NCBI GenBank assembly: GCA_963701185.1
Contig: OY969569.1
Location: 116,392 to 180,391, forward strand
Reading direction: 5' to 3'
Source: Candidatus Gottesmanbacteria bacterium
Lineage (GTDB): Bacteria > Patescibacteriota > Microgenomatia > UBA10105 > UBA927
DNA length: 64,000 nt
In this document: one piece after another, positions 1 through 64,000 of the stretch
Layout of the letters: each line of letters begins with the position of its first letter
Position numbering within the stretch: position 1 is the stretch's first letter
Notes under the pieces: generated by a model
Database searches by the model: none
What the model saw: the letters and a program-made list of their open reading frames with translations, nothing else
What the model was told of the DNA's origin: nothing
Program-made: the position numbers and the translations under genes

Positions 1-803
1 GTGATCCCGGTGCTGTGAGAAAGGCGATGGGTGGAAGTGAGATAGTCGTTCATTTTGCCGCAGAAAGTCATGTGGACCGTTCCATTAGTGACCCCGCAAC
101 ATTTGTAAAAACCAATGTAGCGGGGACACAGGTGTTGCTGGATGCAGCGCAGGTCGCGAAAGTTTCGCGGTTTCATCATGTTTCGACGGATGAAGTGTTC
201 GGGTCGCTCACGCTTGAGGATCCGGGTAAATTTAGTGAACGAACACCGTATGACCCCAGAAGCCCCTACTCGGCAAGTAAGGCCGGTTCGGACCATTTGG
301 TACGCGCCTACTATCATACGTTCGGGCTCCCCATCACGATCACGAACTGCTCCAATAATTTCGGCCCGTTCCATTTTCCGGAAAAATTTATCCCGCTTGC
401 CATTACCAATGTTCTGGAAGGGAATAAAGTGCCGGTCTACGGTGACGGGAAAAATGTGCGGGATTGGCTCTACGTCGAGGATCATTGCCGGGCTATTGAA
501 GCGGTTTTGGGTAAAGGAAAAGTCGGAGAAACATATTGCGTCGGCGGAGCAACACGTGACATCAGTAATCTTGACGTGGTGCGTTTGATTCTGCAAAAAA
601 TGGGGAAAGACGAGTCGTTCATAGAGTTTGTCCGCGACCGTCCTGGGCATGACCGCCGGTATGCAATCGACTGGTCCAAAATTAACCGCGAGTTGGGGTG
701 GAAGCCGCAGCATGATTTTGAAGAATGGCTTGTCAAAACCATTGAGTGGTACAAAACGCACGAGTCCTGGTGGAAGCGGTTGAAAAACGGAGTTGCCCAA
801 TGA
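1..803 (+). CDS. rfbB: dTDP-glucose 4,6-dehydratase, 5'-truncated by window edge (C-terminal ~265 aa)
   Basis: Frame is open from nt 3, and the translation contains [51 protein letters not shown], the classic RmlB SDR motifs (YxxxK). The N-terminal Rossmann segment lies upstream of the window. The stop at 801-803 overlaps the next start (ATGA). Confidence 0.9.
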
Positions 804-1642
804 ACATTTTGGGAACAGGTTTATCGGGATTGGTGGGGAGCCGTGTGACCGAGTTGCTTTCCCCTGAATTTACCTTTGAAAATTTAAGCCTCGATACGGG
901 TGTGGATATTACGGACAAAAAGAGCGTGACGGCACGGCTCGAAAAATCAGATGCACCCTGGGTTTTTCACATGGCGGCCTATACCAATGTTCAGAACGCG
1001 GAAAAAGAGAAGGATATGGCACGGAAGGTGAATGTTGAAGCAACCCAAAACATCGCAGATATCTGTAAAAAACTCGGGAAACGGCTTTTGTATATTGATA
1101 CGGATTATGCGTTTGACGGTAAGAAAAAAATATATACGGAAGAAGATGCCCCCAATCCGCTCGGATGGTATGCTCAAACGAAAACTGAAGGCGCAAAGTG
1201 CGTTTTGGCAATCGGCGGTTTGGTTATCCGTATATCCAATCCGTATCGGGCAAATCCCGTGGGCAAGAAGGATTTTGTCCATAAAATGCTTGAGAGGCTG
1301 CGTTTGGGGCAGACAGTTACGGCGCCTGCGGATCAGATATTCGCACCGACGTTTATTGACGATATTGCGGCGGCCCTGCGGGTGTTGGTGAGGCTGGGGG
1401 CAAGCGGCATCTATCATGTGGTCGGCAGTCCGCTCTCACCCTACGAGGCGGCCGGTATCATTGCGCAGGTATTCGGGTGCGACAAAACACTCATTCAGAA
1501 AACTTCTTTTGCAGCGATGTTTGCGGGTCGTGCACCGGTTCCTCAGTATGCCGCGCTGAAAAATGATAAAATACAATCTCTCGGACTGAAGATGCACTCA
1601 TTTGTCGAAGGAATAGCGGAAGTAAAGAAACAAGAAATATGA
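800..1642 (+). CDS. rfbD: dTDP-4-dehydrorhamnose reductase (RmlD-like SDR)
   Basis: ATG at 800 overlaps the rfbB stop (ATGA). N-terminus [16 protein letters not shown], internal YGWYAQTK (YxxxK). Length ~280 aa and position directly after rfbB are typical. Family assignment is from motifs only. Confidence 0.7.
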
Positions 1643-2937
1643 CTATTACGTTCATCGGCCACGGCTACGTCGGACTCGTTACCGCCTCGGTGTTTGCGGA
1701 CCTCGGGAATACCGTATGGGTCGTAGGCCGGACAAAAGAAAAAATCGAGAATTTAAAAAAAGGCATCACGCCCTTTTTTGAACCGGGTCTTGCGGAACTG
1801 GTGAAGAGGAATGTCAACGCCGGCCGGCTCAAATTTACCCTTGATTACAAAGAAGCAGTAACACCGTCCGCGATCATATTCATCTGCGTCGGGACTCCGC
1901 CCAAAGCCACAGGAGAGGCGGATCTGACGAGTGTATTTTCTGCGGCGGAGAGTATCGCAAAATCGCTGGTGGGATATAAAGTCGTCGTAACTAAAAGCAC
2001 GGTCCCCCCAGGAACAAACAGAAAAGTCGGGGAGATCATCAGTACATATAAACCCCAGGGGACATCATGTGCAATCGCATCCGTTCCGGAATTTTTACGG
2101 GAAGGGACGGCAATTGAGGACACACTGCATCCGGATCGGGTTGTCGTCGGAACAACATCCGACAGAGCCAGAGAATTGCTGCTCGAACTTCATAAACCTA
2201 TCAACGGGAAAACAGTTCTGTGTAATCTGGAAACTGCAGAACTTATTAAATATGCGTCCAATTCGCTGTTGTCCACGAAAATATCATTCGCCAACGCAAT
2301 CGCTCTGCTTTCGGAAAAAGTCGGAGCTGACGCGGAATATGTTCTGGAAGCAGTCGGGCTTGACAGACGCTTGGGGCGCAGTTTCCTGTATGCAGGGGTC
2401 GGGTACGGCGGGAGTTGTTTCCCCAAAGACGTCAAGGCGCTTATCGCGATAGCAAAGCACTATGGCTACGATTTTTCACTCCTGAAAGCCGTTGATGAAA
2501 TCAACAGAAAAACCGCCGAGGATTTTGTCGGAAAAATCACCCGCCATTTCCATGATGATCTGAAAGGAAAACATATTGCCGTATTAGGCCTTTCATTTAA
2601 GCCCAACACGGACGATATGCGGGAAGCGCCCTCCGTCTTTATTATCAATCAACTCGTCAAACACGGGGCAAAAGTGACGGCATATGATCCGGTTGCCATG
2701 GACAATGCCAAACGCATATTGCCTGCCTCTGTTACTTTCGCGCGGGACGCGTATGCGGCGGCAACCGGGGCGGATGCGGTCGCGGTGGTTACCGAATGGA
2801 ATGAATTTCAGCAATTGGATCTCGTGAGACTGGCACGCGGCATGAATACGCTCGTATTATTTGACGGGCGCAATATTTATGAACCGGCCAAGGTCAAAGC
2901 GTTGGGTTTCATGTATTACGGTGTGGGGAGAATGTGA
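1639..2937 (+). CDS. ugd: UDP-glucose 6-dehydrogenase (UDP-glucose/GDP-mannose dehydrogenase family)
   Basis: N-terminal FIGHGYVGLVTA NAD fold, catalytic GGSCFPKDV motif, 432 aa. ATGA overlap with rfbD. Confidence 0.85.
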   Translation: MTITFIGHGYVGLVTASVFADLGNTVWVVGRTKEKIENLKKGITPFFEPGLAELVKRNVNAGRLKFTLDYKEAVTPSAIIFICVGTPPKATGEADLTSVFSAAESIAKSLVGYKVVVTKSTVPPGTNRKVGEIISTYKPQGTSCAIASVPEFLREGTAIEDTLHPDRVVVGTTSDRARELLLELHKPINGKTVLCNLETAELIKYASNSLLSTKISFANAIALLSEKVGADAEYVLEAVGLDRRLGRSFLYAGVGYGGSCFPKDVKALIAIAKHYGYDFSLLKAVDEINRKTAEDFVGKITRHFHDDLKGKHIAVLGLSFKPNTDDMREAPSVFIINQLVKHGAKVTAYDPVAMDNAKRILPASVTFARDAYAAATGADAVAVVTEWNEFQQLDLVRLARGMNTLVLFDGRNIYEPAKVKALGFMYYGVGRM

Positions 2938-2955
2938 TAGTATTAAAGGAGGAAT

Positions 2956-3915
2956 ATGGCAGCAAAAAAAGCATTTATTACGGGTATCGCGGGGTTTGTC
3001 GGAAGCCATCTGGCGGAATTACTGCTTACCCAGGGATACGAAGTATACGGACTTACCCGGTCGCGCAGTAAAACGGATTATATAGAATCCATTATTACAA
3101 AGCTTCATCTCGAGGATGCGGACATTTTGGACACGCATAGCCTGTATGCGACCATTTCGCGCATTAAGCCGGATTACATTTTTCATCTCGCCGCACAATC
3201 ATTTGTTCCCACGTCGTGGGTGTCGCCGTCTGTGACGCTTGAAACAAACATCGTGGGATCGGCAAATCTATTTGAAGCGGTACGCCAGGTCGGTATTGAC
3301 CCGGTTATTCAGATAGCCTGCTCCAGTGAGGAATATGGTTTGGTCCATCCCGACGAATTGCCCATTAAGGAGACAAACCCATTGCGGCCGCTTTCACCCT
3401 ACGCGGTATCCAAGCTTGCCATGGACTATCTGGGATATCAGTATTTTCAGTCATATAAGATCAGGATTGTCCGTACCCGCGGCTTTAACCATACGGGGCC
3501 CCGGCGCGGCGATACGTTTGCGGAATCTAATTTTGCCAAACAGATCGCCATGATCGAAAAAGGCAAACAGGAACCGGTCATTCACGTCGGAAATCTGGAG
3601 GCAAGCCGCGACTATACGGATGTCCGCGATATGGTAAAAGGATACCTGGTTGCCGTGGAAAAATGCGATCCCGGCGACGTGTACAATATTTGTACCGGTA
3701 CGACGGTAAAAATCGGGGATATGCTTGCGATGTTGTTATCCCTCTCCAAGACAAAAGTGACCATTCAGGCTGATCAGTCGCGCATGCGCCCTTCAGACGT
3801 GCCGGTTTTATTGGGGGATAACAGTAAATTTGTGGAAAAAACCGGTTGGAAGCCGGAAATCCCTTTCAAAAAAACAATGGAGGATCTCCTCAACTATTGG
3901 CGTGCTCGCGTTTGA
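2956..3915 (+). CDS. GDP-mannose 4,6-dehydratase family SDR (short Gmd/Rmd-like, 319 aa)
   Basis: AGGAGG Shine-Dalgarno 7 nt upstream. FITGIAGFVGSHLAELL, SPYAVSKL, FNHTGPRRGDTF, RPSDVPVLLGDNSKFVEKTGWKP align with conserved Gmd blocks (SPYAVAKL, FNHESPRRGETF, RP.EV..LLGD..KA.EKLGWKP). The short length also fits GDP-4-keto-6-deoxymannose reductase (Rmd). Confidence 0.75.
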   Translation: MAAKKAFITGIAGFVGSHLAELLLTQGYEVYGLTRSRSKTDYIESIITKLHLEDADILDTHSLYATISRIKPDYIFHLAAQSFVPTSWVSPSVTLETNIVGSANLFEAVRQVGIDPVIQIACSSEEYGLVHPDELPIKETNPLRPLSPYAVSKLAMDYLGYQYFQSYKIRIVRTRGFNHTGPRRGDTFAESNFAKQIAMIEKGKQEPVIHVGNLEASRDYTDVRDMVKGYLVAVEKCDPGDVYNICTGTTVKIGDMLAMLLSLSKTKVTIQADQSRMRPSDVPVLLGDNSKFVEKTGWKPEIPFKKTMEDLLNYWRARV

Positions 3916-3924
3916 GCCTACCAT

Positions 3925-5043
3925 ATGAAGGTTGTCGTTATCATTCCCACGTATAACGAACGAGAGAATATCATCGTGCTTCTTGACCGGCTGGAGGCGG
4001 CATTGAGAGGAGTTAAACGGCACACTATTTCCTACCTGGTCGTCGATGATACATCACCGGACGGAACCCAGGATTTGGTGAAAAAATATCAGCAGACACA
4101 CAAAGATGTTCATCTGATTACGGGTAAAAAAGAGGGTTTAGGAAAAGCATTACTGCGCGGCATGACATACGCAGCCACCCGCCTGAATGCCGATATTCTG
4201 CTTCAGATGGATGCGGACTTATCCCACGATCCCGCGTCAGCGCCGGAGTTTTTGCGGGCGCTGGACAACGGGGCCGATTTTGTCGTCGGCAGCAGATATA
4301 TCCCCGGGGGATCAATACCGGAAAATTGGGGACTCATCCGGAAAATATACAGCGTGATAGGGAACGCCATTGTACGGTTCGGCCTCTGGCACCCGCGGGT
4401 TCACGACTGGACCGGAGGGTTCCGTGCCTATACAAAAAAATATTATCTGGATAACAGGGAAAAGGTAAAAGGGTACAGCGGGTATGTGTTTCAGATTGCG
4501 TTCCTGCATAGCGCCATCCATGACGGAGCGAAGATTACCGAGGTCCCGATCCAGTTTACCGACAGACTGTTCGGGCATTCAAAGATCGCACCGGCCGAAT
4601 ATATCTTTAATATTTACAAATTCATCGCGGTTACGCGATGTGGGGAAATAGTGACCGGGCCGTTCGGGAAGTTTCTGGTCGTCGGAGGTATAGGATTTAT
4701 CCTCAATGCCGTACTTCTCGTGATATTTCATAATTGGGTACATTGGTCGGCGACATGGTCAAATCTCATCGGAGCGGGAGTTGCGATATTCTCAAACTAT
4801 AATCTCAATAATATATGGACGTTTAAAAAGAATAAAATTTCCGGTATCGGACAATACCTCGTTAAACTGCTGCAATTTTATGCGACGAGTGCTTTCGGAG
4901 TCATTGTGATACAAACAGGAATAATATGGGTAGGGGTCTCACTGCTGGGAGACAGATGGTATTTTGAATCCTTCCTGTTTGGGACAGCACTTCTCTTAAT
5001 ATGGAATTACATTATGTATTCAAAAGTAATATGGAAGAAATAA
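3925..5043 (+). CDS. GT2 polyprenol-phosphate sugar synthase (Dpm1-like) fused to C-terminal GtrA-like flippase domain
   Basis: VVIIPTYNERENI...VVDDTSPDGT, a DxD-type GT2 core. The C-terminal ~120 aa are 4 TM helices resembling GtrA (FLVVGGIGFILNAVLLVIF...W.F.K). Confidence 0.85.
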   Translation: MKVVVIIPTYNERENIIVLLDRLEAALRGVKRHTISYLVVDDTSPDGTQDLVKKYQQTHKDVHLITGKKEGLGKALLRGMTYAATRLNADILLQMDADLSHDPASAPEFLRALDNGADFVVGSRYIPGGSIPENWGLIRKIYSVIGNAIVRFGLWHPRVHDWTGGFRAYTKKYYLDNREKVKGYSGYVFQIAFLHSAIHDGAKITEVPIQFTDRLFGHSKIAPAEYIFNIYKFIAVTRCGEIVTGPFGKFLVVGGIGFILNAVLLVIFHNWVHWSATWSNLIGAGVAIFSNYNLNNIWTFKKNKISGIGQYLVKLLQFYATSAFGVIVIQTGIIWVGVSLLGDRWYFESFLFGTALLLIWNYIMYSKVIWKK

Positions 5044-6511
5044 AACGCCGCTGGTGGCTTATTCCGCTCATCCTTATTCTCGGTTTTGCCGCATACCTTC
5101 GGCTCTATAAAATTTCCGGCTACATGACGTTTTTGGGGGATGAAGGACGTGATGTATTGGTCGTCATGCACATGATCGTAAACCACAAGTTCACGCTTTT
5201 GGGGCCCACCGCGTCCGTCGGGGGGTTTTTCTTGGGCCGATTTACTATTATTTCATGCTTCCGTTTTTGTGGGCGTGGAAATTAAATCCGGTAGGCCCTG
5301 CCATCATGGTGGCCCTCTTCGGGATTGCGACCGTCTATCTCGTGTTTAAAGTGGGGAAGGAATTCGTCAGCCCGCTCGCGGGCCTTATCGCCGCCAGCTT
5401 GTATGCGCTTTCTCCGTTGGTGATCGCGTACTCCCGCTCTTCGTGGAACCCGAATCTCGTACCGTTTTTTTCGCTGCTTCTCATGTATCTTGTCTATAAA
5501 CAAAAATATCTGGCAGCAGGAGTAATTCTCGGGATCGGATTGCAGCTGCATTATTTGTTTCTCTTTATGTTTGTTGTTGTCGGGCTGTGGATTATCGTCA
5601 CAAAAGCATGGAAAAATATTGTCTTTGTTTTTCTTGGTTTTCTCATCGGCTACTCGCCCTTTCTGGCGTTTGAAGTACGCCACGGGTTTCCCAATACCCA
5701 ATCCGTCATACGGTTTCTTCTGGCCGGTAAAGATACGGGGGTGGCTCCGGGATTTTTTACCACGATTGACGATGTGGTGTTCCGGTTGTTCGGGCGGCTC
5801 CTGTACCGGCTGCCGGACGGGGCATTATGGAAGATAATCCCCGCGTGGCAGCTCTCGTTGTGGTTTGCCGGCATACGGACGACGATTTATATAAGTTTCG
5901 TCTTTCTTGTTTTATTGACGACCCGTCGGAATCGTCCTGCTCAATTATTACTTATCTGGTTCTCCACAGTCATACTCCTTTTTGGTTTGTATCAAAAGGC
6001 GATTTATGATTATTACTTCGGAATTTTATTTACTTTTCCGTTTTTGGCTCTCGGATGGATTTTGTTTACGGTTTGGCGGGTGAAGTACGGAAAAATACTT
6101 GCTCTTTTGATTTGGGCCGGACTTCTGTATTTTAACTGGCAGGGCAGGCCGTTTCTCTATCCCCCGAATAACCAGCTTGCTCAGGCGAGACTTATTGCCC
6201 AGACGGCGCTTGCTCAGACTGCAGGGAAACCGTTTAATTTCGCCCTTATTACCGGATCAAATTCCGATCACACCTACCGGTATTTTTTTGAAATTGCAGG
6301 ACAGGCGCCGGTCACGATAGAGAATACCCAGCTAGATCCCAAACGTACGTCCGTGACGGATCAACTGATTGTGATGTGCGAATTATCAGATTGTAAACCT
6401 CTGGGGCACCCGCTATGGGAAATAGCCGGGTTCGGAAGAGCGGAAATTACAGGAGAATGGGATGTGCCGTTTGTGAAAATATTCAGGCTTGTGCATTATA
6501 CTGGAATATAA
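5031..6511 (+). pseudogene. GT-C fold glycosyltransferase (ArnT/PMT_2-like, 'F.GDEGRD' subfamily) interrupted by a -1 frameshift in a G6T5 tract
   Basis: ORF 5001/5031..5285 (frame 0) and ORF 5255..6511 (frame 2) are colinear with the paralogue 40080..41603 (FLGDEGRD vs FGFDQGRD; GP.YYY block). The frames switch inside GGGGGGTTTTT at 5220-5230. Single-base restoration gives ...SVGGFFLGPIYYYFMLPF.... Confidence 0.7.
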
Positions 6512-6512
6512 T

Positions 6513-7265
6513 ATGGGTAAGATAGATCTTTCCGTGGTCATTCCTGCATATAACGAGGAAACGAATATTCGTTTGGGGGCTCTGGATAAAGTCTCGCGGT
6601 ATTTGGAACATCAGTCATACAAATGGGAAGCAATTATTGTGGATGACGGATCAACTGACGAAACATCAAGACTTCTTGATGCGTTTGTGTCGGCAAACCC
6701 CGGGTTTTCCGTCATCCATAATCCTCATCAAGGAAAAGCCTCAACAGTTATTACCGGGATGCTTGGAAGCCGCGGCAATATTGTGCTGTTTACGGATCTT
6801 GATCAGGCAACTCCCATAAACGAACTGGCGCATGTCCTTCCGTGGTTTGAAAAAGGGTATGATGTCGTGATCGGATCACGAAGCGGCCGCAGGCAGGGCG
6901 CGCCCGTCACGCGGCGGGTGATGGCACGGGGGTTTATGATACTCCGGGGCGTGATGTTGGGTCTTCGTGGCATTGTGGATACGCAATGCGGGTTTAAAGC
7001 GTTCAGGAACGACGTGGCCAAAGATATTTTTCACCGTTTGAAATTGTATGGAGAGAGGCACACGGTCAGCGGATCCATGGTAACGGCAGGGTTTGATATA
7101 GAGGTGCTGTTTCTGGCACGGAAACTGGGGTATAAGATTAAAGAAGTGCCGGTCGAATGGCATTACGTGGAAACCCGCCGCGTGAATCCCGTCATAGATT
7201 CAATTCAGGGACTGACGGATATTCTTAAGATCCGCATGAATGCATGGCGGGGGCTATATGGCTAA
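6513..7265 (+). CDS. GT2 polyprenol-phosphate glycosyltransferase (Dpm1/Alg5-like)
   Basis: DLSVVIPAYNEETNI...IIVDDGSTDETS...DLDQATP. Soluble ~250 aa GT2, similar to 3925 and 48150. Confidence 0.85.
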   Translation: MGKIDLSVVIPAYNEETNIRLGALDKVSRYLEHQSYKWEAIIVDDGSTDETSRLLDAFVSANPGFSVIHNPHQGKASTVITGMLGSRGNIVLFTDLDQATPINELAHVLPWFEKGYDVVIGSRSGRRQGAPVTRRVMARGFMILRGVMLGLRGIVDTQCGFKAFRNDVAKDIFHRLKLYGERHTVSGSMVTAGFDIEVLFLARKLGYKIKEVPVEWHYVETRRVNPVIDSIQGLTDILKIRMNAWRGLYG

Positions 7266-8415
7266 AAAATTGTTTATCGGCTATCTACTCGCCTCAGTCG
7301 GACTCTTCTTGTATTCCTACACGCAGGTTGATTTGGGCCTGACACTGTCGCGAGCCAACATCTATCAGACTCTCGAAAAAGGTTTCCAGCATATCGGGTA
7401 TTTTAACCGGCCGTTGTCCGCAACGCTGTATCTTATTCTTGTTGCAGCATTTTTTGTCATGTACGGTATCGTATTGAATGTCATAAAGAAAAATATCATA
7501 TCTGTCAAAAGTTTCTGGTGGCTTGTCGGCATTACCACTGCAATTCTTATTTTCTCCTACCCCGCGTTTTCCTATGACATGTTCAATTATATGTTTACGG
7601 CAAAAACCGTACTTCTCTATCACAAAAATCCGTACGCTGTTATTCCGTTGCAGTTTGCGGGGGTGGAACCCTGGCTTTCGTTCATGCACTGGACGCATTT
7701 ACCCAGCGCCTATACGCCGCTGTGGATTCTCCTCACTCTCCCCGCATATCTTATGGGGTTCGGGTATTTCCTGCTGATTATGTGGAATATAAAAATACTG
7801 GTTGCCGCCGCCTACATTATTACGACGATCTACATAGGGAAGATTCTCGGCAAACTTGAACCGGGGAAACGGTTGATGGGTATGGCGATTTTTGCCCTGA
7901 ATCCTCTTGTTATTTTTGAATCACTCGTCAGCGGGCATAATGACATGGTGATGATGGCATTCGTCATGATTGCCTACTATTTATATATTACTAAAAAACG
8001 CTGGGCGGCGTGGTTTGCCCTTTCATTATCCGTCGCTCTCAAACTGATGACGATATTTTTACTTCCGGTCTTTTTTGTGGGTTGGCAGCGGAAAATTGCG
8101 CTAGGCGCTATGATCATCGGATTCTTATTGGTGGCTACTCAAAGGGAGATTTTAGGCTGGTATGTGGTGTGGCTCGTGCCGTTTTACGCCTTGCTGCCGT
8201 CGGTTGAGTGGGCGCTCATCGCCGGAAGCGGCCTATCGCTGGGCCTCCTTCTTACCTACGCCCCATTCCTGTACACCGGTGCCTACGATCCGCCGGTCCA
8301 AACCCTAAAATTTTGGGCAATGGTTGTACCGGTCATTCTTGCGTTCTGTTGGGTTGGTATTCGTAAACTCAGTTACCACGCAAAAAGACCACACCATTTA
8401 GATATAGGTTATTGA
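7258..8415 (+). CDS. Polytopic membrane protein, putative GT-C-like (paralogue of 44496..45578)
   Basis: About 10 predicted TM helices. The SYPAFSYDMFNYMFTAKT...HKNPY block is shared with 44496 (SYPALTYDVFNYIATAKV...HENPY). The 8-nt overlap with the upstream GT2 suggests co-translation. Confidence 0.5.
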   Translation: MAKKLFIGYLLASVGLFLYSYTQVDLGLTLSRANIYQTLEKGFQHIGYFNRPLSATLYLILVAAFFVMYGIVLNVIKKNIISVKSFWWLVGITTAILIFSYPAFSYDMFNYMFTAKTVLLYHKNPYAVIPLQFAGVEPWLSFMHWTHLPSAYTPLWILLTLPAYLMGFGYFLLIMWNIKILVAAAYIITTIYIGKILGKLEPGKRLMGMAIFALNPLVIFESLVSGHNDMVMMAFVMIAYYLYITKKRWAAWFALSLSVALKLMTIFLLPVFFVGWQRKIALGAMIIGFLLVATQREILGWYVVWLVPFYALLPSVEWALIAGSGLSLGLLLTYAPFLYTGAYDPPVQTLKFWAMVVPVILAFCWVGIRKLSYHAKRPHHLDIGY

Positions 8416-8449
8416 CTGTCAATAGATAGTAAATGGTATAGTATAGGGA
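8414..8449 (+). promoter_or_regulatory. Candidate sigma70-type promoter for small ORF 8450
   Basis: TTGACT at 8414-8419 overlapping an 11-nt palindrome TTGACTGTCAA, then TATAGT/TATAGG-like -10 candidates about 19 nt downstream. It is the only >30-nt non-coding gap in the first 28 kb. Confidence 0.35.
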
Positions 8450-8701
8450 ATGAAAAAAGCAGTGAGAGTTCTTTCTGGTGATGATGTGAGGGATATTTTG
8501 GATGATAAACTACGGGAAACCGGGTTGGATGAGGTGCCGAAAAGACTCGATATTCTTGATAAAATTTTGACATCAGTTGATAAACTCGTCGGTGAAGTGA
8601 AAGGATATCGGGAAGAACAAACGCTCAATGCTGATAAACTCGCAAAGCACGACGACGTTATCGGAAAAATTGCGAAACATCTCCATTTGCAGGCCCTCTA
8701 A
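8450..8701 (+). CDS. Small acidic hypothetical protein (83 aa), no recognised domain
   Basis: Clean ORF with its own upstream promoter-like sequence. Helical, Asp/Lys-rich (DILDDKLRETGLDEVPKRLDILDKIL). It interrupts an otherwise continuous glycosyltransferase array. Confidence 0.45.
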   Translation: MKKAVRVLSGDDVRDILDDKLRETGLDEVPKRLDILDKILTSVDKLVGEVKGYREEQTLNADKLAKHDDVIGKIAKHLHLQAL

Positions 8702-8722
8702 CGCTTCAGGTATAATTTGAGT

Positions 8723-10216
8723 ATGCGCAGGAACATGGTGCTTCTGATCGTTGGACTCGTAGTACTCTATGCGGTAACCCGCCTCACAAACCTCACGAAG
8801 CTCCCGATATTTACCGATGAAGCCATTTATATCCGCTGGTCCCAAATCGGCAGCCGTGACGCAAACTGGCGGTTTATTTCCCTTGTTGACGGAAAGCAGC
8901 CGCTCTTTACCTGGATTATGATGATATTCCTGCGGTTAATCCGCGATCCGCTTGTGGCAGGCCGGATGGTATCGGTTATGGCAGGATTTTTTACGACGAT
9001 CGGAATGTGGTTCACCGCGCTGGAGCTGTTTAAACGTAAAAACATAGCTTTCATTGCAAGCTTTTTGTATATTGTCATTCCGTTTGGCCTTTTCTACGAC
9101 CGCATGGCCCTGTATGACTCGTGGGTTGCGGCGTTTTCCATTTGGAATTTATACTTAGCGATACTCCTTGTGCGCCGTGTGCGGTTGGACGCAGCGTTAC
9201 TTTTGGGACTGACATTGGGCATGGGAATGCTCAATAAGACGTCAGGGTTTTTGAGTTTATATATGCTGCCGGGCACGCTTCTACTGTTTGACTGGAACAG
9301 AACCGGCAGAATGAGGCGGTTTTTGCGATGGATAGGACTTGCCGCTGTTGCGGCGGTCATTTCGCAGCTGCTGTACAGTGTCCTTCGGCTTTCCCCGCTT
9401 TTCGGCATGATAGAACAAAAAAATGCATTGTTTGTCTATCCGCTGAAAGAATGGCTTACGCATCCGTTTAATTTTCTTTTAGGCAATATTCACGGGCTTT
9501 TTGACTGGGCGATTCATTACCTTACCTGGCCGATTTTTACGGCGGCATTACTTTCCGGTTTCTCGCTGTGGAAGCGTACACGGGAGAAATTACTGTTGTT
9601 GGGTTGGTGGTTTGCACCGTTTTTTGCTCTCGCCGCCGACGGAAGAGTGCTGTATCCGCGGTTTATTCTGTTTATGATACTTCCGCTCATAATCCTGGCT
9701 TCAGCGGCCGTGGACTGGATGTGGAACCGGTTTAAAGGATCCGTCTGGCGTTGGGTATTGATCGGCGTCCTGTTCTTCGGAAGTTTCTATACGGATTTCT
9801 ATATTATTACCAATCCGATATATGCGCCGATTCCCAATGCCGATGCCGGACAATATATCAACGATTGGCCGGCCGGGTGGGGTATTCCCCAGGTGAATGC
9901 ATTTTTATTGGGTCAGGCGGAAAAAGGAAAAATTACGGTATATACGGACGGTACATTCGGCCTTCTTCCGTATGCGGTAGAGCTGTATATGGTAGACAAC
10001 CCGAACGTTACGATCAAGGGGATATATCCGATACCGGGCGACATACCGAAGGAGATGACCGATCAGGCAAAGAAAAATCCGACATTCATGATTTTTAACC
10101 AGAAGCAAAATGTCCCGCCGTGGCCGTTGACGCTTATTGCCCAGTATCAAAAGGGTCAGAATACCGTAAAGTTCATGCGATTGTACGAGATACTTCCTCA
10201 AGCACCTAGTCTATGA
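8723..10216 (+). CDS. GT-C fold glycosyltransferase (PMT_2/ArnT-like, 'FTDEAIY' type)
   Basis: About 12 TM helices. First periplasmic loop has a DE motif (LPIFTDEAIYIRW). A TATAAT at 8709-8714 sits immediately upstream. Start codon is ambiguous (TTG 8717 / ATG 8723 / ATG 8735). Confidence 0.6.
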   Translation: MRRNMVLLIVGLVVLYAVTRLTNLTKLPIFTDEAIYIRWSQIGSRDANWRFISLVDGKQPLFTWIMMIFLRLIRDPLVAGRMVSVMAGFFTTIGMWFTALELFKRKNIAFIASFLYIVIPFGLFYDRMALYDSWVAAFSIWNLYLAILLVRRVRLDAALLLGLTLGMGMLNKTSGFLSLYMLPGTLLLFDWNRTGRMRRFLRWIGLAAVAAVISQLLYSVLRLSPLFGMIEQKNALFVYPLKEWLTHPFNFLLGNIHGLFDWAIHYLTWPIFTAALLSGFSLWKRTREKLLLLGWWFAPFFALAADGRVLYPRFILFMILPLIILASAAVDWMWNRFKGSVWRWVLIGVLFFGSFYTDFYIITNPIYAPIPNADAGQYINDWPAGWGIPQVNAFLLGQAEKGKITVYTDGTFGLLPYAVELYMVDNPNVTIKGIYPIPGDIPKEMTDQAKKNPTFMIFNQKQNVPPWPLTLIAQYQKGQNTVKFMRLYEILPQAPSL

Positions 10217-11742
10217 AACGGGACAAGAGAATCATTTTTACCCTATCGATGCTCGTTGTATTCGGTTTTGCGTTTTTCATTCTGTCAGGGCTTTTCCGCC
10301 GGGGTTTTTTCGTATCCGATGACGGCGGATGGATGATTATACGGCTTAGTGCGTTTTTCCAAAGCCTGCGGGAAGGCCAGTTCCCGGTCCGTTTTCTGGG
10401 GAGGCTCAATTACAGTTACGGATACCCGGTTGCCAATTTCCTGTATCCCGGCTTTATGTATATCGGATCACTGATTCATGTGATCGGATTTTCATTCATC
10501 GATTCCGTCAAAATAATGATGGGCGCTTCCGTTCTCGTCGGCGCGTATTTTACGTTTTTGTGGCTGAAACAGTATTTCCGCGCTATGGAAAGTGCGGTAG
10601 GCGCAATCTGTTTTGTGAGTGCCCCGTATGTGCTGTTTGATCTGTATACACGAGGCTCCGTCGGGGAACTTCTGGCGATGGCGTGGGCGGCAGTGGGGTT
10701 GTACTCGATTGCAGCGAAAAAATCATGGCTCCTGTCGCTCTCTGTGTCGCTTCTTATCGTGAGCCATAATTCGCTCGCGGTTCTGTTTTTGGGATTTTAT
10801 GTTTTGTATATAACGGTACTTGGCCGGTGGCGCGATTATTGGCTCATGTTTTTTCTAGGTATCGGCATGGTGATGTTTTTTTGGTTCCCCGCCCTCTATG
10901 AACGCAAATACGTGGTGTTCGACGCGGTACAAATCGCCAATCCGGCCGCATATTTTATCAGGACATTCAATGCGATGCTTTTAGGATTTGCAGGGATACT
11001 GGCGGCGTGCACCGCGGTATTTACCGGAAAGTCGCTCGCGAAAGAAAAAATATTTTTTCTAATTTCTTTTGCAATCATATTGTTTATGGTATTGCCGGTC
11101 AGTGCGTTGCTGTGGCGGTCGGACCTTCTGATACGCATATTTCAATTTCCGTATAGATTTTTGTCTCTGACGGCGTTCATAGGCAGCTGGCTGGTGGGGT
11201 ACGTCCTCACCCATCATCGGACATTCGTACGGGTTTTATTGGCGGTTCTGTTTGTTGCTTTCAGCGCATGGTCGGTTGTATCTGCGCTCTCAAAAGTCCA
11301 ATACACCGATTCGCCGGAAGGGTATTATGTAACGAATGAAGCCACAACGACAGTTCGTGATGAATATATGCCGCGATGGGTACGTGAAAAACCTACCCAG
11401 CGGGCATATCAGAAACTAATTTTTTATCAGGGGGCGGGTGTGTTTGATGTTAAAAAAATTTCAACTCAATCCATAGACGTTACGGTTACTGCAAACGAGG
11501 ATAGTGTCGTACAAATAAACACGGTATATTATCCCGGATGGGGAGTTTCAGTTGATGATGCGGCCGTTCACATTGATTATAAAAATAAGCAGGGACTCAT
11601 GCGGGTTTCCGTCCCGCAGGGGACCCACCGTCTGGTTGCCGGTTTCAGGGAGACGATTTCCAGGTTTTTGGCCGACAATATTTCATTGGGATTTTTGATT
11701 TGGTACGGTATAGCTGTACTTGTTAAAAAACGACGAAGATGA
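10213..11742 (+). CDS. Polytopic membrane protein, 'HD...GYGYP' family, with YfhO-type C-terminal module
   Basis: N-terminal TM, then DDGGWMIIRL..REGQFPVRF..YSYGYPVANFLYP. C-terminal YYPGWGVSVDDAAVHIDYKN...VSVPQGTHRLV. Paralogous to 11739, 41634 and 45575. Confidence 0.55.
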   Translation: MKRDKRIIFTLSMLVVFGFAFFILSGLFRRGFFVSDDGGWMIIRLSAFFQSLREGQFPVRFLGRLNYSYGYPVANFLYPGFMYIGSLIHVIGFSFIDSVKIMMGASVLVGAYFTFLWLKQYFRAMESAVGAICFVSAPYVLFDLYTRGSVGELLAMAWAAVGLYSIAAKKSWLLSLSVSLLIVSHNSLAVLFLGFYVLYITVLGRWRDYWLMFFLGIGMVMFFWFPALYERKYVVFDAVQIANPAAYFIRTFNAMLLGFAGILAACTAVFTGKSLAKEKIFFLISFAIILFMVLPVSALLWRSDLLIRIFQFPYRFLSLTAFIGSWLVGYVLTHHRTFVRVLLAVLFVAFSAWSVVSALSKVQYTDSPEGYYVTNEATTTVRDEYMPRWVREKPTQRAYQKLIFYQGAGVFDVKKISTQSIDVTVTANEDSVVQINTVYYPGWGVSVDDAAVHIDYKNKQGLMRVSVPQGTHRLVAGFRETISRFLADNISLGFLIWYGIAVLVKKRRR

Positions 11743-13337
11743 AAAAAGCAGCAGGACTCCTCATCGTTCTGGTCAGTTCTGTATTGATGATCCGGTCGTT
11801 ATTCATCGCCGGATATTTCCCCATGCATGATGACACGCAGGTTGCCCGCGTTGTGGAGATGGGGAGGGCGCTCCGTCAGGGGCAATTCCCGGTACGATGG
11901 GTGTCGGACCTGGGGTATGGGTACGGGTATCCGATTTTTAATTTCTACGGGCCTCTTCCGTATTACGTGGGCGGCGCCTTATATGCCCTAGGTTTGACCG
12001 GTCTTACCGCTACGAAAATTATGATGGGAATTGGGTTGGTTCTTTCCGGTGTTACCATGTATGTGGCAATTGCGGATATCAGCGGAATTTCAGCCGGAAT
12101 TCTTGCTGCTGTATTTTATATGTTCGCCCCGTATCACGGGGTACAGGCATATGTTCGCGGTGCAGTCGGGGAATATTACGCGCTCATATTCCTGCCGCTC
12201 ATTTTATGGGGGTTTTGGAGAAGAAAAATTATTCTGACAGCCGTGGGCATCGCGGGACTTATCATATCGCATACGATTCTGGGGTTTATCGGAATGTTTT
12301 TGGTCGGCATTGCTGCGATACAAAGGAAAAAACTTTGGGGTGCCGTTTTGTTGGGGCTTGGACTCGCTGCATTCTTTTGGCTCCCTGCACTTTTTGAAAT
12401 GAAATATACAAGTGTTGCGGGGCAGGTAAACAGCGGATCGAACTTTCGGGATCACTTCGTATGTGTGAGTCAGTTATGGAATTCGGAGTGGGGATTCGGA
12501 GGATCTGCCAAAGGGTGCCTCGACGGCCTGTCATTTAAAGTCGGGAAAGTGCATCTTCTTGCCGCCCTCGCGGTACTTGTGGGCATATTGGCCGGGTTAC
12601 TGCGCGGGAGAAAAGAAAAAATGCTCGTTGTAGTCGGTATGACAATTTTTGCGGCTTCTGTGTTTTTCATGTTGAATATATCCGAATCCGTATGGAATAT
12701 GCTCCCGTTTTTTGCCTACATTCAGTATCCGTGGCGGTTCTTAGCGTTTGCGATATTCGGCATTTCGATCGTCACGAGCCAGGCTGCACACCTATTCCGG
12801 CCGGCTTTCGTACGGTGGGGCATGATCATCCTTTTGGTAGGCATGGTTTTATTTGTTGAAGCAAAACGGTTTGCGCCTCAATATACCTATAGCCGGGCGT
12901 CCAGTGATTTTGAGACAGAACAGGACATCCGTTATCGGGTATCCAAAATTTCCGACGAGTACCTGCCTCCGGCAGTACCCAGGCCTGAAAGTCCGCAGGA
13001 TGTCCCGCATGATACAATACCGCAATCAGATCTGTACACTATGGATATCCAACAATTGTCGGATGTTTACGGCAAGTTCGGATTCAGCACGAGCGAGCCG
13101 GCGGCCGTTCAAATAAACATTGCGTATTTTCCCGGATGGCACTATATCGTCAACGTGACTGATACAAAACCGCGGCTAACCAACGGCCTTCCGGTTATTA
13201 CGATACCGGCGGGAGATACCGTTGTGCAGATGTCATTTGCCGATACGCCGGTCCGCCGGATTGCAAACATCATAAGTCTGCTGTCCGTCGGCATATGTTT
13301 TTATTTATATGACAAACGGAAAAAAACCATCAGTTAA
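11739..13337 (+). CDS. Polytopic membrane protein, 'HD...GYGYP' family paralogue
   Basis: MHDDTQVARVVEM..RQGQFPVRW..GYGYGYPIFNFYGPLPYY. C-terminal AYFPGW module. ATGA overlap with 10213. Confidence 0.55.
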   Translation: MKKAAGLLIVLVSSVLMIRSLFIAGYFPMHDDTQVARVVEMGRALRQGQFPVRWVSDLGYGYGYPIFNFYGPLPYYVGGALYALGLTGLTATKIMMGIGLVLSGVTMYVAIADISGISAGILAAVFYMFAPYHGVQAYVRGAVGEYYALIFLPLILWGFWRRKIILTAVGIAGLIISHTILGFIGMFLVGIAAIQRKKLWGAVLLGLGLAAFFWLPALFEMKYTSVAGQVNSGSNFRDHFVCVSQLWNSEWGFGGSAKGCLDGLSFKVGKVHLLAALAVLVGILAGLLRGRKEKMLVVVGMTIFAASVFFMLNISESVWNMLPFFAYIQYPWRFLAFAIFGISIVTSQAAHLFRPAFVRWGMIILLVGMVLFVEAKRFAPQYTYSRASSDFETEQDIRYRVSKISDEYLPPAVPRPESPQDVPHDTIPQSDLYTMDIQQLSDVYGKFGFSTSEPAAVQINIAYFPGWHYIVNVTDTKPRLTNGLPVITIPAGDTVVQMSFADTPVRRIANIISLLSVGICFYLYDKRKKTIS

Positions 13338-14052
13338 TATTGTCATTCCCGTATATAACGAGGAGAAAGAGTTGGCCGCAAGCGTCGGGACGCTCCGGGA
13401 ATTTTTACGGGATCATCTTCCGGATTTTTCCTGGCGCATTACCATTGCTGATAATGCATCAAAGGATAAGACACTTGCGATTGCCAAGGAACTTAGTAAA
13501 AAATATGCTGAGGTTTCTTTTGTCCATCTTCCACAAAAGGGGCGCGGTAGGGCGGTAAAACACGCATGGTCACTGGACCGCGCCGATATTGAAGCGTATA
13601 TGGATGTTGATTTATCGACAGATCTCGCGCATCTGCCCCCGTTGGTACGGGCGCTTACCCGCGGATATGATATTGCCATCGGCACGCGGAATGCATGGGG
13701 ATCCCGTGTGTACGGGAGATCGACACTGCGCACGTTCACGTCAAAAATGTACATCATGCTTATCAAACTGGTGTTCTGGGTTCACTTCAGCGACGCACAG
13801 TGCGGGTTTAAGGCGGCAACCCGAAGAGTTATAAACGATATCATTCCGTATGTTGCCGACAACGAATGGTTTTTCGACACGGAGCTGTTGGTTATTTCGG
13901 AAAAATTGGGATACAGAATTTATGAAGAGCCGGTGACATGGATCGATAATCCGGGTTCTACCGTGCGTGTCATGAAAACCGCTCAGGGTGACCTTGCCGG
14001 ACTCTGGCGACTGTTTACAACACGTCCGTGGAAAGGGGTATGGAAGAAATAG
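13309..14052 (+). CDS. GT2 glycosyltransferase (Dpm1-like)
   Basis: VNIVIPVYNEEKEL...ITIADNASKDKT...DVDLSTD. Confidence 0.8.
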   Translation: MTNGKKPSVNIVIPVYNEEKELAASVGTLREFLRDHLPDFSWRITIADNASKDKTLAIAKELSKKYAEVSFVHLPQKGRGRAVKHAWSLDRADIEAYMDVDLSTDLAHLPPLVRALTRGYDIAIGTRNAWGSRVYGRSTLRTFTSKMYIMLIKLVFWVHFSDAQCGFKAATRRVINDIIPYVADNEWFFDTELLVISEKLGYRIYEEPVTWIDNPGSTVRVMKTAQGDLAGLWRLFTTRPWKGVWKK

Positions 14053-15485
14053 ATATCGCATTGGTAAAAAAGAGATCGTTAACAGGGGTGGTTGCCCTGA
14101 CGTCACGCACGTTTTTATTGCAGGTTATCGCATTTACGGCAACATTTCTTCTGACCATATTTTTAAGCCCTCAGATCTTCGGAGTTTTTTACGTCGTTTC
14201 GGCAGTCATTAATTTTTTGGGATATTTTTCCGATGTCGGTCTTGCTGCAGCGCTGATCCAGAAAAAAGAATCCCTGACCTCTGAAGATTTAAGTACCACA
14301 TTCACTATCCAGCAAATTCTTGTCAGTGCTGTCGTTATCATTGCGCTTGCCGCCTCCGGTACGATCAGCACCTTTTACGGACTGGACGCCACCGGTTTAT
14401 GGCTCTTGAGGGCTCTCATTATTTCTTTCTTCCTCTCGTCTTTGAAGACGATTCCTTCCATACTTCTTGAACGCAAACTCGATTTTAATAAACTGGTGAT
14501 TCCGCAGATATTGGAAACCTTAGGGTTTTACGTCGTTGCCGTCCTTTTGGCATGGCAAGGGTACGGAATCGTGAGCTTTACGTGGGCAGTGTTAACGCGT
14601 GCCGTTATCGGACTCGCGGCTATGTATATAATTTCACCGTGGAGAATCTCATTGAAACTTTCGCGCGATGTTGCAAAAAAACTTATGCGCTTCGGCGTGC
14701 CGTTCCAATTGAATTCATTTATTGCGCTTCTCAAGGATGATTTACTTACCGTTTTTTTGGGGAAAGTATTGCCGTTTGCCCAAATCGGATATATCGGATG
14801 GGCGAAAAAATGGGCAGAGGTACCGCTGCGGCTCATTATGGATTCCGTTATCCGCGTGACGTTCCCTGCGTTTTCGCGCCTTCAGGAACATAAAGAGCAT
14901 CTGCGGGCGGCAATAGAAAAAACTCTCTTCGGACTGTCGGTGGCAATGTTTCCTATTTCGGTCGGATTGTTGTTTTTTGTTCAGCCGCTCATCGGTATTA
15001 TTCCTAAATATGCCAAATGGGAACCTGCCATTACGGCATTTTATATCCTCACGATTTCATCAGTATTCGCGGGTTTGACGACGCCGCTTACCAACGCTCT
15101 AAATGCCATAGGGAAAATAAAAGTAACCCTGGGACTTATGGTCATGTGGACGGCGCTCACGTGGGCGCTTACCCTGACGCTCATTAAATTTTTCGGATTT
15201 AACGGTGTGCCATTGGCGTTCCTTTTGATCTCAACGACGATTGTAGTCGTGGTCGGGCTCGTGAAACAAGAGGTGCAGTTTTCTTTCTGGAACAGTATTT
15301 TCTGGGCGCTGATTGCAGCTGTCGTTCAGGGGCTATGGTACGGTGTAATACTTCGGATCGTGCCGCACTCACTCATATGGCTCATTCTTGCCGGATCAAC
15401 CGGTGTTATACTGTATGCAGGCGTCGTTTGGGTAGCTGAAAGGAAGCGTATCGGGGATACAATCAGGAGTTTTCAATCACAATGA
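14028..15485 (+). CDS. MOP-superfamily polysaccharide flippase (Wzx-like)
   Basis: 485 aa, about 12-14 TM helices. The N-terminus resembles Wzx/'polysaccharide biosynthesis protein' (KKRSLTGVVALTSRTFLLQVIAF..FLSPQIFG). Confidence 0.7.
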   Translation: MERGMEEIDIALVKKRSLTGVVALTSRTFLLQVIAFTATFLLTIFLSPQIFGVFYVVSAVINFLGYFSDVGLAAALIQKKESLTSEDLSTTFTIQQILVSAVVIIALAASGTISTFYGLDATGLWLLRALIISFFLSSLKTIPSILLERKLDFNKLVIPQILETLGFYVVAVLLAWQGYGIVSFTWAVLTRAVIGLAAMYIISPWRISLKLSRDVAKKLMRFGVPFQLNSFIALLKDDLLTVFLGKVLPFAQIGYIGWAKKWAEVPLRLIMDSVIRVTFPAFSRLQEHKEHLRAAIEKTLFGLSVAMFPISVGLLFFVQPLIGIIPKYAKWEPAITAFYILTISSVFAGLTTPLTNALNAIGKIKVTLGLMVMWTALTWALTLTLIKFFGFNGVPLAFLLISTTIVVVVGLVKQEVQFSFWNSIFWALIAAVVQGLWYGVILRIVPHSLIWLILAGSTGVILYAGVVWVAERKRIGDTIRSFQSQ

Positions 15486-16387
15486 AATCATCACTGTCCG
15501 TTGTCGTTTCGGCATATAACGAAGAACACTCGCTTGGCAGATGTCTTTCGTCAGTGCCGTTTGCCGATGAAATTATCGTTGTTGATAACGAGTCTCAGGA
15601 TAACACGGTCGGCATTGCGAAGAAGTTTACGAAGAGAATCTATTCGCAAAAAAATATCCTGATGCTGAATACCAATAAAAATTACGGGTTTGAAAAAGCG
15701 ACAGGTGACTGGATATTGAATTTGGATGCGGACGAAGAAATACCTAAAGATCTTGCTCAAGAGATTAAGACTATTATCCAATCACATCCCAAAGAAAACG
15801 GGTATTGGATCAAACGGAAAAACATCATTTTCGGGAAATGGATTACCCACGGGTTATGGTGGCCGGATAAACAAATACGGTTGTTCAGGAGGGAAAAAGG
15901 AAAATTTCCCTGCATACACATCCATGAATACGTGAGCGTCGAGGGGCAGGTGGGTGAGCTTGCCGCACCCTATCTCCATTATAATTATGAAACGGTCCAT
16001 CAGTACCTGACAAAAATCGACCGTGCGTCCACAAGCGAAGCGCTATCCCTGAAAGATATGAATCACCAGTTGGTCTGGTACGACGCGATACGATTCCCGC
16101 TTTCGGATTTTTTGAAAATCTATTTTGCACAAAGCGGATATAAAGACGGACTCCACGGCTTGGTGCTGGCGCTCTTTCAGGCATTTTATTCTTTCACCGT
16201 ATTTGCAAAATTTTGGGAGATGGAAAAATTTAGCCAGCGGGATCTGGCTCCTCTTGCTGTTACCAGTGAACTTGAACGCGGAGGGAAAGAGACAAAGTAT
16301 TGGATGATCACATCAAAAATTCAGGAAACGAAAAATATTGTGCAAAAAATACTATGGAAAATACAACGAAAGTTTTTGTCATTATAG
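15482..16387 (+). CDS. GT2 glycosyltransferase (paralogue of 17256 and 43187)
   Basis: LSVVVSAYNEEHSL...DEIIVVDNESQDNT...LNLDADEEI, plus a conserved C-terminal helper domain (GLHGLVLALFQAFYSF). Confidence 0.8.
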   Translation: MKSSLSVVVSAYNEEHSLGRCLSSVPFADEIIVVDNESQDNTVGIAKKFTKRIYSQKNILMLNTNKNYGFEKATGDWILNLDADEEIPKDLAQEIKTIIQSHPKENGYWIKRKNIIFGKWITHGLWWPDKQIRLFRREKGKFPCIHIHEYVSVEGQVGELAAPYLHYNYETVHQYLTKIDRASTSEALSLKDMNHQLVWYDAIRFPLSDFLKIYFAQSGYKDGLHGLVLALFQAFYSFTVFAKFWEMEKFSQRDLAPLAVTSELERGGKETKYWMITSKIQETKNIVQKILWKIQRKFLSL

Positions 16388-17259
16388 TTAACTGGAACGG
16401 AAAGAAGGATACCGAAGCATGCCTGTCTTCACTTGAAAAGATAGAAAAGCCTCATGTGGACCTGCGCGTGATTGTTGTTGATAACGGTTCATCGGATGAT
16501 TCGGTCGCAGCCATCAGAAAAAAATATCCTGGGGTGACCGTCCTGCCTACCGGAAAAAATCTCGGTTTCACGGGAGGAAATAACACCGGCATCACGCATG
16601 CGCTCAAAGACAAAGCGGATTTTGTGTGGCTTTTGAATAACGATACGATTGTTGAAAAAAGTGTTTTAGAAAATCTTTCTCCATTTAAAGACCCCCGTGT
16701 GGGTATTTGCGGCAGTAAAATATATTTTGCTCCCGGTCATGAATTCCACCAGACGCGTTACAAAAAACAGGAGCAGGGGCGCGTGTTTTGGTATGCAGGC
16801 GGGCTTATTGACTGGAAGAATATGTACGCGTCGCACCGCGGAGTGGATGAGGTGGATCACGGACAGTTTGATCACGAAGAAGACACGCCGTTTGTTACAG
16901 GGTGTTCTATGATGATCAAGCGAAAGGTCTTTGATAAAATAGGGATGCTCGACGATAGGTATTATCTATATCTTGAGGATCTGGATTTTTGTTTACGGGC
17001 AAAAAAAGCTGGATTTACGCTGAAGTACGTTCCGTCTTCGATTTTGTGGCATGTGAATGCCGGATCATCTGCCCGACCGGGAAATCCACTCCACGAATAT
17101 TATTTTACCCGAAATAGATTGCTTTTAGGATTCCGCTGGGCATCCCTAAGAACAAAATTTGCGCTTCTTCGTGAAACATTACGGTTTACGTCACCTGTGA
17201 GAAAAAAAGCTGTCCGGGATTGGATGTTTGGAAGATTCGGCAACAGGTTTTCATTATGA
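16348..17259 (+). CDS. GT2 glycosyltransferase (WbbL/rhamnosyltransferase-like)
   Basis: VFVIIVNWNGKKDT...VIVVDNGSSDDS...LLNNDTIV. Start is ambiguous (ATG 16300 or 16348). Confidence 0.8.
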   Translation, partial: NTMENTTKVFVIIVNWNGKKDTEACLSSLEKIEKPHVDLRVIVVDNGSSDDSVAAIRKKYPGVTVLPTGKNLGFTGGNNTGITHALKDKADFVWLLNNDTIVEKSVLENLSPFKDPRVGICGSKIYFAPGHEFHQTRYKKQEQGRVFWYAGGLIDWKNMYASHRGVDEVDHGQFDHEEDTPFVTGCSMMIKRKVFDKIGMLDDRYYLYLEDLDFCLRAKKAGFTLKYVPSSILWHVNAGSSARPGNPLHEYYFTRNRLLLGFRWASLRTKFALLRETLRFTSPVRKKAVRDWMFGRFGNRFSL

Positions 17260-17999
17260 AATTATCCGCAATTATTATTGCAAAAAATGAAGAGGAAAGA
17301 ATTGCAAAATGCCTGAACAGCGTCGCATTTGCAGATGAACGTATTGTCGTTGACAACGGATCTACGGATAAGACGGCAGATATCGCCCGGGCAGAGGGCG
17401 CAAAATTGTTCACCGCCGCGGAAAAAGATTTTTCCGGTCTGCGGGATTTAGGACTAAAGGAAGCAACAGGAACATGGATTCTGTACATAGATGCGGATGA
17501 AGAGGTTGATGAAAAACTACAAAAAGAAATACGGGATACTATTGAAAGTACTGATCAAAATATATATTTTGTCCGTCGTGACACGTATTTTTTGGGGTAT
17601 CACTGGCCGCACAAAGATAAAGTCGAGCGGCTATTTTTGCGAAGCGCACTTCGGGGGTGGCAGGGAACTCTTCATGAAACGCCGCTGTATGTCGGAAGTA
17701 TCGGAATGTTAATGAATCCCCTCATACACAGTACACACCGGACTCTGGAAGAAATGGTAATAAAAACTAATGAATGGTCTGCGGTAGAAGCTAAACTGAG
17801 ACTGGATGCTCATCATCCGCCGGTTGTCTGGTGGAGGTTATTACGCGTCATGATTACCGGGTTTAACAGATCGTTTTTCGCTCAGGGCGGCTGGAGAGCG
17901 GGCACCGTCGGATGGATAGAAAGCATCTATCAGGCATTCAGCATGTTCGTGACATACGCGAAGTTGTGGGAGATGCAGCAGAAGAAAAACACGGCATGA
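17256..17999 (+). CDS. GT2 glycosyltransferase (paralogue of 15482)
   Basis: LSAIIIAKNEEERI...DERIVVDNGSTDKT...LYIDADEEV. ATGA overlap at both ends. Confidence 0.8.
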   Translation: MKLSAIIIAKNEEERIAKCLNSVAFADERIVVDNGSTDKTADIARAEGAKLFTAAEKDFSGLRDLGLKEATGTWILYIDADEEVDEKLQKEIRDTIESTDQNIYFVRRDTYFLGYHWPHKDKVERLFLRSALRGWQGTLHETPLYVGSIGMLMNPLIHSTHRTLEEMVIKTNEWSAVEAKLRLDAHHPPVVWWRLLRVMITGFNRSFFAQGGWRAGTVGWIESIYQAFSMFVTYAKLWEMQQKKNTA

Positions 18000-20191
18000 A
18001 ATTATTTTTTACTAAATTTTGGCCGGTAATCAGTATTGTTGCCTTATGGTTTATTTTTTCATTCCCGTATTTTTTTAAGGGATTGGTGCCGTTCCCGTCA
18101 AAGTATTTAGTCACTTTTTTTCCGCCGTGGAATAGTCAGTACGGCATGCCGGTAAAAAACAACGCGATGCCGGACGTGATTACACAGCTGTATCCGTGGA
18201 AAAAGCTGACGATCGATACGTGGAAGTCCGGGGAAGTGCCGTTATGGAATCCGTATAGTTTTTCCGGAACTCCGCACGCCGGCAATTATCAGAGTGCTGT
18301 GTTTTCTCCTGTTAACCTGCTGTTTTTTATTCTTCCGTTTATCGATGCGTGGAGTATCATGATTCTTCTCCAGCCGCTGCTGGCTGCTTTATTCATGTAT
18401 TTGTTTGTGAGAAGTCTGGACAGGTCAAAAGAAGCATCCCTTCTGGCGTCAATTGCGTTTATGTTCTCCGGGTTTATGGTCGTCTGGATGGCATACGGGA
18501 CACTCGGGTATGCCGCACTTTTTCTGCCGCTTATCTTCTGGGGGGTGCACAAAAAGCATGGTTGGGCGGTAAGTCTGGGTGTTGCCCTGTCCCTTGTTTC
18601 CGGCCATTTTCAGGTTAGTATCTATGTCATTTTGGCTTCAATTGCATATATTTTTTGGAAAAGGCAGTGGCGGCCGCTCCTGTCAGTTTTTTTCGGTCTG
18701 ATGATTGCTGCGCCGCAAATACTCTTAGGACTCCGTTCGTTTGCTCAGTCAACACGCGGCGGTTCAGTGCTGAAGGGAGAGGTTATACCCTGGGCATACC
18801 TCATGACGCTTATTGCTCCTGACTTTTTCGGAAATCCCGTCACGCGCAACGACTGGTTCGGCCATTATGCCGAATGGGCGGGATTTATCGGCGTCACACC
18901 GTTTATGCTTGCAATATTTTCAATCGGAAAAAACAAAGTAAGGGAAATTTTGTTTTTTGTGCTCCTTGCCGCCGTGTCATTACTTTTAGCATTGCCCTCG
19001 CCTCTGAATGATCTCTTGTATATTCTGAAGATTCCGGTTCTTTCCGGAAGCGCCGCATCACGGATCATTATTCTCGTAAGTTTTTCACTGGCAGTGCTGT
19101 CTGCATACGGAATAGATAAATTGAAAGAGAAAAAACGCCCCATCATATTTCCTGTCGCCTGTCTTTGTTTTATCGGAGTAACGTGGCTTGTATTATTATT
19201 CGGCAATCTACTTCCTGCGGATAAACTATCAATCGCGATTCATAATTTTATTCTTCCCAGCGTATTTGTTGTGTTGTCGGCCGCAGCACTGGTTGTAAGA
19301 AAAAAATTCGTTCTTTATCTATTGATCGGTCTGGCGATGTTTGATGTATTCCGGTTCGCAGCGAAATGGATGCCGTTTGATCCGCGGCAGTACGTGTTCC
19401 CGCAGGTAAAATCGCTGACATATCTTGCCTCCCGTGTGGGGAATGACAGGGTTTTCGGCAATATAGGGAGCGGAGAGGTGGGTGCGCAATTTCATATTCC
19501 GCTCGTTGAGGGCTATGACGCGGTGTATCAGGCGCGGTATGGCGAATTTATGAATACAGTTTCCAAAGGGTACGTGTATCCTCCGGGTCGGTCGGTCGTA
19601 CAGTTTGATAAATACGGAGTGTACAAAACAGAAGCCCTGCAGTTGTTGGGCATTAAATACATTTATCACCGGTTAAGTGACGGGAGGAACTCTTGGGTTT
19701 TTCCATACTGGGAGTATCCGGGCATGCGCAGTATGTATAGCGATGAGAAATATGAAATATTCGAATATCCCGACGCCTATCCAAGAGCTTTTCTTGCATC
19801 AGCCTACGTTATAGGTGACATTAATACGCTTTTTTCTCAAGACGTAAACCGGAGAGATACGCTCGTTTTGGAAGAAAAACCGTCACTCGAACCGCAGGCG
19901 GGCACGGGATCGGCGGAGATTGTTTCATATACGCCGGACCGCGTCACGGTACGGACGGATTCGGAGTCGCCCAAACTGTTATTTCTCTCCGACGCGTATG
20001 ACGCGGGCTGGAAGGCTGCCGTTGACGGGAAACAATACCCCGTGTACCGCGCCGATTATGATTTCCGGGCAGTTGCCGTGCCGGCGGGGCAGCATACGGT
20101 TGAATTCAGATACGCACCTGAAGAATTCCGGTGGGGTATAATACTTAGTATTATCGGGTTTGCGGGAATATTTGCCCTGAAACGTATATGA
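17996..20191 (+). CDS. YfhO-family GT-C membrane glycosyltransferase
   Basis: Polytopic. LWNPYSFSGTPH and IAPDFFGNP motifs. C-terminal YDAGWKAAVDGKQYPVYRADYDFRAVAVPAGQHTVEFRY. Confidence 0.75.
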   Translation: MKLFFTKFWPVISIVALWFIFSFPYFFKGLVPFPSKYLVTFFPPWNSQYGMPVKNNAMPDVITQLYPWKKLTIDTWKSGEVPLWNPYSFSGTPHAGNYQSAVFSPVNLLFFILPFIDAWSIMILLQPLLAALFMYLFVRSLDRSKEASLLASIAFMFSGFMVVWMAYGTLGYAALFLPLIFWGVHKKHGWAVSLGVALSLVSGHFQVSIYVILASIAYIFWKRQWRPLLSVFFGLMIAAPQILLGLRSFAQSTRGGSVLKGEVIPWAYLMTLIAPDFFGNPVTRNDWFGHYAEWAGFIGVTPFMLAIFSIGKNKVREILFFVLLAAVSLLLALPSPLNDLLYILKIPVLSGSAASRIIILVSFSLAVLSAYGIDKLKEKKRPIIFPVACLCFIGVTWLVLLFGNLLPADKLSIAIHNFILPSVFVVLSAAALVVRKKFVLYLLIGLAMFDVFRFAAKWMPFDPRQYVFPQVKSLTYLASRVGNDRVFGNIGSGEVGAQFHIPLVEGYDAVYQARYGEFMNTVSKGYVYPPGRSVVQFDKYGVYKTEALQLLGIKYIYHRLSDGRNSWVFPYWEYPGMRSMYSDEKYEIFEYPDAYPRAFLASAYVIGDINTLFSQDVNRRDTLVLEEKPSLEPQAGTGSAEIVSYTPDRVTVRTDSESPKLLFLSDAYDAGWKAAVDGKQYPVYRADYDFRAVAVPAGQHTVEFRYAPEEFRWGIILSIIGFAGIFALKRI

Positions 20192-21201
20192 AAATCGGTT
20201 TTTTCAGCCCGTATTTTGACAGCATGAGCGGCGGTGAGCGATATCTTTTGACGCTTGCCTCTCACTGGTCGCGGGTTCATGATGTATCTCTTTTTTGGGA
20301 CGACCCGGAGATTGTACCCCGGACTCAAAAGAGGCTCAATATTGATCTATCCCGGGTCAGGACGGCGGAAAATGTTTTTAAAACAAAAAACGTTTTTAGA
20401 AAATTAGCGGTCAGCCGCGGGTACGACCTTATATTTTTCCTGACCGACGGAAGCATCCCGACGACGTTTGCCCGCCGCAACATTTTGCATTTTCAGGTGC
20501 CGTTCCGGGATATACCCGTCCATCCGATTAAATTACTCCGATTTCAGGCCATCGTGTGTAATTCTTTTTTTACAAAAGACCATCTGGAACCGCGTGTGGG
20601 TAAACGTTCCCTTGTCATTTATCCTCCCGTTGAACCGGTTAAACGGACGGGGAGTGCGAAAAAGAACGTTATCCTGTCCGTCGGGCGGTTTCATCCGCTT
20701 AAAAAACAAGATGTATTGATTGAAATATTTCAAAAAGGGAAGTTTAAGGATTATACCCTGGTTCTTTCCGGTGGTCTTCAGCCGTCGGATCAGAAGTATT
20801 TTGATTCCCTTGTGTCTCTGGCAAAAAATCTAACCGTAAAATTATTTCCCAATGTATCGTACGAGAAATTGGTTGGATTGTATAACGATGCCCGTATCTA
20901 CTGGCATGCTGCCGGGTACAGGGAGACGCGGCCGGAGCATATGGAACATTTCGGTATCACGACGGTTGAAGCAATGTCGGCCGGCTGTATTCCCGTGGTT
21001 TATAACGGCGGGGGACAGTCGGAAATCGTTACCCGCAATCTCTGGACTACCCCTGAAGAATGCCTTGAAATGACGGAGCATGTCATCCGAAATACAAAAG
21101 GTCAGAATGTTTTACGGGAGGAGATGGTGCAACGCTCAAAAAGATTCAGCGTGCCGGCATTTACAAAGGCGTTTGATGAGTTACTTTCGGATATCACGTG
21201 A
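20188..21201 (+). CDS. GT4 glycosyltransferase
   Basis: C-terminal FGITTVEAMSAGCIPVV...GGQSEIV (GT4 E-x7-E region). N-terminus MKIGFFSPYF..SGGERY. Confidence 0.85.
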   Translation: MKIGFFSPYFDSMSGGERYLLTLASHWSRVHDVSLFWDDPEIVPRTQKRLNIDLSRVRTAENVFKTKNVFRKLAVSRGYDLIFFLTDGSIPTTFARRNILHFQVPFRDIPVHPIKLLRFQAIVCNSFFTKDHLEPRVGKRSLVIYPPVEPVKRTGSAKKNVILSVGRFHPLKKQDVLIEIFQKGKFKDYTLVLSGGLQPSDQKYFDSLVSLAKNLTVKLFPNVSYEKLVGLYNDARIYWHAAGYRETRPEHMEHFGITTVEAMSAGCIPVVYNGGGQSEIVTRNLWTTPEECLEMTEHVIRNTKGQNVLREEMVQRSKRFSVPAFTKAFDELLSDIT

Positions 21202-23390
21202 TGAAACATCTGCTGCGGACCATCCTTTTTCCGGTTCTTCTCATCGCCATCTGTTTGGGATTTTTTTATCAGACGCTGCGTTTCGGACTGCTGCCGGTTC
21301 CGACCGATACGCTTATCGGTTTATACCATCCGTGGCTTGATCAGGCGGCAAAAACAAACCCTTCGGGAGTTCCGTTCAAAAATTTTCTTATTACGGATCC
21401 CATCCGTCAGCAGATTCCGTGGAGAAAAATAGTTGTTGATGATCTGAAAAAAGGAGTGCTTCCTTCATGGAATCCGTATAATTTTTCAGGGACTCCGCTC
21501 TCGGCCAATATCCAGGCAGGCGCGTGGTACCCGGCCAATATTTTCTTTTTGTTCATGCCTTTTTATGCCGCGTGGACTGTCCTTATTATTATCCAGCCGG
21601 TTTTAGCAGCATTATTCCTGTATTTTTATGTACGGAACAAGAAAATTCTTTCTCCCGTGGCCGTATATGCCGGTGTCGTGTGGGCGTTTTGCGGTTTTAA
21701 CATCGCGTGGCTCACGTGGGGAACGATTGTCCAAACCGCCCTGTGGCTGCCGCTCATACTTCTTTCCATTGATAAGATCCAAGATGCAGACAGCACAAGG
21801 ACAAAAATATATTGGTCTGTAGCACTTGCTTGGTCTTGCGCGTTTGCACTTTTTGCCGGTCACGCACAAGTCGCCCTATACATTTTTATGTTTTCCGGCG
21901 TCTACGCGCTGAGAAAAATATCATGGTGGGTTATAGCAGCCGCGGCGGGGGCGGTTGTTATCTCATCTGTCCAATGGCTGCCGATGGTTCGTTTTATCTC
22001 TCACAGTTCGCGCATTACCGACGCGGCGGCCTGGCTCAAAGACGGCTGGTTTTTACCCTGGCAGAATCTTATCCAATTTATCGCCCCGGACTTTTTCGGG
22101 AACCCGGCCACACTCAACTATCGGGGGGTTTGGAACTACGGGGAATTTATCGGGTATATCGGTATTCTCCCGTTACTCTTTGCGCTGTTTGCCGTCGTCG
22201 CCCGCCGCGACCGGTTAACGCGGTTTTTTGCCGTGGCTGCGGGAATCGTTTTCCTTTTTTTGCTTCCGACTCCGATTGCGCGCCTTCCGTATCAAACCCG
22301 CTTCCCTGTCATTTCATCATTACAGCCGACAAGGCTTATGGTGCTTGTTGATATGTGTCTTGCTATGCTGGCAGCCCTCGGACTGGATGCATATGTCAGG
22401 AAGCCCGATAAGAAAATATTCTACATTTGTGGAGTGCTCATTCTAATATTTTTTGTGCTGTGGGGATATGCAGCAAACGCACATCTGGCGGTCTCAAAAA
22501 ATAATCTTATTTTACCGGGCGTACTTCTTGCGGCTAGCATTGGAGTCCTTTTACTTAAACGATGGAAATATGTGATGGTAGCCGCCGCGGTCCTACTCAC
22601 TGTGTTTGACCTGTTCCGTTTCGGATGGAAGTTTACGCCGTTTATCCCTGCTTCGTATTTCTTCCCGGAAACACGGGCGACGTCATTTCTTCAGAGTCAG
22701 CAAAAGCCGTTCCGCGTGATGAGTCTGGATAACCGGATCTTTCCTCCGAATGTCGGGGCGTACTATGGCATCGAATCGATCGAAGGGTATGACCCTATTT
22801 ACGACGCGCGGTATGAAGAATTCATGGCGGCACTCAACCGCCGGGAACCGAATATCACGCCGCCCTTCGGTTTCAACCGCATCATTACGTCACCCACTAT
22901 AGATTCGCCGTTATTTCCGCTTCTGAATGTCACATATATTTTATCCTTCGAAAATCTCAAAACCCCGGACCTGGAATTTGTCTATGAGGAAGGGCAGACG
23001 AAAATTTACAGGTTCCGGAAGGCATTGCCGCGGATATATCCTGTCGAATCAATCGTGCGCGCGGATTCCAAACAAAAAGCCATGGATATGCTCTACGGCA
23101 AATTCTTCAATTCAGCCAAACAGGCGGTCGTTGAAGGGGATCTGCAGGTTTCTCAAGCCCCTGCCGCACAGGATGATCATATTGATATCTTGGAAGAGTC
23201 CGGAGGGCAGATACGGGCAATTTCATCACTGGAAAACGGTCATTTTGTTGTTATCGCCAACGTCTATGATTCCGGATGGAAGGCGTATATTGACTCAAAA
23301 CCGTCTCCTGTATACCGGACGAATTATGTGTTCCAGGGAATATACGTACCAAAGGGCGATCATACGATTTTATTAAAGTTTGAACGGTAG
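21198..23390 (+). CDS. YfhO-family GT-C membrane glycosyltransferase
   Basis: SWNPYNFSGTPL, IAPDFFGNPATLNY. C-terminal YDSGWKAYIDSKPSPVYRTNYVFQGIYVPKGDHTILLKF. Confidence 0.75.
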   Translation: MMKHLLRTILFPVLLIAICLGFFYQTLRFGLLPVPTDTLIGLYHPWLDQAAKTNPSGVPFKNFLITDPIRQQIPWRKIVVDDLKKGVLPSWNPYNFSGTPLSANIQAGAWYPANIFFLFMPFYAAWTVLIIIQPVLAALFLYFYVRNKKILSPVAVYAGVVWAFCGFNIAWLTWGTIVQTALWLPLILLSIDKIQDADSTRTKIYWSVALAWSCAFALFAGHAQVALYIFMFSGVYALRKISWWVIAAAAGAVVISSVQWLPMVRFISHSSRITDAAAWLKDGWFLPWQNLIQFIAPDFFGNPATLNYRGVWNYGEFIGYIGILPLLFALFAVVARRDRLTRFFAVAAGIVFLFLLPTPIARLPYQTRFPVISSLQPTRLMVLVDMCLAMLAALGLDAYVRKPDKKIFYICGVLILIFFVLWGYAANAHLAVSKNNLILPGVLLAASIGVLLLKRWKYVMVAAAVLLTVFDLFRFGWKFTPFIPASYFFPETRATSFLQSQQKPFRVMSLDNRIFPPNVGAYYGIESIEGYDPIYDARYEEFMAALNRREPNITPPFGFNRIITSPTIDSPLFPLLNVTYILSFENLKTPDLEFVYEEGQTKIYRFRKALPRIYPVESIVRADSKQKAMDMLYGKFFNSAKQAVVEGDLQVSQAPAAQDDHIDILEESGGQIRAISSLENGHFVVIANVYDSGWKAYIDSKPSPVYRTNYVFQGIYVPKGDHTILLKFER

Positions 23391-24641
23391 CGGCTTGTGC
23401 CGTATGTAGGAATAGTAAAAATCAAGGTACGATTTGGGATCTCCTTCGGTAAAATTAATCGGCTGTCCCCGCTCCACGCTTTCCAGGACTGTTTTTCGGT
23501 CTTTGATGAGGTTGCCCGGCTGTGTCGAAAAAAATATCTGAATATTTACGGCGGCAAAGTATAGCCAGAATATGCCGATCGCCGCCCGGAGTATAATTTT
23601 TTTCGTTTCCCATATCCAATAGGTAAGATAAGCGAGTAGGATGACGGCGAGATACAGCTGGATATTAAAATAATAATCAGTTATTTCCCCGCTATACGTC
23701 GTAAATACGATCCAGGGGACCAAAATCCACAGCGCGACAAGGTAAAAAAGCTTTAGTGTGCCGGACTTTTTTTGTTTTTGCCAATAGGCGATGAAAAAAA
23801 GCGGGACATAGAAAAACACCGCACTGCGCAGCACCGCGTAGGGTTTCTCCAGAATCGACTGGAATTTAATAAACGCATCGTGGGACAGCTGCAGCATGCG
23901 CCGGAGGTGAAATCCGTGGTAGTAGGACTGAAAATAGCCGGTATAATTCCCGATGCTTTTTTGATTTTTTGCCTGCAGATAATAGAGTATCTGAGGGATC
24001 ATAAAAATGAAAAAGACAGGAATCGCAATAAGGACGTACTTCCATATTTTCTTATTGAACGGAACCAGTGGCAGCGAGAATAAAATAATAATGGGATAGA
24101 AAATCGCGGTAAAGTGAATGTGAAAGGATAGGCCGACGGCAACAGTCAAATAGATGATATATTTTGCGTCGCCGGTCATCACTTTATACAGGAAATAGAA
24201 AATAAGAAGTCCCACGGGTGCGATAAAATTGACGGGCCACTGCATCCGTTCAGCGTTAATGATGAAGGATGAAAACGTATAGATAAAGCAGGAAATGAGG
24301 GCGACCTTTTCATTGAATATCCGGCGTGAAACACCATAGATGACCCAGAAACTGAAGAGCGCGGTGACTCCGGCAAGGATAGGGGAGGCAATCGGGTCGA
24401 GCCGTGTAAAGAAATAAAATACTGCAGCAAGATAATAATAGAGCGGCCCTATATAGAGTCCGCTGTTTTGTTTGGCGACCATTCCCAAAAGCGGATACGT
24501 ATGACTGATAAGGATATGCATGGATGCCCATGCGTTATCTACCTGATCCCAGCCGAATGATGCCCATTTTTCTAAATTATAAAACATGAAAAAAGCATGG
24601 ACGAGGAATAGTACGGTGATGAAAAGGAAATGCCGCTTCAT
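23373..24641 (-). CDS. GT-C fold glycosyltransferase ('F.W/GDQ..D' subfamily, paralogue of 5031 and 40080)
   Basis: Start taken at MKRHFLFITVL (cat at 24639-24641). FGWDQVDNAW and GPLYYYLAAVFYFF blocks match 40080 (FGFDQGRDY, GPGYYYLIAL). The longer ORF to 24779 would overlap the divergent GT2. Confidence 0.6.
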   Translation of the reverse strand: MKRHFLFITVLFLVHAFFMFYNLEKWASFGWDQVDNAWASMHILISHTYPLLGMVAKQNSGLYIGPLYYYLAAVFYFFTRLDPIASPILAGVTALFSFWVIYGVSRRIFNEKVALISCFIYTFSSFIINAERMQWPVNFIAPVGLLIFYFLYKVMTGDAKYIIYLTVAVGLSFHIHFTAIFYPIIILFSLPLVPFNKKIWKYVLIAIPVFFIFMIPQILYYLQAKNQKSIGNYTGYFQSYYHGFHLRRMLQLSHDAFIKFQSILEKPYAVLRSAVFFYVPLFFIAYWQKQKKSGTLKLFYLVALWILVPWIVFTTYSGEITDYYFNIQLYLAVILLAYLTYWIWETKKIILRAAIGIFWLYFAAVNIQIFFSTQPGNLIKDRKTVLESVERGQPINFTEGDPKSYLDFYYSYIRHKPLPFKL

Positions 24642-24660
24642 ATACGTTATACTAACATAT

Positions 24661-25566
24661 ATGTCTGTCTCGATTGTTATACCCAACTGGAATGGCGTAT
24701 ACCTCATGAGGAAGCATTTACAAAACGTGCTCCGCGGCGCCCCGGACGCGGAAATTATCGTTGCGGATGATATGTCCACGGACGGTTCTGCCGATTATCT
24801 TAAAAAAAACTTTCCGGAGGTTATCGTAGTCGCGCGCCGCAACCATGAGGGCTTTGCCTCAAATGTTAATGCGGGAGTATCGCGTGCAACCGGGGATATC
24901 GTTGTGCTTTTGAATACCGATGTTGAACCGGAACGCGCTTTTCTGTCCCCGCTTCTTGCCCGTTTTTCAGACCCGGATGTTTTTGCCGTGGGATGTTTGG
25001 AAAAGAGTGCTGAATCCGGAAAAACCATTTTGCGCGGCAGGGGGATAGCGCGATGGGAGAAGGGATATTACATCCATGCGCGCGGTGAGGTAGACCGCCC
25101 GACAACGGCATGGGTGTCCGGCGGCAGCGGCGCATTCAGAAGGTCCATGTGGAATCAACTCGGAGGCATGGACACACTCTATAATCCGTTTTATTGGGAG
25201 GATATAGATCTGTCATACCGGGCGCGGAAAGCAGGGTGGAAAACACTGTTTGAGCCCAAAAGCGTTGTCCGTCATTATCACGAGGCAGGGAAAATCAAAC
25301 GGGAATTTAATGCGAAATACGTCAAAAAGATCGCATACCGTAATCAATTTATCTTTATCTGGAAAAATGTGACGGATATGAATATTCTTCTGGCCCACGC
25401 GCTTTGGACGCCTATCAGAATCCTGCAGGCATTGCTGCGCGGCGACACTGGTATGATACAGGGATATCTTTTGGCTTTATGTATATTACCGGCTATTTTG
25501 GGACATAGAAGGACTCAGCGGAAGTTGTTGCAGGTTCGGGATTCCCGGCTGGGACTAATGCAATGA
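24661..25566 (+). CDS. GT2 glycosyltransferase
   Basis: SIVIPNWNGVYLM...EIIVADDMSTDGS...LLNTDVEP. Alternative in-frame starts at 24586 and 24619 would overlap the minus-strand gene. Confidence 0.8.
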   Translation: MSVSIVIPNWNGVYLMRKHLQNVLRGAPDAEIIVADDMSTDGSADYLKKNFPEVIVVARRNHEGFASNVNAGVSRATGDIVVLLNTDVEPERAFLSPLLARFSDPDVFAVGCLEKSAESGKTILRGRGIARWEKGYYIHARGEVDRPTTAWVSGGSGAFRRSMWNQLGGMDTLYNPFYWEDIDLSYRARKAGWKTLFEPKSVVRHYHEAGKIKREFNAKYVKKIAYRNQFIFIWKNVTDMNILLAHALWTPIRILQALLRGDTGMIQGYLLALCILPAILGHRRTQRKLLQVRDSRLGLMQ

Positions 25567-27170
25567 GGCGATATATTTGGATTTTTTTGATCGTACTGCT
25601 TGCCGGCTTTTTGCGGTTGTATCTGTTGACGTCCGTACCTCCCGCGCTCAATTCGGACGAAGTCGCCATAGGATATAACGCGTACTCCATACTCAAGACC
25701 GGCCGTGACGAATACGGCATGCGATACCCGCTGACCTTCCGGTCATTTGATGACTATAAAATGCCGGTCTACGTTTACATGGTGGCAGGAAGCATCAAAC
25801 TGTTCGGATATAATGATTTTGCCGTCCGGTTTCCCTCTGCATTATTCGGAACTATCACTGTGTTTCTGACGTATGCCCTTGCAAAACAATTACTGAAACG
25901 CAGGGACATTGCCCTTGTTGCCGCATTTTTACTTGCTCTATCACCGTGGTCTCTGCAGTTTTCCCGGTCCGGATATGAGGCAAATGTTGCGGTCTTTTTT
26001 ATCGTCTTAGGAATGTGTTGTTTTATGAAAGGGCTCACGAAGGGATGGTTTCTTGTCCTTGCATCATTGTCGTTGTCTCTGTCAATATGGACGTATTTAA
26101 CGCCGCGGATTTTTGTGCCGCTTCTGTGCGTCGGACTCGCCGTCATATACCGGAAAGAATTATGGAAACAAAAGACTGCTGTCGTCATCAGTCTTATTTG
26201 TGGTTTTATCATTCTTCTGCCCGTTTTGAGATTGTCTTTGTCCCCCGAGGGGCAGATGCGTGCGGCGGGAGTGAGCGCGTTCGGGAATCCTGACGACATA
26301 AAGAAATCCGCTGCCCGCGCGGTGCGTGACGAAGTGCAGGGGCGAAAAATATTTACTATTTTTGATAACCGAAGAATTACGTATGCCGTAACATTTCTCC
26401 GCGGATATTTCGGGCACTTCGATCCGACCTTTTTGTTTTTAGATAAGTCGATTAACAAATACCGGGCTCCGGATGTAGGACTCTTGTATCTCTTTGAACT
26501 CCCCTTACTTTTGATCGGAGCGTACATGCTGGTGCGCAAATGGTCACAGAGTTCCGCGGTCCTGTTCTGGTGGATACTCGTTTCTCCCGTTGCGGCGGCA
26601 TTTACGCCTCCTCCTCCCCATCCGGTACGGTCTTTGGTTTTTCTGCCTGTATTTCAGATACTATCCGCTCTTGGTTTTATCACCCTGGCGCAGGCAGTTA
26701 TGAAAAAGAAGACAGTTGGCCGTTATATAGTAACGGTGCTTATCGGTGTGGGCATCCTGGCAAATATTGCGTATTATTTCCACCAATATTATCTTGTGCT
26801 TCCTGTCGAGGATGCGCGGGATTGGTATATGGGAAGGCGGCAGATGACGGAAAAAATTAATGCCATGAAAAACGGGTACGATACCGTGTATGTTTCAAAA
26901 TCCCTGGATTTTCCTTACATTTTTTATCTCTATTACAGCGCTGTTGATCCTCTGATATACCAAAAGCAAGGCGGGACAGTGTCCGGCGGATATGAGGAGA
27001 ACCGCAATCACGTAGGAAATATCAAGTTCAGGTCCGTTGACACATCGCTGCAGCAATCGGGCGGCAAAATTCTGTTTGTCGGTTTACCGACTGAAGTATT
27101 CGGCACCTCGAAGGTTATGGATACCGTATACTATCCTGACGGAACTCCTGCGCTGACGTTTTTCCGTTAG
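25563..27170 (+). CDS. GT-C fold glycosyltransferase (PMT/ArnT-like, 'DEx.IGYNAYS..TGRDE.G' subfamily)
   Basis: LNSDEVAIGYNAYSILKTGRDEYG, LALSPWSLQFSRSGYEAN. About 12 TM helices. Confidence 0.7.
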   Translation: MRRYIWIFLIVLLAGFLRLYLLTSVPPALNSDEVAIGYNAYSILKTGRDEYGMRYPLTFRSFDDYKMPVYVYMVAGSIKLFGYNDFAVRFPSALFGTITVFLTYALAKQLLKRRDIALVAAFLLALSPWSLQFSRSGYEANVAVFFIVLGMCCFMKGLTKGWFLVLASLSLSLSIWTYLTPRIFVPLLCVGLAVIYRKELWKQKTAVVISLICGFIILLPVLRLSLSPEGQMRAAGVSAFGNPDDIKKSAARAVRDEVQGRKIFTIFDNRRITYAVTFLRGYFGHFDPTFLFLDKSINKYRAPDVGLLYLFELPLLLIGAYMLVRKWSQSSAVLFWWILVSPVAAAFTPPPPHPVRSLVFLPVFQILSALGFITLAQAVMKKKTVGRYIVTVLIGVGILANIAYYFHQYYLVLPVEDARDWYMGRRQMTEKINAMKNGYDTVYVSKSLDFPYIFYLYYSAVDPLIYQKQGGTVSGGYEENRNHVGNIKFRSVDTSLQQSGGKILFVGLPTEVFGTSKVMDTVYYPDGTPALTFFR

Positions 27171-28886
27171 TTATCTGCTTATATAGACCGTACAGAAACG
27201 CAGCTCCGGAAGCCGTTCAACAGAAAGATCCGTTACCGTTATTCCTGTCGGATACGCATTGAGTTCCCGGCGGCTGCACACGGGATCATTCACGATCGTA
27301 TAGAGTATGCCGCCGTCCGTCAGTTTTGAGATATATGTATTCACGCCGGCAGGCTTTATGTTGCATGTTGCATCGTATATGGACACTTCTCCCTGAGGTG
27401 CCTGCTTTTTCGCATTGCAGTCGGTAAAGTGGATACCGTTGAAAGAGAATGGCAGCCGTGTATCGGCGCGCCTAATATCCGTCATCGTTTGACGATCCAT
27501 GACGTTTGAATAAAAAAGATATTTTGTAAAGAAATCACCGTTCCGTGTAGAGTAGATGGTTATCGGGATATTTTTATTTTTTGCGAGCGTGAGATATCTG
27601 GCGAGTATCCGCATCGGAAAGTCGGCAGACCCGGCCAGCGGATACTGGAAAAAATACACAAAGGCAAAATTGGCGATGTTGAGAGTATAGACGAGGACGG
27701 CAATTCCTAAAGCGATTGAGCGTGATTTCCCTTTGAGAGTGTCTATACAGGCTGCGATGCCGGCGCCGGTCATAAGAATGAGGAACGGAAATATAAGTGT
27801 GAGGTGGCCGGAAAAGTCTCCCTGCGTCACATGTAACAGATGCGGAAGCGTTCCGATCAGGATGAAGCCCGTCAGGATAAAAAAATATGTACGTTTCTTA
27901 CAATAAACAGCCAGTGCTCCCAAAATGATGAATAGAAAATCCGCATAATAAAAGAAACTCTGCCTTGCCGGTAAGAAAAACTGATCGCCCTCAAGAAACA
28001 TGTATGAGGGGGAAAAAATGCGGAATAATTTAGTAAAAAGTATTTGGGTATACACGGTATATTTATTGACAAAAAGGGACAGGAGCGGCGATTGAATAAA
28101 ACTTTTGCGGATTTCATTCACGTGAGACGCGACAACCGGCGAAGACGGCAATAGTAATTCCGCAATTCTGCCGCCGGCCGGTGATGCTTTTAGCAGCAGG
28201 AGATATCCGGCCGTTAATACAGTACAGGATAATATAAGTACGCCGTATGGTTTGAAGGAATTGTGTTTCCCGTTCCGATAGGTGAGGGCGACCGTCAGAA
28301 TGACAAACGGAATAAAAATGAGTTTTGTTCCGATATACGAATAAAATGCGAGCGCCAGCGGAATAAACGACCAGAGTATGTTCCACGATTTCGCCGATAA
28401 CAGAACCCAGAGTGCCAATATATAAAAGAAGGTTGCGGGAGTGGATTCATATCCGGTTCTTCCCATGACAACAAACCATGGATTTACTGCTGCAATCAAA
28501 CCTGTTATCAGCCCCGCAGTACGGCCGAATAATTTCCGGGCAATATCATACAAAAGGATTACGATTCCGATGCTCAATAGTGCAAACGGCAGTTTGGTAA
28601 GAAATAGTGAAAAGGGGAACGGGCCGGAAAAAGGAAGATGGAGAAAATACGGGAGTTCTGCCTGTTGTTCATTCGGCGGATAGCGGAAGAGAAAGATGGA
28701 CAGCGGATTCCATGTGCCGGTTATGTCATGTCCGGTCAGCCATATGGATTTAGCCGTCAGCGCATAATGAAGTTCGTCGCCGCTTATTGCCGTAGGTATC
28801 CGGTCTACATAGACGAATCTGAAAATTACGGAAAGAAGTACAATTCCTATGATCGGAATATATTGCCTTACTGTAGGCCTTTGCAT
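27171..28886 (-). CDS. GT-C fold glycosyltransferase (PMT/ArnT-like)
   Basis: SGDELHYALTAKSIWLTGHDITG, AAVNPWFVVMGRTGYEST. The stop abuts the stop of the convergent plus gene with 0 nt between them. Confidence 0.65.
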   Translation of the reverse strand: MQRPTVRQYIPIIGIVLLSVIFRFVYVDRIPTAISGDELHYALTAKSIWLTGHDITGTWNPLSIFLFRYPPNEQQAELPYFLHLPFSGPFPFSLFLTKLPFALLSIGIVILLYDIARKLFGRTAGLITGLIAAVNPWFVVMGRTGYESTPATFFYILALWVLLSAKSWNILWSFIPLALAFYSYIGTKLIFIPFVILTVALTYRNGKHNSFKPYGVLILSCTVLTAGYLLLLKASPAGGRIAELLLPSSPVVASHVNEIRKSFIQSPLLSLFVNKYTVYTQILFTKLFRIFSPSYMFLEGDQFFLPARQSFFYYADFLFIILGALAVYCKKRTYFFILTGFILIGTLPHLLHVTQGDFSGHLTLIFPFLILMTGAGIAACIDTLKGKSRSIALGIAVLVYTLNIANFAFVYFFQYPLAGSADFPMRILARYLTLAKNKNIPITIYSTRNGDFFTKYLFYSNVMDRQTMTDIRRADTRLPFSFNGIHFTDCNAKKQAPQGEVSIYDATCNIKPAGVNTYISKLTDGGILYTIVNDPVCSRRELNAYPTGITVTDLSVERLPELRFCTVYISR

Positions 28887-28921
28887 ATTTCTATTATATA
28901 ATACATGTCAGACGGATTTAT

Positions 28922-30607
28922 ATGATGCGGCTTCGAATATCAAAATCGCTGATCATACTTTTTATTATTTTTGCCTTGGGGGCGACAGTAAGATTTGCGG
29001 GATTAGGAAATAATCCCGTCGGTATTATCTCCGATGAGGCGGATGCAGGCTATGATGCGTACTCCCTGCTGGTAACCGGGAAGGATCAATGGGCCCAATC
29101 ATGGCCGGTTACCTCGTTTCGTGGTTTTGGCGACTGGCGCCTGCCGGGCTATACGTACCTATCCCTCGGGCCGGTTGCTGCCTTCGGTTTGACACCGTTT
29201 GCCGTACGGTTCTCCTCGGCACTGTTCGGATCGCTGACTATTATTGCGGTGTTTTTTTTCGTGAAGGAACTGTTTGCCCGTTCAGGGGAGACGCTTCCTT
29301 TGTTTTCCGCATTTTTTCTTGCTATCTCCCCGTGGCATATCGGCATGAGCAGGATCGGACTTGAAGAAACAACATCCGTGTTTTTTGTGACCGCCGGCAT
29401 ATGGGCTCTTCTTCGCGGAAGGATGAACGGCAGGGGAATTATCGCAGGGGCAATTCTCCTCGGGATAAGTCTGTACATATATACGGCAAACATTGTGCTT
29501 GTTCCGCTGCTGATTGCACTGGCCGTATATCTTTTCAGAAACGCGTACAAACAATTCCTCAGGCAGATCGTTATCGGGATTGTGTGTTTTATGGTCCTGT
29601 TAGTCGGATTATTGATATCTGCCGGGACCAGTGCCGCCGCAACCCGCACCAGACAGGTTAATTTTACGAATAACCCGACTCTCATAGATACGGTAAATGA
29701 AAAGCAGGGTGCATGCGGGCAAACGCTTCCCCGCGGCGTGTGCCGTCTGATTTTTAATAAGTACAGCGCGTACGGCACAAAATTCATTACGAACTATTTT
29801 AATCATTACTCTCCTAATTTCTTGGCCATATACGGGACAAGTACGCAATTTTCCATACTGCCCGAGCGGGGACTACTGTATCTTTTTGACTATCCGCTTT
29901 TGATTATTGCGCTCATCGGTCTATTTCTTTCTATATCTCCGGCCGGATTATTCCTGATCGGATGGCTGCTTTTTTCTGCAATCCCGGATAGTTTGACGTC
30001 GGACGGACAATTCGGAAGATTTTTCGTTTCGTATCCCGTCTGGCCGATACTGATTGCGATCGGCGTTACGTCAGCGTTCTCGCGCGTCAGGCATAAGAAA
30101 TTATTTTTATCATTATTAGTGTTTGGTTTTTTGATTGCGGCAGGGAGTTTTATTGTTGAATATTGGACGTTTTTTCCGTACCGCTATTCGCGATACTCCC
30201 ATTTCGGTTATCAGGAGTTGGTGCAAAAAATCCAAACGGATCTACACGACTATGATCGGATCGTCGTATCGAGCAGAGTAAACGATTCGAAGCAATACAT
30301 TTACTATCTTTTTTATACCCGGTACGATCCCGCGGCTTTTCAGGCAGGCAAAGATGTGGAAAAGGTCATTGAGTCAGACGGTTGGGTCCGGGTAAAACGT
30401 ATTGGCTCGCTGGAGTTCCTTCCTGCGTTACCCGGTCATGACGAAATTATCAATGAACATATACTTCTTATCGGCGCGCCGTCGGAATTTCCGAAAGCCA
30501 TTCCCGGCGTGATTCCTGCCGCACCCGTTCCGGTTGAATTTACGGTGAAAGATAAAGCAGGAAATATTCTGTTTGAGGGCGTGGACTCATCTAAACTTTA
30601 TCTATGA
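28922..30607 (+). CDS. GT-C fold glycosyltransferase (PMT/ArnT-like)
   Basis: IISDEADAGYDAYSLLVTGKDQWAQ, LAISPWHIGMSRIGLEET. TATAAT about 20 nt upstream in the 35-nt divergent gap. Confidence 0.7.
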   Translation: MMRLRISKSLIILFIIFALGATVRFAGLGNNPVGIISDEADAGYDAYSLLVTGKDQWAQSWPVTSFRGFGDWRLPGYTYLSLGPVAAFGLTPFAVRFSSALFGSLTIIAVFFFVKELFARSGETLPLFSAFFLAISPWHIGMSRIGLEETTSVFFVTAGIWALLRGRMNGRGIIAGAILLGISLYIYTANIVLVPLLIALAVYLFRNAYKQFLRQIVIGIVCFMVLLVGLLISAGTSAAATRTRQVNFTNNPTLIDTVNEKQGACGQTLPRGVCRLIFNKYSAYGTKFITNYFNHYSPNFLAIYGTSTQFSILPERGLLYLFDYPLLIIALIGLFLSISPAGLFLIGWLLFSAIPDSLTSDGQFGRFFVSYPVWPILIAIGVTSAFSRVRHKKLFLSLLVFGFLIAAGSFIVEYWTFFPYRYSRYSHFGYQELVQKIQTDLHDYDRIVVSSRVNDSKQYIYYLFYTRYDPAAFQAGKDVEKVIESDGWVRVKRIGSLEFLPALPGHDEIINEHILLIGAPSEFPKAIPGVIPAAPVPVEFTVKDKAGNILFEGVDSSKLYL

Positions 30608-33000
30608 GGAAGTTACTCCGTTTTGAACTGCTGATCGTATGTTTGAGTGCGGCAGTCATAACGTTGTTTGTATTCCGCCAGTTTTTTTTAGAGGGCAAAA
30701 CGTTATTTCCTTCCAATCTTCTCGTGTCTTCGTATTCACCGTGGAAATATGAACCCCCTGCCGGGTACCCCAACGGGCCGCCGAATAAACCCATGGGGTT
30801 TGACAATATCAGACAGTTTTTTCCGAACAGGAACATGCTGAAGGATGCAGTAACAAAAGGAGTTGTGCCGTTATGGAACCCATACATTTACAGCGGAGTA
30901 CCGTTTATGGCAGCGTTTGATACTGCCGTGTGGTATCCGTTTTCACTGGTTGCGTCGCTTCTTCCGCAAGTTATCGGTTGGGATTTTTTGGTCATTGTCC
31001 AGCCGGTTGCCTCAATGATATTCATGTATCTTTTTCTCAAATCACTCAAGTTCAGGCCTCCTGTCGCGGCGTATGGTGCATTTGCATATGCATTTTCCGG
31101 CTGGATGATCGTGTATTGGCAGGAAATATTAGTGCTGGAGCATAGTTTTCTCTGGTTGCCGCTTGCCCTCTATGCATCGAACCGTTTATGGGAGAGGGAT
31201 TCCGACGCCGTGGGGTTTTTCCTTTTAGTTTTTTCGCTGGCGTTTTCCGTATTCGGAGGATTCTTCCAGATGGCGATATATGTATATTGCACCGTCCTGG
31301 TGTGGAATGTTTATCTGTCCGCGGTCCGCAGGAGAATACATATACGGATTTTAGCCGCTATTGCGCTTTCCGTTCTTATCACATGTATTCAGCTGATTCC
31401 TTCATTGGAGGCATTTTTGTCTTCTCCGCGGGGTGCAGCGGGCGGCGCGGACACGTTCCGCCGGGCGCTGCTGCCTTTTCAAAACATCATGACGCTTATA
31501 GCCCCGGATTTTTGGGGAAGTCCCGCCACATATAATTATTTCGGCGGCTCCGGTTTTTATTTTGAAAAGATGATATTTATCGGCGTCATCCCTCTTTTAT
31601 TTGCCGTATACGGGATGTTTGAAATAAAAAAAAGAAATGTATTCTTCTGGACCATTCTTGCACTCGTAACCCTTTCGATGGGATTTGCCCTGCCGACGAG
31701 TTGGCTCCCGTATTATTTACGCATACCTGTCCTTTCCAATTCCTATCCGACGAGGATTTTTGCAGTATTTGCCTTTTTCATGGTAACCCTTTCCTGTTTT
31801 GGTTTGTCCTCCTTCCTGGCGATACCCAACAGAAAACGGTTGGCGGTCATACTTGCAGGTATAACAGCGGTTCTTCTGGCAGGGTGGTTTGTTGTCGCGT
31901 GGGCGGGAATTCATCAAAATGTAAAAGACGACAGTGTTTTCTATGCAACCGTATCTCTCCGTAACCTGCTGATTCCTACATTTTTCGTCTTGTCAGGCTG
32001 GACGATACTCGTTCTCTCTGCATTTTCCAAACGGTATGTGTATATCTGTGTCCTTTTGGCTACGGTAGCATCGGGAGTATATTTTGCGCATAAATACGTG
32101 TATGTCGGAGAAAAAAGATTTGTGTATCCGGATTTGCCTGTTATTACTAAACTAAGTGAACTCGCGGGATTTGACCGCGTATGGGGATACGGGAACGGGT
32201 ATATAGAAAAAAATCTGCCGCAGTATTTCCATTGGTTTTCAACGGACGGGTACGGGAATTTATCCTCGGCCCGGTATGCACAACTCCTTTCGACTATTAC
32301 CAATGGGGGAAAGTTGGGAGCGGCAGTCAGAAGAAGCGACACTGATCTGTTTGCCGCCTCCGAATGGGATCGTTTCGGTTCCAGCAATCCGTACCGGCTC
32401 CGCATGATGTCGCTGTTCGGAGTCCGGTATGTGCTGGAAGCCAAGAGAGGTGAACTGAAAGACAAAATACCGGCCGGTGCACGATTTCCGTCTTCCGAAT
32501 TTACGCTGGTCTGGGAGGATGAAGCGTGGCGCATCTGGGAGTATACAGGCGCTCTGCCCAGAGCAATGTTTACTTCACACTATCTGGTCAGAAAAAACTC
32601 GCAGGAACTTATTGATGCTCTGTATGATCCTTCGGTGAATCTTGCCGAGACGGTTATCCTTGAGCGTGAGCCGGTTTTGCCTTCTGCCGTGTCAACAGGA
32701 TCAGCGACAATTACCTCGTACGGATTAAATACGGTGACGATTGTAACAAATTCTCCGGTATCGGGGTTTGCCGTATTAAGCGACAATTATTATCCCGGGT
32801 GGGTTGCGACGATGGACGGAAAGTCGGCAGACATATATCGCGCAGACTTTACGATCCGCGCCGTTCCGGTGCCGTATGGTGCGCACACCGTTCAATTTAC
32901 GTATATGCCCGTAACATTCCGTATCGGCGCCGCATTAACGCTTGCCGGAATTCTTTTGACTGCGGGCATTGGCTATCACATAGCCAAGAAAAGAGAGTAA
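30604..33000 (+). CDS. YfhO-family GT-C membrane glycosyltransferase
   Basis: LWNPYIYSGVPF, IAPDFWGSPATYNY. C-terminal YYPGWVATMDGKSADIYRADFTIRAVPVPYGAHTVQFTY. Confidence 0.75.
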   Translation: MRKLLRFELLIVCLSAAVITLFVFRQFFLEGKTLFPSNLLVSSYSPWKYEPPAGYPNGPPNKPMGFDNIRQFFPNRNMLKDAVTKGVVPLWNPYIYSGVPFMAAFDTAVWYPFSLVASLLPQVIGWDFLVIVQPVASMIFMYLFLKSLKFRPPVAAYGAFAYAFSGWMIVYWQEILVLEHSFLWLPLALYASNRLWERDSDAVGFFLLVFSLAFSVFGGFFQMAIYVYCTVLVWNVYLSAVRRRIHIRILAAIALSVLITCIQLIPSLEAFLSSPRGAAGGADTFRRALLPFQNIMTLIAPDFWGSPATYNYFGGSGFYFEKMIFIGVIPLLFAVYGMFEIKKRNVFFWTILALVTLSMGFALPTSWLPYYLRIPVLSNSYPTRIFAVFAFFMVTLSCFGLSSFLAIPNRKRLAVILAGITAVLLAGWFVVAWAGIHQNVKDDSVFYATVSLRNLLIPTFFVLSGWTILVLSAFSKRYVYICVLLATVASGVYFAHKYVYVGEKRFVYPDLPVITKLSELAGFDRVWGYGNGYIEKNLPQYFHWFSTDGYGNLSSARYAQLLSTITNGGKLGAAVRRSDTDLFAASEWDRFGSSNPYRLRMMSLFGVRYVLEAKRGELKDKIPAGARFPSSEFTLVWEDEAWRIWEYTGALPRAMFTSHYLVRKNSQELIDALYDPSVNLAETVILEREPVLPSAVSTGSATITSYGLNTVTIVTNSPVSGFAVLSDNYYPGWVATMDGKSADIYRADFTIRAVPVPYGAHTVQFTYMPVTFRIGAALTLAGILLTAGIGYHIAKKRE

Positions 33001-35241
33001 GGTGATAATACTTACGAATACCCCTGCCTGAAATGATTTGGGCGCATAGGTAAAGACAACCGTTGATTCTCCTTTGGGAACGATGACGGCCCGGAACGCA
33101 TAATCAGCTTTGTAGACATCCGTTTTTTTGCCGTTTACCGCAGCAGTCCATCCGGCATCAAATGTATCGCTTAAAAACAGAAGTTGCATAGCATCGGTTT
33201 GCACGGCAATTTTTACCACATTGGGTGTATATGAAATAAGCTGGGCCGTCCCCGTTCCGGATAGAGTCGGGATAGTGTTTCGGTCCTGCTGCTCCACCAA
33301 TACCGTTTTGTCCGGATGGAAATCGCCGGCGAAGAATTGGGTTTCAAAATCAACTGTATTTTTGTACGGCCGGACATCCGGCGTCAGGAAAAACCTGGGA
33401 GCCGCTTTGAGATTCTCATAGACGGTCCAGTCATCTTCATGCCGGACTATTTTGAACCGGTCAACGGGGAACGTATTGTTGTCTTTCGGATTTTCCGAAC
33501 GGTCGATGACATATTTGACCCCCAGAAGATCCATAACACGGAGACGGAAATCATTGCCGGGTAAGTCCCGCTCTCCGTACCCCGGTTGGATTTGCGCATC
33601 GGACCGGGTGGTTCGGTTAAACGTGATCGCGATGTTGCCTGCGCGGCTTGACTGGAGGAATTGGTTGTACCACCGCAGATTCAATGGATCGGTGCCGTCG
33701 GGAGAGTAGATGTTTTCCTGGGTGGCAAAATTCGCCTCAATCCCTGCAGTGCCGTATCCCCAGAAACGGTCAATACCTGTATTTTTCTGAAGATACGAAA
33801 TGAGTTTATTTTCCGGGTACACAAATGATAGGGGGACAAACGGATTAAATTTAATAAAACCGTAAAATAGTTCCGCAATAGCGAGCGGAATGATTGCCCA
33901 AAGGAATATTTTTTTGAATCTTGCCGCAAAGACAATCAATGTCAGTGTGGCAAATATTCCGGTCGGCACGATCATTGCCCGCTTCAGGGGAGCGACGATC
34001 CATAAAACGGACAGAATGACGGCCGTAATGATGAGTGCCTTGAGCGGCAGCTGTTTTGTCTGACGGATTGCGTCATACCCGAAGCCCGCAAGCAGTGAGA
34101 GTGCAAACGCCAGAATAAACAAATTGCGCGTCGGTGTTCCGGTCGAAAGAACCGGCCAGGGGTAGTGGTAGAGTAGTTCGGTAAGCGGCGTACGGACCGT
34201 GATAAGAAGTATCGTGATTGCTGCCCACATAAAAAACGTTTTGTGCAGGGAACGGTGTTTGGAGAATCGTGCGGCAACTGCAAAAAAGAACCCGACAAGT
34301 CCGACGGAAAGAGTTTTTCCGACATAGTCTCCGGTTATATTAGACTTCGTTGCAGGATTGCCGAAAAAATCCTGTACGACAAGAAGCGGCATTTGCCACC
34401 ACTGGACGAGCATATGCTGGATAATGCCCTGATAATCATGAGCCACCCGCGCGGAATTACGGAACAATTCGATGGTAGGAAACAGCTGTGGTGCAGCAAG
34501 AAAAAACGGAATGACAATAAGAAACAGAAGTGACCATGCCCGGCGGATCGCGATATAAATGAAAAGGAATATGAAAAGATTGATAAAATCCTGCGGATGG
34601 CCGGCGGTGATGGCAGCGTAGAGGGCAAAAATAAACAGTATTTTCTGGTAAAGATATAATGTTTGCTGTTTTATTCTCCGTTCAACGAGATATAGGAGGA
34701 GCGGCAGCCACAAAATCGTGTGCCAGACGGTCGTAAACTCCATCCATACATTTGCAAAACCGGAGAAATTAAATAAAAGTGCAGCCAGCATTGATGCTCC
34801 GGAGCTCAAACCTATTTCCGTTGCGAAGAGATAAAGGAATATGGATCCCAGGACGGGCTGTAAGATTACCATTACCGTCCATGCAGCAATTTGCGGCATC
34901 AGGAAATACAGGAACGTCAACGGATACAACGCCTGGGATTGGTAGTTGGCAAGAAGCGGCGCACCCGAGAAATTATACGGATTCCACAGGGGGAATGTCC
35001 CTTGTTTCAAACCCGCAATAACCTGTGTTTTCCACGGATAGAGTTCGCGTAAAACGTCAAAATACTGGTCCTTGCTCGGAACGGCGCCCGCCACATATCC
35101 GCCGTATGACTGATGACGCCATGGCCCGTATTGCGTTAATAGGAGGTCGCCTGCAAACGGAACCTGACCGGATACGAGAGTTTTATAGAAGAAGACAAGG
35201 CATATGCCGATGAGCGCAAGAAAGGGTAAAAATTTTCTCAT
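32935..35241 (-). CDS. YfhO-family GT-C membrane glycosyltransferase
   Basis: LWNPYNFSGAPL, QDFFGNPATKSN. C-terminal FDAGWTAAVNGKKTDVYKADYAFRAVIVPKGESTVVFTY. The 3' end overlaps the 3' end of 30604 by 66 nt. Confidence 0.75.
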   Translation of the reverse strand: MRKFLPFLALIGICLVFFYKTLVSGQVPFAGDLLLTQYGPWRHQSYGGYVAGAVPSKDQYFDVLRELYPWKTQVIAGLKQGTFPLWNPYNFSGAPLLANYQSQALYPLTFLYFLMPQIAAWTVMVILQPVLGSIFLYLFATEIGLSSGASMLAALLFNFSGFANVWMEFTTVWHTILWLPLLLYLVERRIKQQTLYLYQKILFIFALYAAITAGHPQDFINLFIFLFIYIAIRRAWSLLFLIVIPFFLAAPQLFPTIELFRNSARVAHDYQGIIQHMLVQWWQMPLLVVQDFFGNPATKSNITGDYVGKTLSVGLVGFFFAVAARFSKHRSLHKTFFMWAAITILLITVRTPLTELLYHYPWPVLSTGTPTRNLFILAFALSLLAGFGYDAIRQTKQLPLKALIITAVILSVLWIVAPLKRAMIVPTGIFATLTLIVFAARFKKIFLWAIIPLAIAELFYGFIKFNPFVPLSFVYPENKLISYLQKNTGIDRFWGYGTAGIEANFATQENIYSPDGTDPLNLRWYNQFLQSSRAGNIAITFNRTTRSDAQIQPGYGERDLPGNDFRLRVMDLLGVKYVIDRSENPKDNNTFPVDRFKIVRHEDDWTVYENLKAAPRFFLTPDVRPYKNTVDFETQFFAGDFHPDKTVLVEQQDRNTIPTLSGTGTAQLISYTPNVVKIAVQTDAMQLLFLSDTFDAGWTAAVNGKKTDVYKADYAFRAVIVPKGESTVVFTYAPKSFQAGVFVSIITLLSFLGYVIANARSQKNSGKR

Positions 35242-35276
35242 GCTATAATGATAGGGTTATCATACATGACAGGCAT

Positions 35277-36896
35277 ATGTTTTCCAAGACGTTGTTTATA
35301 GGCATTATTGTACTCTCTATTTTTTTCCGGTTTTGGCAACTTGGTACCGTACCTGATGGATTCCATGTCGATGAAGCGTCCGTGGGGTACAACGCGTATT
35401 CGTTGATGAAAACAGGACGGGATGAATCCGGTGTTTTTCTTCCTCTTACGTCGCGGGGCCTGAATGATTTTGGAGGCACCATCGGCTCATATATCACCAT
35501 TCCGTTTATTTATCTTTTCGGTCTTACCCAGTGGGCCGTGCGTGCTCCGACGGCGGTATTCGGCGTTCTGTTCGTACTTTTAACGTATGCGTTTGTATAC
35601 CGCATATCCAACAACCGCAGTGCGGCGCTCCTGTCTATGGCGCTTGCCGCTGTTTCGCCCGTAGGAATATTGCTGTCCAGAGCTCAAAGCGTTCTTGTCG
35701 GTTTCGTTATTTTTTACGGCGCAGCCTATTTGTGGCTTCTGTGGGCCCAAAAGCGGTCTTTTTGGTACCTGGGGTTGTCACTGTTGGGTATTGCGGTAAG
35801 TTTTTACACATATACGGGCATCCGGCTTTTTGCATTGCCTTTTTTATTACTGATGACTGTATGGCATTGGCGCACATTGGACAAACGATTGAGAGTTACC
35901 GCTGCGGCATTTTTTCTGATTATCGCTCTTTTTGTCGCCGGCTTGTTTTTTTCCCCGGCAGGCCGCCGGTTTTCGCAAATTAGCGTTTTTTCGACCCAAA
36001 ATGTCCAGTTGCCCCTGGATGAGGAAATACGTGAAGACGGCGCCCAGCATCAGCCGATACTGGTGACCCGCATGATTCACAATAAAGCGACTGCATACGG
36101 CCGGTTTTTTCTCACAAATTTCACGGATCATTTGAGTTTCCAGTTCTTATTTTTGCAGGCGAGCCAGCCGTTGCGTGAGAAGGTCCCCAACGCGGGAGTA
36201 TTGCTTCTTATTGAAGGCCCGTTTTTGTTGATCGGCATATATACGGTGATCAGGAAAAAATTATCGTACGGGGTATACAGCATTGTGTGGTTTCTGCTGG
36301 TTCCCGCGGTTATGAGCGTGGGAAGCGAAGAAACGCCGAACATTCACAGATTCTTTCTTGCCATGATTCCGGTACATCTTTTGGTGGCATACGGAATTCT
36401 TGCAACCATGCATGCGGTCAAAACAAAATACCGCCGCATACTTGCTTTCGGCCTGATTCTTTTGTTTGCCGTGAATGTCTTTTATTTTCTGCACGAACTA
36501 TTCGTGCACCAGCCGGTGCATGCGCCGATTTACCGGAACGGCGCGGATAAGGAATTAGCCATCTCCATCAGGGATAGGTATAGTTTCTATGACGTGGTCG
36601 TTTCACAGAAGATATTGCCGCATGTCCTCTTTTTTTGGCCGGTTGATCCCGAAACCTATCAGAAAGAAGGATCCCCGAGAGATACTGATTATGCGTGGTA
36701 CCGGAACATATTTTTTGTGGCAGACTCATGTCCGTCGCAGAGGTCCGACCCGGCAATTGCCGCAGTGCGTGCGTCGCGTGTTTTGTATATTGACAGGGCA
36801 GGATGTACCCTTATGAAGGATGATGTCATTATAAAAACCATAAAATATAAAAATACTCTGGATGTGTATTATCTGGTTGAGAAACGGGTGTTATGA
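35277..36896 (+). CDS. GT-C fold glycosyltransferase (PMT/ArnT-like), first of a tandem trio
   Basis: FHVDEASVGYNAYSLMKTGRDESG, AAVSPVGILLSRAQS. Confidence 0.7.
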   Translation: MFSKTLFIGIIVLSIFFRFWQLGTVPDGFHVDEASVGYNAYSLMKTGRDESGVFLPLTSRGLNDFGGTIGSYITIPFIYLFGLTQWAVRAPTAVFGVLFVLLTYAFVYRISNNRSAALLSMALAAVSPVGILLSRAQSVLVGFVIFYGAAYLWLLWAQKRSFWYLGLSLLGIAVSFYTYTGIRLFALPFLLLMTVWHWRTLDKRLRVTAAAFFLIIALFVAGLFFSPAGRRFSQISVFSTQNVQLPLDEEIREDGAQHQPILVTRMIHNKATAYGRFFLTNFTDHLSFQFLFLQASQPLREKVPNAGVLLLIEGPFLLIGIYTVIRKKLSYGVYSIVWFLLVPAVMSVGSEETPNIHRFFLAMIPVHLLVAYGILATMHAVKTKYRRILAFGLILLFAVNVFYFLHELFVHQPVHAPIYRNGADKELAISIRDRYSFYDVVVSQKILPHVLFFWPVDPETYQKEGSPRDTDYAWYRNIFFVADSCPSQRSDPAIAAVRASRVLYIDRAGCTLMKDDVIIKTIKYKNTLDVYYLVEKRVL

Positions 36897-38476
36897 AAAA
36901 AATAGTACTTCTTCTTATCGTTGCCGCGACACTGGTTCTCCGTGTGTATCATGTGACACAGGATCCTCCCGCACTGTCATGGGATGAAGTGTCCATCGGC
37001 TATAACGCATACAGCATCTTGAAAACCGGCCGCGATGAGCACGGGAAATTTTTGCCGTTTGATGCATTTGTCGCCTACGGAGATTACAAGCCTCCGCTTG
37101 CGGTGTATGCGACGGTGCCCTTTGTCGCAATCTTCGGACTCACGGATCTTGCTGTCAGACTGCCGGCTGCATTTTTTGGAACTCTCACGGTATTGTTGAC
37201 GTATTTCTTAGTGAAAGAACTCCTGAAGCGTGACCATTATGCTTTGTTGTCCGCCGCCGTTCTTGCCGTATCGCCGTGGCATATCAATATCTCCCGCGGG
37301 GGATTTGAGGCAAATATCGCGTTGTTTTTTGTCGTGCTGGGGACCTGGCTTGCCTTGTCCGCCGGGTCACATCCGCGCCGGTGGCTGTTTGCATGGCTTC
37401 CCTTCGTTGCCGCCATCTATACATTCAACAGCTCCAGGGTTTTTTCCGTGTTATTTGTGCCCGCATTGCTGGTCTTTCTTTTCCGGGATATTAAAAAGCA
37501 TGTGAGACTATTTATTACCGGCGTTGTTATCGCCGTCCTATGCGCGGCGCCGATCGTGCCGCATTTATTATCTGCCCAGGCGCGCCTCAGGTTTACGGAG
37601 GTAAATATTTTTACCGATCTTTCCGTTGTTGAAACCGCAAACTCCCGTCTTGCCCGGGAGCACGGAAATGTGATCGGTGAACTGGTGAATAACCGGCGGG
37701 TGGGATACGTCCGGAGCTTCCTTATTCATTTTATGGACAACCTTCAGCCGGACTTTTTATTCGTCAAAGGGGACGGGAATCCGAAATTTTCCATTCAGGA
37801 TGTCGGCCAGTTGTATCTTATTGAGGCGCCGTTTCTGGCAGTAGGAATAGCTATGCTCTTTTTATCGAATCCCGGCATTGCAGCACTGCTTATTTGGTGG
37901 ATCATCGCCGCTATTATCCCGGCAGCAACAGCCAGGGAAACTCCCCACGCCTTGAGAATCCTCAATTCGCTTCCCGCGTGGCATATCTTCGTCGCATACG
38001 GGATTCTGTCGATCTACACGTATATCAAAAAAGGCAGGGTTGTTTACGTTTTATTGCTTATAGTCCTCTATCTTTTCAGCATGACCTATTATTTGCACAA
38101 TTATTACCGTCATTATCCGGTTGAGTTTTCCGGAGAATGGCAGTACGGGTACGCGCAGGCGCTCGAGCGTATCGCCCCTATTGCCCAAAACTATGACCGA
38201 GTTGTGATGACGGACAGTATAGGCAGGCCGTACATGTATACGCTTTTTTATACAAAGACGGATCCTGCAGTATACCTGCGGAGCAAAGATTCATATTTCG
38301 ACGCGGAAGGGTTTTATCACGTTAAGGGATTCCTGAAGTATCGTTTCGGGGGGATGCTTCCGGACGAATTTGACGGGAAAACGTTGTATATATGGAATTC
38401 ATTGCCCGAGGGGGCGACACTCCTCGATACGATAAAATTATTAAACGGCAATCCGGTTTTGTATATTTTTATATGA
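36893..38476 (+). CDS. GT-C fold glycosyltransferase (PMT/ArnT-like), tandem trio
   Basis: LSWDEVSIGYNAYSILKTGRDEHG, LAVSPWHINISRGGFEAN. ATGA overlap. Confidence 0.7.
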   Translation: MKKIVLLLIVAATLVLRVYHVTQDPPALSWDEVSIGYNAYSILKTGRDEHGKFLPFDAFVAYGDYKPPLAVYATVPFVAIFGLTDLAVRLPAAFFGTLTVLLTYFLVKELLKRDHYALLSAAVLAVSPWHINISRGGFEANIALFFVVLGTWLALSAGSHPRRWLFAWLPFVAAIYTFNSSRVFSVLFVPALLVFLFRDIKKHVRLFITGVVIAVLCAAPIVPHLLSAQARLRFTEVNIFTDLSVVETANSRLAREHGNVIGELVNNRRVGYVRSFLIHFMDNLQPDFLFVKGDGNPKFSIQDVGQLYLIEAPFLAVGIAMLFLSNPGIAALLIWWIIAAIIPAATARETPHALRILNSLPAWHIFVAYGILSIYTYIKKGRVVYVLLLIVLYLFSMTYYLHNYYRHYPVEFSGEWQYGYAQALERIAPIAQNYDRVVMTDSIGRPYMYTLFYTKTDPAVYLRSKDSYFDAEGFYHVKGFLKYRFGGMLPDEFDGKTLYIWNSLPEGATLLDTIKLLNGNPVLYIFI

Positions 38477-40083
38477 AAAAAACACTTATATTTTTATTTC
38501 TGATTCTTGTTATTGCGGCGGGGTTCCGGTTCTATCAGCTGGGAAGTGTCCCTCCCAGTCCTGATTGGGATGAGGCAGCGCTGGGGTATAACGCATACTC
38601 CATTCTGAAAACCGGCAGGGATGAATACGGAAACTTCCTGCCGTTGTCCATCCGGTCGTTTGATGATTATAAGCCGCCGCTGTACGTATATCTCACGGTG
38701 CCGTCCGTGGCCTTTTTCGGATTGTCCGTATGGTCGACAAGATTCCCTTCGGCTGTCATGGGGCTTGTGGCGGTGCTGGGGACATATTTTCTGGTAAAAG
38801 AATTATTAAAGAATAATGCGCAGGCACTGCTCTCCGCACTCTTATTGGCCATTTCGCCGTGGTCCGTACAGTTTTCCCGCATTGCATTTGAGGCCAATAC
38901 CGGAGTTACCCTGAATATCTGGGCGGTGACGGCATTTCTTGCGGGTCTCAAAAAACGTGTGTTTCTTCCTGTTTCAGCGGTGTTATTTGCGCTCGGGTTT
39001 TATGCATACCACAGTGAGCGGATATTTTTACCGCTGCTTCTTATTATCCTTGCGGTCGTGTACCGCAACCAACTGTTTGTCAAAAAGCACAGGATGTCAT
39101 TGATTGTGAGTATTATCCTCGGTATTCTTGTGGCCGCACCTCTTATACCGGTTGTTTTTAACCGGACGGCGCTTTTGAGGCTGCGCGGGACAAGTTCGTT
39201 CACGGATCAGACGGGGCTCCTGTCCCGCGATATTACGAAACTTGAACAGGATCAACGGGCAGGGGACCGTATCGGTCAGCTTCTGGATAACAGAAGGATC
39301 GTATTTGTTAAAACCGTTGCCGCAGGATATCTCTCGCATTTCTCGCCGAAATGGCTGTTTTTAACGGGTGATAACCAGCGGCACCATGCTCCGGATATGG
39401 GGCTTTTATACCTCTGGGAGCTGCCGTTTCTGATGTACGGAATATACAGGGTGTTGAAGTATGGAAAAGGTCAGGTAAGCGCTGTTCTTATCGGGTGGCT
39501 CCTTATTGCGCCGGTTGCCGCATCTCCCACGACGGGTTTGCCGCATGCCGTCCGCACACTTGTTTTTCTGCCGGTTTTTCAGATATTTACAGCGGTAGGA
39601 TTAGCACATGTTCTTGTCCGACGAAAATTTCTCATGTCGCTGTACGGCATATGTATCGTTTTTAATCTTTTCTATTACTGTGATATGTATTTCGTTCAAA
39701 TGAATCCGGAGGTTTCTGAATACTGGCAGTACGGATACAAAGATGCGGTGGCGTTTACCGAAAAAGTCAAAACCAAATACCAAAAAATTGTCGTGTCCAC
39801 GACACTGGAACAATCCTATATGTTTTTCCTTTTTTACACGAAGTACGATCCGGCAAAGTATCTGGCCGCCGGAGGGACGCAGTCGGGGAGTTTTGAAGAG
39901 GCCAAGAATCATTTCGACAACTATGAATTCAGGAAAATCGATTGGCCCCGGGAACGGAGAGATGGTACGATTCTCTATGTCGGCGATCCTAAAGACATGC
40001 CGCACGGGAATGTGAGGAACTTTACCTTTTTGGACGGTAAACCGGCAATAGAAATGGCCGACCGGCCCAACGGAGCCCTATGA
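38473..40083 (+). CDS. GT-C fold glycosyltransferase (PMT/ArnT-like), tandem trio
   Basis: PDWDEAALGYNAYSILKTGRDEYG, LAISPWSVQFSRIAFEAN. Start at ATG 38473 overlapping the previous stop (ATGA). Confidence 0.7.
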   Translation: MKKTLIFLFLILVIAAGFRFYQLGSVPPSPDWDEAALGYNAYSILKTGRDEYGNFLPLSIRSFDDYKPPLYVYLTVPSVAFFGLSVWSTRFPSAVMGLVAVLGTYFLVKELLKNNAQALLSALLLAISPWSVQFSRIAFEANTGVTLNIWAVTAFLAGLKKRVFLPVSAVLFALGFYAYHSERIFLPLLLIILAVVYRNQLFVKKHRMSLIVSIILGILVAAPLIPVVFNRTALLRLRGTSSFTDQTGLLSRDITKLEQDQRAGDRIGQLLDNRRIVFVKTVAAGYLSHFSPKWLFLTGDNQRHHAPDMGLLYLWELPFLMYGIYRVLKYGKGQVSAVLIGWLLIAPVAASPTTGLPHAVRTLVFLPVFQIFTAVGLAHVLVRRKFLMSLYGICIVFNLFYYCDMYFVQMNPEVSEYWQYGYKDAVAFTEKVKTKYQKIVVSTTLEQSYMFFLFYTKYDPAKYLAAGGTQSGSFEEAKNHFDNYEFRKIDWPRERRDGTILYVGDPKDMPHGNVRNFTFLDGKPAIEMADRPNGAL

Positions 40084-41603
40084 AGAAAAAATTTATTGTT
40101 CCCATTACTATTATCGTTTTTATCTGGGGGATAGCGCTTCGTGCGATAGAGGTAGTCAACGGAAATTATCTTTTCGGATTTGACCAGGGTCGCGATTATC
40201 TGGCTGCCTACAATATCCTCGTCGGTCATAAATTTACCCTCATCGGCGCGGAAGTCGGGGCAGGGGCCGCAGGATTGTCGCATCTGTTCCATGGTCCCGG
40301 ATATTATTATCTTATTGCACTCATGGAACTTATGTTTCGGGGAGATCCGTACGGCGGTTTACTTCTTATGTTCTTTTTTGGCGTTTTGGCGCTTTTGGCT
40401 GTTTTTATTACAACGCGAAAAATGTTCGGTCAGGCCGTTATGCTCGTCACGTTGTTGTTATTGGGTATTTCACCGCTTATTGTTTCTCAGTCGCGGTTCA
40501 TGTGGAATCACCACCCGTCCACATTTTTCATCGTTATTGCATTGTACTTTGCATACATGATTACGAAAAAGCCGCGGATATATGCGCCGCTTGCGGTGTT
40601 TACTGCGGGCTTTATCTATCACTTTGAGCTTGCCATCGCCGTACCGTTTGTGATCGCGCTTGTTCTGGCACTCCCTCTGGTATTCCGCATAAAGGACGTA
40701 CGGACATATGTGTACAGCGTAATCGCCGGTGTGGCGGCGTTTTTTCCGTTTCTTTTATTTGAATCTCGGCACGGGTGGATGGCGATCCGTTCTCTTCTGG
40801 TATATACGACACCCCAGGGACCCGTAGGGAAAGACGTATGGTACCTGCGCATCATCGATCATATGGGTCCGTATATTAACAGCGCCGCAAATTCGTTTCC
40901 GAATGAGCAGGGATTGCTGCCGTTCTATTTTTATAAAGGTCTCTCGCTTGCGCTGGTTGTCGTCCTTATTATGTTGGCCTGGAGAGTGAAGGATAAACTG
41001 CACAGGAAGTTTTTCCGGTTTCTGCTGCTTTTGACGGCCGCTACGTACGGCGTGATGCTGCTTCTCGAGAACATGATTTGGGATTACTATCTTATTCATA
41101 TACACGTCGTATTCATATACATATTTGCATATAGCCTGATACGCAGTTTCCGCATGCTTAGGAAATCATTGTGGTCGCTTTTTGCTTTCGGCGCATTGAG
41201 TATTTTTCTCGTATCCATGATTTCAGCCTCTGCCTGGCGCATGAAAATAAGCTACACATACGATCTTCATGATTTCGGGGGTGTTGAAAAAATTAAAGGG
41301 AAGAAGGCCGCGATTGATTACGTATATCATGATGCAAAAGGTCAGCCGTTTTCAGAATTTACTTTTATGGCGCCTATTTATACGTACCCGTACGATTATC
41401 TGTTTACAACCTATGGGAAACAGGCCTATGGCTACGTGCCGGGGCGTGAGAAAAAAGGGCTTGTGTATCTCATTATCGAGCCGGACGCCTCCAAACCATG
41501 GACGTACAAAGGATGGCTGGAGACGGTTATTGTCGGGGGAGATATTATCAATACCGCTACCATTTCGGCCGGACAAATCATACAGAAGCGAATATTTCCA
41601 TGA
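40080..41603 (+). CDS. GT-C fold glycosyltransferase ('FGFDQGRD' subfamily, intact paralogue of 5031)
   Basis: NYLFGFDQGRDYLAAYNIL, GPGYYYLIAL. 507 aa polytopic protein. Confidence 0.6.
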   Translation: MKKKFIVPITIIVFIWGIALRAIEVVNGNYLFGFDQGRDYLAAYNILVGHKFTLIGAEVGAGAAGLSHLFHGPGYYYLIALMELMFRGDPYGGLLLMFFFGVLALLAVFITTRKMFGQAVMLVTLLLLGISPLIVSQSRFMWNHHPSTFFIVIALYFAYMITKKPRIYAPLAVFTAGFIYHFELAIAVPFVIALVLALPLVFRIKDVRTYVYSVIAGVAAFFPFLLFESRHGWMAIRSLLVYTTPQGPVGKDVWYLRIIDHMGPYINSAANSFPNEQGLLPFYFYKGLSLALVVVLIMLAWRVKDKLHRKFFRFLLLLTAATYGVMLLLENMIWDYYLIHIHVVFIYIFAYSLIRSFRMLRKSLWSLFAFGALSIFLVSMISASAWRMKISYTYDLHDFGGVEKIKGKKAAIDYVYHDAKGQPFSEFTFMAPIYTYPYDYLFTTYGKQAYGYVPGREKKGLVYLIIEPDASKPWTYKGWLETVIVGGDIINTATISAGQIIQKRIFP

Positions 41604-41633
41604 AAAAAATACTGAAGAGTCCGTTTTTTCTGG

Positions 41634-43205
41634 GTGCTTATTTTTTCATTATTGCCGCTTGCTTCACTATTTCATATAGGGTTGCCCGCGACGCATGACG
41701 GACAGGACCACGTAGCCAGAATTGCCAATTTTTACCGGTCGCTGGCAGAAGGGAATATCATTCCCCGGTGGGCGGGGTCTCTCAATTGGGGCTACGGACA
41801 TCCGATCCTCATGTTTTTATATCCGCTGCCGTCGTACATTGCATCTTTTTTTCATGCTCTGGGCCTTTCATTTGTTGACAGTACGAAGCTCGTGTTCGGG
41901 GTAGCCCTCATTGCCAGCGGACTGACGATGTATATGTGGATGAATGCTGCCTTTGGAAAAAAGGCGGGCATTGTCGGGGCGCTTTTGTATGTTTTTGCGC
42001 CGTACCGGTTTGTGGATTTATATGTGCGGGGTGCCATAGGGGAGCATGTGGCATTTATTTTTCCGCCGCTCGTACTGTATTTTCTCCGGAGACATTCCAT
42101 AATCGGCGTTTCATTTTCCCTTGCCGCGCTTATTCTTTCCCATAACGCCATAGCCATTATGTTCCTGCCGATTATAGGACTGTATGCTTTTTATCTTTTA
42201 CTATTTGAAGTGAAAAATAGGTGGTCGTTTATAGTTTATTGCTTATTGTCCGTCGTATTGGGTTTTGCCCTGTCCGCTTTCTTCTGGATACCCGCGTATT
42301 TTGAGGGTAAGTATACGCTTCGGGATATTGTTACGGCAGGAGATGTCGTGAAACGGTTTGTGCCCTGGTCATGGTTTCTGTATTCGCCGTGGAATTACGG
42401 ACTGGGTGAAACGATGTCAAAGTCATTGGGATTGATGCAGTGGTTTGGAGTTGCTGCCGCGATCTGGGCAATATGGAAGACGAAACAAAAAAACATACGG
42501 ATTCTGCTTGTATCCTTTTTGATAATTTTACTCGGATCATTATTTATTATGACCTCGGGGTCGCGGCCCCTGTGGATTGCCGTTACGATTTTGCAAAAGT
42601 TCCAATTTCCATGGCGCTTTCTTTCAGTATCGGTATTTGCCGCGTCAGCACTGGGAGGAATAGCATGTAGCCGGGCAAAAAAAGCATTCATTATTCCTTA
42701 TTCATTATTCATTATTCTGATTTCCGTCGGTATGTGGCACCCGAAAGCGTATATTTTCCATGATGAATCTTTTTATTCCGGCGTCTATGCCGGGACAACC
42801 GATACCGGTGAGAGCAGTCCGATCTGGTCGGTCCGATTTATGGAACATACCGCCCCGGCTCCGCTTGAGGTTATAGACGGTTCGGCGGTGATAACTGACG
42901 GCTTCCGTTCATCGACGGCGCATGAATATACGGTACAGGCCGCCAAACCTACACTCCTTCTTGAAAATACCGTGTATTTTCCTGACTGGAATGTATATGT
43001 AGACAAAACGGTTATCCCTATTGAGTACCAGAATCCGAATTACAGAGGGTTAATTACGTTTCAGGTTGCGGCAGGAACCCATAGCGTCCGGGTAGTATTT
43101 GAAAATACGAAGTTGCGCACTGTAGCCGAGAGGATTTCGCTCGCCGCTCTTGCTATAATCGCAGTGTCAGGTGTGGTACCTATCTTATGGCGGAAAAGAA
43201 CGTAA
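41634..43205 (+). CDS. Polytopic membrane protein, 'HD...GYGYP' family. The N-terminus is possibly disrupted; an upstream ATG at 41600 is in another frame
   Basis: PATHDGQDHVARIANF..EGNIIPRW..GYGHPILMFLYPLPSY. Carries in-frame repeat copy A at 42226-42251 (VYCLLS). See the finding on the T6 tract at 41642-41647. Confidence 0.55.
   Translation: MLIFSLLPLASLFHIGLPATHDGQDHVARIANFYRSLAEGNIIPRWAGSLNWGYGHPILMFLYPLPSYIASFFHALGLSFVDSTKLVFGVALIASGLTMYMWMNAAFGKKAGIVGALLYVFAPYRFVDLYVRGAIGEHVAFIFPPLVLYFLRRHSIIGVSFSLAALILSHNAIAIMFLPIIGLYAFYLLLFEVKNRWSFIVYCLLSVVLGFALSAFFWIPAYFEGKYTLRDIVTAGDVVKRFVPWSWFLYSPWNYGLGETMSKSLGLMQWFGVAAAIWAIWKTKQKNIRILLVSFLIILLGSLFIMTSGSRPLWIAVTILQKFQFPWRFLSVSVFAASALGGIACSRAKKAFIIPYSLFIILISVGMWHPKAYIFHDESFYSGVYAGTTDTGESSPIWSVRFMEHTAPAPLEVIDGSAVITDGFRSSTAHEYTVQAAKPTLLLENTVYFPDWNVYVDKTVIPIEYQNPNYRGLITFQVAAGTHSVRVVFENTKLRTVAERISLAALAIIAVSGVVPILWRKRT
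42226..42251 (+). repeat. Copy A of the dispersed 'GTTTATTGCTTATTGTCC' repeat (in-frame inside the 41634 gene)
   Basis: Exact 18-mer at 42234-42251, encoding VYCLLS. Flank cgtttata resembles the extended consensus GATTAyTG. Confidence 0.9.
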
Positions 43206-43957
43206 AACTTTCGGTCGCAATTGCCGTTTATAACGAAGAGAAAAATATCGAAGCGTGCCTCGCGTCGGTCCGCGGTTTGGCCGACGAAATCATTGTGGTG
43301 GACGGCGGATCAGGCGACCGCACGGTTTCCCTTGCCCGCGCATTTGGTTCCCGCATCATAGAGACGGATAATCCGCCGATGTTTCATTTAAATAAGCAAA
43401 AAGCACTGGATGCCTGCTCGGGGAGCTGGATACTTCAGCTTGATGCCGATGAACGGGTGACTCCCGCATTAAACAAAGAAATACGTTCGGTTATCAATGC
43501 CGGGTCGTCCGACGTTAACGGCTACTTTATCCCGCGGAAGAATTATTTTTGGGGACATTGGATGCGTAAAGGCGGGCAGTATCCGGATTATGTCATGCGG
43601 CTTGTGCGCCGCGGCAAGGCTCATTTTCCCGCCAAAAGCGTCCATGAACAAATTGATGTCATCGGTGAACCGGGGTACCTCACGGAGCCGATGGATCATA
43701 TTTCCTACCGGACCCGCGAAGATTATTGGAGGAAGGCGGAGAGTTATACAACGCTTGCCGCCATGGAAATGAAAAGAGACGGAGTCGGCAAAAACCCGTG
43801 GACGTGGTTTACCTACAATATTATAAAGCCGCAAATGACATTCCTTTCGTTGCTTATCCGTCATAAGGGATTTATGGACGGTTGGTACGGGTTGGTATTT
43901 GCCTACTTTTCCGCCCTGCATTTTCCGATTACGTATAAAAAATTCCTAAAGTTATGA
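43187..43957 (+). CDS. GT2 glycosyltransferase (paralogue of 15482 and 17256)
   Basis: LSVAIAVYNEEKNI...DEIIVVDGGSGDRT...LQLDADERV. Confidence 0.8.
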   Translation: MAEKNVKLSVAIAVYNEEKNIEACLASVRGLADEIIVVDGGSGDRTVSLARAFGSRIIETDNPPMFHLNKQKALDACSGSWILQLDADERVTPALNKEIRSVINAGSSDVNGYFIPRKNYFWGHWMRKGGQYPDYVMRLVRRGKAHFPAKSVHEQIDVIGEPGYLTEPMDHISYRTREDYWRKAESYTTLAAMEMKRDGVGKNPWTWFTYNIIKPQMTFLSLLIRHKGFMDGWYGLVFAYFSALHFPITYKKFLKL

Positions 43958-44493
43958 AAAAGAAAGTGATCATCTTGTTGATTACTGTTTATTGCTTATT
44001 GTCCACTGTTTCTTCAGTTTATGCCGACTATGTTCTTCCGTACCCGTCCTACATGCCTGGAAATAAACTATACCGGCTCACGAGGATTGTTGATCAATTA
44101 AAAAAGTATTGGTATCGGGGCAACATTGCGCAGACGAAGTATCACCTTGCATTGTCGGATAAGTATCTGGTCGAGGCGAGTACCCTCATGGAATATAAGC
44201 AGTACCTTCTCGGAGCTGATGCGCTGCGGAGATCCGATGCGGAGTTTGCGACGCTACCGGCATACGTTGCCGGCGCCAAAAAAGAAGGAGTCGACGTGCA
44301 TGAGCTGCAGCTTCTTCTTGCGGCTGCAGCCGGGAAACACAGGGAAGTATTAACCGGGCTTCTCCCCGTTGTCCCGCCGGACTTTACCTGGACTCCGGAG
44401 AAATCCAAGCCGACGGCGCTGCCTTTAAGCGACATAATCTCAGCATCAGTTGGTATTAGACAACGTATTGCCAGTGCAACAGGATCCCTATAA
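43954..44493 (+). CDS. Secreted hypothetical protein (signal peptide, 179 aa)
   Basis: MKKKVIILLITVYCLLSTVSSVYA|DY is an Sec-type signal peptide. The mature part is helical and Ala-rich, with no recognised domain. The h-region of the signal peptide is encoded by repeat copy B. Confidence 0.55.
   Translation: MKKKVIILLITVYCLLSTVSSVYADYVLPYPSYMPGNKLYRLTRIVDQLKKYWYRGNIAQTKYHLALSDKYLVEASTLMEYKQYLLGADALRRSDAEFATLPAYVAGAKKEGVDVHELQLLLAAAAGKHREVLTGLLPVVPPDFTWTPEKSKPTALPLSDIISASVGIRQRIASATGSL
43980..44005 (+). repeat. Copy B of the dispersed repeat (26 nt, GATTACTGTTTATTGCTTATTGTCCA)
   Basis: Matches the right inverted repeat of the 50850-51286 cassette at 25/26 positions. Encodes LITVYCLLS of the signal peptide. 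Confidence 0.9.
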
Positions 44494-44495
44494 TC

Positions 44496-45578
44496 ATGGC
44501 ACTCATCGCAGTGTTACTATTTTTAGCGGCAATAGGCATCGTAGGAGTTTTTTCCTACGGGTTTATTGATCCGAATTTGGTTTTATCCGCACACGTCATG
44601 TTTTCCCGGATTGCGGACCGGCCGGCGGCGGCCGTCATATTTTTCGTTATCCTTCTTGTTCTGTTTGCCGCGTACCTGTATTTTCTGAAGCACCCGCCGA
44701 AGTTTTGGGTGATACTGGCGGCGGCCGTCATGCTGGTTTTCTCGTATCCGGCTCTTACCTATGACGTATTCAACTACATCGCTACTGCCAAAGTTACATA
44801 TACATACCATGAAAACCCGTATATCATCATGCCGGTCGAGATCCCGAACGAACCCAATCTGGCATTTACAAGGGCGGCAAATAAAACAGCACTGTACGGG
44901 CCTGTGTGGATCGCATTGAGCGCCGTCCCGCATTATCTGGGGATGGGCAGCGTATGGCAGACAATCATTGCATTTAAGGCCATGAATTTGGCTGCGTATC
45001 TGGGGTTTTGTTATCTCATATACCGGGTCACTAAGAAGACGGCGAATGTTATTTTTTTTGCCGCCAATCCGCTGGTTTTGATAGAAGTGCTTATGAACGG
45101 ACATAATGACATTTACATGATGCTTGCGGCACTCGGAGGCCTGTTGTTGTGGCGTCAAAACAGGAAAGTCAGCGGATTTTTACTCTTCGCTGTTTCATGG
45201 CTGGTAAAGGGCGCGACCATAGTTCTTCTCCCGCTGTTATTTTTGAAAAATATATCAACGGAACGTCTTCTTCTCATTGCTTATTGCTTATTGTCCTTCG
45301 TTTTTTTTGTTATTGCCCCGGTCCGTGAAGAACTCTATCCATGGTATGCAGTCTGGCTTATTGCATCCGCGTCGCTGTTGCCTCTGAAGAACCACCGGTT
45401 CATATTCGGATTCACTGTCGTATTGTCTTTTGCGCTGGAGCTGCGTGCACTCCCGTATATGTGGATGGGATATTATGAAGGACCGGGACCGGCGCTTCGG
45501 CTGATACTCACTCTTGTTCCCGTTGTTGTGTATGCAGCATATACCGGGTTCCGGTATGTCTCTCAAAGAAAAACATGA
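44496..45578 (+). CDS. Polytopic membrane protein, putative GT-C-like (paralogue of 7258..8415)
   Basis: SYPALTYDVFNYIATAKVTYTYHENPY. Contains repeat copy C as an apparent 6-codon insertion relative to 7258. Confidence 0.5.
   Translation: MALIAVLLFLAAIGIVGVFSYGFIDPNLVLSAHVMFSRIADRPAAAVIFFVILLVLFAAYLYFLKHPPKFWVILAAAVMLVFSYPALTYDVFNYIATAKVTYTYHENPYIIMPVEIPNEPNLAFTRAANKTALYGPVWIALSAVPHYLGMGSVWQTIIAFKAMNLAAYLGFCYLIYRVTKKTANVIFFAANPLVLIEVLMNGHNDIYMMLAALGGLLLWRQNRKVSGFLLFAVSWLVKGATIVLLPLLFLKNISTERLLLIAYCLLSFVFFVIAPVREELYPWYAVWLIASASLLPLKNHRFIFGFTVVLSFALELRALPYMWMGYYEGPGPALRLILTLVPVVVYAAYTGFRYVSQRKT
45279..45296 (+). repeat. Copy C of the dispersed repeat (GCTTATTGCTTATTGTCC, 17/18)
   Basis: Encodes AYCLLS. 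Immediately followed by a T8 homopolymer (45300-45307). Confidence 0.85.
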
Positions 45579-47113
45579 AAAAAGGAATAATTATTTTCAT
45601 GATGCTGTGTATTCTTTTTGCCGTGTGGCCGCTGTTTGGCAGAAACTATATCCCGACGCACGACGGAGAATACCACATCATCCGCATTGTCGAATTTTCC
45701 CGTATGCTGGGAGAAGGCTACGTAGTGCCCCGATGGGCGCCGGATATGAACAGCGGCTACGGGATACCGATTTTTAATTTCCATTACCCCCTCCCGAACT
45801 ATATCGGTTCATTTGTCCGGGTTTTCACCGGGGATGCAGTGCGTGCGTTCCAGATGAGCATGGGAGTAGGGTACATCGTGCTTGCCGCAGCTGCATATTT
45901 TTGGTTACTCACCCTGTTTGGCGCCCTTCCGGCTGCGGTGGGAGCCATCGTTGCCGCATTCGTCCCGTACGTTTTTGTTGATATGTATGTGCGGGGTTCT
46001 ATCGGTGAAATCTGGGCGACTGCGTTCTTATTTATATGCTTCTATCTCCTGGAAAAGAAAAAATTTGTTTGGTTTGCCCTTGCATACGGACTCCTCATCC
46101 TCTCGCATAACATCATGGCAATGCTCTATACGCCGTTTTTGTTGGGATATGCGCTGATCCGGAATAAAAAGGCAGCCCTGTGGATGCTGGGCGGAATTGG
46201 TATGTCCGCTTTTTTCTGGATGCCTGCGCTTCTGGAATCCAAATACGTGGTCGGCCTTAATACCGTAAATTTCCGGGAACATTTTGTACAGCTGTACCAG
46301 CTTCTTATCCCATCGTGGGGTTCAGGGTTTTCCGGAAGCGGGTCATTCGGCAATACAATATCATTTCAAATAGGTCTCGTGCCGATACTTGCCTTTGTCG
46401 GAGCATTATATTCATCACGTAAAAAAATTCTTCTGTATTTTATTTTCTTTTTTGCCGTGTGCGTTCTCCTTATGTTGCCCCTGTCGCTGCCGGTATGGGA
46501 ATTTATCAAGCCCCTTGCGCTCATGCAGTACCCGTGGAGATTGCTGTCGTTTGTTATTCCTATAGCCGGTTTTTGTGCGGCTTTTTGGGTATCGTTGATG
46601 AAACGGAAATGGCCAGGGATAGCAATCGCCATTCTTGCAGTTATTTTTGCCGCTTCTTACGCACGTCCGGTTCTCTATGAACCCAGAAATGAAGCCTATT
46701 ATATGTCGCGGGCCAATTTTACCGATGGCACATCATCCATGGGAAATAGTTTTTCTACAATCTGGACGGGGTGGAAGGATACGCGCCCGAAAGATCCGAT
46801 CGTTGTGGAAAGCGGGCAGCTGAGGAAGATCCACCAGATGCGGTATCTTAATAAAACATTTGATGTCATTATGGTCGGCACAGGGCGCGTTACCGTCAAT
46901 ACGCTTTATTTTCCGGGGTGGACAGCAACTGTAGACGGGAAAAACGTACCCATCGATTATCAGAAAGACGGTATTATTCATTTTTCCGTTCCTGCAGGAG
47001 CACACCTGATACGCGTTATTTTTACCGATACGCCGATCCGAAATGCGGGAAACATCATTTCGATCGCCAGCGTGGCTGTCCTGGCCGTTTTAGGGTATAC
47101 TTCTTTACAATGA
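45575..47113 (+). CDS. Polytopic membrane protein, 'HD...GYGYP' family paralogue
   Basis: PTHDGEYHIIRIVEF..GEGYVVPRW..GYGIPIFNFHYPLPNY. C-terminal LYFPGWTATVDGKNVPIDYQKDGIIHFSVPAGAHLIRVIF. Confidence 0.55.
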   Translation: MKKGIIIFMMLCILFAVWPLFGRNYIPTHDGEYHIIRIVEFSRMLGEGYVVPRWAPDMNSGYGIPIFNFHYPLPNYIGSFVRVFTGDAVRAFQMSMGVGYIVLAAAAYFWLLTLFGALPAAVGAIVAAFVPYVFVDMYVRGSIGEIWATAFLFICFYLLEKKKFVWFALAYGLLILSHNIMAMLYTPFLLGYALIRNKKAALWMLGGIGMSAFFWMPALLESKYVVGLNTVNFREHFVQLYQLLIPSWGSGFSGSGSFGNTISFQIGLVPILAFVGALYSSRKKILLYFIFFFAVCVLLMLPLSLPVWEFIKPLALMQYPWRLLSFVIPIAGFCAAFWVSLMKRKWPGIAIAILAVIFAASYARPVLYEPRNEAYYMSRANFTDGTSSMGNSFSTIWTGWKDTRPKDPIVVESGQLRKIHQMRYLNKTFDVIMVGTGRVTVNTLYFPGWTATVDGKNVPIDYQKDGIIHFSVPAGAHLIRVIFTDTPIRNAGNIISIASVAVLAVLGYTSLQ

Positions 47114-48153
47114 AGATAGCCATAGACATAACCCCTCTTGAATCTGCACACCGCGTGCGCGGTGTGGGCGTGTATACGAAGAATCTCGTTGATGCGCTGG
47201 AAAAATATGAAACAGGGCATACATACCTTTATTTTACGGGTAAGCAGCTTGCGCCGCAGGACGCGGATATCGTGCATTATCCGTATTTTGACCCGTTCTT
47301 TCTGACATTGCCCCTGGTGAAACGGGCTCCGACCGTGGTGACAGTTCATGATCTTATCCCGCTGGTGTTCCCGTACAAGTTTCCGTCCGGAATCCGCGGT
47401 GCGCTCAAATGGCAGGTGCAGAAGGTATCACTCCGGAGCGTCCGCCGTATTATTGCCGATTCACTTTCGTCAAAAAACGATATCGCACGGATTGCCGGCA
47501 TCAGGAAGGAGAAAATCGATACGGTGTATTTAGCGCCTGATGCGGCGTACCGCGAGATTTCGGATCCGAAGGTTCTTACGTCCGTACGTAAAAAATATTC
47601 TCTGCCGAAACACTATATCCTTTTTGTCGGCGACGTCAATTGGAACAAAAATGTGACCGGATTACTCCGGGCTTTTACACTGCTGCGGAAACGAAATGAA
47701 CTGGCGCAAATCAAATTAGTTTTAGTCGGCCGGGCGTTTGGAGATTCTGCACTTGCCGAAACACAGGAAATCAACCGGCTTATTGGCGACAACGGCCTGG
47801 GGCATGTGGTTGTCACCCCCGGAAGCATCCCTATTGATGAGCTTGCAGCCGTCTATTCCATGGCTGCGGTTTACGTACAACCTTCCCACTATGAAGGGTT
47901 CGGTCTGCCGGTATTGGAGGCCATGGCCTGCGGCTGTCCGGTTGTGAGTACAAACACGTCCAGCCTTAAGGAAATCGCGGGGCCGGCATTGCAGGTATCG
48001 CCAAAACCGGAGGATATCTGCACGGGTATCTCGGATATGCTTGAGCGAAAAAGAAAGGTTCAGTCGGACCGTCAATTTGAATGGGTTAAAAAGTTTACAT
48101 GGAAAAAAGTTGCAGGGGACACGGTTGCGGCGTATGAAAGGGTATTGGCGTGA
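47110..48153 (+). CDS. GT4 glycosyltransferase
   Basis: MKIAIDITPL..RGVGVYTKNL. C-terminal EGFGLPVLEAMACGCPVVSTN. Start at ATG 47110 (ATGA overlap). The longer 46918 ORF is not supported. Confidence 0.85.
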   Translation: MKIAIDITPLESAHRVRGVGVYTKNLVDALEKYETGHTYLYFTGKQLAPQDADIVHYPYFDPFFLTLPLVKRAPTVVTVHDLIPLVFPYKFPSGIRGALKWQVQKVSLRSVRRIIADSLSSKNDIARIAGIRKEKIDTVYLAPDAAYREISDPKVLTSVRKKYSLPKHYILFVGDVNWNKNVTGLLRAFTLLRKRNELAQIKLVLVGRAFGDSALAETQEINRLIGDNGLGHVVVTPGSIPIDELAAVYSMAAVYVQPSHYEGFGLPVLEAMACGCPVVSTNTSSLKEIAGPALQVSPKPEDICTGISDMLERKRKVQSDRQFEWVKKFTWKKVAGDTVAAYERVLA

Positions 48154-48836
48154 AAAAACTTTCCGTTATCGTCCCCGTGTATAACGAGCAGAATACTGTC
48201 GGTGAAATACTGCGCCGGATTGAATCTGTCCGGGTCCCCGGTTGGTCAAAAGAAATTATTGTTGTGGACGACGGATCGCGCGACCGGACAAAATCAATTC
48301 TGAAATCATGGGAAAAGAAAGTTCATGTTATCTACAAAGAGAAAAATGAAGGAAAGGGGAGCGCGCTGTGCCTGGGATTTAAAAAGGCCGCGGGTGACGT
48401 CATCCTGATACAGGATGCGGATTTGGAATACAGTCCGACGGACTACCCGATACTTTTGGCGCCTTTTGACAATCCGCACGTGGATGTGGTGTACGGGTCT
48501 CGGTTTTTAGGACCGCACCTTTCCACGATGTTTATCTACGCGCAGGGAAATAAGTTCGTAACGCTCGTGACCAATTTATTGTTTAATACCAATATTACGG
48601 ATATGGAAACGGGATATAAAGTTTTCCGGCGCCGGGCATTGGACGGCATCACCATCCGCGCGAAGCGTTTTGATGTAGAGCCGGAAATCACCGTCAAAGT
48701 ACTGAAAAAAGGATGCCAGATTTATGAAGTCCCCATCTCCTACTACGGAAGAAAATTCGCCGAGGGAAAGAAACTAACCTGGCGGGACGGCGTGGTGGCA
48801 TTATGGACACTTATAAAATATCGTTTCGTAAATTAA
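48150..48836 (+). CDS. GT2 polyprenol-phosphate glycosyltransferase (Dpm1-like)
   Basis: LSVIVPVYNEQNTV...IIVVDDGSRDRT...IQDADLEYSP. Confidence 0.85.
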   Translation: MKKLSVIVPVYNEQNTVGEILRRIESVRVPGWSKEIIVVDDGSRDRTKSILKSWEKKVHVIYKEKNEGKGSALCLGFKKAAGDVILIQDADLEYSPTDYPILLAPFDNPHVDVVYGSRFLGPHLSTMFIYAQGNKFVTLVTNLLFNTNITDMETGYKVFRRRALDGITIRAKRFDVEPEITVKVLKKGCQIYEVPISYYGRKFAEGKKLTWRDGVVALWTLIKYRFVN

Positions 48837-50065
48837 TTAACAATAGCCTTGCCAGAAACAGCGCGATTGTTTTTGCCGGATCCATGGCGGCTAACGTTCT
48901 GGCGTATGTGTATCACCTGCTGATGGGCAGACTTCTGGGCCCGGCAGGATACGGGGAGTTTTCTTCACTCGTGTCGATATTTTATATATTTTCCGTTCCC
49001 CTTGTCGTCGCTTCGACGGTGCTTGTAAAGTTTATTTCCGGATTTAAGGCCCGTCATGCAATCGGTCAGGCAAAATCTCTTTTCTGGAGCGTGACAAAAT
49101 TAGTTTTCGTCATTTCTCTTATCGGACTGCCGGTTATGCTGGGAGCCGCGCCGTGGATCACATCGTTTTTGCATTTATCGTCAGGGGTGTTATTTATGCT
49201 GGTATATCTGACATTCGTCATGTCGCTCCTTTCGATTGCGCCGGCCAGCATGCTTCAGGGGTATCAGCGTTTTGTCTGGGTAAGCGTATTCGCGGTATTC
49301 ATGGTTGCGGTAAAAATACTTTTTAGTGTGCCGATGGCCGCATGGGGAGTATATGGAGTGCTGTCGGCTGCCGCCATCGCCGCAGCCGTTACGTATCTTC
49401 TCTATTATATTCCGCTTGGTTTTATATTAAAGGCAAAAAGTGAGAAAAGCACTGTCAGTAAGCGTGATGCATTCCGGTTTGCAGTCCCGACATTGTTGAT
49501 TCAGCTGGGCATGACATCTTTGTATACGACCGATATCATTCTTGTCAGACATTTTTTCCCCGCAGCGGAGGCCGGATTATATGCCGCACTCGCAATTCTG
49601 GGGAAAATTATATTTTATGCATCAAGCTCGGTTTCTCTTGTTCTTTTTCCCGTTTTGTCAGAACGTACGGAGACAGGTGCGGCGACAAAAAAGCTTACGG
49701 CATCAGCTGTCGGCGGCGTCACTGCGGTTTCCGCCGGAGTCACCGCATTATATTTTCTTTTTCCTGACTTTATTGTAGGATCTCTGTTCGGCAACGCGTA
49801 CGCGGGAGCGGGAAGTTTCCTGGGATTGTTCGGCGTATTTCTTGCATTGTTTTCAGTGGGGAGCATTATCGTGACGGCGTGTTTAGCGTTGGGACGAACC
49901 GGCGTGTGGTTCGTGCCGGTCACCTGTGCTATTCTGCAGATTGCCGGTATAGCCGTTTGGCATGAGAGTATCGGAACAGTCATCAATCTGAATATAGGCG
50001 TCTGTACCCTGTATGTTTTGGGATCTGCCGTCTATTACCTGAAAGTCACGTATGCGAAAATTTAG
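48803..50065 (+). CDS. MOP-superfamily flippase (Wzx-like)
   Basis: 420 aa with about 12 TM helices. N-terminal LINNSLARNSAIVFAGSMAANVLAYVYHLLMGRLLGPAGYGEF resembles Wzx N-termini. Confidence 0.6.
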   Translation: MDTYKISFRKLINNSLARNSAIVFAGSMAANVLAYVYHLLMGRLLGPAGYGEFSSLVSIFYIFSVPLVVASTVLVKFISGFKARHAIGQAKSLFWSVTKLVFVISLIGLPVMLGAAPWITSFLHLSSGVLFMLVYLTFVMSLLSIAPASMLQGYQRFVWVSVFAVFMVAVKILFSVPMAAWGVYGVLSAAAIAAAVTYLLYYIPLGFILKAKSEKSTVSKRDAFRFAVPTLLIQLGMTSLYTTDIILVRHFFPAAEAGLYAALAILGKIIFYASSSVSLVLFPVLSERTETGAATKKLTASAVGGVTAVSAGVTALYFLFPDFIVGSLFGNAYAGAGSFLGLFGVFLALFSVGSIIVTACLALGRTGVWFVPVTCAILQIAGIAVWHESIGTVINLNIGVCTLYVLGSAVYYLKVTYAKI

Positions 50066-50843
50066 CTTAATTATTCCTGTATATAAACAGCAGCAGACCA
50101 TTAAACGCGACATTGAGGACGTCATCTCCGTGCTTTCAACAGCAAAGATTGATTTTGAGATTATCCCGGTCATCGACGGGCAGCTGGACCGCAGTTTTCA
50201 GGAGGCCGGTAAAGTGAAAGACAAACGGGTCCGTGTGGTGGGGTATCAGACGAATCACGGAAAAGGGTATGCCGTCCGGTACGGATTTTCCCAGGCCACG
50301 GGAGACGTGATCGGATTTAAAGACGCAGGGCGGGATTTGAAGCCCGATGCGCTGCCTCTTATGATAGCGGAATTTGATTTTCAACACGCAGATATTGTTA
50401 TCGGCAGTAAAAGGCACCCTGGTTCGAAAGTGGAGTATCCGTTCATCCGAAAAATTCTGTCATGGGTATATCAAAAATTTACTAAACTGCTGTTCGGCCT
50501 GGAAGTCAGGGATACACAGGTTGGAATGAAACTATACAGACGTAAAGTGTTGGAAGATGTATTGCCGAGATTACTTGTGAAGCAATTCGCATTTGACATA
50601 GAGATACTGGCCGTTGCATATCACCTGGGGTACCGAAAAATTTACGAAGCGCCGGTTGAGATAGACTTTTTTTCTGCAAAATCAAGTATTGTTTGGAGCA
50701 AGCTCATACGGATCGTTCTTAATATGCTTCGGGACACGCTTGCCGTGTATTACCGGCTTTACATACTCCGTTATTACGATGATGCGAGCAAACGGAAGTG
50801 GCGGTTCGATCCGGAGTTGAACTTTAGAATTAACATAGGGTAA
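50052..50843 (+). CDS. GT2 glycosyltransferase
   Basis: FSLIIPVYKQQQTI...IIPVIDGQLDRS...VIGFKDAG. Cytosolic GT2 core. Confidence 0.75.
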   Translation: MRKFSLIIPVYKQQQTIKRDIEDVISVLSTAKIDFEIIPVIDGQLDRSFQEAGKVKDKRVRVVGYQTNHGKGYAVRYGFSQATGDVIGFKDAGRDLKPDALPLMIAEFDFQHADIVIGSKRHPGSKVEYPFIRKILSWVYQKFTKLLFGLEVRDTQVGMKLYRRKVLEDVLPRLLVKQFAFDIEILAVAYHLGYRKIYEAPVEIDFFSAKSSIVWSKLIRIVLNMLRDTLAVYYRLYILRYYDDASKRKWRFDPELNFRINIG

Positions 50844-50849
50844 AGAAAC

Positions 50850-51286
50850 GGACAATAATCATTAATCAATAATCGAAAAACGGTATGGATGATGCTAGGA
50901 TTGGTCCAATAAATGATCTACTTTTTGCAAAGGCAGATGATTTGGCTCAATTTATTTACGAATTAACCTATTCATTTCCAAAGGAAGAATTGTTCGGAAT
51001 TACGTCACAGCTAAGACGCGCAGTTTTATCATTACCGCTAAATATTACTGAAGGATATGCGCGGAGAAGCGATCAGGATTATCGTAGATTTCTTGATATA
51101 GCATATGGGTCGTTAAAAGAAGTAAAATATCTTTTATATTTTTGTAAACAAAGAAAAATAATTTCATCTGACAATTATGAAAAACATATGAAAATAGCAG
51201 ACGAATTAGGAGGACTATTATGGAAGAAAATATCTACGTTGCGAAGTAAAGTAACGAAATAGATTATTGTTTATTGCTTATTGTCC
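50850..51286 (+). mobile_element. Inverted-repeat-bounded mini-cassette carrying a four-helix-bundle (23S rRNA IVS-protein family) gene
   Basis: Left IR 50850-50875 GGACAATAATCATTAATCAATAATCG. Right IR 51261-51286 AGATTATTGTTTATTGCTTATTGTCC, whose reverse complement matches the left IR at 22/26. The enclosed ORF is visibly AT-richer than the flanks. No target-site duplication is evident. Confidence 0.55.
50885..51262 (+). CDS. Four-helix-bundle protein (23S rRNA-intervening-sequence protein family)
   Basis: 125 aa. LTYSFPKEELFGITSQLRRAVLSLPLNITEGYARRS..DYRRFLDIAYGSLKEVKYLL matches the conserved F...E...L.SQLRRA..S...NI.EG..R.....F..IA.GSL.E..Y.L signature of this family. Confidence 0.8.
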   Translation: MDDARIGPINDLLFAKADDLAQFIYELTYSFPKEELFGITSQLRRAVLSLPLNITEGYARRSDQDYRRFLDIAYGSLKEVKYLLYFCKQRKIISSDNYEKHMKIADELGGLLWKKISTLRSKVTK

Positions 51287-51289
51287 ATC

Positions 51290-52405
51290 ATGAGGATATT
51301 AATTTTAAATTGGCGGGACGTCAGTCACCCCAAATCCGGCGGTGCGGAGCATGTGACGATGGAGCATGCAAAAGCGTGGGTGAGGGCGGGACACACCGTC
51401 ACGTGGCTGACCAGTCATTATGGCCGTGCGAAGCATGAAAGCACCGTAGATGGCGTGAATTTTGTCCGCCGTGCGGGGTCGCTGACGATCTACCTGTATG
51501 CACCGCTGTATCTTATGCGAAATGCGCACTCATTTGACGTGATTGTTGATGAAGCACACGGATTTCCGTTTTTTTCCCCGTTATTTACCCGAAAGCCGGT
51601 TGTGATTTTTATTCATGAAATTGCGGGGGAAATATGGGATTACATGTTTTCCTTCCCCAAAAACGTTATCGGAAAGTTGCTGGAGCGCTGGTATTTCCGG
51701 GTATATACGCATTGTTTGTTCTGGACCGATGCGCCGTCAACCGCAGAAGAAATTTCCTATCGGGGAATTCCTGTGAGCCAATGCGTTGCGATTCCCTGCC
51801 CGATTATAAAAAGTTCAAAGTTTAAAGTTCAAAGTTCTACTAAAGAACAACATCCCACATATCTTTTCGTCTCCCGCGTGGTGCGCATGAAAGGCGTGGA
51901 GGAGGTTATAAAAGCGTTTTCATTTATTGCCAGAGAACGGCCCGACAGCACATTGTGGATTGTCGGCGGCGGGGAGCCGGGATATATTGCGGAACTTGAT
52001 GATATGACAAAGGAATACGGTGTGAAAAACCGTGTGATGTTTCTCGGGACGCTTTCCGAAAAAGAGAAATATGAACGTATGAGCCGTGCGCATCTCTTGC
52101 TGCACGCATCGGTGAAAGAAGGATGGGGGCTTGTCGTCCTGGAGGCGGCATCGGTCGGTACGCCGGCAGTCGTGTATAACGTCAGCGGGTTAAATAGCGT
52201 GGTGAAAGACGGGGAGACCGGTATTGTGTGTAAGGAAAACTCTCCGCGGGAAATGGCCCGTGAGGCGATGATGCTATACAACAATAAAACGACATACCGC
52301 AAATATCAGGAGAACGGACGTTCATGGGCAAAAAGTTTTCACTGGTCGGATGCAGTCAAACAAAGTCTTTCATTGCTGAAACGGGCAACTTACCGTACTT
52401 CATAA
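51290..52405 (+). CDS. GT4 glycosyltransferase
   Basis: MRILILNWRDVSHPKSGGAEHV. C-terminal EGWGLVVLEAASVGTPAVVYNVSG. ATG 51290 is 3 nt after the right IR. Confidence 0.85.
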   Translation: MRILILNWRDVSHPKSGGAEHVTMEHAKAWVRAGHTVTWLTSHYGRAKHESTVDGVNFVRRAGSLTIYLYAPLYLMRNAHSFDVIVDEAHGFPFFSPLFTRKPVVIFIHEIAGEIWDYMFSFPKNVIGKLLERWYFRVYTHCLFWTDAPSTAEEISYRGIPVSQCVAIPCPIIKSSKFKVQSSTKEQHPTYLFVSRVVRMKGVEEVIKAFSFIARERPDSTLWIVGGGEPGYIAELDDMTKEYGVKNRVMFLGTLSEKEKYERMSRAHLLLHASVKEGWGLVVLEAASVGTPAVVYNVSGLNSVVKDGETGIVCKENSPREMAREAMMLYNNKTTYRKYQENGRSWAKSFHWSDAVKQSLSLLKRATYRTS

Positions 52406-54330
52406 ATCTTAATGGTGTTATTGATAAACACTAGGTCTAAAATATTGCTGACGTTGTCTAACACAAGATTTTTATTACTGTCCATATAGATGTACTTAAT
52501 TCTATTTTTTATTAATTCTTCCCTTACTTTTGTTCCATCAGTACTGCTAAAAATTATGTTTACAGATAGTGCTTGCGGGACGAAAGGGATTCCGTGTGTG
52601 ATTAGCTCGTTTCCCGTATTGGAAAGAAACATCGGCCTGTCAGTATAAACCCCTACATAAGGCGCTTCAGAGTTAAGACCGGTAGTTGGCTCCACTAATA
52701 CGATTGAATTTTCCGGGGTTTCGTTTTGCACGAAATTAAATGCTTTTAATTCTTCGTTGTTTATTACATAACCGGCGTGATTTTTTATGTTAATAATATT
52801 TGTTACTACGGACTGAACGGATTCCGGAACGGTGAGAATGATAATTAAGAAAGCAAGGAATGCATACAATTTTGAATTTTTAAAATTCAACCAATGTGAG
52901 CAGGCAAGAGCTGTATAAAACAAGGCGATAACAAAGGCGGTATAGATAAAGAAGATGCTGTTAGCTCCGCCGGGATTTTGAAGAAAAAATAATCCTATAA
53001 ACGAACACACAATAATTCCTGAAATGAGAAATATATGTATCTCACGCGGAAATAATCGTAACGACTTTTTTGATTGTATAAATCCGAGCAAAACGGTTCC
53101 AAAAGACAGAAAATAGAACAGGGTAAACATCAGGTCGTACACGAGGACTTTTGGCCAATTATTATGACTTTGGTACACCAGTCGTGCCAGTTCGTACCGG
53201 GATAAATTAAACATCGGCTGGACAACCCAATCCTCGACTCTCCAGAAACCGGAGTAAAAAAGTCCGCCCGCACCCAAATTGACAGGAGCGTAGATAATAA
53301 TACTCACAAGAATTGCAAGGAGAGAAGGAACTACCAGCTGAAAATTTTTCTTGATGCAGAGATATCCTGCAGTTATCAGGAGACCACATAAAGAAGCAAT
53401 AGCAGTATTGACCTTAAAGCCGATGACGCTGCCAAAAATAAAGCCGGCAAGAAGAGCTGTATACATTTTTCTCTCTTTACTCCAGACAACGAATATATTT
53501 AATTCTCCTAAAAAGACCACCAGAGAAAACGCCATAGGATAATTGACAAGAAAATTTGAAGCAGGAGCAATGACAGAGCTATGGAAAGATAGGGTTTTTT
53601 GCAATAGAAGAATTGTCAGGTACACCGAATCGCCCGTAAAATATAAAAAGAAAATGAGCCATAAAGTAAAAGACTGTTTTAGTTTCAATAACCGTCCGAA
53701 CGTTATTCCCAAACAACCATATAATATACTCAGCAATAACGGAACATACTGCATGGTTGTATTAACTAACGGAAGATGAAATACGCGGACTAATTCAGCG
53801 ACCGCAATGTGTCCCCAGTAGTGATAATTTCTGACTGTTACGCCTTGTAATCCGGGTTCTATCGGAGGAAAATTATGAGTAATTTGGTTCACGTACGCTA
53901 TATGTAAGATGTTATCCCTGGTATCGCCGCAGCAGTAATAAATACCGTCCTTAAATTGGGTGCCTGCGAACCATGTAACAGTTAATTGTGCAACTACGCC
54001 TAACGACAAAAGGAAAATCAATGGGATTATTGACCGGGGTATGATAGGGATGCGGAAGATATGTTTTTCCTTTATGAAAAACCAAAGCCATGTGATACCG
54101 GTTAAAAGCACATACACGTACGTCAGCCATCTCGCCTGCAGGTATCCGAATATCATACCCTGCCAGGCAAGCAAAACAATGCCCACGACCAGGCTCAGCG
54201 AAATATTTTCAAATTTGCTAAGCCTAAGTTTTTTTAGTACGAGTGATCCCGGAATATATACGGAGAAAAAAACTGCGATCCAGAAATAGATGAAATTCAA
54301 CCAAAATTGTACGTTAAGAAACGTTTGCAT
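52390..54330 (-). CDS. Large polytopic membrane protein (646 aa) with C-terminal extracytoplasmic domain. Low-GC, unknown family (GT-C or polymerase-like candidate)
   Basis: About 14 TM helices followed by a ~150-aa soluble C-terminal domain. Markedly AT-rich relative to neighbours. The 3' end overlaps the 3' end of the 51290 gene by 16 nt. Confidence 0.45.
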   Translation of the reverse strand: MQTFLNVQFWLNFIYFWIAVFFSVYIPGSLVLKKLRLSKFENISLSLVVGIVLLAWQGMIFGYLQARWLTYVYVLLTGITWLWFFIKEKHIFRIPIIPRSIIPLIFLLSLGVVAQLTVTWFAGTQFKDGIYYCCGDTRDNILHIAYVNQITHNFPPIEPGLQGVTVRNYHYWGHIAVAELVRVFHLPLVNTTMQYVPLLLSILYGCLGITFGRLLKLKQSFTLWLIFFLYFTGDSVYLTILLLQKTLSFHSSVIAPASNFLVNYPMAFSLVVFLGELNIFVVWSKERKMYTALLAGFIFGSVIGFKVNTAIASLCGLLITAGYLCIKKNFQLVVPSLLAILVSIIIYAPVNLGAGGLFYSGFWRVEDWVVQPMFNLSRYELARLVYQSHNNWPKVLVYDLMFTLFYFLSFGTVLLGFIQSKKSLRLFPREIHIFLISGIIVCSFIGLFFLQNPGGANSIFFIYTAFVIALFYTALACSHWLNFKNSKLYAFLAFLIIILTVPESVQSVVTNIINIKNHAGYVINNEELKAFNFVQNETPENSIVLVEPTTGLNSEAPYVGVYTDRPMFLSNTGNELITHGIPFVPQALSVNIIFSSTDGTKVREELIKNRIKYIYMDSNKNLVLDNVSNILDLVFINNTIKIYEVR

Positions 54331-54385
54331 GATGTGATACTATGATTATATACCTTCAATCGATATTTTCTGCTAAAATCCCACT

Positions 54386-55231
54386 ATGAATCAGCCGCAG
54401 CCGAAAGTGACGATTACGATCCCCACGTTTAACAGCGCAAAAACTCTCGGCATGTGTTTGGCGGCCGTTCAAAAACAGGAGTACAAAAACATAGAGGTGT
54501 CTGTTGTCGATAGTTATTCCTCTGACGATACGGTGGCCCTCGCCAAACAATTCGGGGTAAAGAATATCTTTTTTTACAAGGGCGGGCTTTTGGGGTCGCG
54601 CCTCGAAGGGATTAAAAAAGCACAGGGATCATATGTCTTACTTTTGGACAGCGATCAGGTTCTTGCAAAACAAAGTATTGCGCGGTGTGTGGAGGTCTGT
54701 GAGCGGGAGGGAAAAGACATGGCGGCGCTGGAAGAGGATGTGTATGAGTGCACCAACTGGCTGCAGTGGTTGTTTAAAATGGACAGAAAGATTATTAACA
54801 CCGTGAACAATCTGGATCCGGAAACAGGAGTTATTTTACCGAGGTTTTTCAGGAAAACGATTCTTCTGGCGGCGGCGTGTGTGATTCCCCGTTCTATTGT
54901 CAATTCCGTCGGAGGCCCTGACCACGCTATTTTGTACTACGAATCATGGAAATTGTCGCAAAAGGTGGGCGTGATCAAAAACGCAGTCCGCCATATGGAG
55001 ACGCGGTCATTTGTCCGGTTTATACAAAAATGCTACCGCTGGGGATATACGAGCTATACGGCAAAAACAGTCTCAAAATACTCAACGCTTATGCGCCGGA
55101 AAGAGCGGTTCCGGAGGGGGCTATTTACAAAAGGGCTTGTTGTGGCAAGCCTTGCATCACTGACACTTTTGGTATTAAAAGGCATTCCGTATAAGATAGG
55201 GTACACTGTGGCGCGGATGAAAGGAACGTAA
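54386..55231 (+). CDS. GT2 glycosyltransferase
   Basis: VTITIPTFNSAKTL...VSVVDSYSSDDT...LLLDSDQV. Confidence 0.8.
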   Translation: MNQPQPKVTITIPTFNSAKTLGMCLAAVQKQEYKNIEVSVVDSYSSDDTVALAKQFGVKNIFFYKGGLLGSRLEGIKKAQGSYVLLLDSDQVLAKQSIARCVEVCEREGKDMAALEEDVYECTNWLQWLFKMDRKIINTVNNLDPETGVILPRFFRKTILLAAACVIPRSIVNSVGGPDHAILYYESWKLSQKVGVIKNAVRHMETRSFVRFIQKCYRWGYTSYTAKTVSKYSTLMRRKERFRRGLFTKGLVVASLASLTLLVLKGIPYKIGYTVARMKGT

Positions 55232-55232
55232 C

Positions 55233-55925
55233 ATGAATGTATTTTTAAATAAGATGTTCAACAGGGCGCTCTCCCTCAACAGCCGCAATATTTATGCGAT
55301 GCTGGAGAAAAATCCTAAGGCGAAATTATTGGACCTCGGTTGCTTTGAGGGTGAATTGACGGTGAAACTGGGAGAATGCGTCGGGACAAAAAATCTGTAC
55401 GGCATCGATGTGGTGCCGGAGGTTCTTCGGAATGCAAGGAAACGCGGGGTTCAGATAAAAATAGGAAATCTCAATGAAAAGTTTCCATACAGGAGCAACT
55501 ACTTTGATGTCGTCCATGGCAATCAGGTGATCGAACATATGTACGACTCGGATATGTTTCTGTCGGAGCTCTATCGGGTTCTTAAACCCGGCGGCTATGC
55601 CATTATCAGTACGGAAAATGCCAGCAGCTGGATCAATATCGCGGCTGCGATTATGGGATGGCAGATTTTTTCCCTGACCAATATTTCCTCCAAACGATTG
55701 GGGATCGGAAACCCCCTGGCGATGTTCCGCAACCAAAACATTACGTATGCCTCTTTCGGACATATGCGGGTTTATAATTTTTGGGGTCTTAAGGAATACT
55801 GTGAAGTCATGGGATTTACGGTAGAAGATATCAAAGGCGCGGGATATTTTCCGCTGCCGGCACAACTGGGGAATATCGAAAAAATTCATGCACATTTTAT
55901 GACGTTTAAAATACGCAAAACATGA
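55233..55925 (+). CDS. Class I SAM-dependent methyltransferase
   Basis: LDLGCFEGELT (motif I), VVHGNQVIEHM..D, VLKPGGYAIIS (post-motif II/III). Confidence 0.8.
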   Translation: MNVFLNKMFNRALSLNSRNIYAMLEKNPKAKLLDLGCFEGELTVKLGECVGTKNLYGIDVVPEVLRNARKRGVQIKIGNLNEKFPYRSNYFDVVHGNQVIEHMYDSDMFLSELYRVLKPGGYAIISTENASSWINIAAAIMGWQIFSLTNISSKRLGIGNPLAMFRNQNITYASFGHMRVYNFWGLKEYCEVMGFTVEDIKGAGYFPLPAQLGNIEKIHAHFMTFKIRKT

Positions 55926-56956
55926 AAAATAACCCGCTCGTTTCAATTATTATCGTCAATTGGAACGGAAAACAGTGGCTTCCTGATTGTTTTAACAGTT
56001 TAGCACGTCAGGATTGGAAAAATTATGAAATCATTTTTGTTGATAATGCCTCACCTGATGGATCGGTGGATTGGGTGAGGGGTCATTACCCGAAAGCAAA
56101 AATCCTCATAAATGAAAAAAACTTAGGATTTGCTGACGCGAATAATGTCGGGTTCCGAAAAGCGAAAGGAAAATATGTGTTATTCCTCAATAATGATATT
56201 AGGGTGACCAAAACATTTTTATCAATATTGGTTGATTTTTTAGAACATCATAAAGATGTGGCAGGCGTACAAAGCAAATTATTGCTGATGGATGCACCTG
56301 ATAGACTTGACGCCATTGGCGCATTTTTTACGAATACCGGATTTCTTTATCATTACGGCTTTCATGCGAAAGATTCGGAAAAATTAGACAAAATAATTGA
56401 TATCTATACGACAAAAGGGGCATGCATGATGTTTAGAAAGTCAGCACTGGATAAGATTTCGATTAACGGGGATATTTTTGACCCCTCGTACTTTGCCTAT
56501 TTTGAAGAAACAGATATGTGTCACAGGGTGTGGCTGAATGGATATCGGATACAGTATGTGCCTCAATCGGTGATTTATCATAAAGCAGGCGGCACATCGA
56601 CTACTATGAATAATTCATTTATTCAATACCATTCGTTTAAAAACAGGATACAATCGTACGTAACCAATTTAAGCACAGGAACGTTATTAGTTCTTATGCC
56701 CGTTCATTTAGCATTGACTGGAGGATTTGCGTTAGCGGCGTTTCTCCGCGGTAAATGGCGGCTCGGTTTGTCGGTGATCAGCGCTGTAGGCTGGAATATA
56801 GTTCATATGAGCGCAACCATGGCGAAACGGTCGTACGTTCAAATCCGTATCCGTAAATTATCAGATAAAGAATTACTACCAAGAATTACACGAAATCAGG
56901 GAATCCAGTATTATCGCAAACTTCTTAAAGGTTTATCATTATACCAGCATGAATAA
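55922..56956 (+). CDS. GT2 glycosyltransferase
   Basis: VSIIIVNWNGKQWL...IIFVDNASPDGS...LFLNNDI. ATGA overlap. Confidence 0.85.
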   Translation: MKNNPLVSIIIVNWNGKQWLPDCFNSLARQDWKNYEIIFVDNASPDGSVDWVRGHYPKAKILINEKNLGFADANNVGFRKAKGKYVLFLNNDIRVTKTFLSILVDFLEHHKDVAGVQSKLLLMDAPDRLDAIGAFFTNTGFLYHYGFHAKDSEKLDKIIDIYTTKGACMMFRKSALDKISINGDIFDPSYFAYFEETDMCHRVWLNGYRIQYVPQSVIYHKAGGTSTTMNNSFIQYHSFKNRIQSYVTNLSTGTLLVLMPVHLALTGGFALAAFLRGKWRLGLSVISAVGWNIVHMSATMAKRSYVQIRIRKLSDKELLPRITRNQGIQYYRKLLKGLSLYQHE

Positions 56957-58631
56957 TGCGTTGACCAAAAAGATTTTTCAGTATGGCATAGTGTGTGCGG
57001 TTTACTCGTTTTTTCTTTGGGTAGCCTACCGGTATCTCCCCCAAACCTATTATTTTCATGACGAATGGAGACAATTGGCTCATGTGATGATCTACGGAGT
57101 CGGCTATGAGATACAGGGCAATTCAATTATCGCATTGATGCTGGGAAAAGGTAGGGTGCTCGGAACGTTTATTAATAATCTCTTTTTTTACTATTTTCCG
57201 TTTGACGTGTTGCCGTTTATTTTGTTTTCTGTAATCGGCCACCTCCTTAATTCCGTATTGGTTTTTCGAATAACCCGCCGCATTATCAGGCAATTTTGGC
57301 CTGCCTTTTTTGCGGGACTGTTTTTTGCAGTTTCATTCCGTCACGAGCAGGCGTTATCCTGGATTGGCGCAAACGTACAGATGATTGGTTCGCTCTTTTT
57401 TCTCCTTATGAGCATCGATTTTCTCCTTAGGTACATCCAAAAGAGGGTTAAAAGAAACATCGTATTTTCAGCTATATTTTTTTATATCTCGTATCTTTTT
57501 AAGGAAAATGTGCTTTTTTTCCCAATTGTTATCGTTATTCTCATGGCAACGAGACAAATTTTGATAAGGAAAGTAAGCAAGGCATTTCTTGTCGCTACTC
57601 TCGTTTCGTTTGTTTTAGGAATCCCTATTGCATTTCGCCTGTTTGGAAGTTACACAACAAACACCCTGGGATTTTCCGGATCTGCGATAGTTCTTAAACA
57701 GGCAGTAAATAGTCTGTTTTATCCTATTGTTACGCTCGGGCAATATATTCTTCCATTCCGGTTTATCTACCGTGCCGCCGCGTGGGTGCTTATGATGTGG
57801 TATCCATTTATGGATACGGGCGGAAACATAGAATCTCTCCTGCATTTTCCGCTATCGGACATGGTGTCGCTCTGTATGTCGTCTATTCTTCTTTTAGCAA
57901 TCTTCATTACGTTCATTCGTTACAAGAAAATGCGGTTTTGGATCTATGCAGGGTTTTTGTATTACGTACTAAGTTTCCTTCCGATAGCCTTCCATCTTAT
58001 CCATCGGTATGATACGCAGATCGAATCAAGATTCGTTTACACAACGACCCCCGCCGTCGCATTTTTGTTGGCTTGCGGTCTGTCTTATGTTCTGGGTTTA
58101 CTCCGTAAAATAAAACACATCATATCTGTTGTCATTCAATTACTGATTATCGTCAGCCTTCTATTTATAAATTATAAAATTGCATCAGTAACCCGTCGGG
58201 AAGTAGGCGTATCTGCATATGAAGGAAAAGCGATGACGGGATTTATGACGGCACTAAAAAAGGAAAACCCCACGCTTCCTCCAAAAGCCATTTTATATTT
58301 TGAAAGTGACCGAACGTATTTTTACGATAATAATATCCTGCCGTTTAAGCTTGGCAGCGGGTACATTTTGAGTATTCTCTATTATCATGATGGTCCCATT
58401 CCGGCGGCATCATTATTAAAAGAGCAGCTTCTTGATTTTGGATCACAAGGGATCGTGGAAGGCGATGAAAAAATGTTTGGGTATTACCAAAATAAGGAAA
58501 GTTTAAAAAATGATTTTGTAGAAAAACATTTGTTTTCAACGGACAAGATCAAAGCATTCCGGTTTATCAGTACTAATAACTCAGTAATTGATATAACAGA
58601 CCAAATTCGGAAGTATCTACTAACGCCATGA
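56949..58631 (+). CDS. Polytopic membrane protein (560 aa), unknown family. GT-C-like candidate
   Basis: About 11 TM helices with a soluble C-terminal region. AT-rich. No recognisable catalytic motif beyond an early YYFHDEW loop. Confidence 0.4.
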   Translation: MNNALTKKIFQYGIVCAVYSFFLWVAYRYLPQTYYFHDEWRQLAHVMIYGVGYEIQGNSIIALMLGKGRVLGTFINNLFFYYFPFDVLPFILFSVIGHLLNSVLVFRITRRIIRQFWPAFFAGLFFAVSFRHEQALSWIGANVQMIGSLFFLLMSIDFLLRYIQKRVKRNIVFSAIFFYISYLFKENVLFFPIVIVILMATRQILIRKVSKAFLVATLVSFVLGIPIAFRLFGSYTTNTLGFSGSAIVLKQAVNSLFYPIVTLGQYILPFRFIYRAAAWVLMMWYPFMDTGGNIESLLHFPLSDMVSLCMSSILLLAIFITFIRYKKMRFWIYAGFLYYVLSFLPIAFHLIHRYDTQIESRFVYTTTPAVAFLLACGLSYVLGLLRKIKHIISVVIQLLIIVSLLFINYKIASVTRREVGVSAYEGKAMTGFMTALKKENPTLPPKAILYFESDRTYFYDNNILPFKLGSGYILSILYYHDGPIPAASLLKEQLLDFGSQGIVEGDEKMFGYYQNKESLKNDFVEKHLFSTDKIKAFRFISTNNSVIDITDQIRKYLLTP

Positions 58632-59788
58632 GACTGGAAAAAGATTTTAGTGAAAAAACCGCTGTTATCGTTTGTCACGACGTGATGTTCGGGCCGCCGC
58701 ACGAACTCCGTGATTATTTGCTCCGCCATCAGATAACGGACTTGGTTTTTATCGGACATAGAAATAGAGCGCTGCCGGAAAATGAGATTCACCGGTCTTA
58801 CTGTGCAATATACCGGAAAGGCGCAAAAATACGGATCGCATATGCTCGGGATATTTCGCGTTTCCCTGAATTTGTTGCCTACGCTATCGACTGTTTGTGG
58901 ACATTCTATTGGGTGTTGAAGTTTGCCCGCCGTGCCGATTATTATTTCGGTCTTGGCAATATGAATGCCTGTGTCGGGCTAGTCTTGAAGCTCATCGGAA
59001 AAGTAAAAAAGGTTATTTATTATGTTATTGATTATATTCCGGACCGGTTTTCCAGTCCTTTGATCAACAGGTTGTATATGAAACTTGATTATTGGGCCGC
59101 GATATATGCAGGTGCGACATGGAATTACGCGCCGAAGATGATAGCATTGCGTGAAAAAATGTGGGGGAAAACATTTTTGCGTCAGCATGTTGTTCCAAAC
59201 GGGATACGGATACGCGCTTCAGGTTCGGCAACAAAGGACATGAGACATATTGATTTGATGTATTTAGGAACGATTCACCGTCAGCAGGGAATTCAACTCG
59301 CTATAGAGTCTCTTCCCTTGATTAAGAGAAAAATTCCGCACGTACGACTTCTTATCATAGGTAAGGGTCCGTATAAAGAAGATTTAGGTGTTTTGATTCG
59401 GGAAAGGAAACTCGGGAATCAGGTTCGATTTTTAGGCTACATAGAAGATCCGGAAAAAGCGGACGAAAAACTGGTACAAGGGCACATAGGTGTTGCAACA
59501 TATACACCCGATAACACGATGGTCCGCAATACGGAACCCGGAAAAATTAAGAGGTATTTTGCGTGCGGTCTGCCGGTGATTATGACAGACACAGGGCCAA
59601 TTTCACAACTCTCAGAAAGGACAGGGTGCGGCATTTCAATCCCATACAGCTCCATCATTTTTGCCCGTGAGGTTATTCGATTGATATCTGATAGACAGCG
59701 TTATGAGGAGATGCGTAAGAAGGCAATTTCGTTTGTAAAAAAGTACGATTGGGAACAAATATTTAACCGGAGTTTTCAATCGCTTTGA
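58628..59788 (+). CDS. GT4-family glycosyltransferase (divergent)
   Basis: C-terminal half HVRLLIIGKGPYKEDL...EPGKIKRYFACGLPVIMTD matches the GT4 C-domain. N-terminal domain is atypical. Confidence 0.65.
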   Translation: MRLEKDFSEKTAVIVCHDVMFGPPHELRDYLLRHQITDLVFIGHRNRALPENEIHRSYCAIYRKGAKIRIAYARDISRFPEFVAYAIDCLWTFYWVLKFARRADYYFGLGNMNACVGLVLKLIGKVKKVIYYVIDYIPDRFSSPLINRLYMKLDYWAAIYAGATWNYAPKMIALREKMWGKTFLRQHVVPNGIRIRASGSATKDMRHIDLMYLGTIHRQQGIQLAIESLPLIKRKIPHVRLLIIGKGPYKEDLGVLIRERKLGNQVRFLGYIEDPEKADEKLVQGHIGVATYTPDNTMVRNTEPGKIKRYFACGLPVIMTDTGPISQLSERTGCGISIPYSSIIFAREVIRLISDRQRYEEMRKKAISFVKKYDWEQIFNRSFQSL

Positions 59789-59799
59789 AATAGCTTATA

Positions 59800-60990
59800 A
59801 TGCAGTCTATTATGATTAAGCTCATAAAATCTACGTTCTTTAATGAGGCAAAAACCAAGCAGGAACTTACGAAATTTATTCTTGGCGCCGATAAATTGAG
59901 CATTGGAACTGAATGCCGTACGTTTGAAAAACACTTTGCATCATATCAGGGGAAAAAACACTGCGTATTCGTCAATAGCGGGAGTTCAGCAAATCTTGCA
60001 CTTATTCAGGCGCTTCTGAATACCGGCAGATTAAAAAAGGGCGATCGTGTGGGTTTTTCCGCCCTCACGTGGTCCACGAACGTCATGCCTCTTATTCAAT
60101 TGGGTCTTGTGCCCGTGCCGGTTGATATTGAGCTGGATACACTGAATGTTTCGTCCAAAACGTTTGCCACGCTTATAAAGAAACACCCGGTGAAAGCCTT
60201 ATTCCTCACAAATCTTCTTGGTTTCTGCGACGATATCGATGCGATTGCACGGTTGTGCAGGAAAAACAATATTATTCTGATTGAAGATAACTGCGAATCA
60301 CTAGGGACGGTCTATAAAGGAAAAAAACTTGGGAATTACGGTATTGCATCAACATTCTCATTTTATGTCGGACATCACATGTCGACGGTTGAGGGCGGGG
60401 CAGTGGTCACCGACGATGATGAGCTTGCCACTATGCTGCATTTAGTGCGTGCTCACGGATGGGATAGGAACTTGACGGAAGAAAAGCAGCTTTTTTTGCG
60501 ACTTAAGCATAACGTGAACTCAACGTTTTATTCCCGGTATACATTTTATGACCTCGGATATAATTTTCGCACCACGGAAATCCAGGGATTCTTGGGGAAT
60601 AATCAGCTTCGATATCTTCCGCGGATCGTCCGGTTACGTGAACAAAATTTCATGACTCTGGCAAAAGCAATATATTCACGTACAGACCTCTTTTATCCCA
60701 TACGGTTTACCCATATAGATATCATCTCGAATTTTGCCGTTCCGGTGATCTGTCGAACACGGGCGATTCGTGATCGTTTCGTTGAGGCTTGTAACGGGAA
60801 AGTTGAGATTCGTCCGATTGTCGGCGGGGATATGACGCGGCAGCCATTTTTCCATAAATACTTTCCGCTGCAAAACAGAATTCAACCGGTGAATGCACGA
60901 TTGGTGCATGAACAGGGCCTGTATTTCGGAAATAATCCTGAACTCACGAAGAAAGAAATTCAAACCATTATTAAGATTTTTACCGGATAG
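59800..60990 (+). CDS. DegT/DnrJ/EryC1-family PLP/PMP enzyme with His replacing the Schiff-base Lys. Putative nucleotide-sugar 3-dehydratase (ColD/E1-like)
   Basis: The fold-type I sugar aminotransferase family motif is SF(H/Y)xxKxxxxxEGG. Here it reads SFYVGHHMSTVEGG, with His at the Lys position. 396 aa with no extra Cys cluster, which is closer to ColD than to E1. Confidence 0.65.
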   Translation: MQSIMIKLIKSTFFNEAKTKQELTKFILGADKLSIGTECRTFEKHFASYQGKKHCVFVNSGSSANLALIQALLNTGRLKKGDRVGFSALTWSTNVMPLIQLGLVPVPVDIELDTLNVSSKTFATLIKKHPVKALFLTNLLGFCDDIDAIARLCRKNNIILIEDNCESLGTVYKGKKLGNYGIASTFSFYVGHHMSTVEGGAVVTDDDELATMLHLVRAHGWDRNLTEEKQLFLRLKHNVNSTFYSRYTFYDLGYNFRTTEIQGFLGNNQLRYLPRIVRLREQNFMTLAKAIYSRTDLFYPIRFTHIDIISNFAVPVICRTRAIRDRFVEACNGKVEIRPIVGGDMTRQPFFHKYFPLQNRIQPVNARLVHEQGLYFGNNPELTKKEIQTIIKIFTG

Positions 60991-61051
60991 ATGTATCATT
61001 GTGAGAGTATTCTCTTCTCCCATTAAAAATGTTGGTTATTTCGGCTATCGG

Positions 61052-61825
61052 ATGATAGCACCTCTTTTCGACCCGATTAAATTTTTCTACGGATTAACAG
61101 GGTACGCATGGTTTATCCGTGATTGGATGAGATATAAAAGGTTTGCTCCGAAAGAAAAAATCGCCGGCATCAACCTCTTTCCTATTCTTGACGAGAAAGT
61201 TTCTCTTACGCCGTTTGATGCGCATTATTATTATCAGGAAATATGGGCAATGAAACGGATTTTAGCGCGGAAACCAAAAAAACATATAGATCTGGCGTCA
61301 AAATACAATTTCAGCGGGTACCTTTCCCAGTTTCTTCCCGTAGATTTTGTTGATTTGCGGCCGATTAACGCACATCTTCCGGGATTAACGATCATAAAGG
61401 CCGACATTCTCCGCCTTCCGTATAAAAGTAATTCCCTGTCCTCATTATCAAGCCTACATGTTATTGAGCATATCGGTTTGGGCCGGTACGGCGATGCTGT
61501 AGACCCTGAAGGAACCAAAAAAGCGATTAAGGAAATGATCCGTGTTGTGAAACCGGGCGGTTATATATATCTTTCTTTGCCAATCGGCGAATACAGAATG
61601 TGCTTTAACGCGCATCGTATTCATACTCCCGAAATGATTATTGAAGGATTTACTAAATGTAAACTTGTTGAGTTTTCCGTTGTCGATGATGAGGGAAACT
61701 TATATGAAAAGGCAGACTGGAGAAACTACGGGAAAATCCATTATGGCTGCGGCCTCTTTATTTTTCGGAAAAGAAATCGGGTAAGCCCGCCAAGCAAGAG
61801 AATTCCGGCCTTAATGAAAGAATAA
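61052..61825 (+). CDS. Hypothetical protein, possible methyltransferase-fold (DUF268-like)
   Basis: The ORF is open from 60893 but overlaps the DegT gene. Likely start is GTG 61001 or ATG 61052. VVKPGGYIYLSLPIG resembles an MTase post-motif. No canonical GxGxG. Confidence 0.4.
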   Translation: MIAPLFDPIKFFYGLTGYAWFIRDWMRYKRFAPKEKIAGINLFPILDEKVSLTPFDAHYYYQEIWAMKRILARKPKKHIDLASKYNFSGYLSQFLPVDFVDLRPINAHLPGLTIIKADILRLPYKSNSLSSLSSLHVIEHIGLGRYGDAVDPEGTKKAIKEMIRVVKPGGYIYLSLPIGEYRMCFNAHRIHTPEMIIEGFTKCKLVEFSVVDDEGNLYEKADWRNYGKIHYGCGLFIFRKRNRVSPPSKRIPALMKE

Positions 61826-62694
61826 ATAAAAAGAACATTGTCCGACAGAAGTTTGCCGATGAGGCTGATTAAAAATAGCGGCTTGCGGTAAAAAGGTATT
61901 GTCGATCGTACTATATGCAGTGATCCGTAGTACCAATCACAGAGAAACATTATCGGAAAAAGCAAATATCGAAAAGCTTTTTGAAATAGCATTCCTGATA
62001 GTCTAACCTCAGATAGGTTCTGGTATACGGAAAGATACATGCCATTATCCCGTATAAAAAAAAGATTCTTCGGTACATAAAGCAAATCTCCCTGTAATAA
62101 AAGAAAAATTGCCAGGGAGTTATCATACCCTTTTATTCCGAATGGTCTTTTTTCATGCATGACCCGTCTAAAATTATCAATAAATCGTCGTGTTCTGCGG
62201 TGTATGCCGTAGAGCAGTACCGAAACGCATTCGGGGTGCAGCAGATACGTATAAAAAGAGGCAGTCGGGCGGCTTACGCGCCGGAAAAAAACCGGAATGG
62301 GAAATGACCGGTGCTTTGTAAAAAGCGTTGTGTCAGTAATTGCTGTTGTAGATTTTGGATTTTGCTCTAACAGCGGGATAAGCTCTGATATCCATGTTTT
62401 GCCGCGTATATCATCGTCCGAAGCCCAAAAAAAATATTTACCTCTGGCCTTTTCTAAAACAAATAAGGAATTTTCCCCTACTCCAAGGTTTGCGCGCTGT
62501 CTATAATAGCGAATGCGTCTGTCTTTTTTAAGATATTCTTTACATACGCCTGCAGTAGTATCAGTTGAATGATTATCGGAGATAATTATTTCGACGTTTT
62601 TATAATCAAGGCTCGTGAGATTAGCAAGACACGCTTTAAGATCTTCAGCGCGGTTATATGTCGGAACGCCGATGCTTACAAGTGGCTTATCCAT
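61741..62694 (-). CDS. GT2 glycosyltransferase
   Basis: VSIGVPTYNRAEDL...IIISDNHSTDTT...WASDDDI. The 3' end overlaps the 3' end of the 61052 gene by 85 nt. Confidence 0.85.
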   Translation of the reverse strand: MDKPLVSIGVPTYNRAEDLKACLANLTSLDYKNVEIIISDNHSTDTTAGVCKEYLKKDRRIRYYRQRANLGVGENSLFVLEKARGKYFFWASDDDIRGKTWISELIPLLEQNPKSTTAITDTTLFTKHRSFPIPVFFRRVSRPTASFYTYLLHPECVSVLLYGIHRRTRRFIDNFRRVMHEKRPFGIKGYDNSLAIFLLLQGDLLYVPKNLFFIRDNGMYLSVYQNLSEVRLSGMLFQKAFRYLLFPIMFLCDWYYGSLHIVRSTIPFYRKPLFLISLIGKLLSDNVLFIYSFIKAGILLLGGLTRFLFRKIKRPQP

Positions 62695-62750
62695 AAAAAT
62701 TACTGTTCACATTATATACGAATATAAGTGACATGGTATACTAAACGCGT
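62695..62750 (+). promoter_or_regulatory. Divergent promoter region. Candidate extended -10 (TGgTATACT) for the Fcl-like gene
   Basis: ...GTGACATGGTATACTAAACGCGT ATG. TGnTATACT lies about 12 nt upstream of ATG 62751. Confidence 0.3.
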
Positions 62751-63725
62751 ATGAATAACTTTTTCCGGTCAAAAAAGGTTTTAGTCACAGGGGGTACAGG
62801 TTTTATCGGAAGCCACGTTGTGGAAAAGCTGGTTGCCTTGGGTGCACGGGTGACGGTCCTTGACCGGATACGAAACGGACGGATTAAACATATTCCCCAT
62901 TTGAAGGACAGGGTAAAATTTATCCAGGGCGACTGTGCGGATCCCGCAGCGGCGTTTGATGCATGTAAGAAACAGGAAATTGTCATGAATCTTGCCGCAC
63001 GTGTCGGCGGAATCGGTTTTAACCGCGATCATCAGGGGACGATGCTGTACAACAATTTAGATATTGAATCTACCATGATGGAGGCTGCCCGGAAAGCAGA
63101 GGTGGAAAGATTTCTGGTTATTTCATCCGCGTGCGTTTACCCGCACGATGCAAAAATCCCGACGCCGGAATCGGAAGGGTTCCGCGGTGAACCGGAAGAG
63201 ACAAACGGTGGTTATGGTTGGGCCAAGCGCATGGCAGAGAAGCTTGGGAAATATTATGCGGAAGAATTCGGTATGAAAGTCGGCATCGTCCGGCCCTACA
63301 ATGCCTACGGGCCACGTGATCATTTCGATCCTGCAAGTTCCCACGTCATACCGGCACTCATCAAACGCGTGATGGACGGCGAGAATCCCGTTGTTGTCTG
63401 GGGGAGCGGAAAGCAGACCAGGGCTTTTTTGTATGTGGAAGATGTAGCGGACGGCATGATCCGCGCGATTGAAAAATATCCGATACCTGACCCCGTGAAT
63501 CTCGGAACTGACGAGGAGGTATCCGTAGCGGATCTAATAAAAAAGATTATCCGTATTTCAGGAAAGAAAACCATTGTTCGGTTCGACCGGACAAAACCGG
63601 ACGGCAGCCCGAGACGCAATAGCGATAATACAAAAGCGAAAGAAAAAATAGGTTTTGAAGCTTCTACACCGCTGGATGTGGGCCTTCAAAAGACAATCGA
63701 CTATTATTGTATGATTGATTCATAA
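62751..63725 (+). CDS. GDP-L-fucose synthase family SDR (Fcl/GMER-like; ColC-like epimerase/reductase candidate)
   Basis: [14 protein letters not shown]. Blocks [67 protein letters not shown] align with conserved E. coli Fcl blocks ([67 protein letters not shown]). Confidence 0.8.
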   Translation: [324 protein letters not shown]

Positions 63726-64000
63726 TACTTCTCATATCTATATTTTTTAGCAAGAAGAAGAGATTTTTTCTGGAAAAGAGGATATTTCTGCATCAGTTGA
63801 TGTACCGCACCGACGAATTCCGCCGAATGATATGGAATAACTATTCCGGCTTGGCTGCGGGAGATTTCTTTCGAAAAATCGAATACGTTTGTTGTTATGA
63901 CTGGCAATCCCACCTCGATATATTTTTTTATTTTCGATGGGTCGCTGTAGTATGTTACGTTCGCTTTATCGGGGACGTAAGGAGCTATTCCGATATGACA
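63704..64000 (-). CDS. GT4 glycosyltransferase, C-terminal fragment (N-terminus beyond window end)
   Basis: The minus-strand frame is open to nt 64000. ...IGIAPYVPDKANVTYYSDPSKIKKYIEVGLPVITTNV... is the GT4 C-domain motif. Overlaps the Fcl-like gene's 3' end by 22 nt. Confidence 0.6.
   Translation of the reverse strand, partial: CHIGIAPYVPDKANVTYYSDPSKIKKYIEVGLPVITTNVFDFSKEISRSQAGIVIPYHSAEFVGAVHQLMQKYPLFQKKSLLLAKKYRYEKYYESIIQ

Follow-up and report, generated by a model that had tools for sequence, protein, structure and literature searches.

The stretch of DNA analysed here, hereafter the window, covers 64,000 nt and belongs to a Gottesmanbacteria-like CPR bacterium with a genome of roughly 1 Mb. 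Pfam searches and all-versus-all blastp identified 20 GT-C-type membrane proteins between positions 3925 and 47113, a range of about 43.2 kb in which their genes sum to about 11,145 codons, equivalent to about 77% of the bases. The original prediction had given about 22 such proteins, a figure reached only by adding 52390(-) and 56949 from outside this range. The 20 proteins form families A to F, with 6, 3, 4, 4, 2 and 1 members respectively; the predicted family counts (6+3+4+4+2) were right, and a PMT_2 singleton at 8717 has to be added to them. Eight GT2s are encoded in the same range. Genes in the array are mostly co-directional, overlapping and tightly packed, as had been anticipated from their stop/start overlaps, and 15 same-strand junctions overlap by 4 bp, 14 through ATGA and one through GTGA. 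Our literature search found no published description of such a GT-C array.

Family A (PMT_2/PMT, motif DE..GYNAYS..TGRDE; listed starts 25563, 27171(-), 28922, 35277, 36893 and 38392) comprises three genes assigned through Pfam PMT_2 and PMT (25563-27170 (+), 27171-28886 (-) and 28922-30607 (+)) and a tandem trio on the plus strand (35277-36896, 36893-38476 and 38473-40083; Pfam). Family B, characterised by the motif F.GD(E/Q)GRD, includes 23373-24779 (-; PMT_2 score 37.5), 40080-41603 (+; PMT_2 33.0) and 5031-6511 (+), which reads FLGDEGRD. This last gene is disrupted in the window by the absence of one T from a T-run at about 5226-5230, leaving 5255-6511 as the longest intact ORF; in Logan contig L001, which is nearly identical, the gene is unbroken and codes for 493 aa, the difference being a single 1-nt gap. 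The four YfhO proteins of family C extend from 17912 or 17996 to 20191 (+; 75.8 bits), 21198-23390 (+; 79.4), 30604-33000 (+; 83.0) and 32935-35241 (-; 77.1), all of them full-length matches above the Pfam gathering threshold for YfhO (PF09586) of 28.5 bits. Family D (PTPS_related, motif HD...GYGYP) consists of a plus-strand pair, 10213-11742 and 11739-13337, that is 27-31% identical to the other two members, 41634-43205 (+; PTPS_related 31.4) and 45575-47113 (+), the latter of the GT-C_A class with a predicted beta-sandwich at the C-terminus followed by the last TM helix. Family E contains a GT87/MptA-like protein with 10 TM helices (7240-8415, +; GT87 27.8 against a cut-off of 25) and its paralogue of the GT-C_B class, PimE/ALG3/MptA-like (44496-45578, +). 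Finally, family F is the PMT_2 singleton at 8717-10216 (+; 46.9), with the motif FTDEAIY.

Do these proteins really belong to GT-C families? Pfam scores exceeded the cut-off for 15 of the 20, and hhalign connected family B with A (98.6% probability), D with YfhO (98.3%) and F with A (89.7%). An acidic residue just past TM1 is invariant inside each window family, for instance D32 and E33 in family A and an Asp in family D. Among homologue sets of 19 to 305 sequences per family, this residue was kept in 86-100%, in agreement with the acidic loop motif originally proposed: D32/E33 of family A in 95-96% (n=305), D35 of B in 92%, D88 of C in 86%, D30 of D in 98%, D90 of E in 96%, and D34 and E35 of F in 19 out of 19. 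Judging from the positively charged N-termini, the loop that carries it would face the outside. A crude hydropathy script, the source of our TM counts, gave 6-12 hydrophobic segments for every one of the 20 proteins, and in AF2 models families D and E fold as helical bundles; the array proteins display the features expected of a GT-C fold. In the case of family E, the HMM match and the GT-C_B fold both agree with GT87/MptA-MptB/PimE-like enzymes, and its likeness is to lipoglycan and N-glycan mannosyltransferases. By HMM, profile and predicted fold, the array proteins are of the GT-C type, and the 20 of them probably build or decorate surface glycans outside the cell. Regarding protein-mannosyltransferase character, every family A protein except 27171 matched the Pfam PMT domain (PF02366), the five scores lying at 22.7-43.1 bits against a cut-off of 22.7, and the family A profile reached yeast Pmt1 and ArnT (5ezm) equally, with an E value of 0.01. 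No MIR domain was matched by Pfam in any family A protein, which rules out only a eukaryotic-type PMT. Bacterial Pmt proteins are likewise not known to have a MIR domain.

As for the donor side, the original prediction of at least five Dpm1-like GT2s is true of the whole window; the range itself holds three Dpm1/ArnC/GtrB-like GT2s (3925, 6489 and 13309) and two more lie just outside it (48150 and 50052). The first (3925-5043, +), described at the outset as a GT2-GtrA fusion, does combine a GT2 catalytic domain (PF00535) with a 4-TM GtrA/DPMS_TM domain (PF04138). The flippase reading attached to it fell, since residues 1-370 of its 372 align with residues 23-372 of the Pyrococcus furiosus dolichyl-phosphate-mannose synthase (DPMS, 5mlz; E 5e-37), the protein thereby having the type III archaeal DPMS layout of a catalytic GT2 followed by a 4-TM domain in one chain. 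By its sequence it has the architecture of an archaeal-type polyprenyl-phosphate-hexose synthase, with a putative sugar specificity, and because it spans the whole DPMS architecture it provides no evidence for a separate flippase component. Indeed, this is the sole GtrA-family domain in the window; no stand-alone GtrA gene occurs there, and the genes are packed too tightly to hold one. The other two synthase-like GT2s in the range are 6489-7265 (+), devoid of TM helices, and 13309-14052 (+), both assigned by Pfam, profile and NCBIfam. A profile built from the five short GT2s matched DPMS 5mlz (9e-45), ArnC (1e-30) and GtrB (1e-27), and their top NCBIfam matches (ArnC, AglJ, PgfS, dolichyl-phosphate hexose transferase and PpgS), without exception polyprenyl-phosphate glycosyltransferases, stayed below the equivalog cut-offs. 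Predicted GT-A-fold polyprenyl-phosphate-sugar synthases are therefore found beside the GT-Cs, not in a one-to-one pairing: there are three in the range, or five in the window, against 20 GT-Cs.

The remaining genes are those of a polysaccharide locus. The left flank (15-3915, +; Pfam, NCBIfam) encodes RmlB, truncated by the window start, an RmlD-like protein, UDP-glucose 6-dehydrogenase and an SDR dehydratase/epimerase, and in contig L001 RmlA and RmlC are found directly upstream. The predicted Wzx flippase is present at 14028-15485 (+; MOP family, Polysacc_synt_3 182 bits, also recognised by NCBIfam), and a second one at 48803-50065 lies beyond the range. Three soluble GT2s follow the first Wzx (15482-17999, +; starts 15482, 16300 and 17220), 15482 and 17220 being GmaR/SunS-like and 16300 rhamnosyltransferase- or GlfT1-like; further along are a GT4 between two YfhO genes (20188-21201, +), a GT2 of the Glyco_tranf_2_3 type (24586-25566, +), another GmaR/SunS-like GT2 (43187-43957, +) and a conserved 179-aa protein with a single TM segment (43954-44493, +), which has equivalently placed orthologues of 49-72% identity in L034, L056 and L080. 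Beyond the range, a conserved plus-strand continuation collinear with relative L080 (46918-50843) comprises a GT4 and the Dpm1-like GT2s 48150 and 50052 on either side of the second Wzx. The distal part (50885-64000, both strands) is variable, lower in GC and unlike the nearest relative in gene content: it encodes a 23S_rRNA_IVP-family ORF, a GT4, a 13-TM protein without a family match (52390-54330, -), a GT2, a methyltransferase, a GT2, an 8-TM protein with a weak PMT_2-like match (56949-58631), a GT4, DegT, a methyltransferase, a GT2(-) and an epimerase. Within the window we recognised no initiating phosphoglycosyltransferase, Wzy polymerase, ligase or LCP enzyme, and no genes for candidate substrate proteins.

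How old is the array? The tandem trio at 35277-40083 had been taken as a recent local duplication, a claim that the data contradict: its members are only 29-37% identical to each other, they show no DNA similarity, and orthologues at 60-75% identity exist elsewhere. Across the whole window, DNA self-similarity amounted to a single match of 80 bp at 75%, with no other DNA repeats, and for 16 of the 20 GT-Cs the closest homologue is in another genome, clearly nearer than any paralogue in the window. Compared in this way, the GT-C duplications are ancient. The nearest Gottesmanbacteria relative (OY970230.1) is collinear over 15482-50843 with 15 GT-Cs against 15, mostly one-to-one orthologues at 60-75% identity, to be set beside 68-83% for the GT2 and GT4 neighbours; the L008 orthologue of 23373(-) shows 75% identity. 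Paralogue content among close relatives differs at a few positions (27171 at 47% identity, 40080 at 46%, 35277 absent, and one additional B-like gene in the relative), which suggests that some enzymes may be variable decorators instead of steps of a fixed line. Since the locus is collinear and the GT-Cs are conserved like their GT2 and GT4 neighbours, pervasive diversifying selection, as first proposed, is not indicated. At greater distances, the backbone GT2-E-F...D-D-GT2-Wzx-GT2-GT2...YfhO is retained in one Levyibacteriota contig and three others, and in all of the 78 related loci from Microgenomates GT-C genes number 2.3-6.3 per 10 kb, so that "hyper-expanded" cannot describe a trait of one genome. 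The GT-C array is genuine, ancient and common to the lineage, and a recent private expansion is rejected.

Building on the observed families and folds, conserved motifs, synteny and paralogue age, we favour, with some reserve, the view that this is a core envelope-glycan locus of a Microgenomates CPR bacterium, old, syntenic and under purifying selection, that would work as an assembly line; its donors, acceptors, order of action and gene expression are what we infer. Nucleotide sugars would be supplied by cytoplasmic enzymes (the dTDP-rhamnose pathway, UDP-glucuronate and others), and a lipid-linked oligosaccharide would be built by soluble GT2s and GT4s and flipped by the Wzx proteins. Three to five DPMS/ArnC/GtrB-like GT2s would load polyprenyl phosphate with single sugars. 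Because the GT-Cs adjoin polyprenyl-phosphate-sugar-synthase-like GT2s and MOP flippases, the use of lipid-linked monosaccharide donors at the outer face is the natural reading; about 20 GT-Cs of both structural classes (ArnT/PMT/YfhO-like and PimE/ALG3-like), each with its own acceptor and linkage specificity, would take these donors there to lengthen, branch and decorate a single envelope glycan or a few of them. The combination of few synthases and many GT-Cs was counted in favour of such an assembly line. The family A PF02366 matches and the three GmaR/SunS-like GT2s, possible signs of protein acceptors, were counted against a purely glycan-directed one.

The original prediction saw instead a combinatorial battery of independent systems, each with a GT2 synthase, a GtrA flippase and a GT-C, serving separate acceptors under diversifying selection, and we consider this rather unlikely. 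Each of the three component types is formally represented, GT2 genes are often adjacent to GT-C genes (3925/5031, 6489/7240 and 24586/25563), some GT-C positions have been swapped, gained or lost between close relatives, and in L. lactis a single flippase is common to several GT-A/GT-C pairs (PMC8035078). Nevertheless, three to five synthases do not make paired units with 20 GT-Cs, the lone domain of the GtrA family forms an integral TM part of a DPMS-type synthase and does not show a dedicated GtrA flippase, and the GT-Cs are ancient paralogues, most of them with one-to-one orthologues as conserved as their neighbours. Still less probable is a protein O-glycosylation machine, in which PMT-like and related GT-Cs would attach mannose or other sugars to proteins during their emergence from the membrane, be they secreted, S-layer, sortase-anchored or pilin proteins. 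The PF02366 scores and loop-1 Asp-Glu of family A, its equal proximity to Pmt1 and ArnT, the GmaR/SunS-like GT2s and the abundance of pili and sortase substrates in CPR genomes (PMC6744442) are all in its favour, but identical folds and motifs also occur in enzymes that act on lipids and glycans (ArnT, AftA/B/D and YfhO), the setting is one of rml, ugd, Wzx, GT4 and GT2 polysaccharide genes, family E has its kin among lipoglycan and N-glycan enzymes, and the window offers no substrate protein. An artefact, be it a chimeric assembly, contigs that were collapsed or duplicated, or mostly decayed pseudo-enzymes that no longer work, is essentially refuted: although the DNA comes from the metagenome-assembled genome of an uncultured bacterium and one gene carries a frameshift, independent assemblies reproduce the gene order (L001, 99.99% identical to the window over 7.5 kb; L008 with L080, L056 and L034, collinear), only one of the 20 ORFs is broken, homologues keep the catalytic Asp and DNA repeats are absent.

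An envelope assembly line of this kind can be compared with several known systems. Gram-positive multi-component systems (CsbB/GtlA, GtcA and YfhO/GtlB; L. lactis CsdAB, CsdCD and CsdEF with the flippase CflA; GacI/J/K/L; PMC8035078, PMC5836110) likewise combine a GT-A-fold polyprenyl-phosphate-sugar synthase with an outer-face GT-C, including predicted YfhO-family members, and rml genes adjoin the array as in rhamnose-rich cell-wall polysaccharide loci; they use one to three GT-Cs, whereas the array gathers 20 of six families in one place, with neither one-to-one synthase/GT-C pairing nor stand-alone GtrA, in a CPR host of about 1 Mb. The ArnC/ArnT system, which modifies lipid A, and the GtrA/GtrB/Gtr* system, which glucosylates O-antigen, are echoed by the profile matches of the short GT2s and of family A, and by Ugd and an SDR enzyme adjoining the first GT2/GT-C pair, but equivalog cut-offs were unreached, the GT-Cs are far more than one and lipid A is not expected in CPR bacteria. 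The 3925-5043 protein, which is bacterial, matches P. furiosus DPMS over its own full length, catalytic and 4-TM domains included, and the remaining four short GT2s have no TM domain. The Corynebacterineae set for lipomannan, LAM and arabinogalactan combines Ppm1 with PimE, MptA-MptC, EmbA-EmbC and AftA-AftD. In mycobacteria these genes are dispersed across a genome that exceeds 4 Mb, unlike the single packed locus described here; sequence identity between the enzymes is only 7-14%, and neither DprE-type nor PRPP-dependent arabinose genes were seen at the locus. Even so, by analogy the array appears to resemble the extracytoplasmic assembly lines of many steps that make mycobacterial lipomannan, LAM and arabinogalactan more than it does independent modules that each add one decorating sugar.

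The entire 64 kb consists of glycan-biosynthesis DNA, as judged by ORF calling and Pfam searches. The left flank encodes, according to Pfam and other family searches, RmlB (truncated at the window start), an RmlD-like protein, UDP-glucose 6-dehydrogenase and an SDR dehydratase/epimerase, and a near-identical Logan contig places RmlA and RmlC immediately upstream. The array itself (3925-47113) carries 20 polytopic GT-C-family membrane proteins alongside eight GT2s; a GT4, a Wzx and a small conserved protein with a single TM helix occur once each, and the GT-C genes take up about 77% of the array's length. Beyond the array, a GT4, two further Dpm1-like GT2s and a second Wzx extend the conserved block to about 50.8 kb, and past it lies a distal cluster of lower GC content (0.40-0.44 versus 0.45-0.49). 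Within the array, 4-bp overlaps are found at 15 same-strand junctions (14 ATGA, 1 GTGA). A scan of the whole window with Rfam gave no matches, and promoter and terminator consensus sequences were not enriched over shuffles between 20 and 40 kb (24 vs 32±6.8 and 29 vs 24.3±5.3).

All-vs-all blastp of the window proteins recovered exactly the paralogue groups of the original prediction and added a singleton missing from its list. Genes being named by their start coordinate, family A (PMT_2/PMT, 'DE..GYNAYS..TGRDE') comprises 25563, 27171 (reverse strand), 28922, 35277, 36893 and 38392; family B ('F.GD(E/Q)GRD') 5031/5255, 23373 (reverse strand) and 40080; family C (YfhO) 17912, 21198, 30604 and 32935 (reverse strand); family D (PTPS_related, 'HD...GYGYP') 10213, 11739, 41634 and 45575; family E (GT87-like) 7240 and 44496; and family F the PMT_2 singleton, 8717. 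Identity within families is only 20-40%. The first family B gene (5031-6511) has T5 at window 5221-5231, following GGGGG, where the Logan contig L001 has T6; this is the single gap, with 0 mismatches, over 7,555 bp, and the protein is intact (493 aa) in L001 and a 418-aa ORF from 5255 in the window. This frameshift might stem from an assembly error in the homopolymer, from variation within the population or from phase variation at the site.

Fifteen of the 20 proteins score above a Pfam gathering score (PMT_2, PMT, YfhO, PTPS_related or GT87), and profile-profile comparison ties in the remainder. With hhalign, families B and A matched (98.6% probability, E 7e-16) and their Asp motifs fell in register, family D matched YfhO at 98.3% (E 2.5e-14) and family F matched family A at 89.7%. 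In the PDB, the family A profile found ArnT and yeast Pmt1, both at E 0.01. For families B and D, profile searches of PDB sequences gave no match; D required a fold search and B relies on its alignment to A. Family E gave no significant hhalign match to family A; it and its homologues carry the precomputed Pfam assignment MptA_B_family, and its predicted model (pLDDT 83.3) matches the other, ALG3/PimE-like, structural class of GT-C enzymes (ALG3 16.9, ALG6 16.3, GPI mannosyltransferase I 15.8, PimE 15.0). In each family an acidic residue lies a few residues past TM1 and is kept in 86-100% of the 19-305 homologues per family. Since both the family matches and this residue are present, the GT-C assignment stands; the array is confirmed as an observation, and its interpretation is supported in part.

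The layout has some further features. The reverse-strand GT-C genes 23373-24779, 27171-28886 and 32935-35241 are single inversions inside forward-strand runs; their convergent ends overlap or abut the neighbouring gene (23373-23390, 27170/27171, 32935-33000), their divergent gaps are about 35 bp, and the orientation is identical in the nearest relative. The 302-bp gap that separates 7240-8415 from 8717-10216 contains a putative forward-strand gene (8450-8701) for an 83-aa soluble protein with a faint coiled-coil match to DUF7310. The 179-aa protein encoded at 43954-44493 (forward strand) has a single TM helix, at its N-terminus, and matches DUF5667 weakly; counterparts with 49-72% identity lie between a GT2 and an MptA-like GT-C in the related loci L034, L056 and L080, and it may be an accessory subunit.

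Which enzymes would feed such an array? The original prediction counted at least five Dpm1-like GT2s in it. Five are indeed recognized in the window by a profile of 3925, 6489, 13309, 48150 and 50052, which finds Pyrococcus DPMS (dolichol-phosphate-mannose synthase; 9e-45), ArnC (1e-30) and GtrB (1e-27), but they are just a subset of the GT2s and only three lie inside 3925-47113. Their best NCBIfam matches are all polyprenyl-phosphate glycosyltransferases, each under the equivalog cut-off. The supposed synthase-flippase fusion of GT2 and GtrA is dropped: residues 1-370 of the 3925 protein align end to end with residues 23-372 of P. furiosus DPMS (E 5e-37), which identifies the known type III DPMS architecture, whose TM domain belongs to the same Pfam family as GtrA. 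The tight gene packing of the window leaves no space for a stand-alone GtrA gene. Of the other GT2s, 16300 and 24586 are similar to rhamnosyltransferases, GlfT1 or EpsD-type enzymes. The soluble paralogues 15482-16387, 17220-17999 and 43187-43957 have as best solved relatives GmaR (E 1.6e-28), a flagellin O-GlcNAc transferase, and SunS, a peptide S-glycosyltransferase; this similarity is a hint that the three glycosylate proteins or peptides directly in the cytoplasm.

The best-supported reading is that the locus is a conserved envelope-glycan factory, whose donors, acceptors and expression we infer. Nucleotide sugars would be produced in the cytoplasm, soluble GT2 and GT4 enzymes would assemble a lipid-linked oligosaccharide to be flipped by Wzx, three to five DPMS-like GT2s would make polyprenyl-phosphate monosaccharides, and about 20 GT-Cs on the outer face would then extend, branch and decorate the glycan. 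Protein O-glycosylation by the locus stays in contention as a rival reading, since PF02366 is matched by family A too and the locus encodes GmaR/SunS-like GT2s. Within the envelope-glycan reading, a multi-step line is favoured over independent decoration modules because GT-Cs outnumber synthases 4-7:1, both GT-C classes are present, and orthology with relatives is one-to-one and syntenic. The contig of the nearest relative, OY970230.1, is collinear over 15482-50843, with 15 GT-Cs against 15; orthologues are mostly 60-75% identical, comparable to the GT2/GT4 neighbours (68-83%). As exceptions, 35277 is absent from the relative, identity drops to 47% for 27171 and 46% for 40080, and the relative carries one extra B-like gene; these variable positions may be true variable decorators. 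Contigs further removed, one of them from Levyibacteriota, have in common a backbone GT2-E-F...D-D-GT2-Wzx-GT2-GT2...YfhO with variable GT-Cs interposed.

How old is the array? The family A profile, run against species-representative genomes, gave at least 589 confirmed sites, of which the best 80 (78 distinct loci) were kept. Where record titles give a lineage, these best 80 belong to Gottesman-, Curtiss-, Levy-, Woese-, Chisholm-, Davies- and Collierbacteria (Microgenomates), the closest being Ca. Gottesmanbacteria MFD01689.bin.c.3, whose chromosome is 1.09 Mb; a 995,214-bp contig carries the proteins of the window itself. Many contigs, L002, L004, L006 and L009 among them, have Microgenomates gene content and synteny yet are titled 'uncultured Gammaproteobacteria' or 'uncultured Pseudomonadales', and are probably mislabelled public MAGs. 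The 78 loci from the best 80 of at least 589 matches hold 2.3-6.3 GT-C genes per 10 kb, of the same families, and the whole 64-kb window holds 3.4 when all 22 candidate GT-C genes are counted. Sixteen of the 20 paralogues have a clearly nearer homologue in another genome than in the window, and self-blastn of the window gave a single match (80 bp at 75%), so the duplications are ancient. Recent tandem duplication, proposed for the trio at 35277-40083, is ruled out by this evidence together with identities of at most 40%; the three are ancient paralogues. A hyper-expansion private to this genome is ruled out by the synteny with OY970230.1 and the densities in the 78 loci. The GT-C expansion is, by these sequence comparisons, a trait of the lineage.

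The distal segment is different in character. At the very boundary between the conserved block and the variable lower-GC region, a 438-bp gap holds a forward-strand 125-aa ORF (50885-51262) that scores 108 bits for the 23S_rRNA_IVP family of four-helix bundles and, more weakly, 29.9 bits as bAvd-like; no reverse transcriptase gene is close by. Further on, a segment of about 7.4 kb (52390-59800) has the lowest GC of the window (0.40-0.44) and encodes a 13-TM protein without family, a GT2, a methyltransferase, another GT2, an 8-TM protein weakly resembling PMT_2, and a GT4. Nothing corresponds to it in the nearest-relative stretch examined, which ends about 4.7 kb past the 50052-50843 orthologue and in which DegT adjoins the GT4 orthologue in reversed order; the segment has the look of a cassette that varies between strains and was possibly acquired. 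Its first protein (52390-54330, reverse strand; 646 aa, about 13 TM helices) has no Pfam or NCBIfam match except a faint DUF6541 at E 0.26, and nothing significant by hhalign against family A; Pfam searches up to E 5 gave no usable match for it or 56949. A few other CPR loci encode homologues 31-34% identical to the 13-TM protein, which could act as polymerase, ligase or a further GT-C.

CPR genomes are stripped-down. GT-C genes in this one locus occupy about 33 kb, or some 3.4% of the 995 kb contig, and such an outlay, in an arrangement kept by relatives, points to an extracytoplasmic surface glycan as an uncharacterised core trait of Microgenomates. More speculatively, and with less than even confidence, Microgenomates and perhaps other CPR might build a complex lineage-specific envelope glycan or lipoglycan almost wholly extracellularly, on a conserved line of about 20 GT-Cs supplied with a few polyprenyl-phosphate monosaccharides, as an independently arisen functional analogue of mycobacterial LAM/arabinogalactan. 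If so, the 3-6% of a genome of about 1 Mb spent on this glycan would imply a central role for it in the episymbiotic lifestyle, be it in attachment, in recognition of the host or in evading phage. The genes of the locus could be targeted by metaproteomics, by glycomics and by heterologous expression, and its diverged GT-C paralogues form a large natural panel useful for studying acceptor specificity.

Our literature search found no published description of the array; within the searchable library no paper links Patescibacteria or CPR to GT-C, and the papers listed under GT39/GT83 name neither Patescibacteria nor CPR; one Microgenomates genome paper merely mentions '29 glycosyl transferases' (PMC7143001), and a family-content study reports unannotated membrane families enriched in Microgenomates (PMC6744442). 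The three-/multi-component principle is itself well established (PMC8035078, PMC5836110, PMC11127046), and in L. lactis several GT-A/GT-C pairs have one flippase between them. The present locus differs from these systems in gathering 20 GT-Cs of six families in one place, in the lack of one-to-one pairing between synthases and GT-Cs, in belonging to a CPR bacterium with a genome of about 1 Mb, and in being kept across candidate phyla. In its proposed multi-step line, it would resemble the assembly of mycobacterial lipomannan, LAM and arabinogalactan.

Follow-up and report, generated by a model that had tools for sequence, protein, structure and literature searches.

A C-terminal beta-rich module common to YfhO-family and short PTPS_related-type GT-C proteins in a Candidatus Gottesmanbacteria genome

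Introduction

A 64,000-nucleotide stretch of DNA from a Candidatus Gottesmanbacteria bacterium (hereafter the window, meaning the whole stretch that was analyzed) encodes four YfhO-like membrane proteins and four membrane proteins with an HD…GYGYP motif, and all eight end in a similar sequence. This introduces the question of how two groups of proteins came to carry the same tail. A preliminary description regarded their N-terminal transmembrane (TM) regions as unrelated and the tail as a mobile periplasmic domain; the alternative is that the tail was inherited together with membrane regions that are themselves related.

YfhO enzymes take sugars from C55-P carriers and attach them to LTA/WTA or to protein regions rich in Ser/Thr; a large loop separates their last two TM helices (PMC5836110, PMC8035078, PMC12041528). 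The PTPS_related family (PF10131) belongs to the Pfam GT-C clan CL0111 and is considered to be GT-C (PMC7801869).

Results

Eight GT-C genes of two families

The four YfhO-family GT-C glycosyltransferases, here called Y1 to Y4, all pass the Pfam gathering threshold for YfhO (PF09586, 28.5 bits) with their full-protein scores. Three lie on the forward strand, namely Y1 (17912..20191, 759 aa, 75.8 bits), Y2 (21198..23390, 730 aa, 79.4 bits) and Y3 (30604..33000, 798 aa, 83.0 bits), and Y4 lies on the reverse strand (32935..35241, 768 aa, 77.1 bits). Y1 aligns with Y2-Y4 over the full length at 27-31% identity (BLASTP).

The HD…GYGYP proteins, H1 to H4, are all encoded on the forward strand. H3 (41634..43205, 523 aa, 31.4 bits) and H4 (45575..47113, 512 aa, 53.2 bits) exceed the PTPS_related threshold of 26.4 bits, H2 (11739..13337, 532 aa) stays below it at 14.0 bits, and H1 (10213..11742, 509 aa) has no Pfam match of its own. 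H1 and H2 are assigned to the same short PTPS_related-like group by full-length BLASTP matches to H3 and H4 (H1, E 3e-66 and 1e-60; H2, E 4e-62 and 2e-59; overall range 1e-43 to 1e-66). The PF10131 matches of the H proteins cover only model positions 1-316 of 621. All four fall under the PF09586 threshold; H4 (21.0 bits) and H3 (15.0 bits) match this model at the C-terminus only, and H1 and H2 do not match it. Judged by sequence, the eight proteins appear to be old paralogues, with 27-31% identity inside each group.

Location and homology of the tail module

The module carries the signature YyPGW-A-VDG…fRav-vP-G-H and consists of about 75 residues of beta strands. With the helix of about 25 residues that usually follows, it fills the last ~100 residues of the protein, rather than the last ~60 given in the preliminary description. 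On the forward strand it spans residues 659-737 of Y1 (19886..20191), 398-481 of H1 (11404..11742), 416-503 of H2 (12984..13337) and 407-492 of H3 (42852..43205), and on the reverse strand residues 655-735 of Y4 (32935..33279), where the nucleotide coordinates include the terminal TM helix in each case. Y2 has the module at residues 651-730 (23148..23390, forward strand), without a TM helix. For Y3 and H4, whose structures were modelled with AF2, secondary structure and hhalign place the strands at 700-767 and the TM helix at 770-797 in Y3 (32677..33000, forward strand), and the strands at 409-483 and the TM helix at 487-511 in H4 (46787..47113, forward strand), the latter also marked by the tail of the Pfam YfhO model. 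The order of strands around YxPGW is identical in the two models.

We built an HMM from the C-terminal 110 aa of Y1-Y4 and ran it, with filters off, against the 423 stop-to-stop ORFs of the whole window. After Y1-Y4 themselves, the next best matches were exactly H1-H4, at their C-termini (E 9e-9, 5e-6, 3e-3 and 5e-3), and the following ORF had an E-value of 1.8. The reverse search, from the H tails to the Y proteins, gave E-values of 3e-6 to 0.03, with the next ORF at 1.5. Profile-profile comparison of the C-terminal parts, which the preliminary description had named as a check, was performed by hhalign with family alignments and gave a probability of 98.7% (E 2.2e-16, 83 columns, 29% identity), against 0.4% (E 0.16) for the reversed profile, so that the similarity goes beyond composition. 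Together with the reciprocal HMMs, this bears out the view that one module is common to all eight proteins, although pairwise identity between the Y and H modules is only 14-32%.

Existing models match the same region. Positions ~757-835 of the 835 in the Pfam YfhO model match the C-termini of Y1, Y3 and Y4 and, below threshold, those of H3 and H4; the H3 C-terminus aligns to positions 763-823 and the isolated H4 module fragment to positions 779-823. The NCBIfam PgfM1/PgfM2 models likewise match the C-termini of Y1, Y3, Y4 and H4 with their own C-terminal ends. The module is already part of the existing YfhO model, as its final ~80 positions. This YfhO tail is the only meaningful Pfam match of the isolated module (two further matches, at E ~0.06, are at chance level), which shows no likeness to any CBM family in Pfam. 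Neither Y3 nor H4 nor the module profile retrieved a relative when compared by sequence with the PDB.

The most conserved positions of the module are a Trp (99%), two Gly (99% and 91%), a Pro and alternating hydrophobic residues, and there are also conserved polar residues, namely the Asp of VDG (87%), the His of G-x-H (89%) and an Arg (82%). The conserved Gly, Pro, Trp and hydrophobic positions would be as compatible with a role confined to structure as with ligand binding.

Terminal helix and topology

The preliminary description placed a single TM helix after the module, and this holds for seven of the eight proteins. Y2 is the exception: it ends straight after the module with no hydrophobic tail, and none of the frames downstream encodes a helix. 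The protein functions, or has at least been retained, in this form. Basic residues follow the last helix, and in one natural fusion (L106) a SAM methyltransferase is placed after it; therefore, the C-terminus is cytoplasmic and the module lies outside. In both families, the module is the last extracytoplasmic element before the final helix. It is thus a genuine homologous, beta-rich, extracytoplasmic unit, as had been proposed.

Common ancestry of the membrane cores

The cores of the Y and H proteins align by hhalign with a probability of 99.2% (E 6.4e-20, 329 columns, 19% identity), and a repeat with core-only alignments gave 96.2% over 331 columns. Controls gave 0.5% for a reversed profile and 0.1-0.6% for a MOP flippase. 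Collinear matches between Y and H cores are seen even in pairwise BLASTP, and both modelled proteins, Y3 and H4, have the GT-C fold. The N-terminal TM regions are therefore homologous over ~330 columns and not unrelated.

The H proteins were also said to be without the hallmark motifs of YfhO. However, four residues occur at equal spacing in the two families, D30/W54/P56/G61 in H4 and D67/W91/P93/G98 in Y3. The Asp is invariant in 59 H-family sequences (D30) and in 65 Y-family sequences (D67), the Trp 24 residues after it (D30→W54, D67→W91) is invariant or near-invariant, and the W-x-P…S-G motif is present in both families. In the models, D30 and D67 each stand at the N-terminal end of the helix in the first extracytoplasmic loop, where GT-C enzymes typically have a conserved acidic residue, and are putative catalytic residues. 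The proposal that the H proteins are functionally allied to YfhO-type glycosyltransferases is supported.

The YfhO branch has additional TM helices and an alpha/beta domain of ~200 residues between the core and the module, and in the H branch ~45 residues link the two. The Y3 model has its last core helix ending at ~498, then a soluble region (499-769) and the final helix (770-797), and in the H4 model the region before the final helix has only ~120 residues (364-486).

Distribution of the module

A search with the module profile found 53,456 representative clusters. We also surveyed bacterial and archaeal GTDB genomes with a degenerate DNA pattern for YYPGWxAxVDG, and all 121 loci found in this way were full module matches (121/121). 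The architecture survey covered ~270 bacterial and archaeal proteins, made up of the best 150 of the 53,456 clusters and the 121 genome loci. Nearly all long proteins among these best 150 consist of a YfhO core or a PTPS core followed by the module, or of tandem repeats thereof. At the 121 loci, a YfhO- or PTPS_related-type core lies upstream wherever the ORF is long enough and the core recognizable. In P0396 and P0409 the first unit, and in P0450 the core, could not be recognized with single-sequence hhalign. A word-indexed homologue search with an 82-column module profile returned short fragments only and was uninformative on architecture.

None of the ~270 proteins consists of the module alone or has it behind a core from a different GT-C family or behind a non-GT-C scaffold, and the window's remaining 11 GT-C genes (nine PMT_2 and two GT87-like) lack it. 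Two apparently free-standing module ORFs were rejected as pieces of broken YfhO genes: P0246 is preceded by a 611-aa YfhO ORF, and P0267 by ORFs matching YfhO core positions 210-430 and the middle domain. We also considered Bacteroidota proteins of 830-870 aa as a third, unrelated core, and rejected this since they align to the YfhO core by hhalign (probability 97.3%, E 2e-11). Given that in these ~270 proteins, a small sample next to the 53,456 clusters, the module follows only YfhO- and PTPS_related-type cores where these can be classified, we take it to be an inherited part of one GT-C lineage and not mobile.

Neighboring genes

Directly downstream of H1-H2 lies a GT2 gene (13309..14052, forward strand; PF00535). 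Its best NCBIfam matches, all below cutoffs, are PgfS, dolichyl-phosphate hexose transferase, ArnC, AglJ and PpgS, so that the context of H1-H2 is a PgfS/DPM1-like GT2 and then a MOP/Wzx-type flippase (14028..15485, forward strand; Polysacc_synt_3, 182 bits, with NCBIfam matches to MOP flippase and O-glycosylation flippase). From these matches, the GT2 is likely a polyprenyl-phosphate-sugar synthase that makes the donor.

Discussion

We propose that the Y and H proteins are sister branches of one GT-C lineage, comprising YfhO (PF09586) and short PTPS_related (PF10131) proteins, and that the module was inherited and not shuffled. We give this reading a probability of roughly 75%. The two branches would share a homologous polytopic core, a beta-sandwich of seven to eight strands in ~75 residues, and usually a final TM helix that leads the chain back into the cytoplasm; the module is thus common to the eight enzymes because both groups are related branches of a known superfamily. 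In a possible mechanism, the neighboring GT2 would make a polyprenyl-phosphate sugar, the MOP flippase would flip it, and the GT-C paralogues would each move the sugar onto a cell-surface polymer or protein outside the membrane. The beta-sandwich, anchored in the membrane on either side, would lie next to the catalytic loop and may help to hold the acceptor or to close the active site, by analogy with what AftD does through its periplasmic beta-sandwich/CBM domains and PglB/STT3 through its periplasmic domain.

The low identity between the Y and H modules might be taken to mean that short strand-like motifs ending membrane proteins resemble each other by composition or chance. We consider this to have next to no probability: the reciprocal HMMs are specific within the window, the reversed control has an hhalign E-value of 0.16 where the true comparison reaches 2e-16, the same residues are matched by Pfam and NCBIfam models that are independent of each other (YfhO, PgfM1, PgfM2), every DNA-pattern locus is a full module match, and the strands are predicted in identical order. 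The reversed-profile and the unrelated-membrane-protein controls both led us to reject compositional similarity. That two membrane architectures without common origin each gained a mobile carbohydrate-binding domain of the periplasm is improbable, and is largely refuted by the homologous, collinear cores with GT-C folds in both groups. It is true that the module is separable from the YfhO middle domain, following the H core after a short linker, that identity between the families is higher in the module (29%) than in the core (19%), and that some module-bearing proteins have unclassified cores. However, the module holds the same position in both groups, no other GT-C or non-GT-C scaffold carries it in the ~270 proteins or among the 11 further GT-C genes that the window encodes, and the stand-alone copies that we examined are gene fragments.

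What an inherited module does is a separate question. It may be structural, buttressing the extracytoplasmic loops and docking the last TM helix on the core, a reading that we hold to be possible at best. Completing a lipid-carrier groove or mediating oligomerization would be examples of such jobs. The most conserved positions are typical fold determinants, Pfam offers no CBM likeness, and a membrane tether at both ends limits the reach to distant polymers. However, the conserved polar Asp, Arg and His could form a binding site, Y2 keeps the module without the helix, and related GT-C enzymes bind glycans via periplasmic beta-sandwiches, as in AftD (bioRxiv 10.1101/2019.12.22.885152). Returning to the sister-branch reading, we infer a role for the module in acceptor positioning or active-site closure, and carbohydrate or acceptor binding is a reasonable guess. 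Only tentatively do we suggest that the beta-sandwich and helix form a distinct domain, as yet undelineated, which marks out a YfhO/PTPS_related subclade in both bacteria and archaea and serves as an acceptor-recognition element.

The YfhO family includes YfhO of B. subtilis and S. aureus, Lmo1079 of L. monocytogenes, streptococcal PgtC2 and PgfM1/PgfM2. Y1-Y4 score above its Pfam threshold and match its topology, in which a polytopic core is followed by a large region outside the membrane, placed between the penultimate and the final helix (PMC5836110), although the proteins of the window are distant CPR members. The H proteins, in contrast, match the YfhO model via the module alone, at 21 bits or less, and have neither the additional helices nor the middle domain of ~200 residues. 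Within PTPS_related, where H3 and H4 pass the threshold and H1 and H2 are their full-length homologues, they are short forms in which linker, module and helix replace the C-terminal half. In AftD (PDB 6WBX), too, a GT-C core is followed by periplasmic alpha/beta and beta-sandwich domains and by a TM helix that re-enters the membrane (bioRxiv 10.1101/2019.12.22.885152). However, it has no detectable sequence similarity to the module, and differs in its ~1,400 aa, three CBMs and four-helix ACP-binding bundle. 'Component 27', a large set of bacterial membrane proteins annotated as YfhO, was described as a separate family in the STT3/PglB/YfhO superfamily (Durairaj et al. 2023, Nature, PMC10584680). 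Compared by description, it shows the same kind of partial-match YfhO annotation as the H proteins and the Bacteroidota proteins.

The finding is mostly an ordinary one, an inherited tail in a known enzyme superfamily, and its lesson is mostly one of annotation: the tail module drives many 'YfhO' annotations, including those of PTPS_related-type proteins and of the Bacteroidota 830-870-aa proteins, whose cores go undetected by the Pfam YfhO model. Treating the module as its own domain would sharpen family boundaries within GT-C. To our knowledge, no PTPS_related member has a demonstrated activity; kinship with YfhO suggests that these proteins may perform extracytoplasmic transfer from a lipid-phosphate sugar. 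The module is also a conserved element, probably near the active site, of a family whose members add sugars to teichoic acids and surface proteins, and is an obvious target for mutagenesis. If it does recognize acceptors, its divergence (14-32% identity) would set which polymer or protein each paralogue decorates, and it would offer a handle both on surface glycosylation, which is heavily expanded in CPR bacteria, and on proteins mis-annotated as 'YfhO' whose match is via the module only.

A C-terminal module shared by two groups of proteins

Four genes of the window encode YfhO-like GT-C proteins, Y1 (17912-20191, +), Y2 (21198-23390, +), Y3 (30604-33000, +) and Y4 (32935-35241, -), which Pfam assigns to YfhO (PF09586) with 76-83 bits. 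Four others encode the shorter 'HD…GYGYP' proteins H1 (10213-11742), H2 (11739-13337), H3 (41634-43205) and H4 (45575-47113), all on the + strand. H3 (31 bits) and H4 (53 bits) are assigned to PTPS_related (PF10131), H2 stays below the threshold of that family, and the Pfam search of H1 gave no match. H1-H4 are mutually homologous over their full length in BLASTP (27-31 % identity, E 1e-43 to 1e-66), as are Y1-Y4; judging from these sequences, both sets are old paralogues that did not originate by recent copying.

An HMM of the C-terminal 110 residues was made for either group, and both were run unfiltered on the complete set of 423 stop-to-stop ORFs in the window. Each HMM retrieved precisely the four members of the opposite group, at their C-termini, with E-values of 9e-9 to 5e-3 in one direction and 3e-6 to 3e-2 in the other; noise began at E ~1.5-1.8. 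With family alignments of 59 (A1) and 65 (A2) sequences, hhalign aligned the C-terminal parts over 83 columns at 29 % identity (Prob 98.7 %, E 2.2e-16), as against Prob 0.4 % for the reversed-profile control. Positions ~757-835 of the Pfam YfhO model, and likewise the C-terminal ends of the NCBIfam PgfM1/PgfM2 models, match module residues in both groups. The tail of the Pfam YfhO model was matched by six of the eight isolated C-terminal fragments, which had no other meaningful Pfam match. The common C-terminal module noticed in the preliminary description is therefore genuine, but it covers about 100 residues and not merely the last ~60.

The AlphaFold models of H4 (pLDDT 88.9) and Y3 (pLDDT 91.2) agree in the order of their elements: 7-8 short strands around the YxPGW turn (residues 409-483 in H4, 700-767 in Y3), then a long helix (487-511 and 770-797, respectively). 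The single transmembrane helix described after the module is present in seven of the eight proteins. Y2 has none, either in the protein or in any frame downstream of 21198-23390, and its chain stops directly after the module ('…HTILLKFER*'). Therefore, either the terminal helix is dispensable or the Y2 copy is decaying.

Homology of the membrane cores

The N-terminal membrane regions had been considered otherwise unrelated, and the H proteins were thought to lack the hallmark motifs of YfhO. Neither view holds. The H and Y family alignments matched over 329 collinear columns (H4 1-341 / Y3 1-403; hhalign Prob 99.2 %, E 6.4e-20), and alignments of the cores only over 331 columns (Prob 96.2 %). 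The controls gave 0.5 % for the H core against the reversed YfhO core, and 0.1 % and 0.6 % for the H and YfhO cores against the MOP flippase of the window; the H core matched the PMT_2 paralogues of the window, another GT-C family, with Prob 89 % over only 151 columns. Collinear core matches are visible even in pairwise BLASTP (e.g., H2 86-211 / Y1 141-267, 31 % identity). In both models, the N-terminal end of the first loop helix carries an invariant Asp (D30 in H4, D67 in Y3), and exactly 24 residues later both groups have an invariant or near-invariant Trp, within 'P-R-W-A-P…S-G-Y-G' in H and 'P-L-W-N-P…S-G' in Y. 'GYGYP' is the H-branch counterpart of the YfhO 'WNPY.FSG.P' motif. The real difference lies in the middle part: Y3 has extra helices (~382-498) and then an alpha/beta domain of ~200 residues (~500-690), whereas in H4 the last core helix (346-363) is followed by the module after ~45 residues.

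The eight proteins are distant new members of two known Pfam families in one known clan. Many proteins annotated as 'YfhO' have been described as a family of their own within the STT3/PglB/YfhO superfamily (Durairaj et al., PMC10584680). The module already lies within the Pfam YfhO model, and a C-terminal PF09586 match is precomputed for many PTPS_related homologues. In the literature consulted, we came across no account that defines this tail as a domain in its own right or treats it as one; its delineation is a modest refinement and not a new kind of system.

Distribution of the module

A filter-free module profile search across 1.84 billion representatives yielded 53,456 clusters at E ≤ 1e-3, of which 13,239 reached E ≤ 1e-10, and the best 150 of the 53,456 were classified by local HMMs of both cores. 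Nearly all long proteins among these 150 were core plus module or tandem fusions of such units, the largest with four units and 3,329 residues. Eight units or cores were missed by the narrow core HMMs, two of them in Pfam-recognised YfhO proteins (P0346, P0429). By single-sequence hhalign, three of the eight were YfhO-type (Prob 95.7-98.0 %), two gave a weak indication of a PTPS_related-type core (Prob 42-51 %), and three (P0450 and the leading unit in both P0396 and P0409) received no class.

We also scanned one genome per GTDB species with a degenerate DNA pattern for YYPGWxAxVDG, which gave at least 120 loci. Those listed span CPR, Chloroflexota, Bacteroidota, Gemmatimonadota, Myxococcota, Acidobacteriota, Elusimicrobia, Planctomycetota and Proteobacteria, together with two groups of archaea. 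Every one of the 121 matches listed was a full module match, preceded by a YfhO-type or PTPS_related-type core wherever the ORF was long enough and the core recognisable. Two apparent stand-alone module genes were both pieces of broken YfhO genes, and the module is absent from the nine PMT_2 and two GT87-like genes of the window. Taken together, these results favour vertical inheritance of the module within one GT-C lineage, with gain or loss of the middle domain, over the shuffling of a mobile domain. The preliminary interpretation is thus partly supported: the module stands, while the unrelated cores, absent motifs and mobility do not.

In Bacteroidota proteins of 830-870 residues (L008, L032, L034, L110 and ~15 other Prevotella/Segatella/Bacteroides loci), the Pfam YfhO threshold is reached through the module alone, and hhalign identifies the N-terminal part as a YfhO core, albeit a divergent one (Prob 97.3 %, E 2e-11). 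These cores, invisible to Pfam, are a weak spot in annotation.

Several unusual architectures were seen. Tandem giants of 2-4 core-module units include P0303 (3329 aa), P0304, P0305 (3051 aa) and P0306-P0315, among others; the third unit of P0317 is PMT_2-like, and P0396 ends in TPR repeats. Three Chloroflexota proteins (L016:1619-4444 (-), L117:385-3537 (-), L099:2-2860 (+)) have a PTPS_related core, module and TM helix followed by 400-540 residues of repeated beta-rich segments with weak NPCBM_assoc and AA9 matches, so that the module is internal. L106:3347-6577 (-) joins a YfhO core, module and TM helix to a C-terminal SAM-dependent methyltransferase (Methyltransf_23, 88.6 bits), which suggests a coupling of glycosylation to methylation. 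The YfhO genes at L001:2525-4450 and L004:2009-4366 are broken into two or three successive ORFs, with breaks that recur identically in several independent samples, and represent either pseudogenes or truly split enzymes.

Genomic context and possible function

The region at 7-47 kb is an almost unbroken glycosylation island. Within ~40 kb (7240-47113) of a CPR (Gottesmanbacteria-like) genome of apparently ~1 Mb, the GT-C gene density is extreme: four YfhO, four PTPS_related-like, nine PMT_2 (starts 8717, 23373 (-), 25563, 27171 (-), 28922, 35277, 36893, 38392, 40080) and two GT87-like genes (starts 7240, 44496), besides seven GT2, one GT4 and one MOP flippase. Between the GT2 after H3 and H4 adjoin a 179-aa ORF that matched no family (43954-44493) and a 360-aa polytopic GT87-like protein (44496-45578) with only a weak NCBIfam match, to alpha-(1->6)-mannopyranosyltransferase A. 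The 411-aa GTG ORF at 46918-48153 shares ~195 nt with the end of H4, and its product, judged by eye, looks GT4-like only from an internal 'MKIAIDITPLE…' onwards; the Met of this motif, just downstream of H4, is probably the true start.

Most of the eight proteins carry basic residues after the last helix, and in the natural L106 fusion a cytoplasmic methyltransferase follows the terminal helix. The C-terminus is therefore cytoplasmic, and the module lies outside, on the side of the catalytic loop. An extracellular carbohydrate-binding domain on YfhO has already been a subject of speculation (PMC8035078). Of the solved structures, AftD ranks closest when judged by aligned length. In it, the acceptor is bound by periplasmic beta-sandwich/CBM domains, after which the chain re-enters the membrane (bioRxiv 10.1101/2019.12.22.885152). 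By analogy, we infer that the module would position the acceptor or close the active site, and a binding site might be built from its conserved polar residues (D 87 %, R 82 %, H 89 %). A purely structural brace would also fit, as conservation is strongest at W (99 %), G (99 %), G (91 %), P and hydrophobic positions.

In known YfhO systems, a GT-A makes the C55-P-sugar, a flippase translocates it and a GT-C transfers the sugar outside (PMC5836110, PMC8035078, PMC12041528). Directly downstream of H1-H2 lie a GT2 gene, whose best matches, all sub-threshold, are polyprenyl-phosphate-sugar synthases (PgfS, dolichyl-phosphate hexose transferase, ArnC, AglJ, PpgS), and then the MOP flippase. In its genes, this arrangement matches the three-component layout, and by analogy each paralogue would attach a sugar to some polymer or protein of the cell surface.

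Follow-up and report, generated by a model that had tools for sequence, protein, structure and literature searches.

Rickettsia palindromic elements (RPE) are palindromes of roughly 100–150 bp, and rRNA intervening sequences encoding PF05635 proteins occur in Leptospira and Coxiella. PF05635-encoding intervening sequences are also present in rRNA genes of the candidate phyla radiation (CPR) (PMC11270868), and the accessory protein Avd of diversity-generating retroelements is homologous to PF05635 (PMC10053308). Heptanucleotide repeats are found in contingency loci based on simple sequence repeats, such as the repeat of neuO and the 7-bp repeats of hmw in H. influenzae (PMC13001214, PMC2651432, PMC8262952); neuO encodes the capsule O-acetyltransferase of E. 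coli K1 and is ON when its repeat count is divisible by three (PMC13001214).

The window, that is the whole 64-kb stretch of DNA analysed, derives from an uncultured groundwater bacterium of the CPR lineage Candidatus Gottesmanbacteria. The 18-mer GTTTATTGCTTATTGTCC was found exactly on the forward strand at 42234–42251, 43987–44004 and 51269–51286, and with one mismatch (17/18) at 45279–45296 (+), so that the four copies listed in an initial annotation were confirmed by search. Two matches absent from that list were detected at 38049–38066 (+; two mismatches, 16/18) and at 50850–50867 (−; three mismatches, 15/18), the latter being the left arm of a PF05635 cassette. These six matches compare with 0.16 expected from shuffles of the window, in agreement with the earlier view that the family is not a product of chance. 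The 13-mer core TTAYTGYTTAYTG gave nine matches versus 0.71 expected, every one within 38–51.3 kb, and no module was found in the 36 kb upstream, which contain similar GT-C genes. The 26-mers at 43980–44005 and 51262–51287 are identical at 25 of 26 positions, as had been reported for the copy in the signal peptide and the right inverted repeat. The independent assembly L113 (Logan ERR10755943) is 100% identical to positions 39817–44134 except for one T, and therefore the copies at 42234 (copy A) and 43987 (copy B) are not assembly artefacts; the presence/absence polymorphism envisaged for an inserted sequence was not seen between L113 and the window.

Translation in ORF coordinates gave VYCLLS for the 42234 and 43987 copies and AYCLLS for the 45279 copy (copy C). 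Three of the four in-gene copies conform to the claim that the reading is invariably (V/A)YCLLS; the exception is that at 38049, which is read in another frame as VLLLIV. The 51269 copy is intergenic, with the ATG of a GT4 gene 3 nt further on.

The 18-mer corresponds to 2.5 heptanucleotide units and is the 3′ part of a module of heptanucleotides repeated in tandem and closed by a fixed end, (TTAYTGY)2–4-TCC, the complement of which is GGACA-(RCARTAA)n; in 5/5 direct copies three heptamers are followed by TCC. The degenerate copy at 38042–38067 (+; GTTTACG TTTTATT GCTTATA GTCC) lies in a PMT_2 (GT-C) gene (36893–38476), where its frame VLLLIVL begins a hydrophobic helix preceded by a KKGR loop. 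Copy A (site 1; 42227–42252, +; GTTTATA GTTTATT GCTTATT GTCC, 3.5 heptamer units plus TCC) is translated as FIVYCLLS at the start of a transmembrane helix encoded by a PTPS_related/YfhO-like GT-C gene (the 41634 gene), and the same gene carries at 42686–42717 (+) a second site, (ATTCATT)x4.6, giving FIIPYSLFII. Copy B (43980–44005, +; GATTACT GTTTATT GCTTATT GTCC) encodes part of the hydrophobic signal-peptide core of a secreted protein (179 aa), and copy C (45272–45297, +; TCTCATT GCTTATT GCTTATT GTCC) encodes LLLIAYCLLS in a GT87/MptA_B-like GT-C gene (the 44496 gene). The T8 tract described as directly following copy C begins 4 nt past it. In addition, a hydrophilic stretch of the GT4 protein, KSSKFKVQSS, is encoded by the heptamer tract (AAAGTTC)x4 at 51810–51837 (+). 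Rather than an insertion, the 18-mer represents a brief stretch of a tandem repeat with a 7-base unit. The module is an element of the DNA rather than of the peptide, since one copy is intergenic and the PMT site is read in three frames across genomes.

The window copies take the place of existing sequence without adding or removing bases, where hydrophobic helices start and, in one case, in a signal peptide, and the observation of the initial annotation that in-gene copies stand where their translation is hydrophobic was upheld. No gap was present at copy A in an alignment of 53 sequences (no indel against 52 orthologous loci), and the segment of the 41634 gene that holds it, among the most variable parts of its protein family, measures 58–60 residues from anchor to anchor in 50/53 orthologous sequences. 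A perfect period-7 run of at least nine positions was detected at site 1 in 13 of these 53 sequences, and perfect runs of any other period from 3 to 12 in none. In the 44496 gene the segment comprises 25 residues in orthologues with and without the tract alike, and the copy C tract is found at the same place in the related loci L022, L031 and L066. The syntenic locus L022 (75% protein identity) has tracts at the positions orthologous to 38049, 42234 and 45279, so that the same tract occupies the same position in an orthologue, which runs against the insertion or excision footprint of 18–27 bp originally proposed, as does the lack of an indel at the copies in the orthologue alignments. The L022 copies differ from those of the window at 1–3 sites, all synonymous; their codon identity is 3/6 and 5/6, similar to that of the flanks (45–57%). 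The six-residue excess of the 44496 protein over its paralogue (7240–8415), taken as the product of an 18-bp insertion, does exist, but as two three-residue gaps between proteins only 31% identical, and the orthologues showed the length difference to be unrelated to the repeat. No inverted partner was found near any solo copy.

The units themselves change between relatives. At site 2, TTAYTGC (AYCLLS) stands in place of ATTCATT in relatives, e.g., at 11096 in L022; the signal-peptide site contains GTCATTG x4 (L029), TTTTTTG x5 (L066), TCTGTTA (L035) or TACGTTA (L064); and the PMT site has four units in L022 and the module in two other frames in L035 and L042. Different units at one site were thus seen in the PTPS_related gene, the signal peptide and the PMT gene. 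In L049, a (TGTGTCA)x4 tract is accompanied by an additional 18 nt. These positions appear to be hot-spots for heptanucleotide tracts throughout the lineage.

In the related loci L022–L082, 85 period-7 tracts were counted against 1–12 for each other period from 4 to 13 (108 versus 4–20 when exact runs were counted); across about 0.7 Mb, tracts of period 7 outnumber those of other periods by a factor of 6–20, and long ORFs contain 82 of 94 tracts. Contigs L104–L107 and L108–L112 are 99.2% identical over 5 kb, and their sole gap is an addition of 21 nt (three units) in the site-1 tract. A concerted change is seen in L042 and L049, which differ at 13 of 30 tract positions, with flanks 96% identical and length unchanged, one of the two tracts being a perfect (TTGGTGC)x4.5; in L030 and L064 the boundary between C-type and T-type units is displaced. 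The tracts were shown to shift in a register of 7 or 21 nt by misalignment, through replication slippage or unequal pairing. Two tracts share the same unit about three times as often within a locus as between loci, both in direct (11.8% versus 3.8% of pairs) and in inverted orientation (6.9% versus 2.1%). No allele frameshifted at a tract was found, including among the nine contigs of the polymorphic population; a frame-switch scan of period-7 tracts flagged five sites, all of them gene junctions. A role in frame switching therefore remains a proposal.

The kinship of the copies with the inverted repeat of the PF05635 cassette, noted previously, was corroborated. The left arm (50848–50876, +; ACGGACAATAATCATTAATCAATAATCGA) is the module complement, GGACA followed by (CAATAAT)x3, and the right arm (51262–51287, +; GATTATT GTTTATT GCTTATT GTCC) ends 3 nt before the GT4 ATG at 51290. 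The arms pair with each other in the MFE and centroid folds alike, and the hairpin loop contains a gene for a 125-aa protein (50885–51262, +; E 3.5e-31) of the PF05635 family, known as 23S rRNA intervening-sequence protein or four-helix bundle and Avd-like. Its 1553 homologues are mostly on short contigs, many of Patescibacteria. Neither an Rfam match nor, in the 64-kb window, a reverse transcriptase gene was found. In Gottesmanbacteria, intergenic hairpins are found whose inverted arms consist of this module family, with or without a PF05635 gene in the loop. Cassettes 74–85% identical, flanked on each side by up to three of the same modules, including the exact 18-mer, are present in L064, L124 and L125, and the cassette family occupies three different junctions (window/L064, L124, L125). 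L124 and L035 have the right arm at the same position before the GT4 start without the PF05635 gene, and empty hairpins of the same modules were found in L124 (at the exact junction of the window's cassette), L035 and L016, with folding z-scores of −3.1 to −6.3. The cassette arms of L022, built of GGTTCTT/AACCAGG units, are unrelated to those of the window, and solo copies of this arm family occur within a nearby gene and within a spacer. L022 repeats independently the pattern of cassette arms and in-gene copies. Its in-gene copy sits in a hydrophilic loop eight residues longer than in the window, and resembles the insertion model, but in another genome.

We consider it somewhat probable that the modules belong to a repeat family prone to slippage, whose copies in the cassette arms and in adjacent genes are kept alike by homogenisation and are tolerated in places where they specify hydrophobic residues. 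The modules and their complements build long inverted hairpin arms between genes, with the PF05635 gene optional in the loop, and the same modules also lie within neighbouring genes of the surface-glycosylation island; tracts vary by slippage or unequal pairing in the 7-nt or 21-nt register, and short-patch exchange between copies of one genome may keep them alike, the cassette arm included. By the genetic code, all three frames of (TTATTGC)n are cyclic permutations of LLLIAYC, and any frame of a T-rich heptamer run yields Leu, Ile, Val, Phe, Tyr or Cys, so that hydrophobic segments would be the only places where copies are retained, and loops rich in Lys, Asn and Gln the only ones for their A-rich complements. 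The copies inside genes would then have no function of their own and be tolerated as the by-product of a repeat family that propagates itself and is prone to slippage; the consequence would be heptad-step (7-residue), potentially on/off, variation in surface glycosyltransferases. Exchange between dispersed copies we infer solely from their identity: three exact 18-mers are present in the window, whereas orthologous copies differ at 1–3 sites. A length of 18–26 nt is at the lower limit for homologous recombination, and no conversion tract was observed directly. Simple slippage does not account for the length-neutral takeover of a segment by a tract, and the fact that many lineages carry tracts at the same sites could point to selection for them instead of mere tolerance.

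Such selection is central to the reading of the tracts as contingency loci, in which a shift by one unit in either direction would change the frame and switch surface glycosyltransferases and the secreted protein off or on, and three-unit steps would tune helix length. In its favour, the unit length is not a multiple of three, the ORFs that contain the tracts encode surface-glycan enzymes, populations that are nearly identical differ in copy number, and the same sites have retained tracts through long divergence, their repeats remaining perfect, which requires ongoing slippage; there is also the precedent of the 5′-AAGACTC-3′ heptanucleotide repeat of neuO (PMC13001214), and the PTPS_related gene with the site-1 tract has a T5/T6 frameshift polymorphism at its 5′ end. 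We nevertheless regard this reading as unlikely, given the open ORFs and the missing frameshifted alleles, by contrast with neuO, which is OFF in 66% of genomes (PMC13001214). Moreover, the tracts are short (2.5–5 units versus 3–53 in neuO) and mostly in mid-gene rather than at the 5′ end, the window copies have merely 2.5–3.5 imperfect units, and the sole polymorphism seen is in frame. Other lineages have quite different units, or none, at the same sites, and the single left arm in the window faces five right-type copies 5–13 kb away; these facts, with the absence of an Rfam match, make it quite improbable that the module is a putative cis-acting recognition sequence in DNA or polycistronic mRNA, kept identical by co-evolution with a candidate partner such as the PF05635 protein, RNase III or the complementary left arm. 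Consistent with that idea are the greater likeness of copies within one genome than between orthologues, a fixed TGTCC/GGACA end unexpected for a plain microsatellite, arms folding to long stems around an ORF like 23S rRNA intervening sequences, the z-scores of the empty hairpins, a right arm adjoining the GT4 start codon in three genomes, and complementary tract pairs within operons, e.g., (ACAGATA)5 and (TCTGTTA)3.4 of L035, 490 nt apart.

The insertion in frame of a short mobile sequence or excision footprint into unrelated genes, although it would explain the 18–26 nt common to copies and cassette terminal repeat and agrees with the mobility of cassettes among three junctions, the longer loop of L022 and the additional nucleotides of L049, is very unlikely: the copies at 42234 and 45279 show no indel against orthologues, tracts occupy orthologous positions in three loci, target duplications and inverted partners are lacking, and L113 has the same copies. 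For the membrane-protein copies of the window it was ruled out by the shared tract position and unchanged length in orthologues; what stands of the initial annotation is a non-chance DNA-level family related to the cassette, not its origin by insertion or as a footprint. Least credible of all is convergence on (V/A)YCLLS as a selected membrane motif, with nucleotide identity due to codon bias. The window and L022 do keep the peptide with synonymous changes, and xAY(C/W)LL(A/S) occurs in the tract-less GT87-like orthologues L024 and L062. However, this reading is contradicted by the identical intergenic copy and by the other frames of the 38049 copy and the PMT-site copies of L035 and L042; the heptamer periodicity runs past the hexapeptide, the segment is highly variable within its family, and three copies are identical although conservation of synonymous codons at this divergence is only about 50%.

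Compared with known systems, the family resembles RPE in occurring intergenically as well as in frame inside unrelated ORFs, and in being, like selfish repeats, tolerated where the encoded peptide is harmless (PMC1166351); unlike RPE, which lengthen the host protein, the window copies of 18–26 nt add no residues, and single copies are not palindromic. With REP/REPIN/BIME elements it shares modules of about 25 nt, inverted pairs and intergenic hairpins, often several in a row (PMC3116915, PMC3337134), a location between genes of an operon, and, as for REP/REPIN with RAYT transposases, a small single-copy gene flanked by its own repeat family. That gene encodes a PF05635 four-helix bundle and not a tyrosine transposase, and the modules differ from REP/REPIN in their internal heptamer periodicity and in having copies within coding sequence. 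As in 23S/16S rRNA intervening sequences, inverted repeats form a stem around a PF05635 ORF, but the present element stands in a glycosylation island, with protein-coding genes on either side; modular heptamer repeats make up its arms, and relatives have empty hairpins at the same junction. As in diversity-generating retroelements, an Avd-like gene adjoins a repeat with a copy inside target genes, where it substitutes sequence with length unchanged; unlike them, the 64 kb are without a reverse transcriptase, the copies are of 18–26 nt rather than about 100 nt, and differences between copies are not adenine-specific.

As in the contingency loci neuO and hmw, tandem 7-nt units lie inside ORFs of surface-glycan-modifying enzymes, and, as in neuO-type loci, slippage changes copy number, with in-frame states three units (seven residues) apart. 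Unlike those loci, no OFF alleles were seen here, the tracts are short (2.5–8 units), in mid-gene and in transmembrane or signal segments, and relatives differ in the sequence of the unit but have conserved tract position and length; in a further difference, copies in unrelated genes share their unit and the fixed TGTCC end with the arms of intergenic hairpins.

Exact matches to the 18-mer GTTTATTGCTTATTGTCC were found on the + strand of the window at 42234, 43987 and 51269, together with inexact copies at 45279 (+ strand, one mismatch), 38049 (+ strand, two mismatches) and 50850 (− strand, three mismatches), against 0.16 matches expected from shuffled sequence; the repeat family recognized in the initial annotation was therefore borne out. 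The 51269 copy is intergenic, and the extended similarity of the copies beginning at 43980 and 51262 comprised 25 of 26 nt. The reading (V/A)YCLLS, formerly ascribed to all in-gene copies, held for those at 42234, 43987 and 45279 (VYCLLS/AYCLLS) but not for that at 38049, which is read in another frame (VLLLIV). Every copy was composed of three tandem heptamers followed by TCC (e.g., GATTATT GTTTATT GCTTATT GTCC), so that the 18-mer corresponds to 2.5 heptanucleotide units with a fixed end. The left arm of the cassette described below is the complement of this module (GGACAATAAT CATTAAT CAATAAT). The search for copies covered the window plus related loci of ~20 kb. In addition, a scan of the GTDB representatives, to which the source genome does not belong, gave 21 singletons of the exact 18-mer, most of which match by chance within coding sequence, e.g., as FIAYCPE in HicB-like genes. 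Two extra heptamer tracts were present in the window, (ATTCATT)×4.6 at 42686–42717 in the same gene as the 42234 copy and (AAAGTTC)×4 at 51810–51837 within the GT4 gene.

The copies at 42234 and 43987 are not assembly artefacts, since an independent assembly (L113, Logan ERR10755943) was identical to the window over 39817–44134 bar one T. This T concerns the PTPS_related gene, which begins at ATG 41600 (MKKILKSPFF...) and is frameshifted in the window by one extra T (T6 at 41619–41624), for which reason the ORF was called from GTG 41634 (523 aa). With T5 at this place, L113 encodes the complete protein of 534 aa, and the rest of the 4317 nt compared is 100% identical; the T5/T6 difference reflects a sequencing error or else an on/off polymorphism of the homopolymer.

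The in-gene copies had been interpreted as a short insertion sequence or excision footprint, and for the window copies this mechanism is refuted. An insertion lengthens its host gene, but no gap was found at 42234 or 45279, the length of the host segment being constant with or without the tract. Alignment of the protein of the 41634 gene with 21 orthologues revealed no gap at FIVYCLLSVVLGF, and in 50 of 53 orthologous DNA segments the anchor-to-anchor distance was 58–60 codons. The corresponding segment of the GT87-like gene (44496) measured 25 codons whether the orthologue carries the tract (L022, L031, L066) or lacks it (e.g., L024, L062). The six residues by which this protein exceeds its paralogue, adduced earlier for an 18-bp insertion, are therefore unrelated to the repeat; orthologues lacking the tract equal the window protein in length, and the paralogue is 31% identical. 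Furthermore, the same tract at orthologous positions of relatives, a pattern that the initial annotation had set against insertion, was found in L022, a syntenic locus with 75% protein identity, at the places of 38049, 42234 and 45279 (GTTTACTGCTTATTGTCC, GTTTACTGTTTACTGTCC and GCTTACTGCTTATTGTCC, respectively), with synonymous differences only from the window. Instead of being missing from orthologous sites of relatives, the tract was present in L022, L031 and L066. No presence/absence polymorphism was seen in L113, which is identical to the window, and no inverted partner or target-site duplication lay beside the solo copies, the sole inverted copy in the 64 kb being the left arm of the cassette. 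The window copies are heptanucleotide repeat modules, not insertions; for annotation, insertion is not a necessary conclusion when unrelated membrane proteins share a short identical stretch of DNA.

A survey of 72 related loci from metagenomes, with 724 kb in the tract count, showed 85 period-7 tandem repeats versus 1–12 tracts at any one of the other periods between 4 and 13; the 34 tracts of period 14 represented the same arrays as period 7. Counted as exact runs, period 7 reached 108 versus 4–20 for other periods, and 82 of 94 tracts were located within long ORFs. Two classes were distinguished: units rich in T are located where hydrophobic helices begin after Lys/Arg-rich loops, and units rich in A occur in N-terminal tails and in loops rich in Lys/Asn/Gln. 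At the position of the 42234 copy, an uninterrupted period-7 run of at least nine positions occurred in 13 of 53 orthologous sequences, in none of which the other periods between 3 and 12 gave a run of this length. The units at this position varied (TGTTTAC, ACTTTTC, CTTTCTG, TTGGTGC, TCTACTA, TTATTCA and others), as did those in the signal peptide that hosts the 43987 copy (GTCATTG, TTTTTTG, TCTGTTA or TACGTTA in relatives), and at the 38049 position in the PMT_2 gene a TTATTG module was read in three frames (window and L022, L035, and L042). Differing units at shared sites and one module in three frames indicate that the element acts at the DNA level. The tract sites are lineage-wide hot-spots. 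All three frames of (TTATTGC)n are cyclic permutations of LLLIAYC, which accounts for the confinement of the copies to hydrophobic segments. One possible reason for the preference for period 7 is that three units make a heptad and keep the helix phase.

Tracts inside one locus shared a unit three times as often as tracts of different loci, in both orientations. In L035, (ACAGATA)×5 at 11901–11936 in the middle of a GT2 gene and its exact complement (TCTGTTA)×3.4 at 12425–12448, 490 nt further downstream within the signal peptide of the following gene, could potentially form a long-range stem in one transcript. In L066 (12840–12870, 17176–17205), the signal-peptide coding region of a small secreted protein contained TGTCCCATGCTCATTGTCTTATGTCC, which approximates, with a 7-nt length difference, the reverse complement of a GGACA... 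module that lies between genes, 4.4 kb downstream. The same in-gene sequence was present in L030. Within five codons at the start of this gene, in sequence that is nearly identical, A8...T7 in L030 stood against A7...T8 in L066, the two changes in homopolymer length cancelling each other.

Over its full length, the window forms an island of surface-glycosylation genes: some twenty membrane glycosyltransferases of the GT-C type (PMT_2, YfhO, PTPS_related, GT87) are accompanied by GT2 and GT4 enzymes, by flippases and by enzymes for sugar nucleotides, and the named homologues belong to Candidatus Gottesmanbacteria (Microgenomates group, candidate phyla radiation, CPR). Between a GT2 and a GT4 gene of this island, the ORF 50885–51262 encodes a PF05635 "23S rRNA intervening sequence" protein, which is an Avd relative of the four-helix-bundle type, and according to fold prediction the arms at 50848–50876 and 51262–51287 pair as a stem around it. 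The cassette is the border between a conserved and a variable block of the island; just past it (about 50000–51300, on to 64000) the G+C content fell from about 0.48 to 0.40–0.44, and synteny with L022 ended there.

The proposed link of the in-gene copies to the cassette repeat was upheld and extended. Cassettes whose proteins are 74–85% identical to that of the window were flanked by the same module family, with a (CAATAAA)n left arm in L064 and three modules per side, one with the exact 18-mer, in L124; L125 was similar. The L124 cassette (85% aa identity) is located one gene earlier than in the window, and the occurrence of related cassettes at differing gene junctions shows that they move. 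At the GT2b|GT4 junction, which is that of the window's cassette, L124 has an empty hairpin of 170 nt with three modules (z = −6.25); like the window's right arm, the last module is separated from the GT4 start by 3 nt. The L124 features described here span 2430–3020 and 3825–3996. Similar empty hairpins were found in L035 and L016, and neither cassette nor hairpin after GT2b in L050 and L033. Mobile PF05635 cassettes and empty hairpins thus have arms built from one module family. The cassette of L022 is of a different subfamily, its arms being unrelated and built of GGTTCTT/AACCAGG units, and solo copies of this arm family were found in the same locus in a PMT_2 loop, 8 residues longer than that of the window, and in a spacer. 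The co-occurrence of the cassette-arm family with in-gene copies nearby was therefore seen twice, with different sequences.

No Rfam family matched the window or the cassette, and no relative of the cassette protein was found in viral contigs. In the entries L014 (~3640–3676), L020 and L011 (2426–2528), a perfect 36-nt palindrome GGACAATAAGCAATAAA/GTTTATTGCTTATTGTCC (z = −6.7) was observed in two Firmicutes MAGs, as well as a 67-nt (ATTGTTK)n + (TATTCAT)4 array upstream of a gene on a contig assigned to Prevotellaceae; this may mean that the module family is not confined to CPR, or else that these contigs were binned wrongly. L049 contained a 149-nt MITE-like insertion at 1339–1487 with 19-nt terminal inverted repeats (CAGGTAGTGAATTTTCGAC), missing from the 91%-identical L042.

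Tracts were seen to change in steps of 21 nt as well as through concerted substitution. Near-identical groundwater populations (L104–L107 versus L108–L112; 99.2% identity over 5 kb) represented two allele classes, the single gap between them being 21 nt (three heptamer units) in the tract at the position of the 42234 copy, which adds the seven residues YFILNTL. L042 and L049 are 81–91% identical overall; at the same site, 72 nt at 96% identity were followed by 30 positions of which 13 differed, the tract length being equal and one tract a perfect (TTGGTGC)×4.5, the other degenerate. Birth and loss of tracts were seen in the PMT gene, where each of the two had a four-unit tract missing from the other, one of them associated with +18 nt. 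No repeat-number variation was detected at the window's own copies by comparison with L113 (n = 1). Special conservation of orthologous tracts was rejected, as the synonymous divergence between window and L022 tracts equals that of the flanks; identical exact copies within the window despite this divergence point to homogenization within the genome.

Some candidates for changes at tracts were rejected. The split gene of L095 is due to a G>T nonsense change and not to a repeat slip: in this other population the orthologous GT-C gene is cut just after the site of the 42234 copy, with a C>A change 31 nt on (3655–3700), and these changes could be a real pseudogene or low-coverage errors. In L097, a 14-nt "deletion" borders on a scaffold gap at a place with no tract, and a 7-residue length difference in one protein cluster was merely alternative start calling. 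The P0015 population series (L095–L103) says nothing on slippage since it contains no heptamer tracts.

The homogenization is probably due to exchange of sequence among copies of one genome by short-patch conversion or template switching, copies presumably persisting only where all frames are tolerated. The tracts might, alternatively, be contingency loci with a selected switching role. Such a role is possible, with neuO as a precedent, and the variation in repeat number among close genomes expected of such loci was found in L104–L112 (+3 units). However, the key signature, OFF alleles, is missing: a frame-change scan flagged five sites, all of them gene junctions, and no frameshifted allele was present among the nine contigs of the polymorphic population. 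It is also conceivable, and to our judgement rather unlikely, that the PF05635 cassettes and empty hairpins are REPIN-like mobile DNA of CPR bacteria whose arm modules are actively copied into neighbouring surface-glycosylation genes, replacing sequence in membrane helices and being inserted in loops, and seed slippage-prone tracts that vary the encoded enzymes by 7-residue steps or switch them off. If true, an intergenic repeat family would here colonize genes by copy-and-replace, a route not described before.

CPR bacteria are uncultured and episymbiotic and possess many GT-C glycosyltransferases. If the heptanucleotide module pattern is genome-wide, they would have a hypermutable class of heptanucleotide tracts in the genes that build the cell surface, a possible source of surface variation in a group for which the literature searched gave no phase-variation mechanism; nothing relevant was found there on heptanucleotide repeats or phase variation in CPR/Patescibacteria, nor any description of heptanucleotide tracts in CPR genes. 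The very common and so far functionless PF05635 genes would gain a concrete genomic behaviour, being mobile between gene junctions inside modular hairpins with empty counterparts, which makes their role testable. The modules would also illustrate neatly how the genetic code can determine the survival of a repeat family inside genes, since a T-rich heptamer is hydrophobic in every frame.

Like simple sequence repeat (SSR) contingency loci, the modules are tandem repeats inside ORFs with a unit length that is no multiple of 3, but OFF (out-of-frame) alleles were not found at the tracts (scan; 0/9 contigs). Diversity-generating retroelements, considered since PF05635 is Avd-like, differ in that no reverse transcriptase was found in the protein domain scans of the window and that the copies differ by T/C and G/T, not at adenines; mutagenic homing of this type was rejected for the missing reverse transcriptase, the shortness of the copies and the lack of adenine bias. 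As in REP/REPIN systems (PMC3116915), inverted pairs of a short module form an intergenic hairpin, but the flanked gene is PF05635 and not a RAYT (IS200/IS605-type) transposase, and no transposase domain was detected among the 40 window proteins scanned. Unlike the in-gene palindromic elements of Rickettsia (PMC1166351), the window copies add no peptide segment, a possible single case of such an in-frame element being the +8 residues in L022. The ORF is enclosed by an inverted-repeat stem, as in rRNA intervening sequences with a PF05635 ORF (PMC11270868), but the cassette lies outside a 23S/16S rRNA helix, no rRNA genes having been found in the window. The system thus mixes features of SSR contingency loci, REP/REPIN, Rickettsia elements and rRNA intervening sequences, and lacks a feature that defines each.
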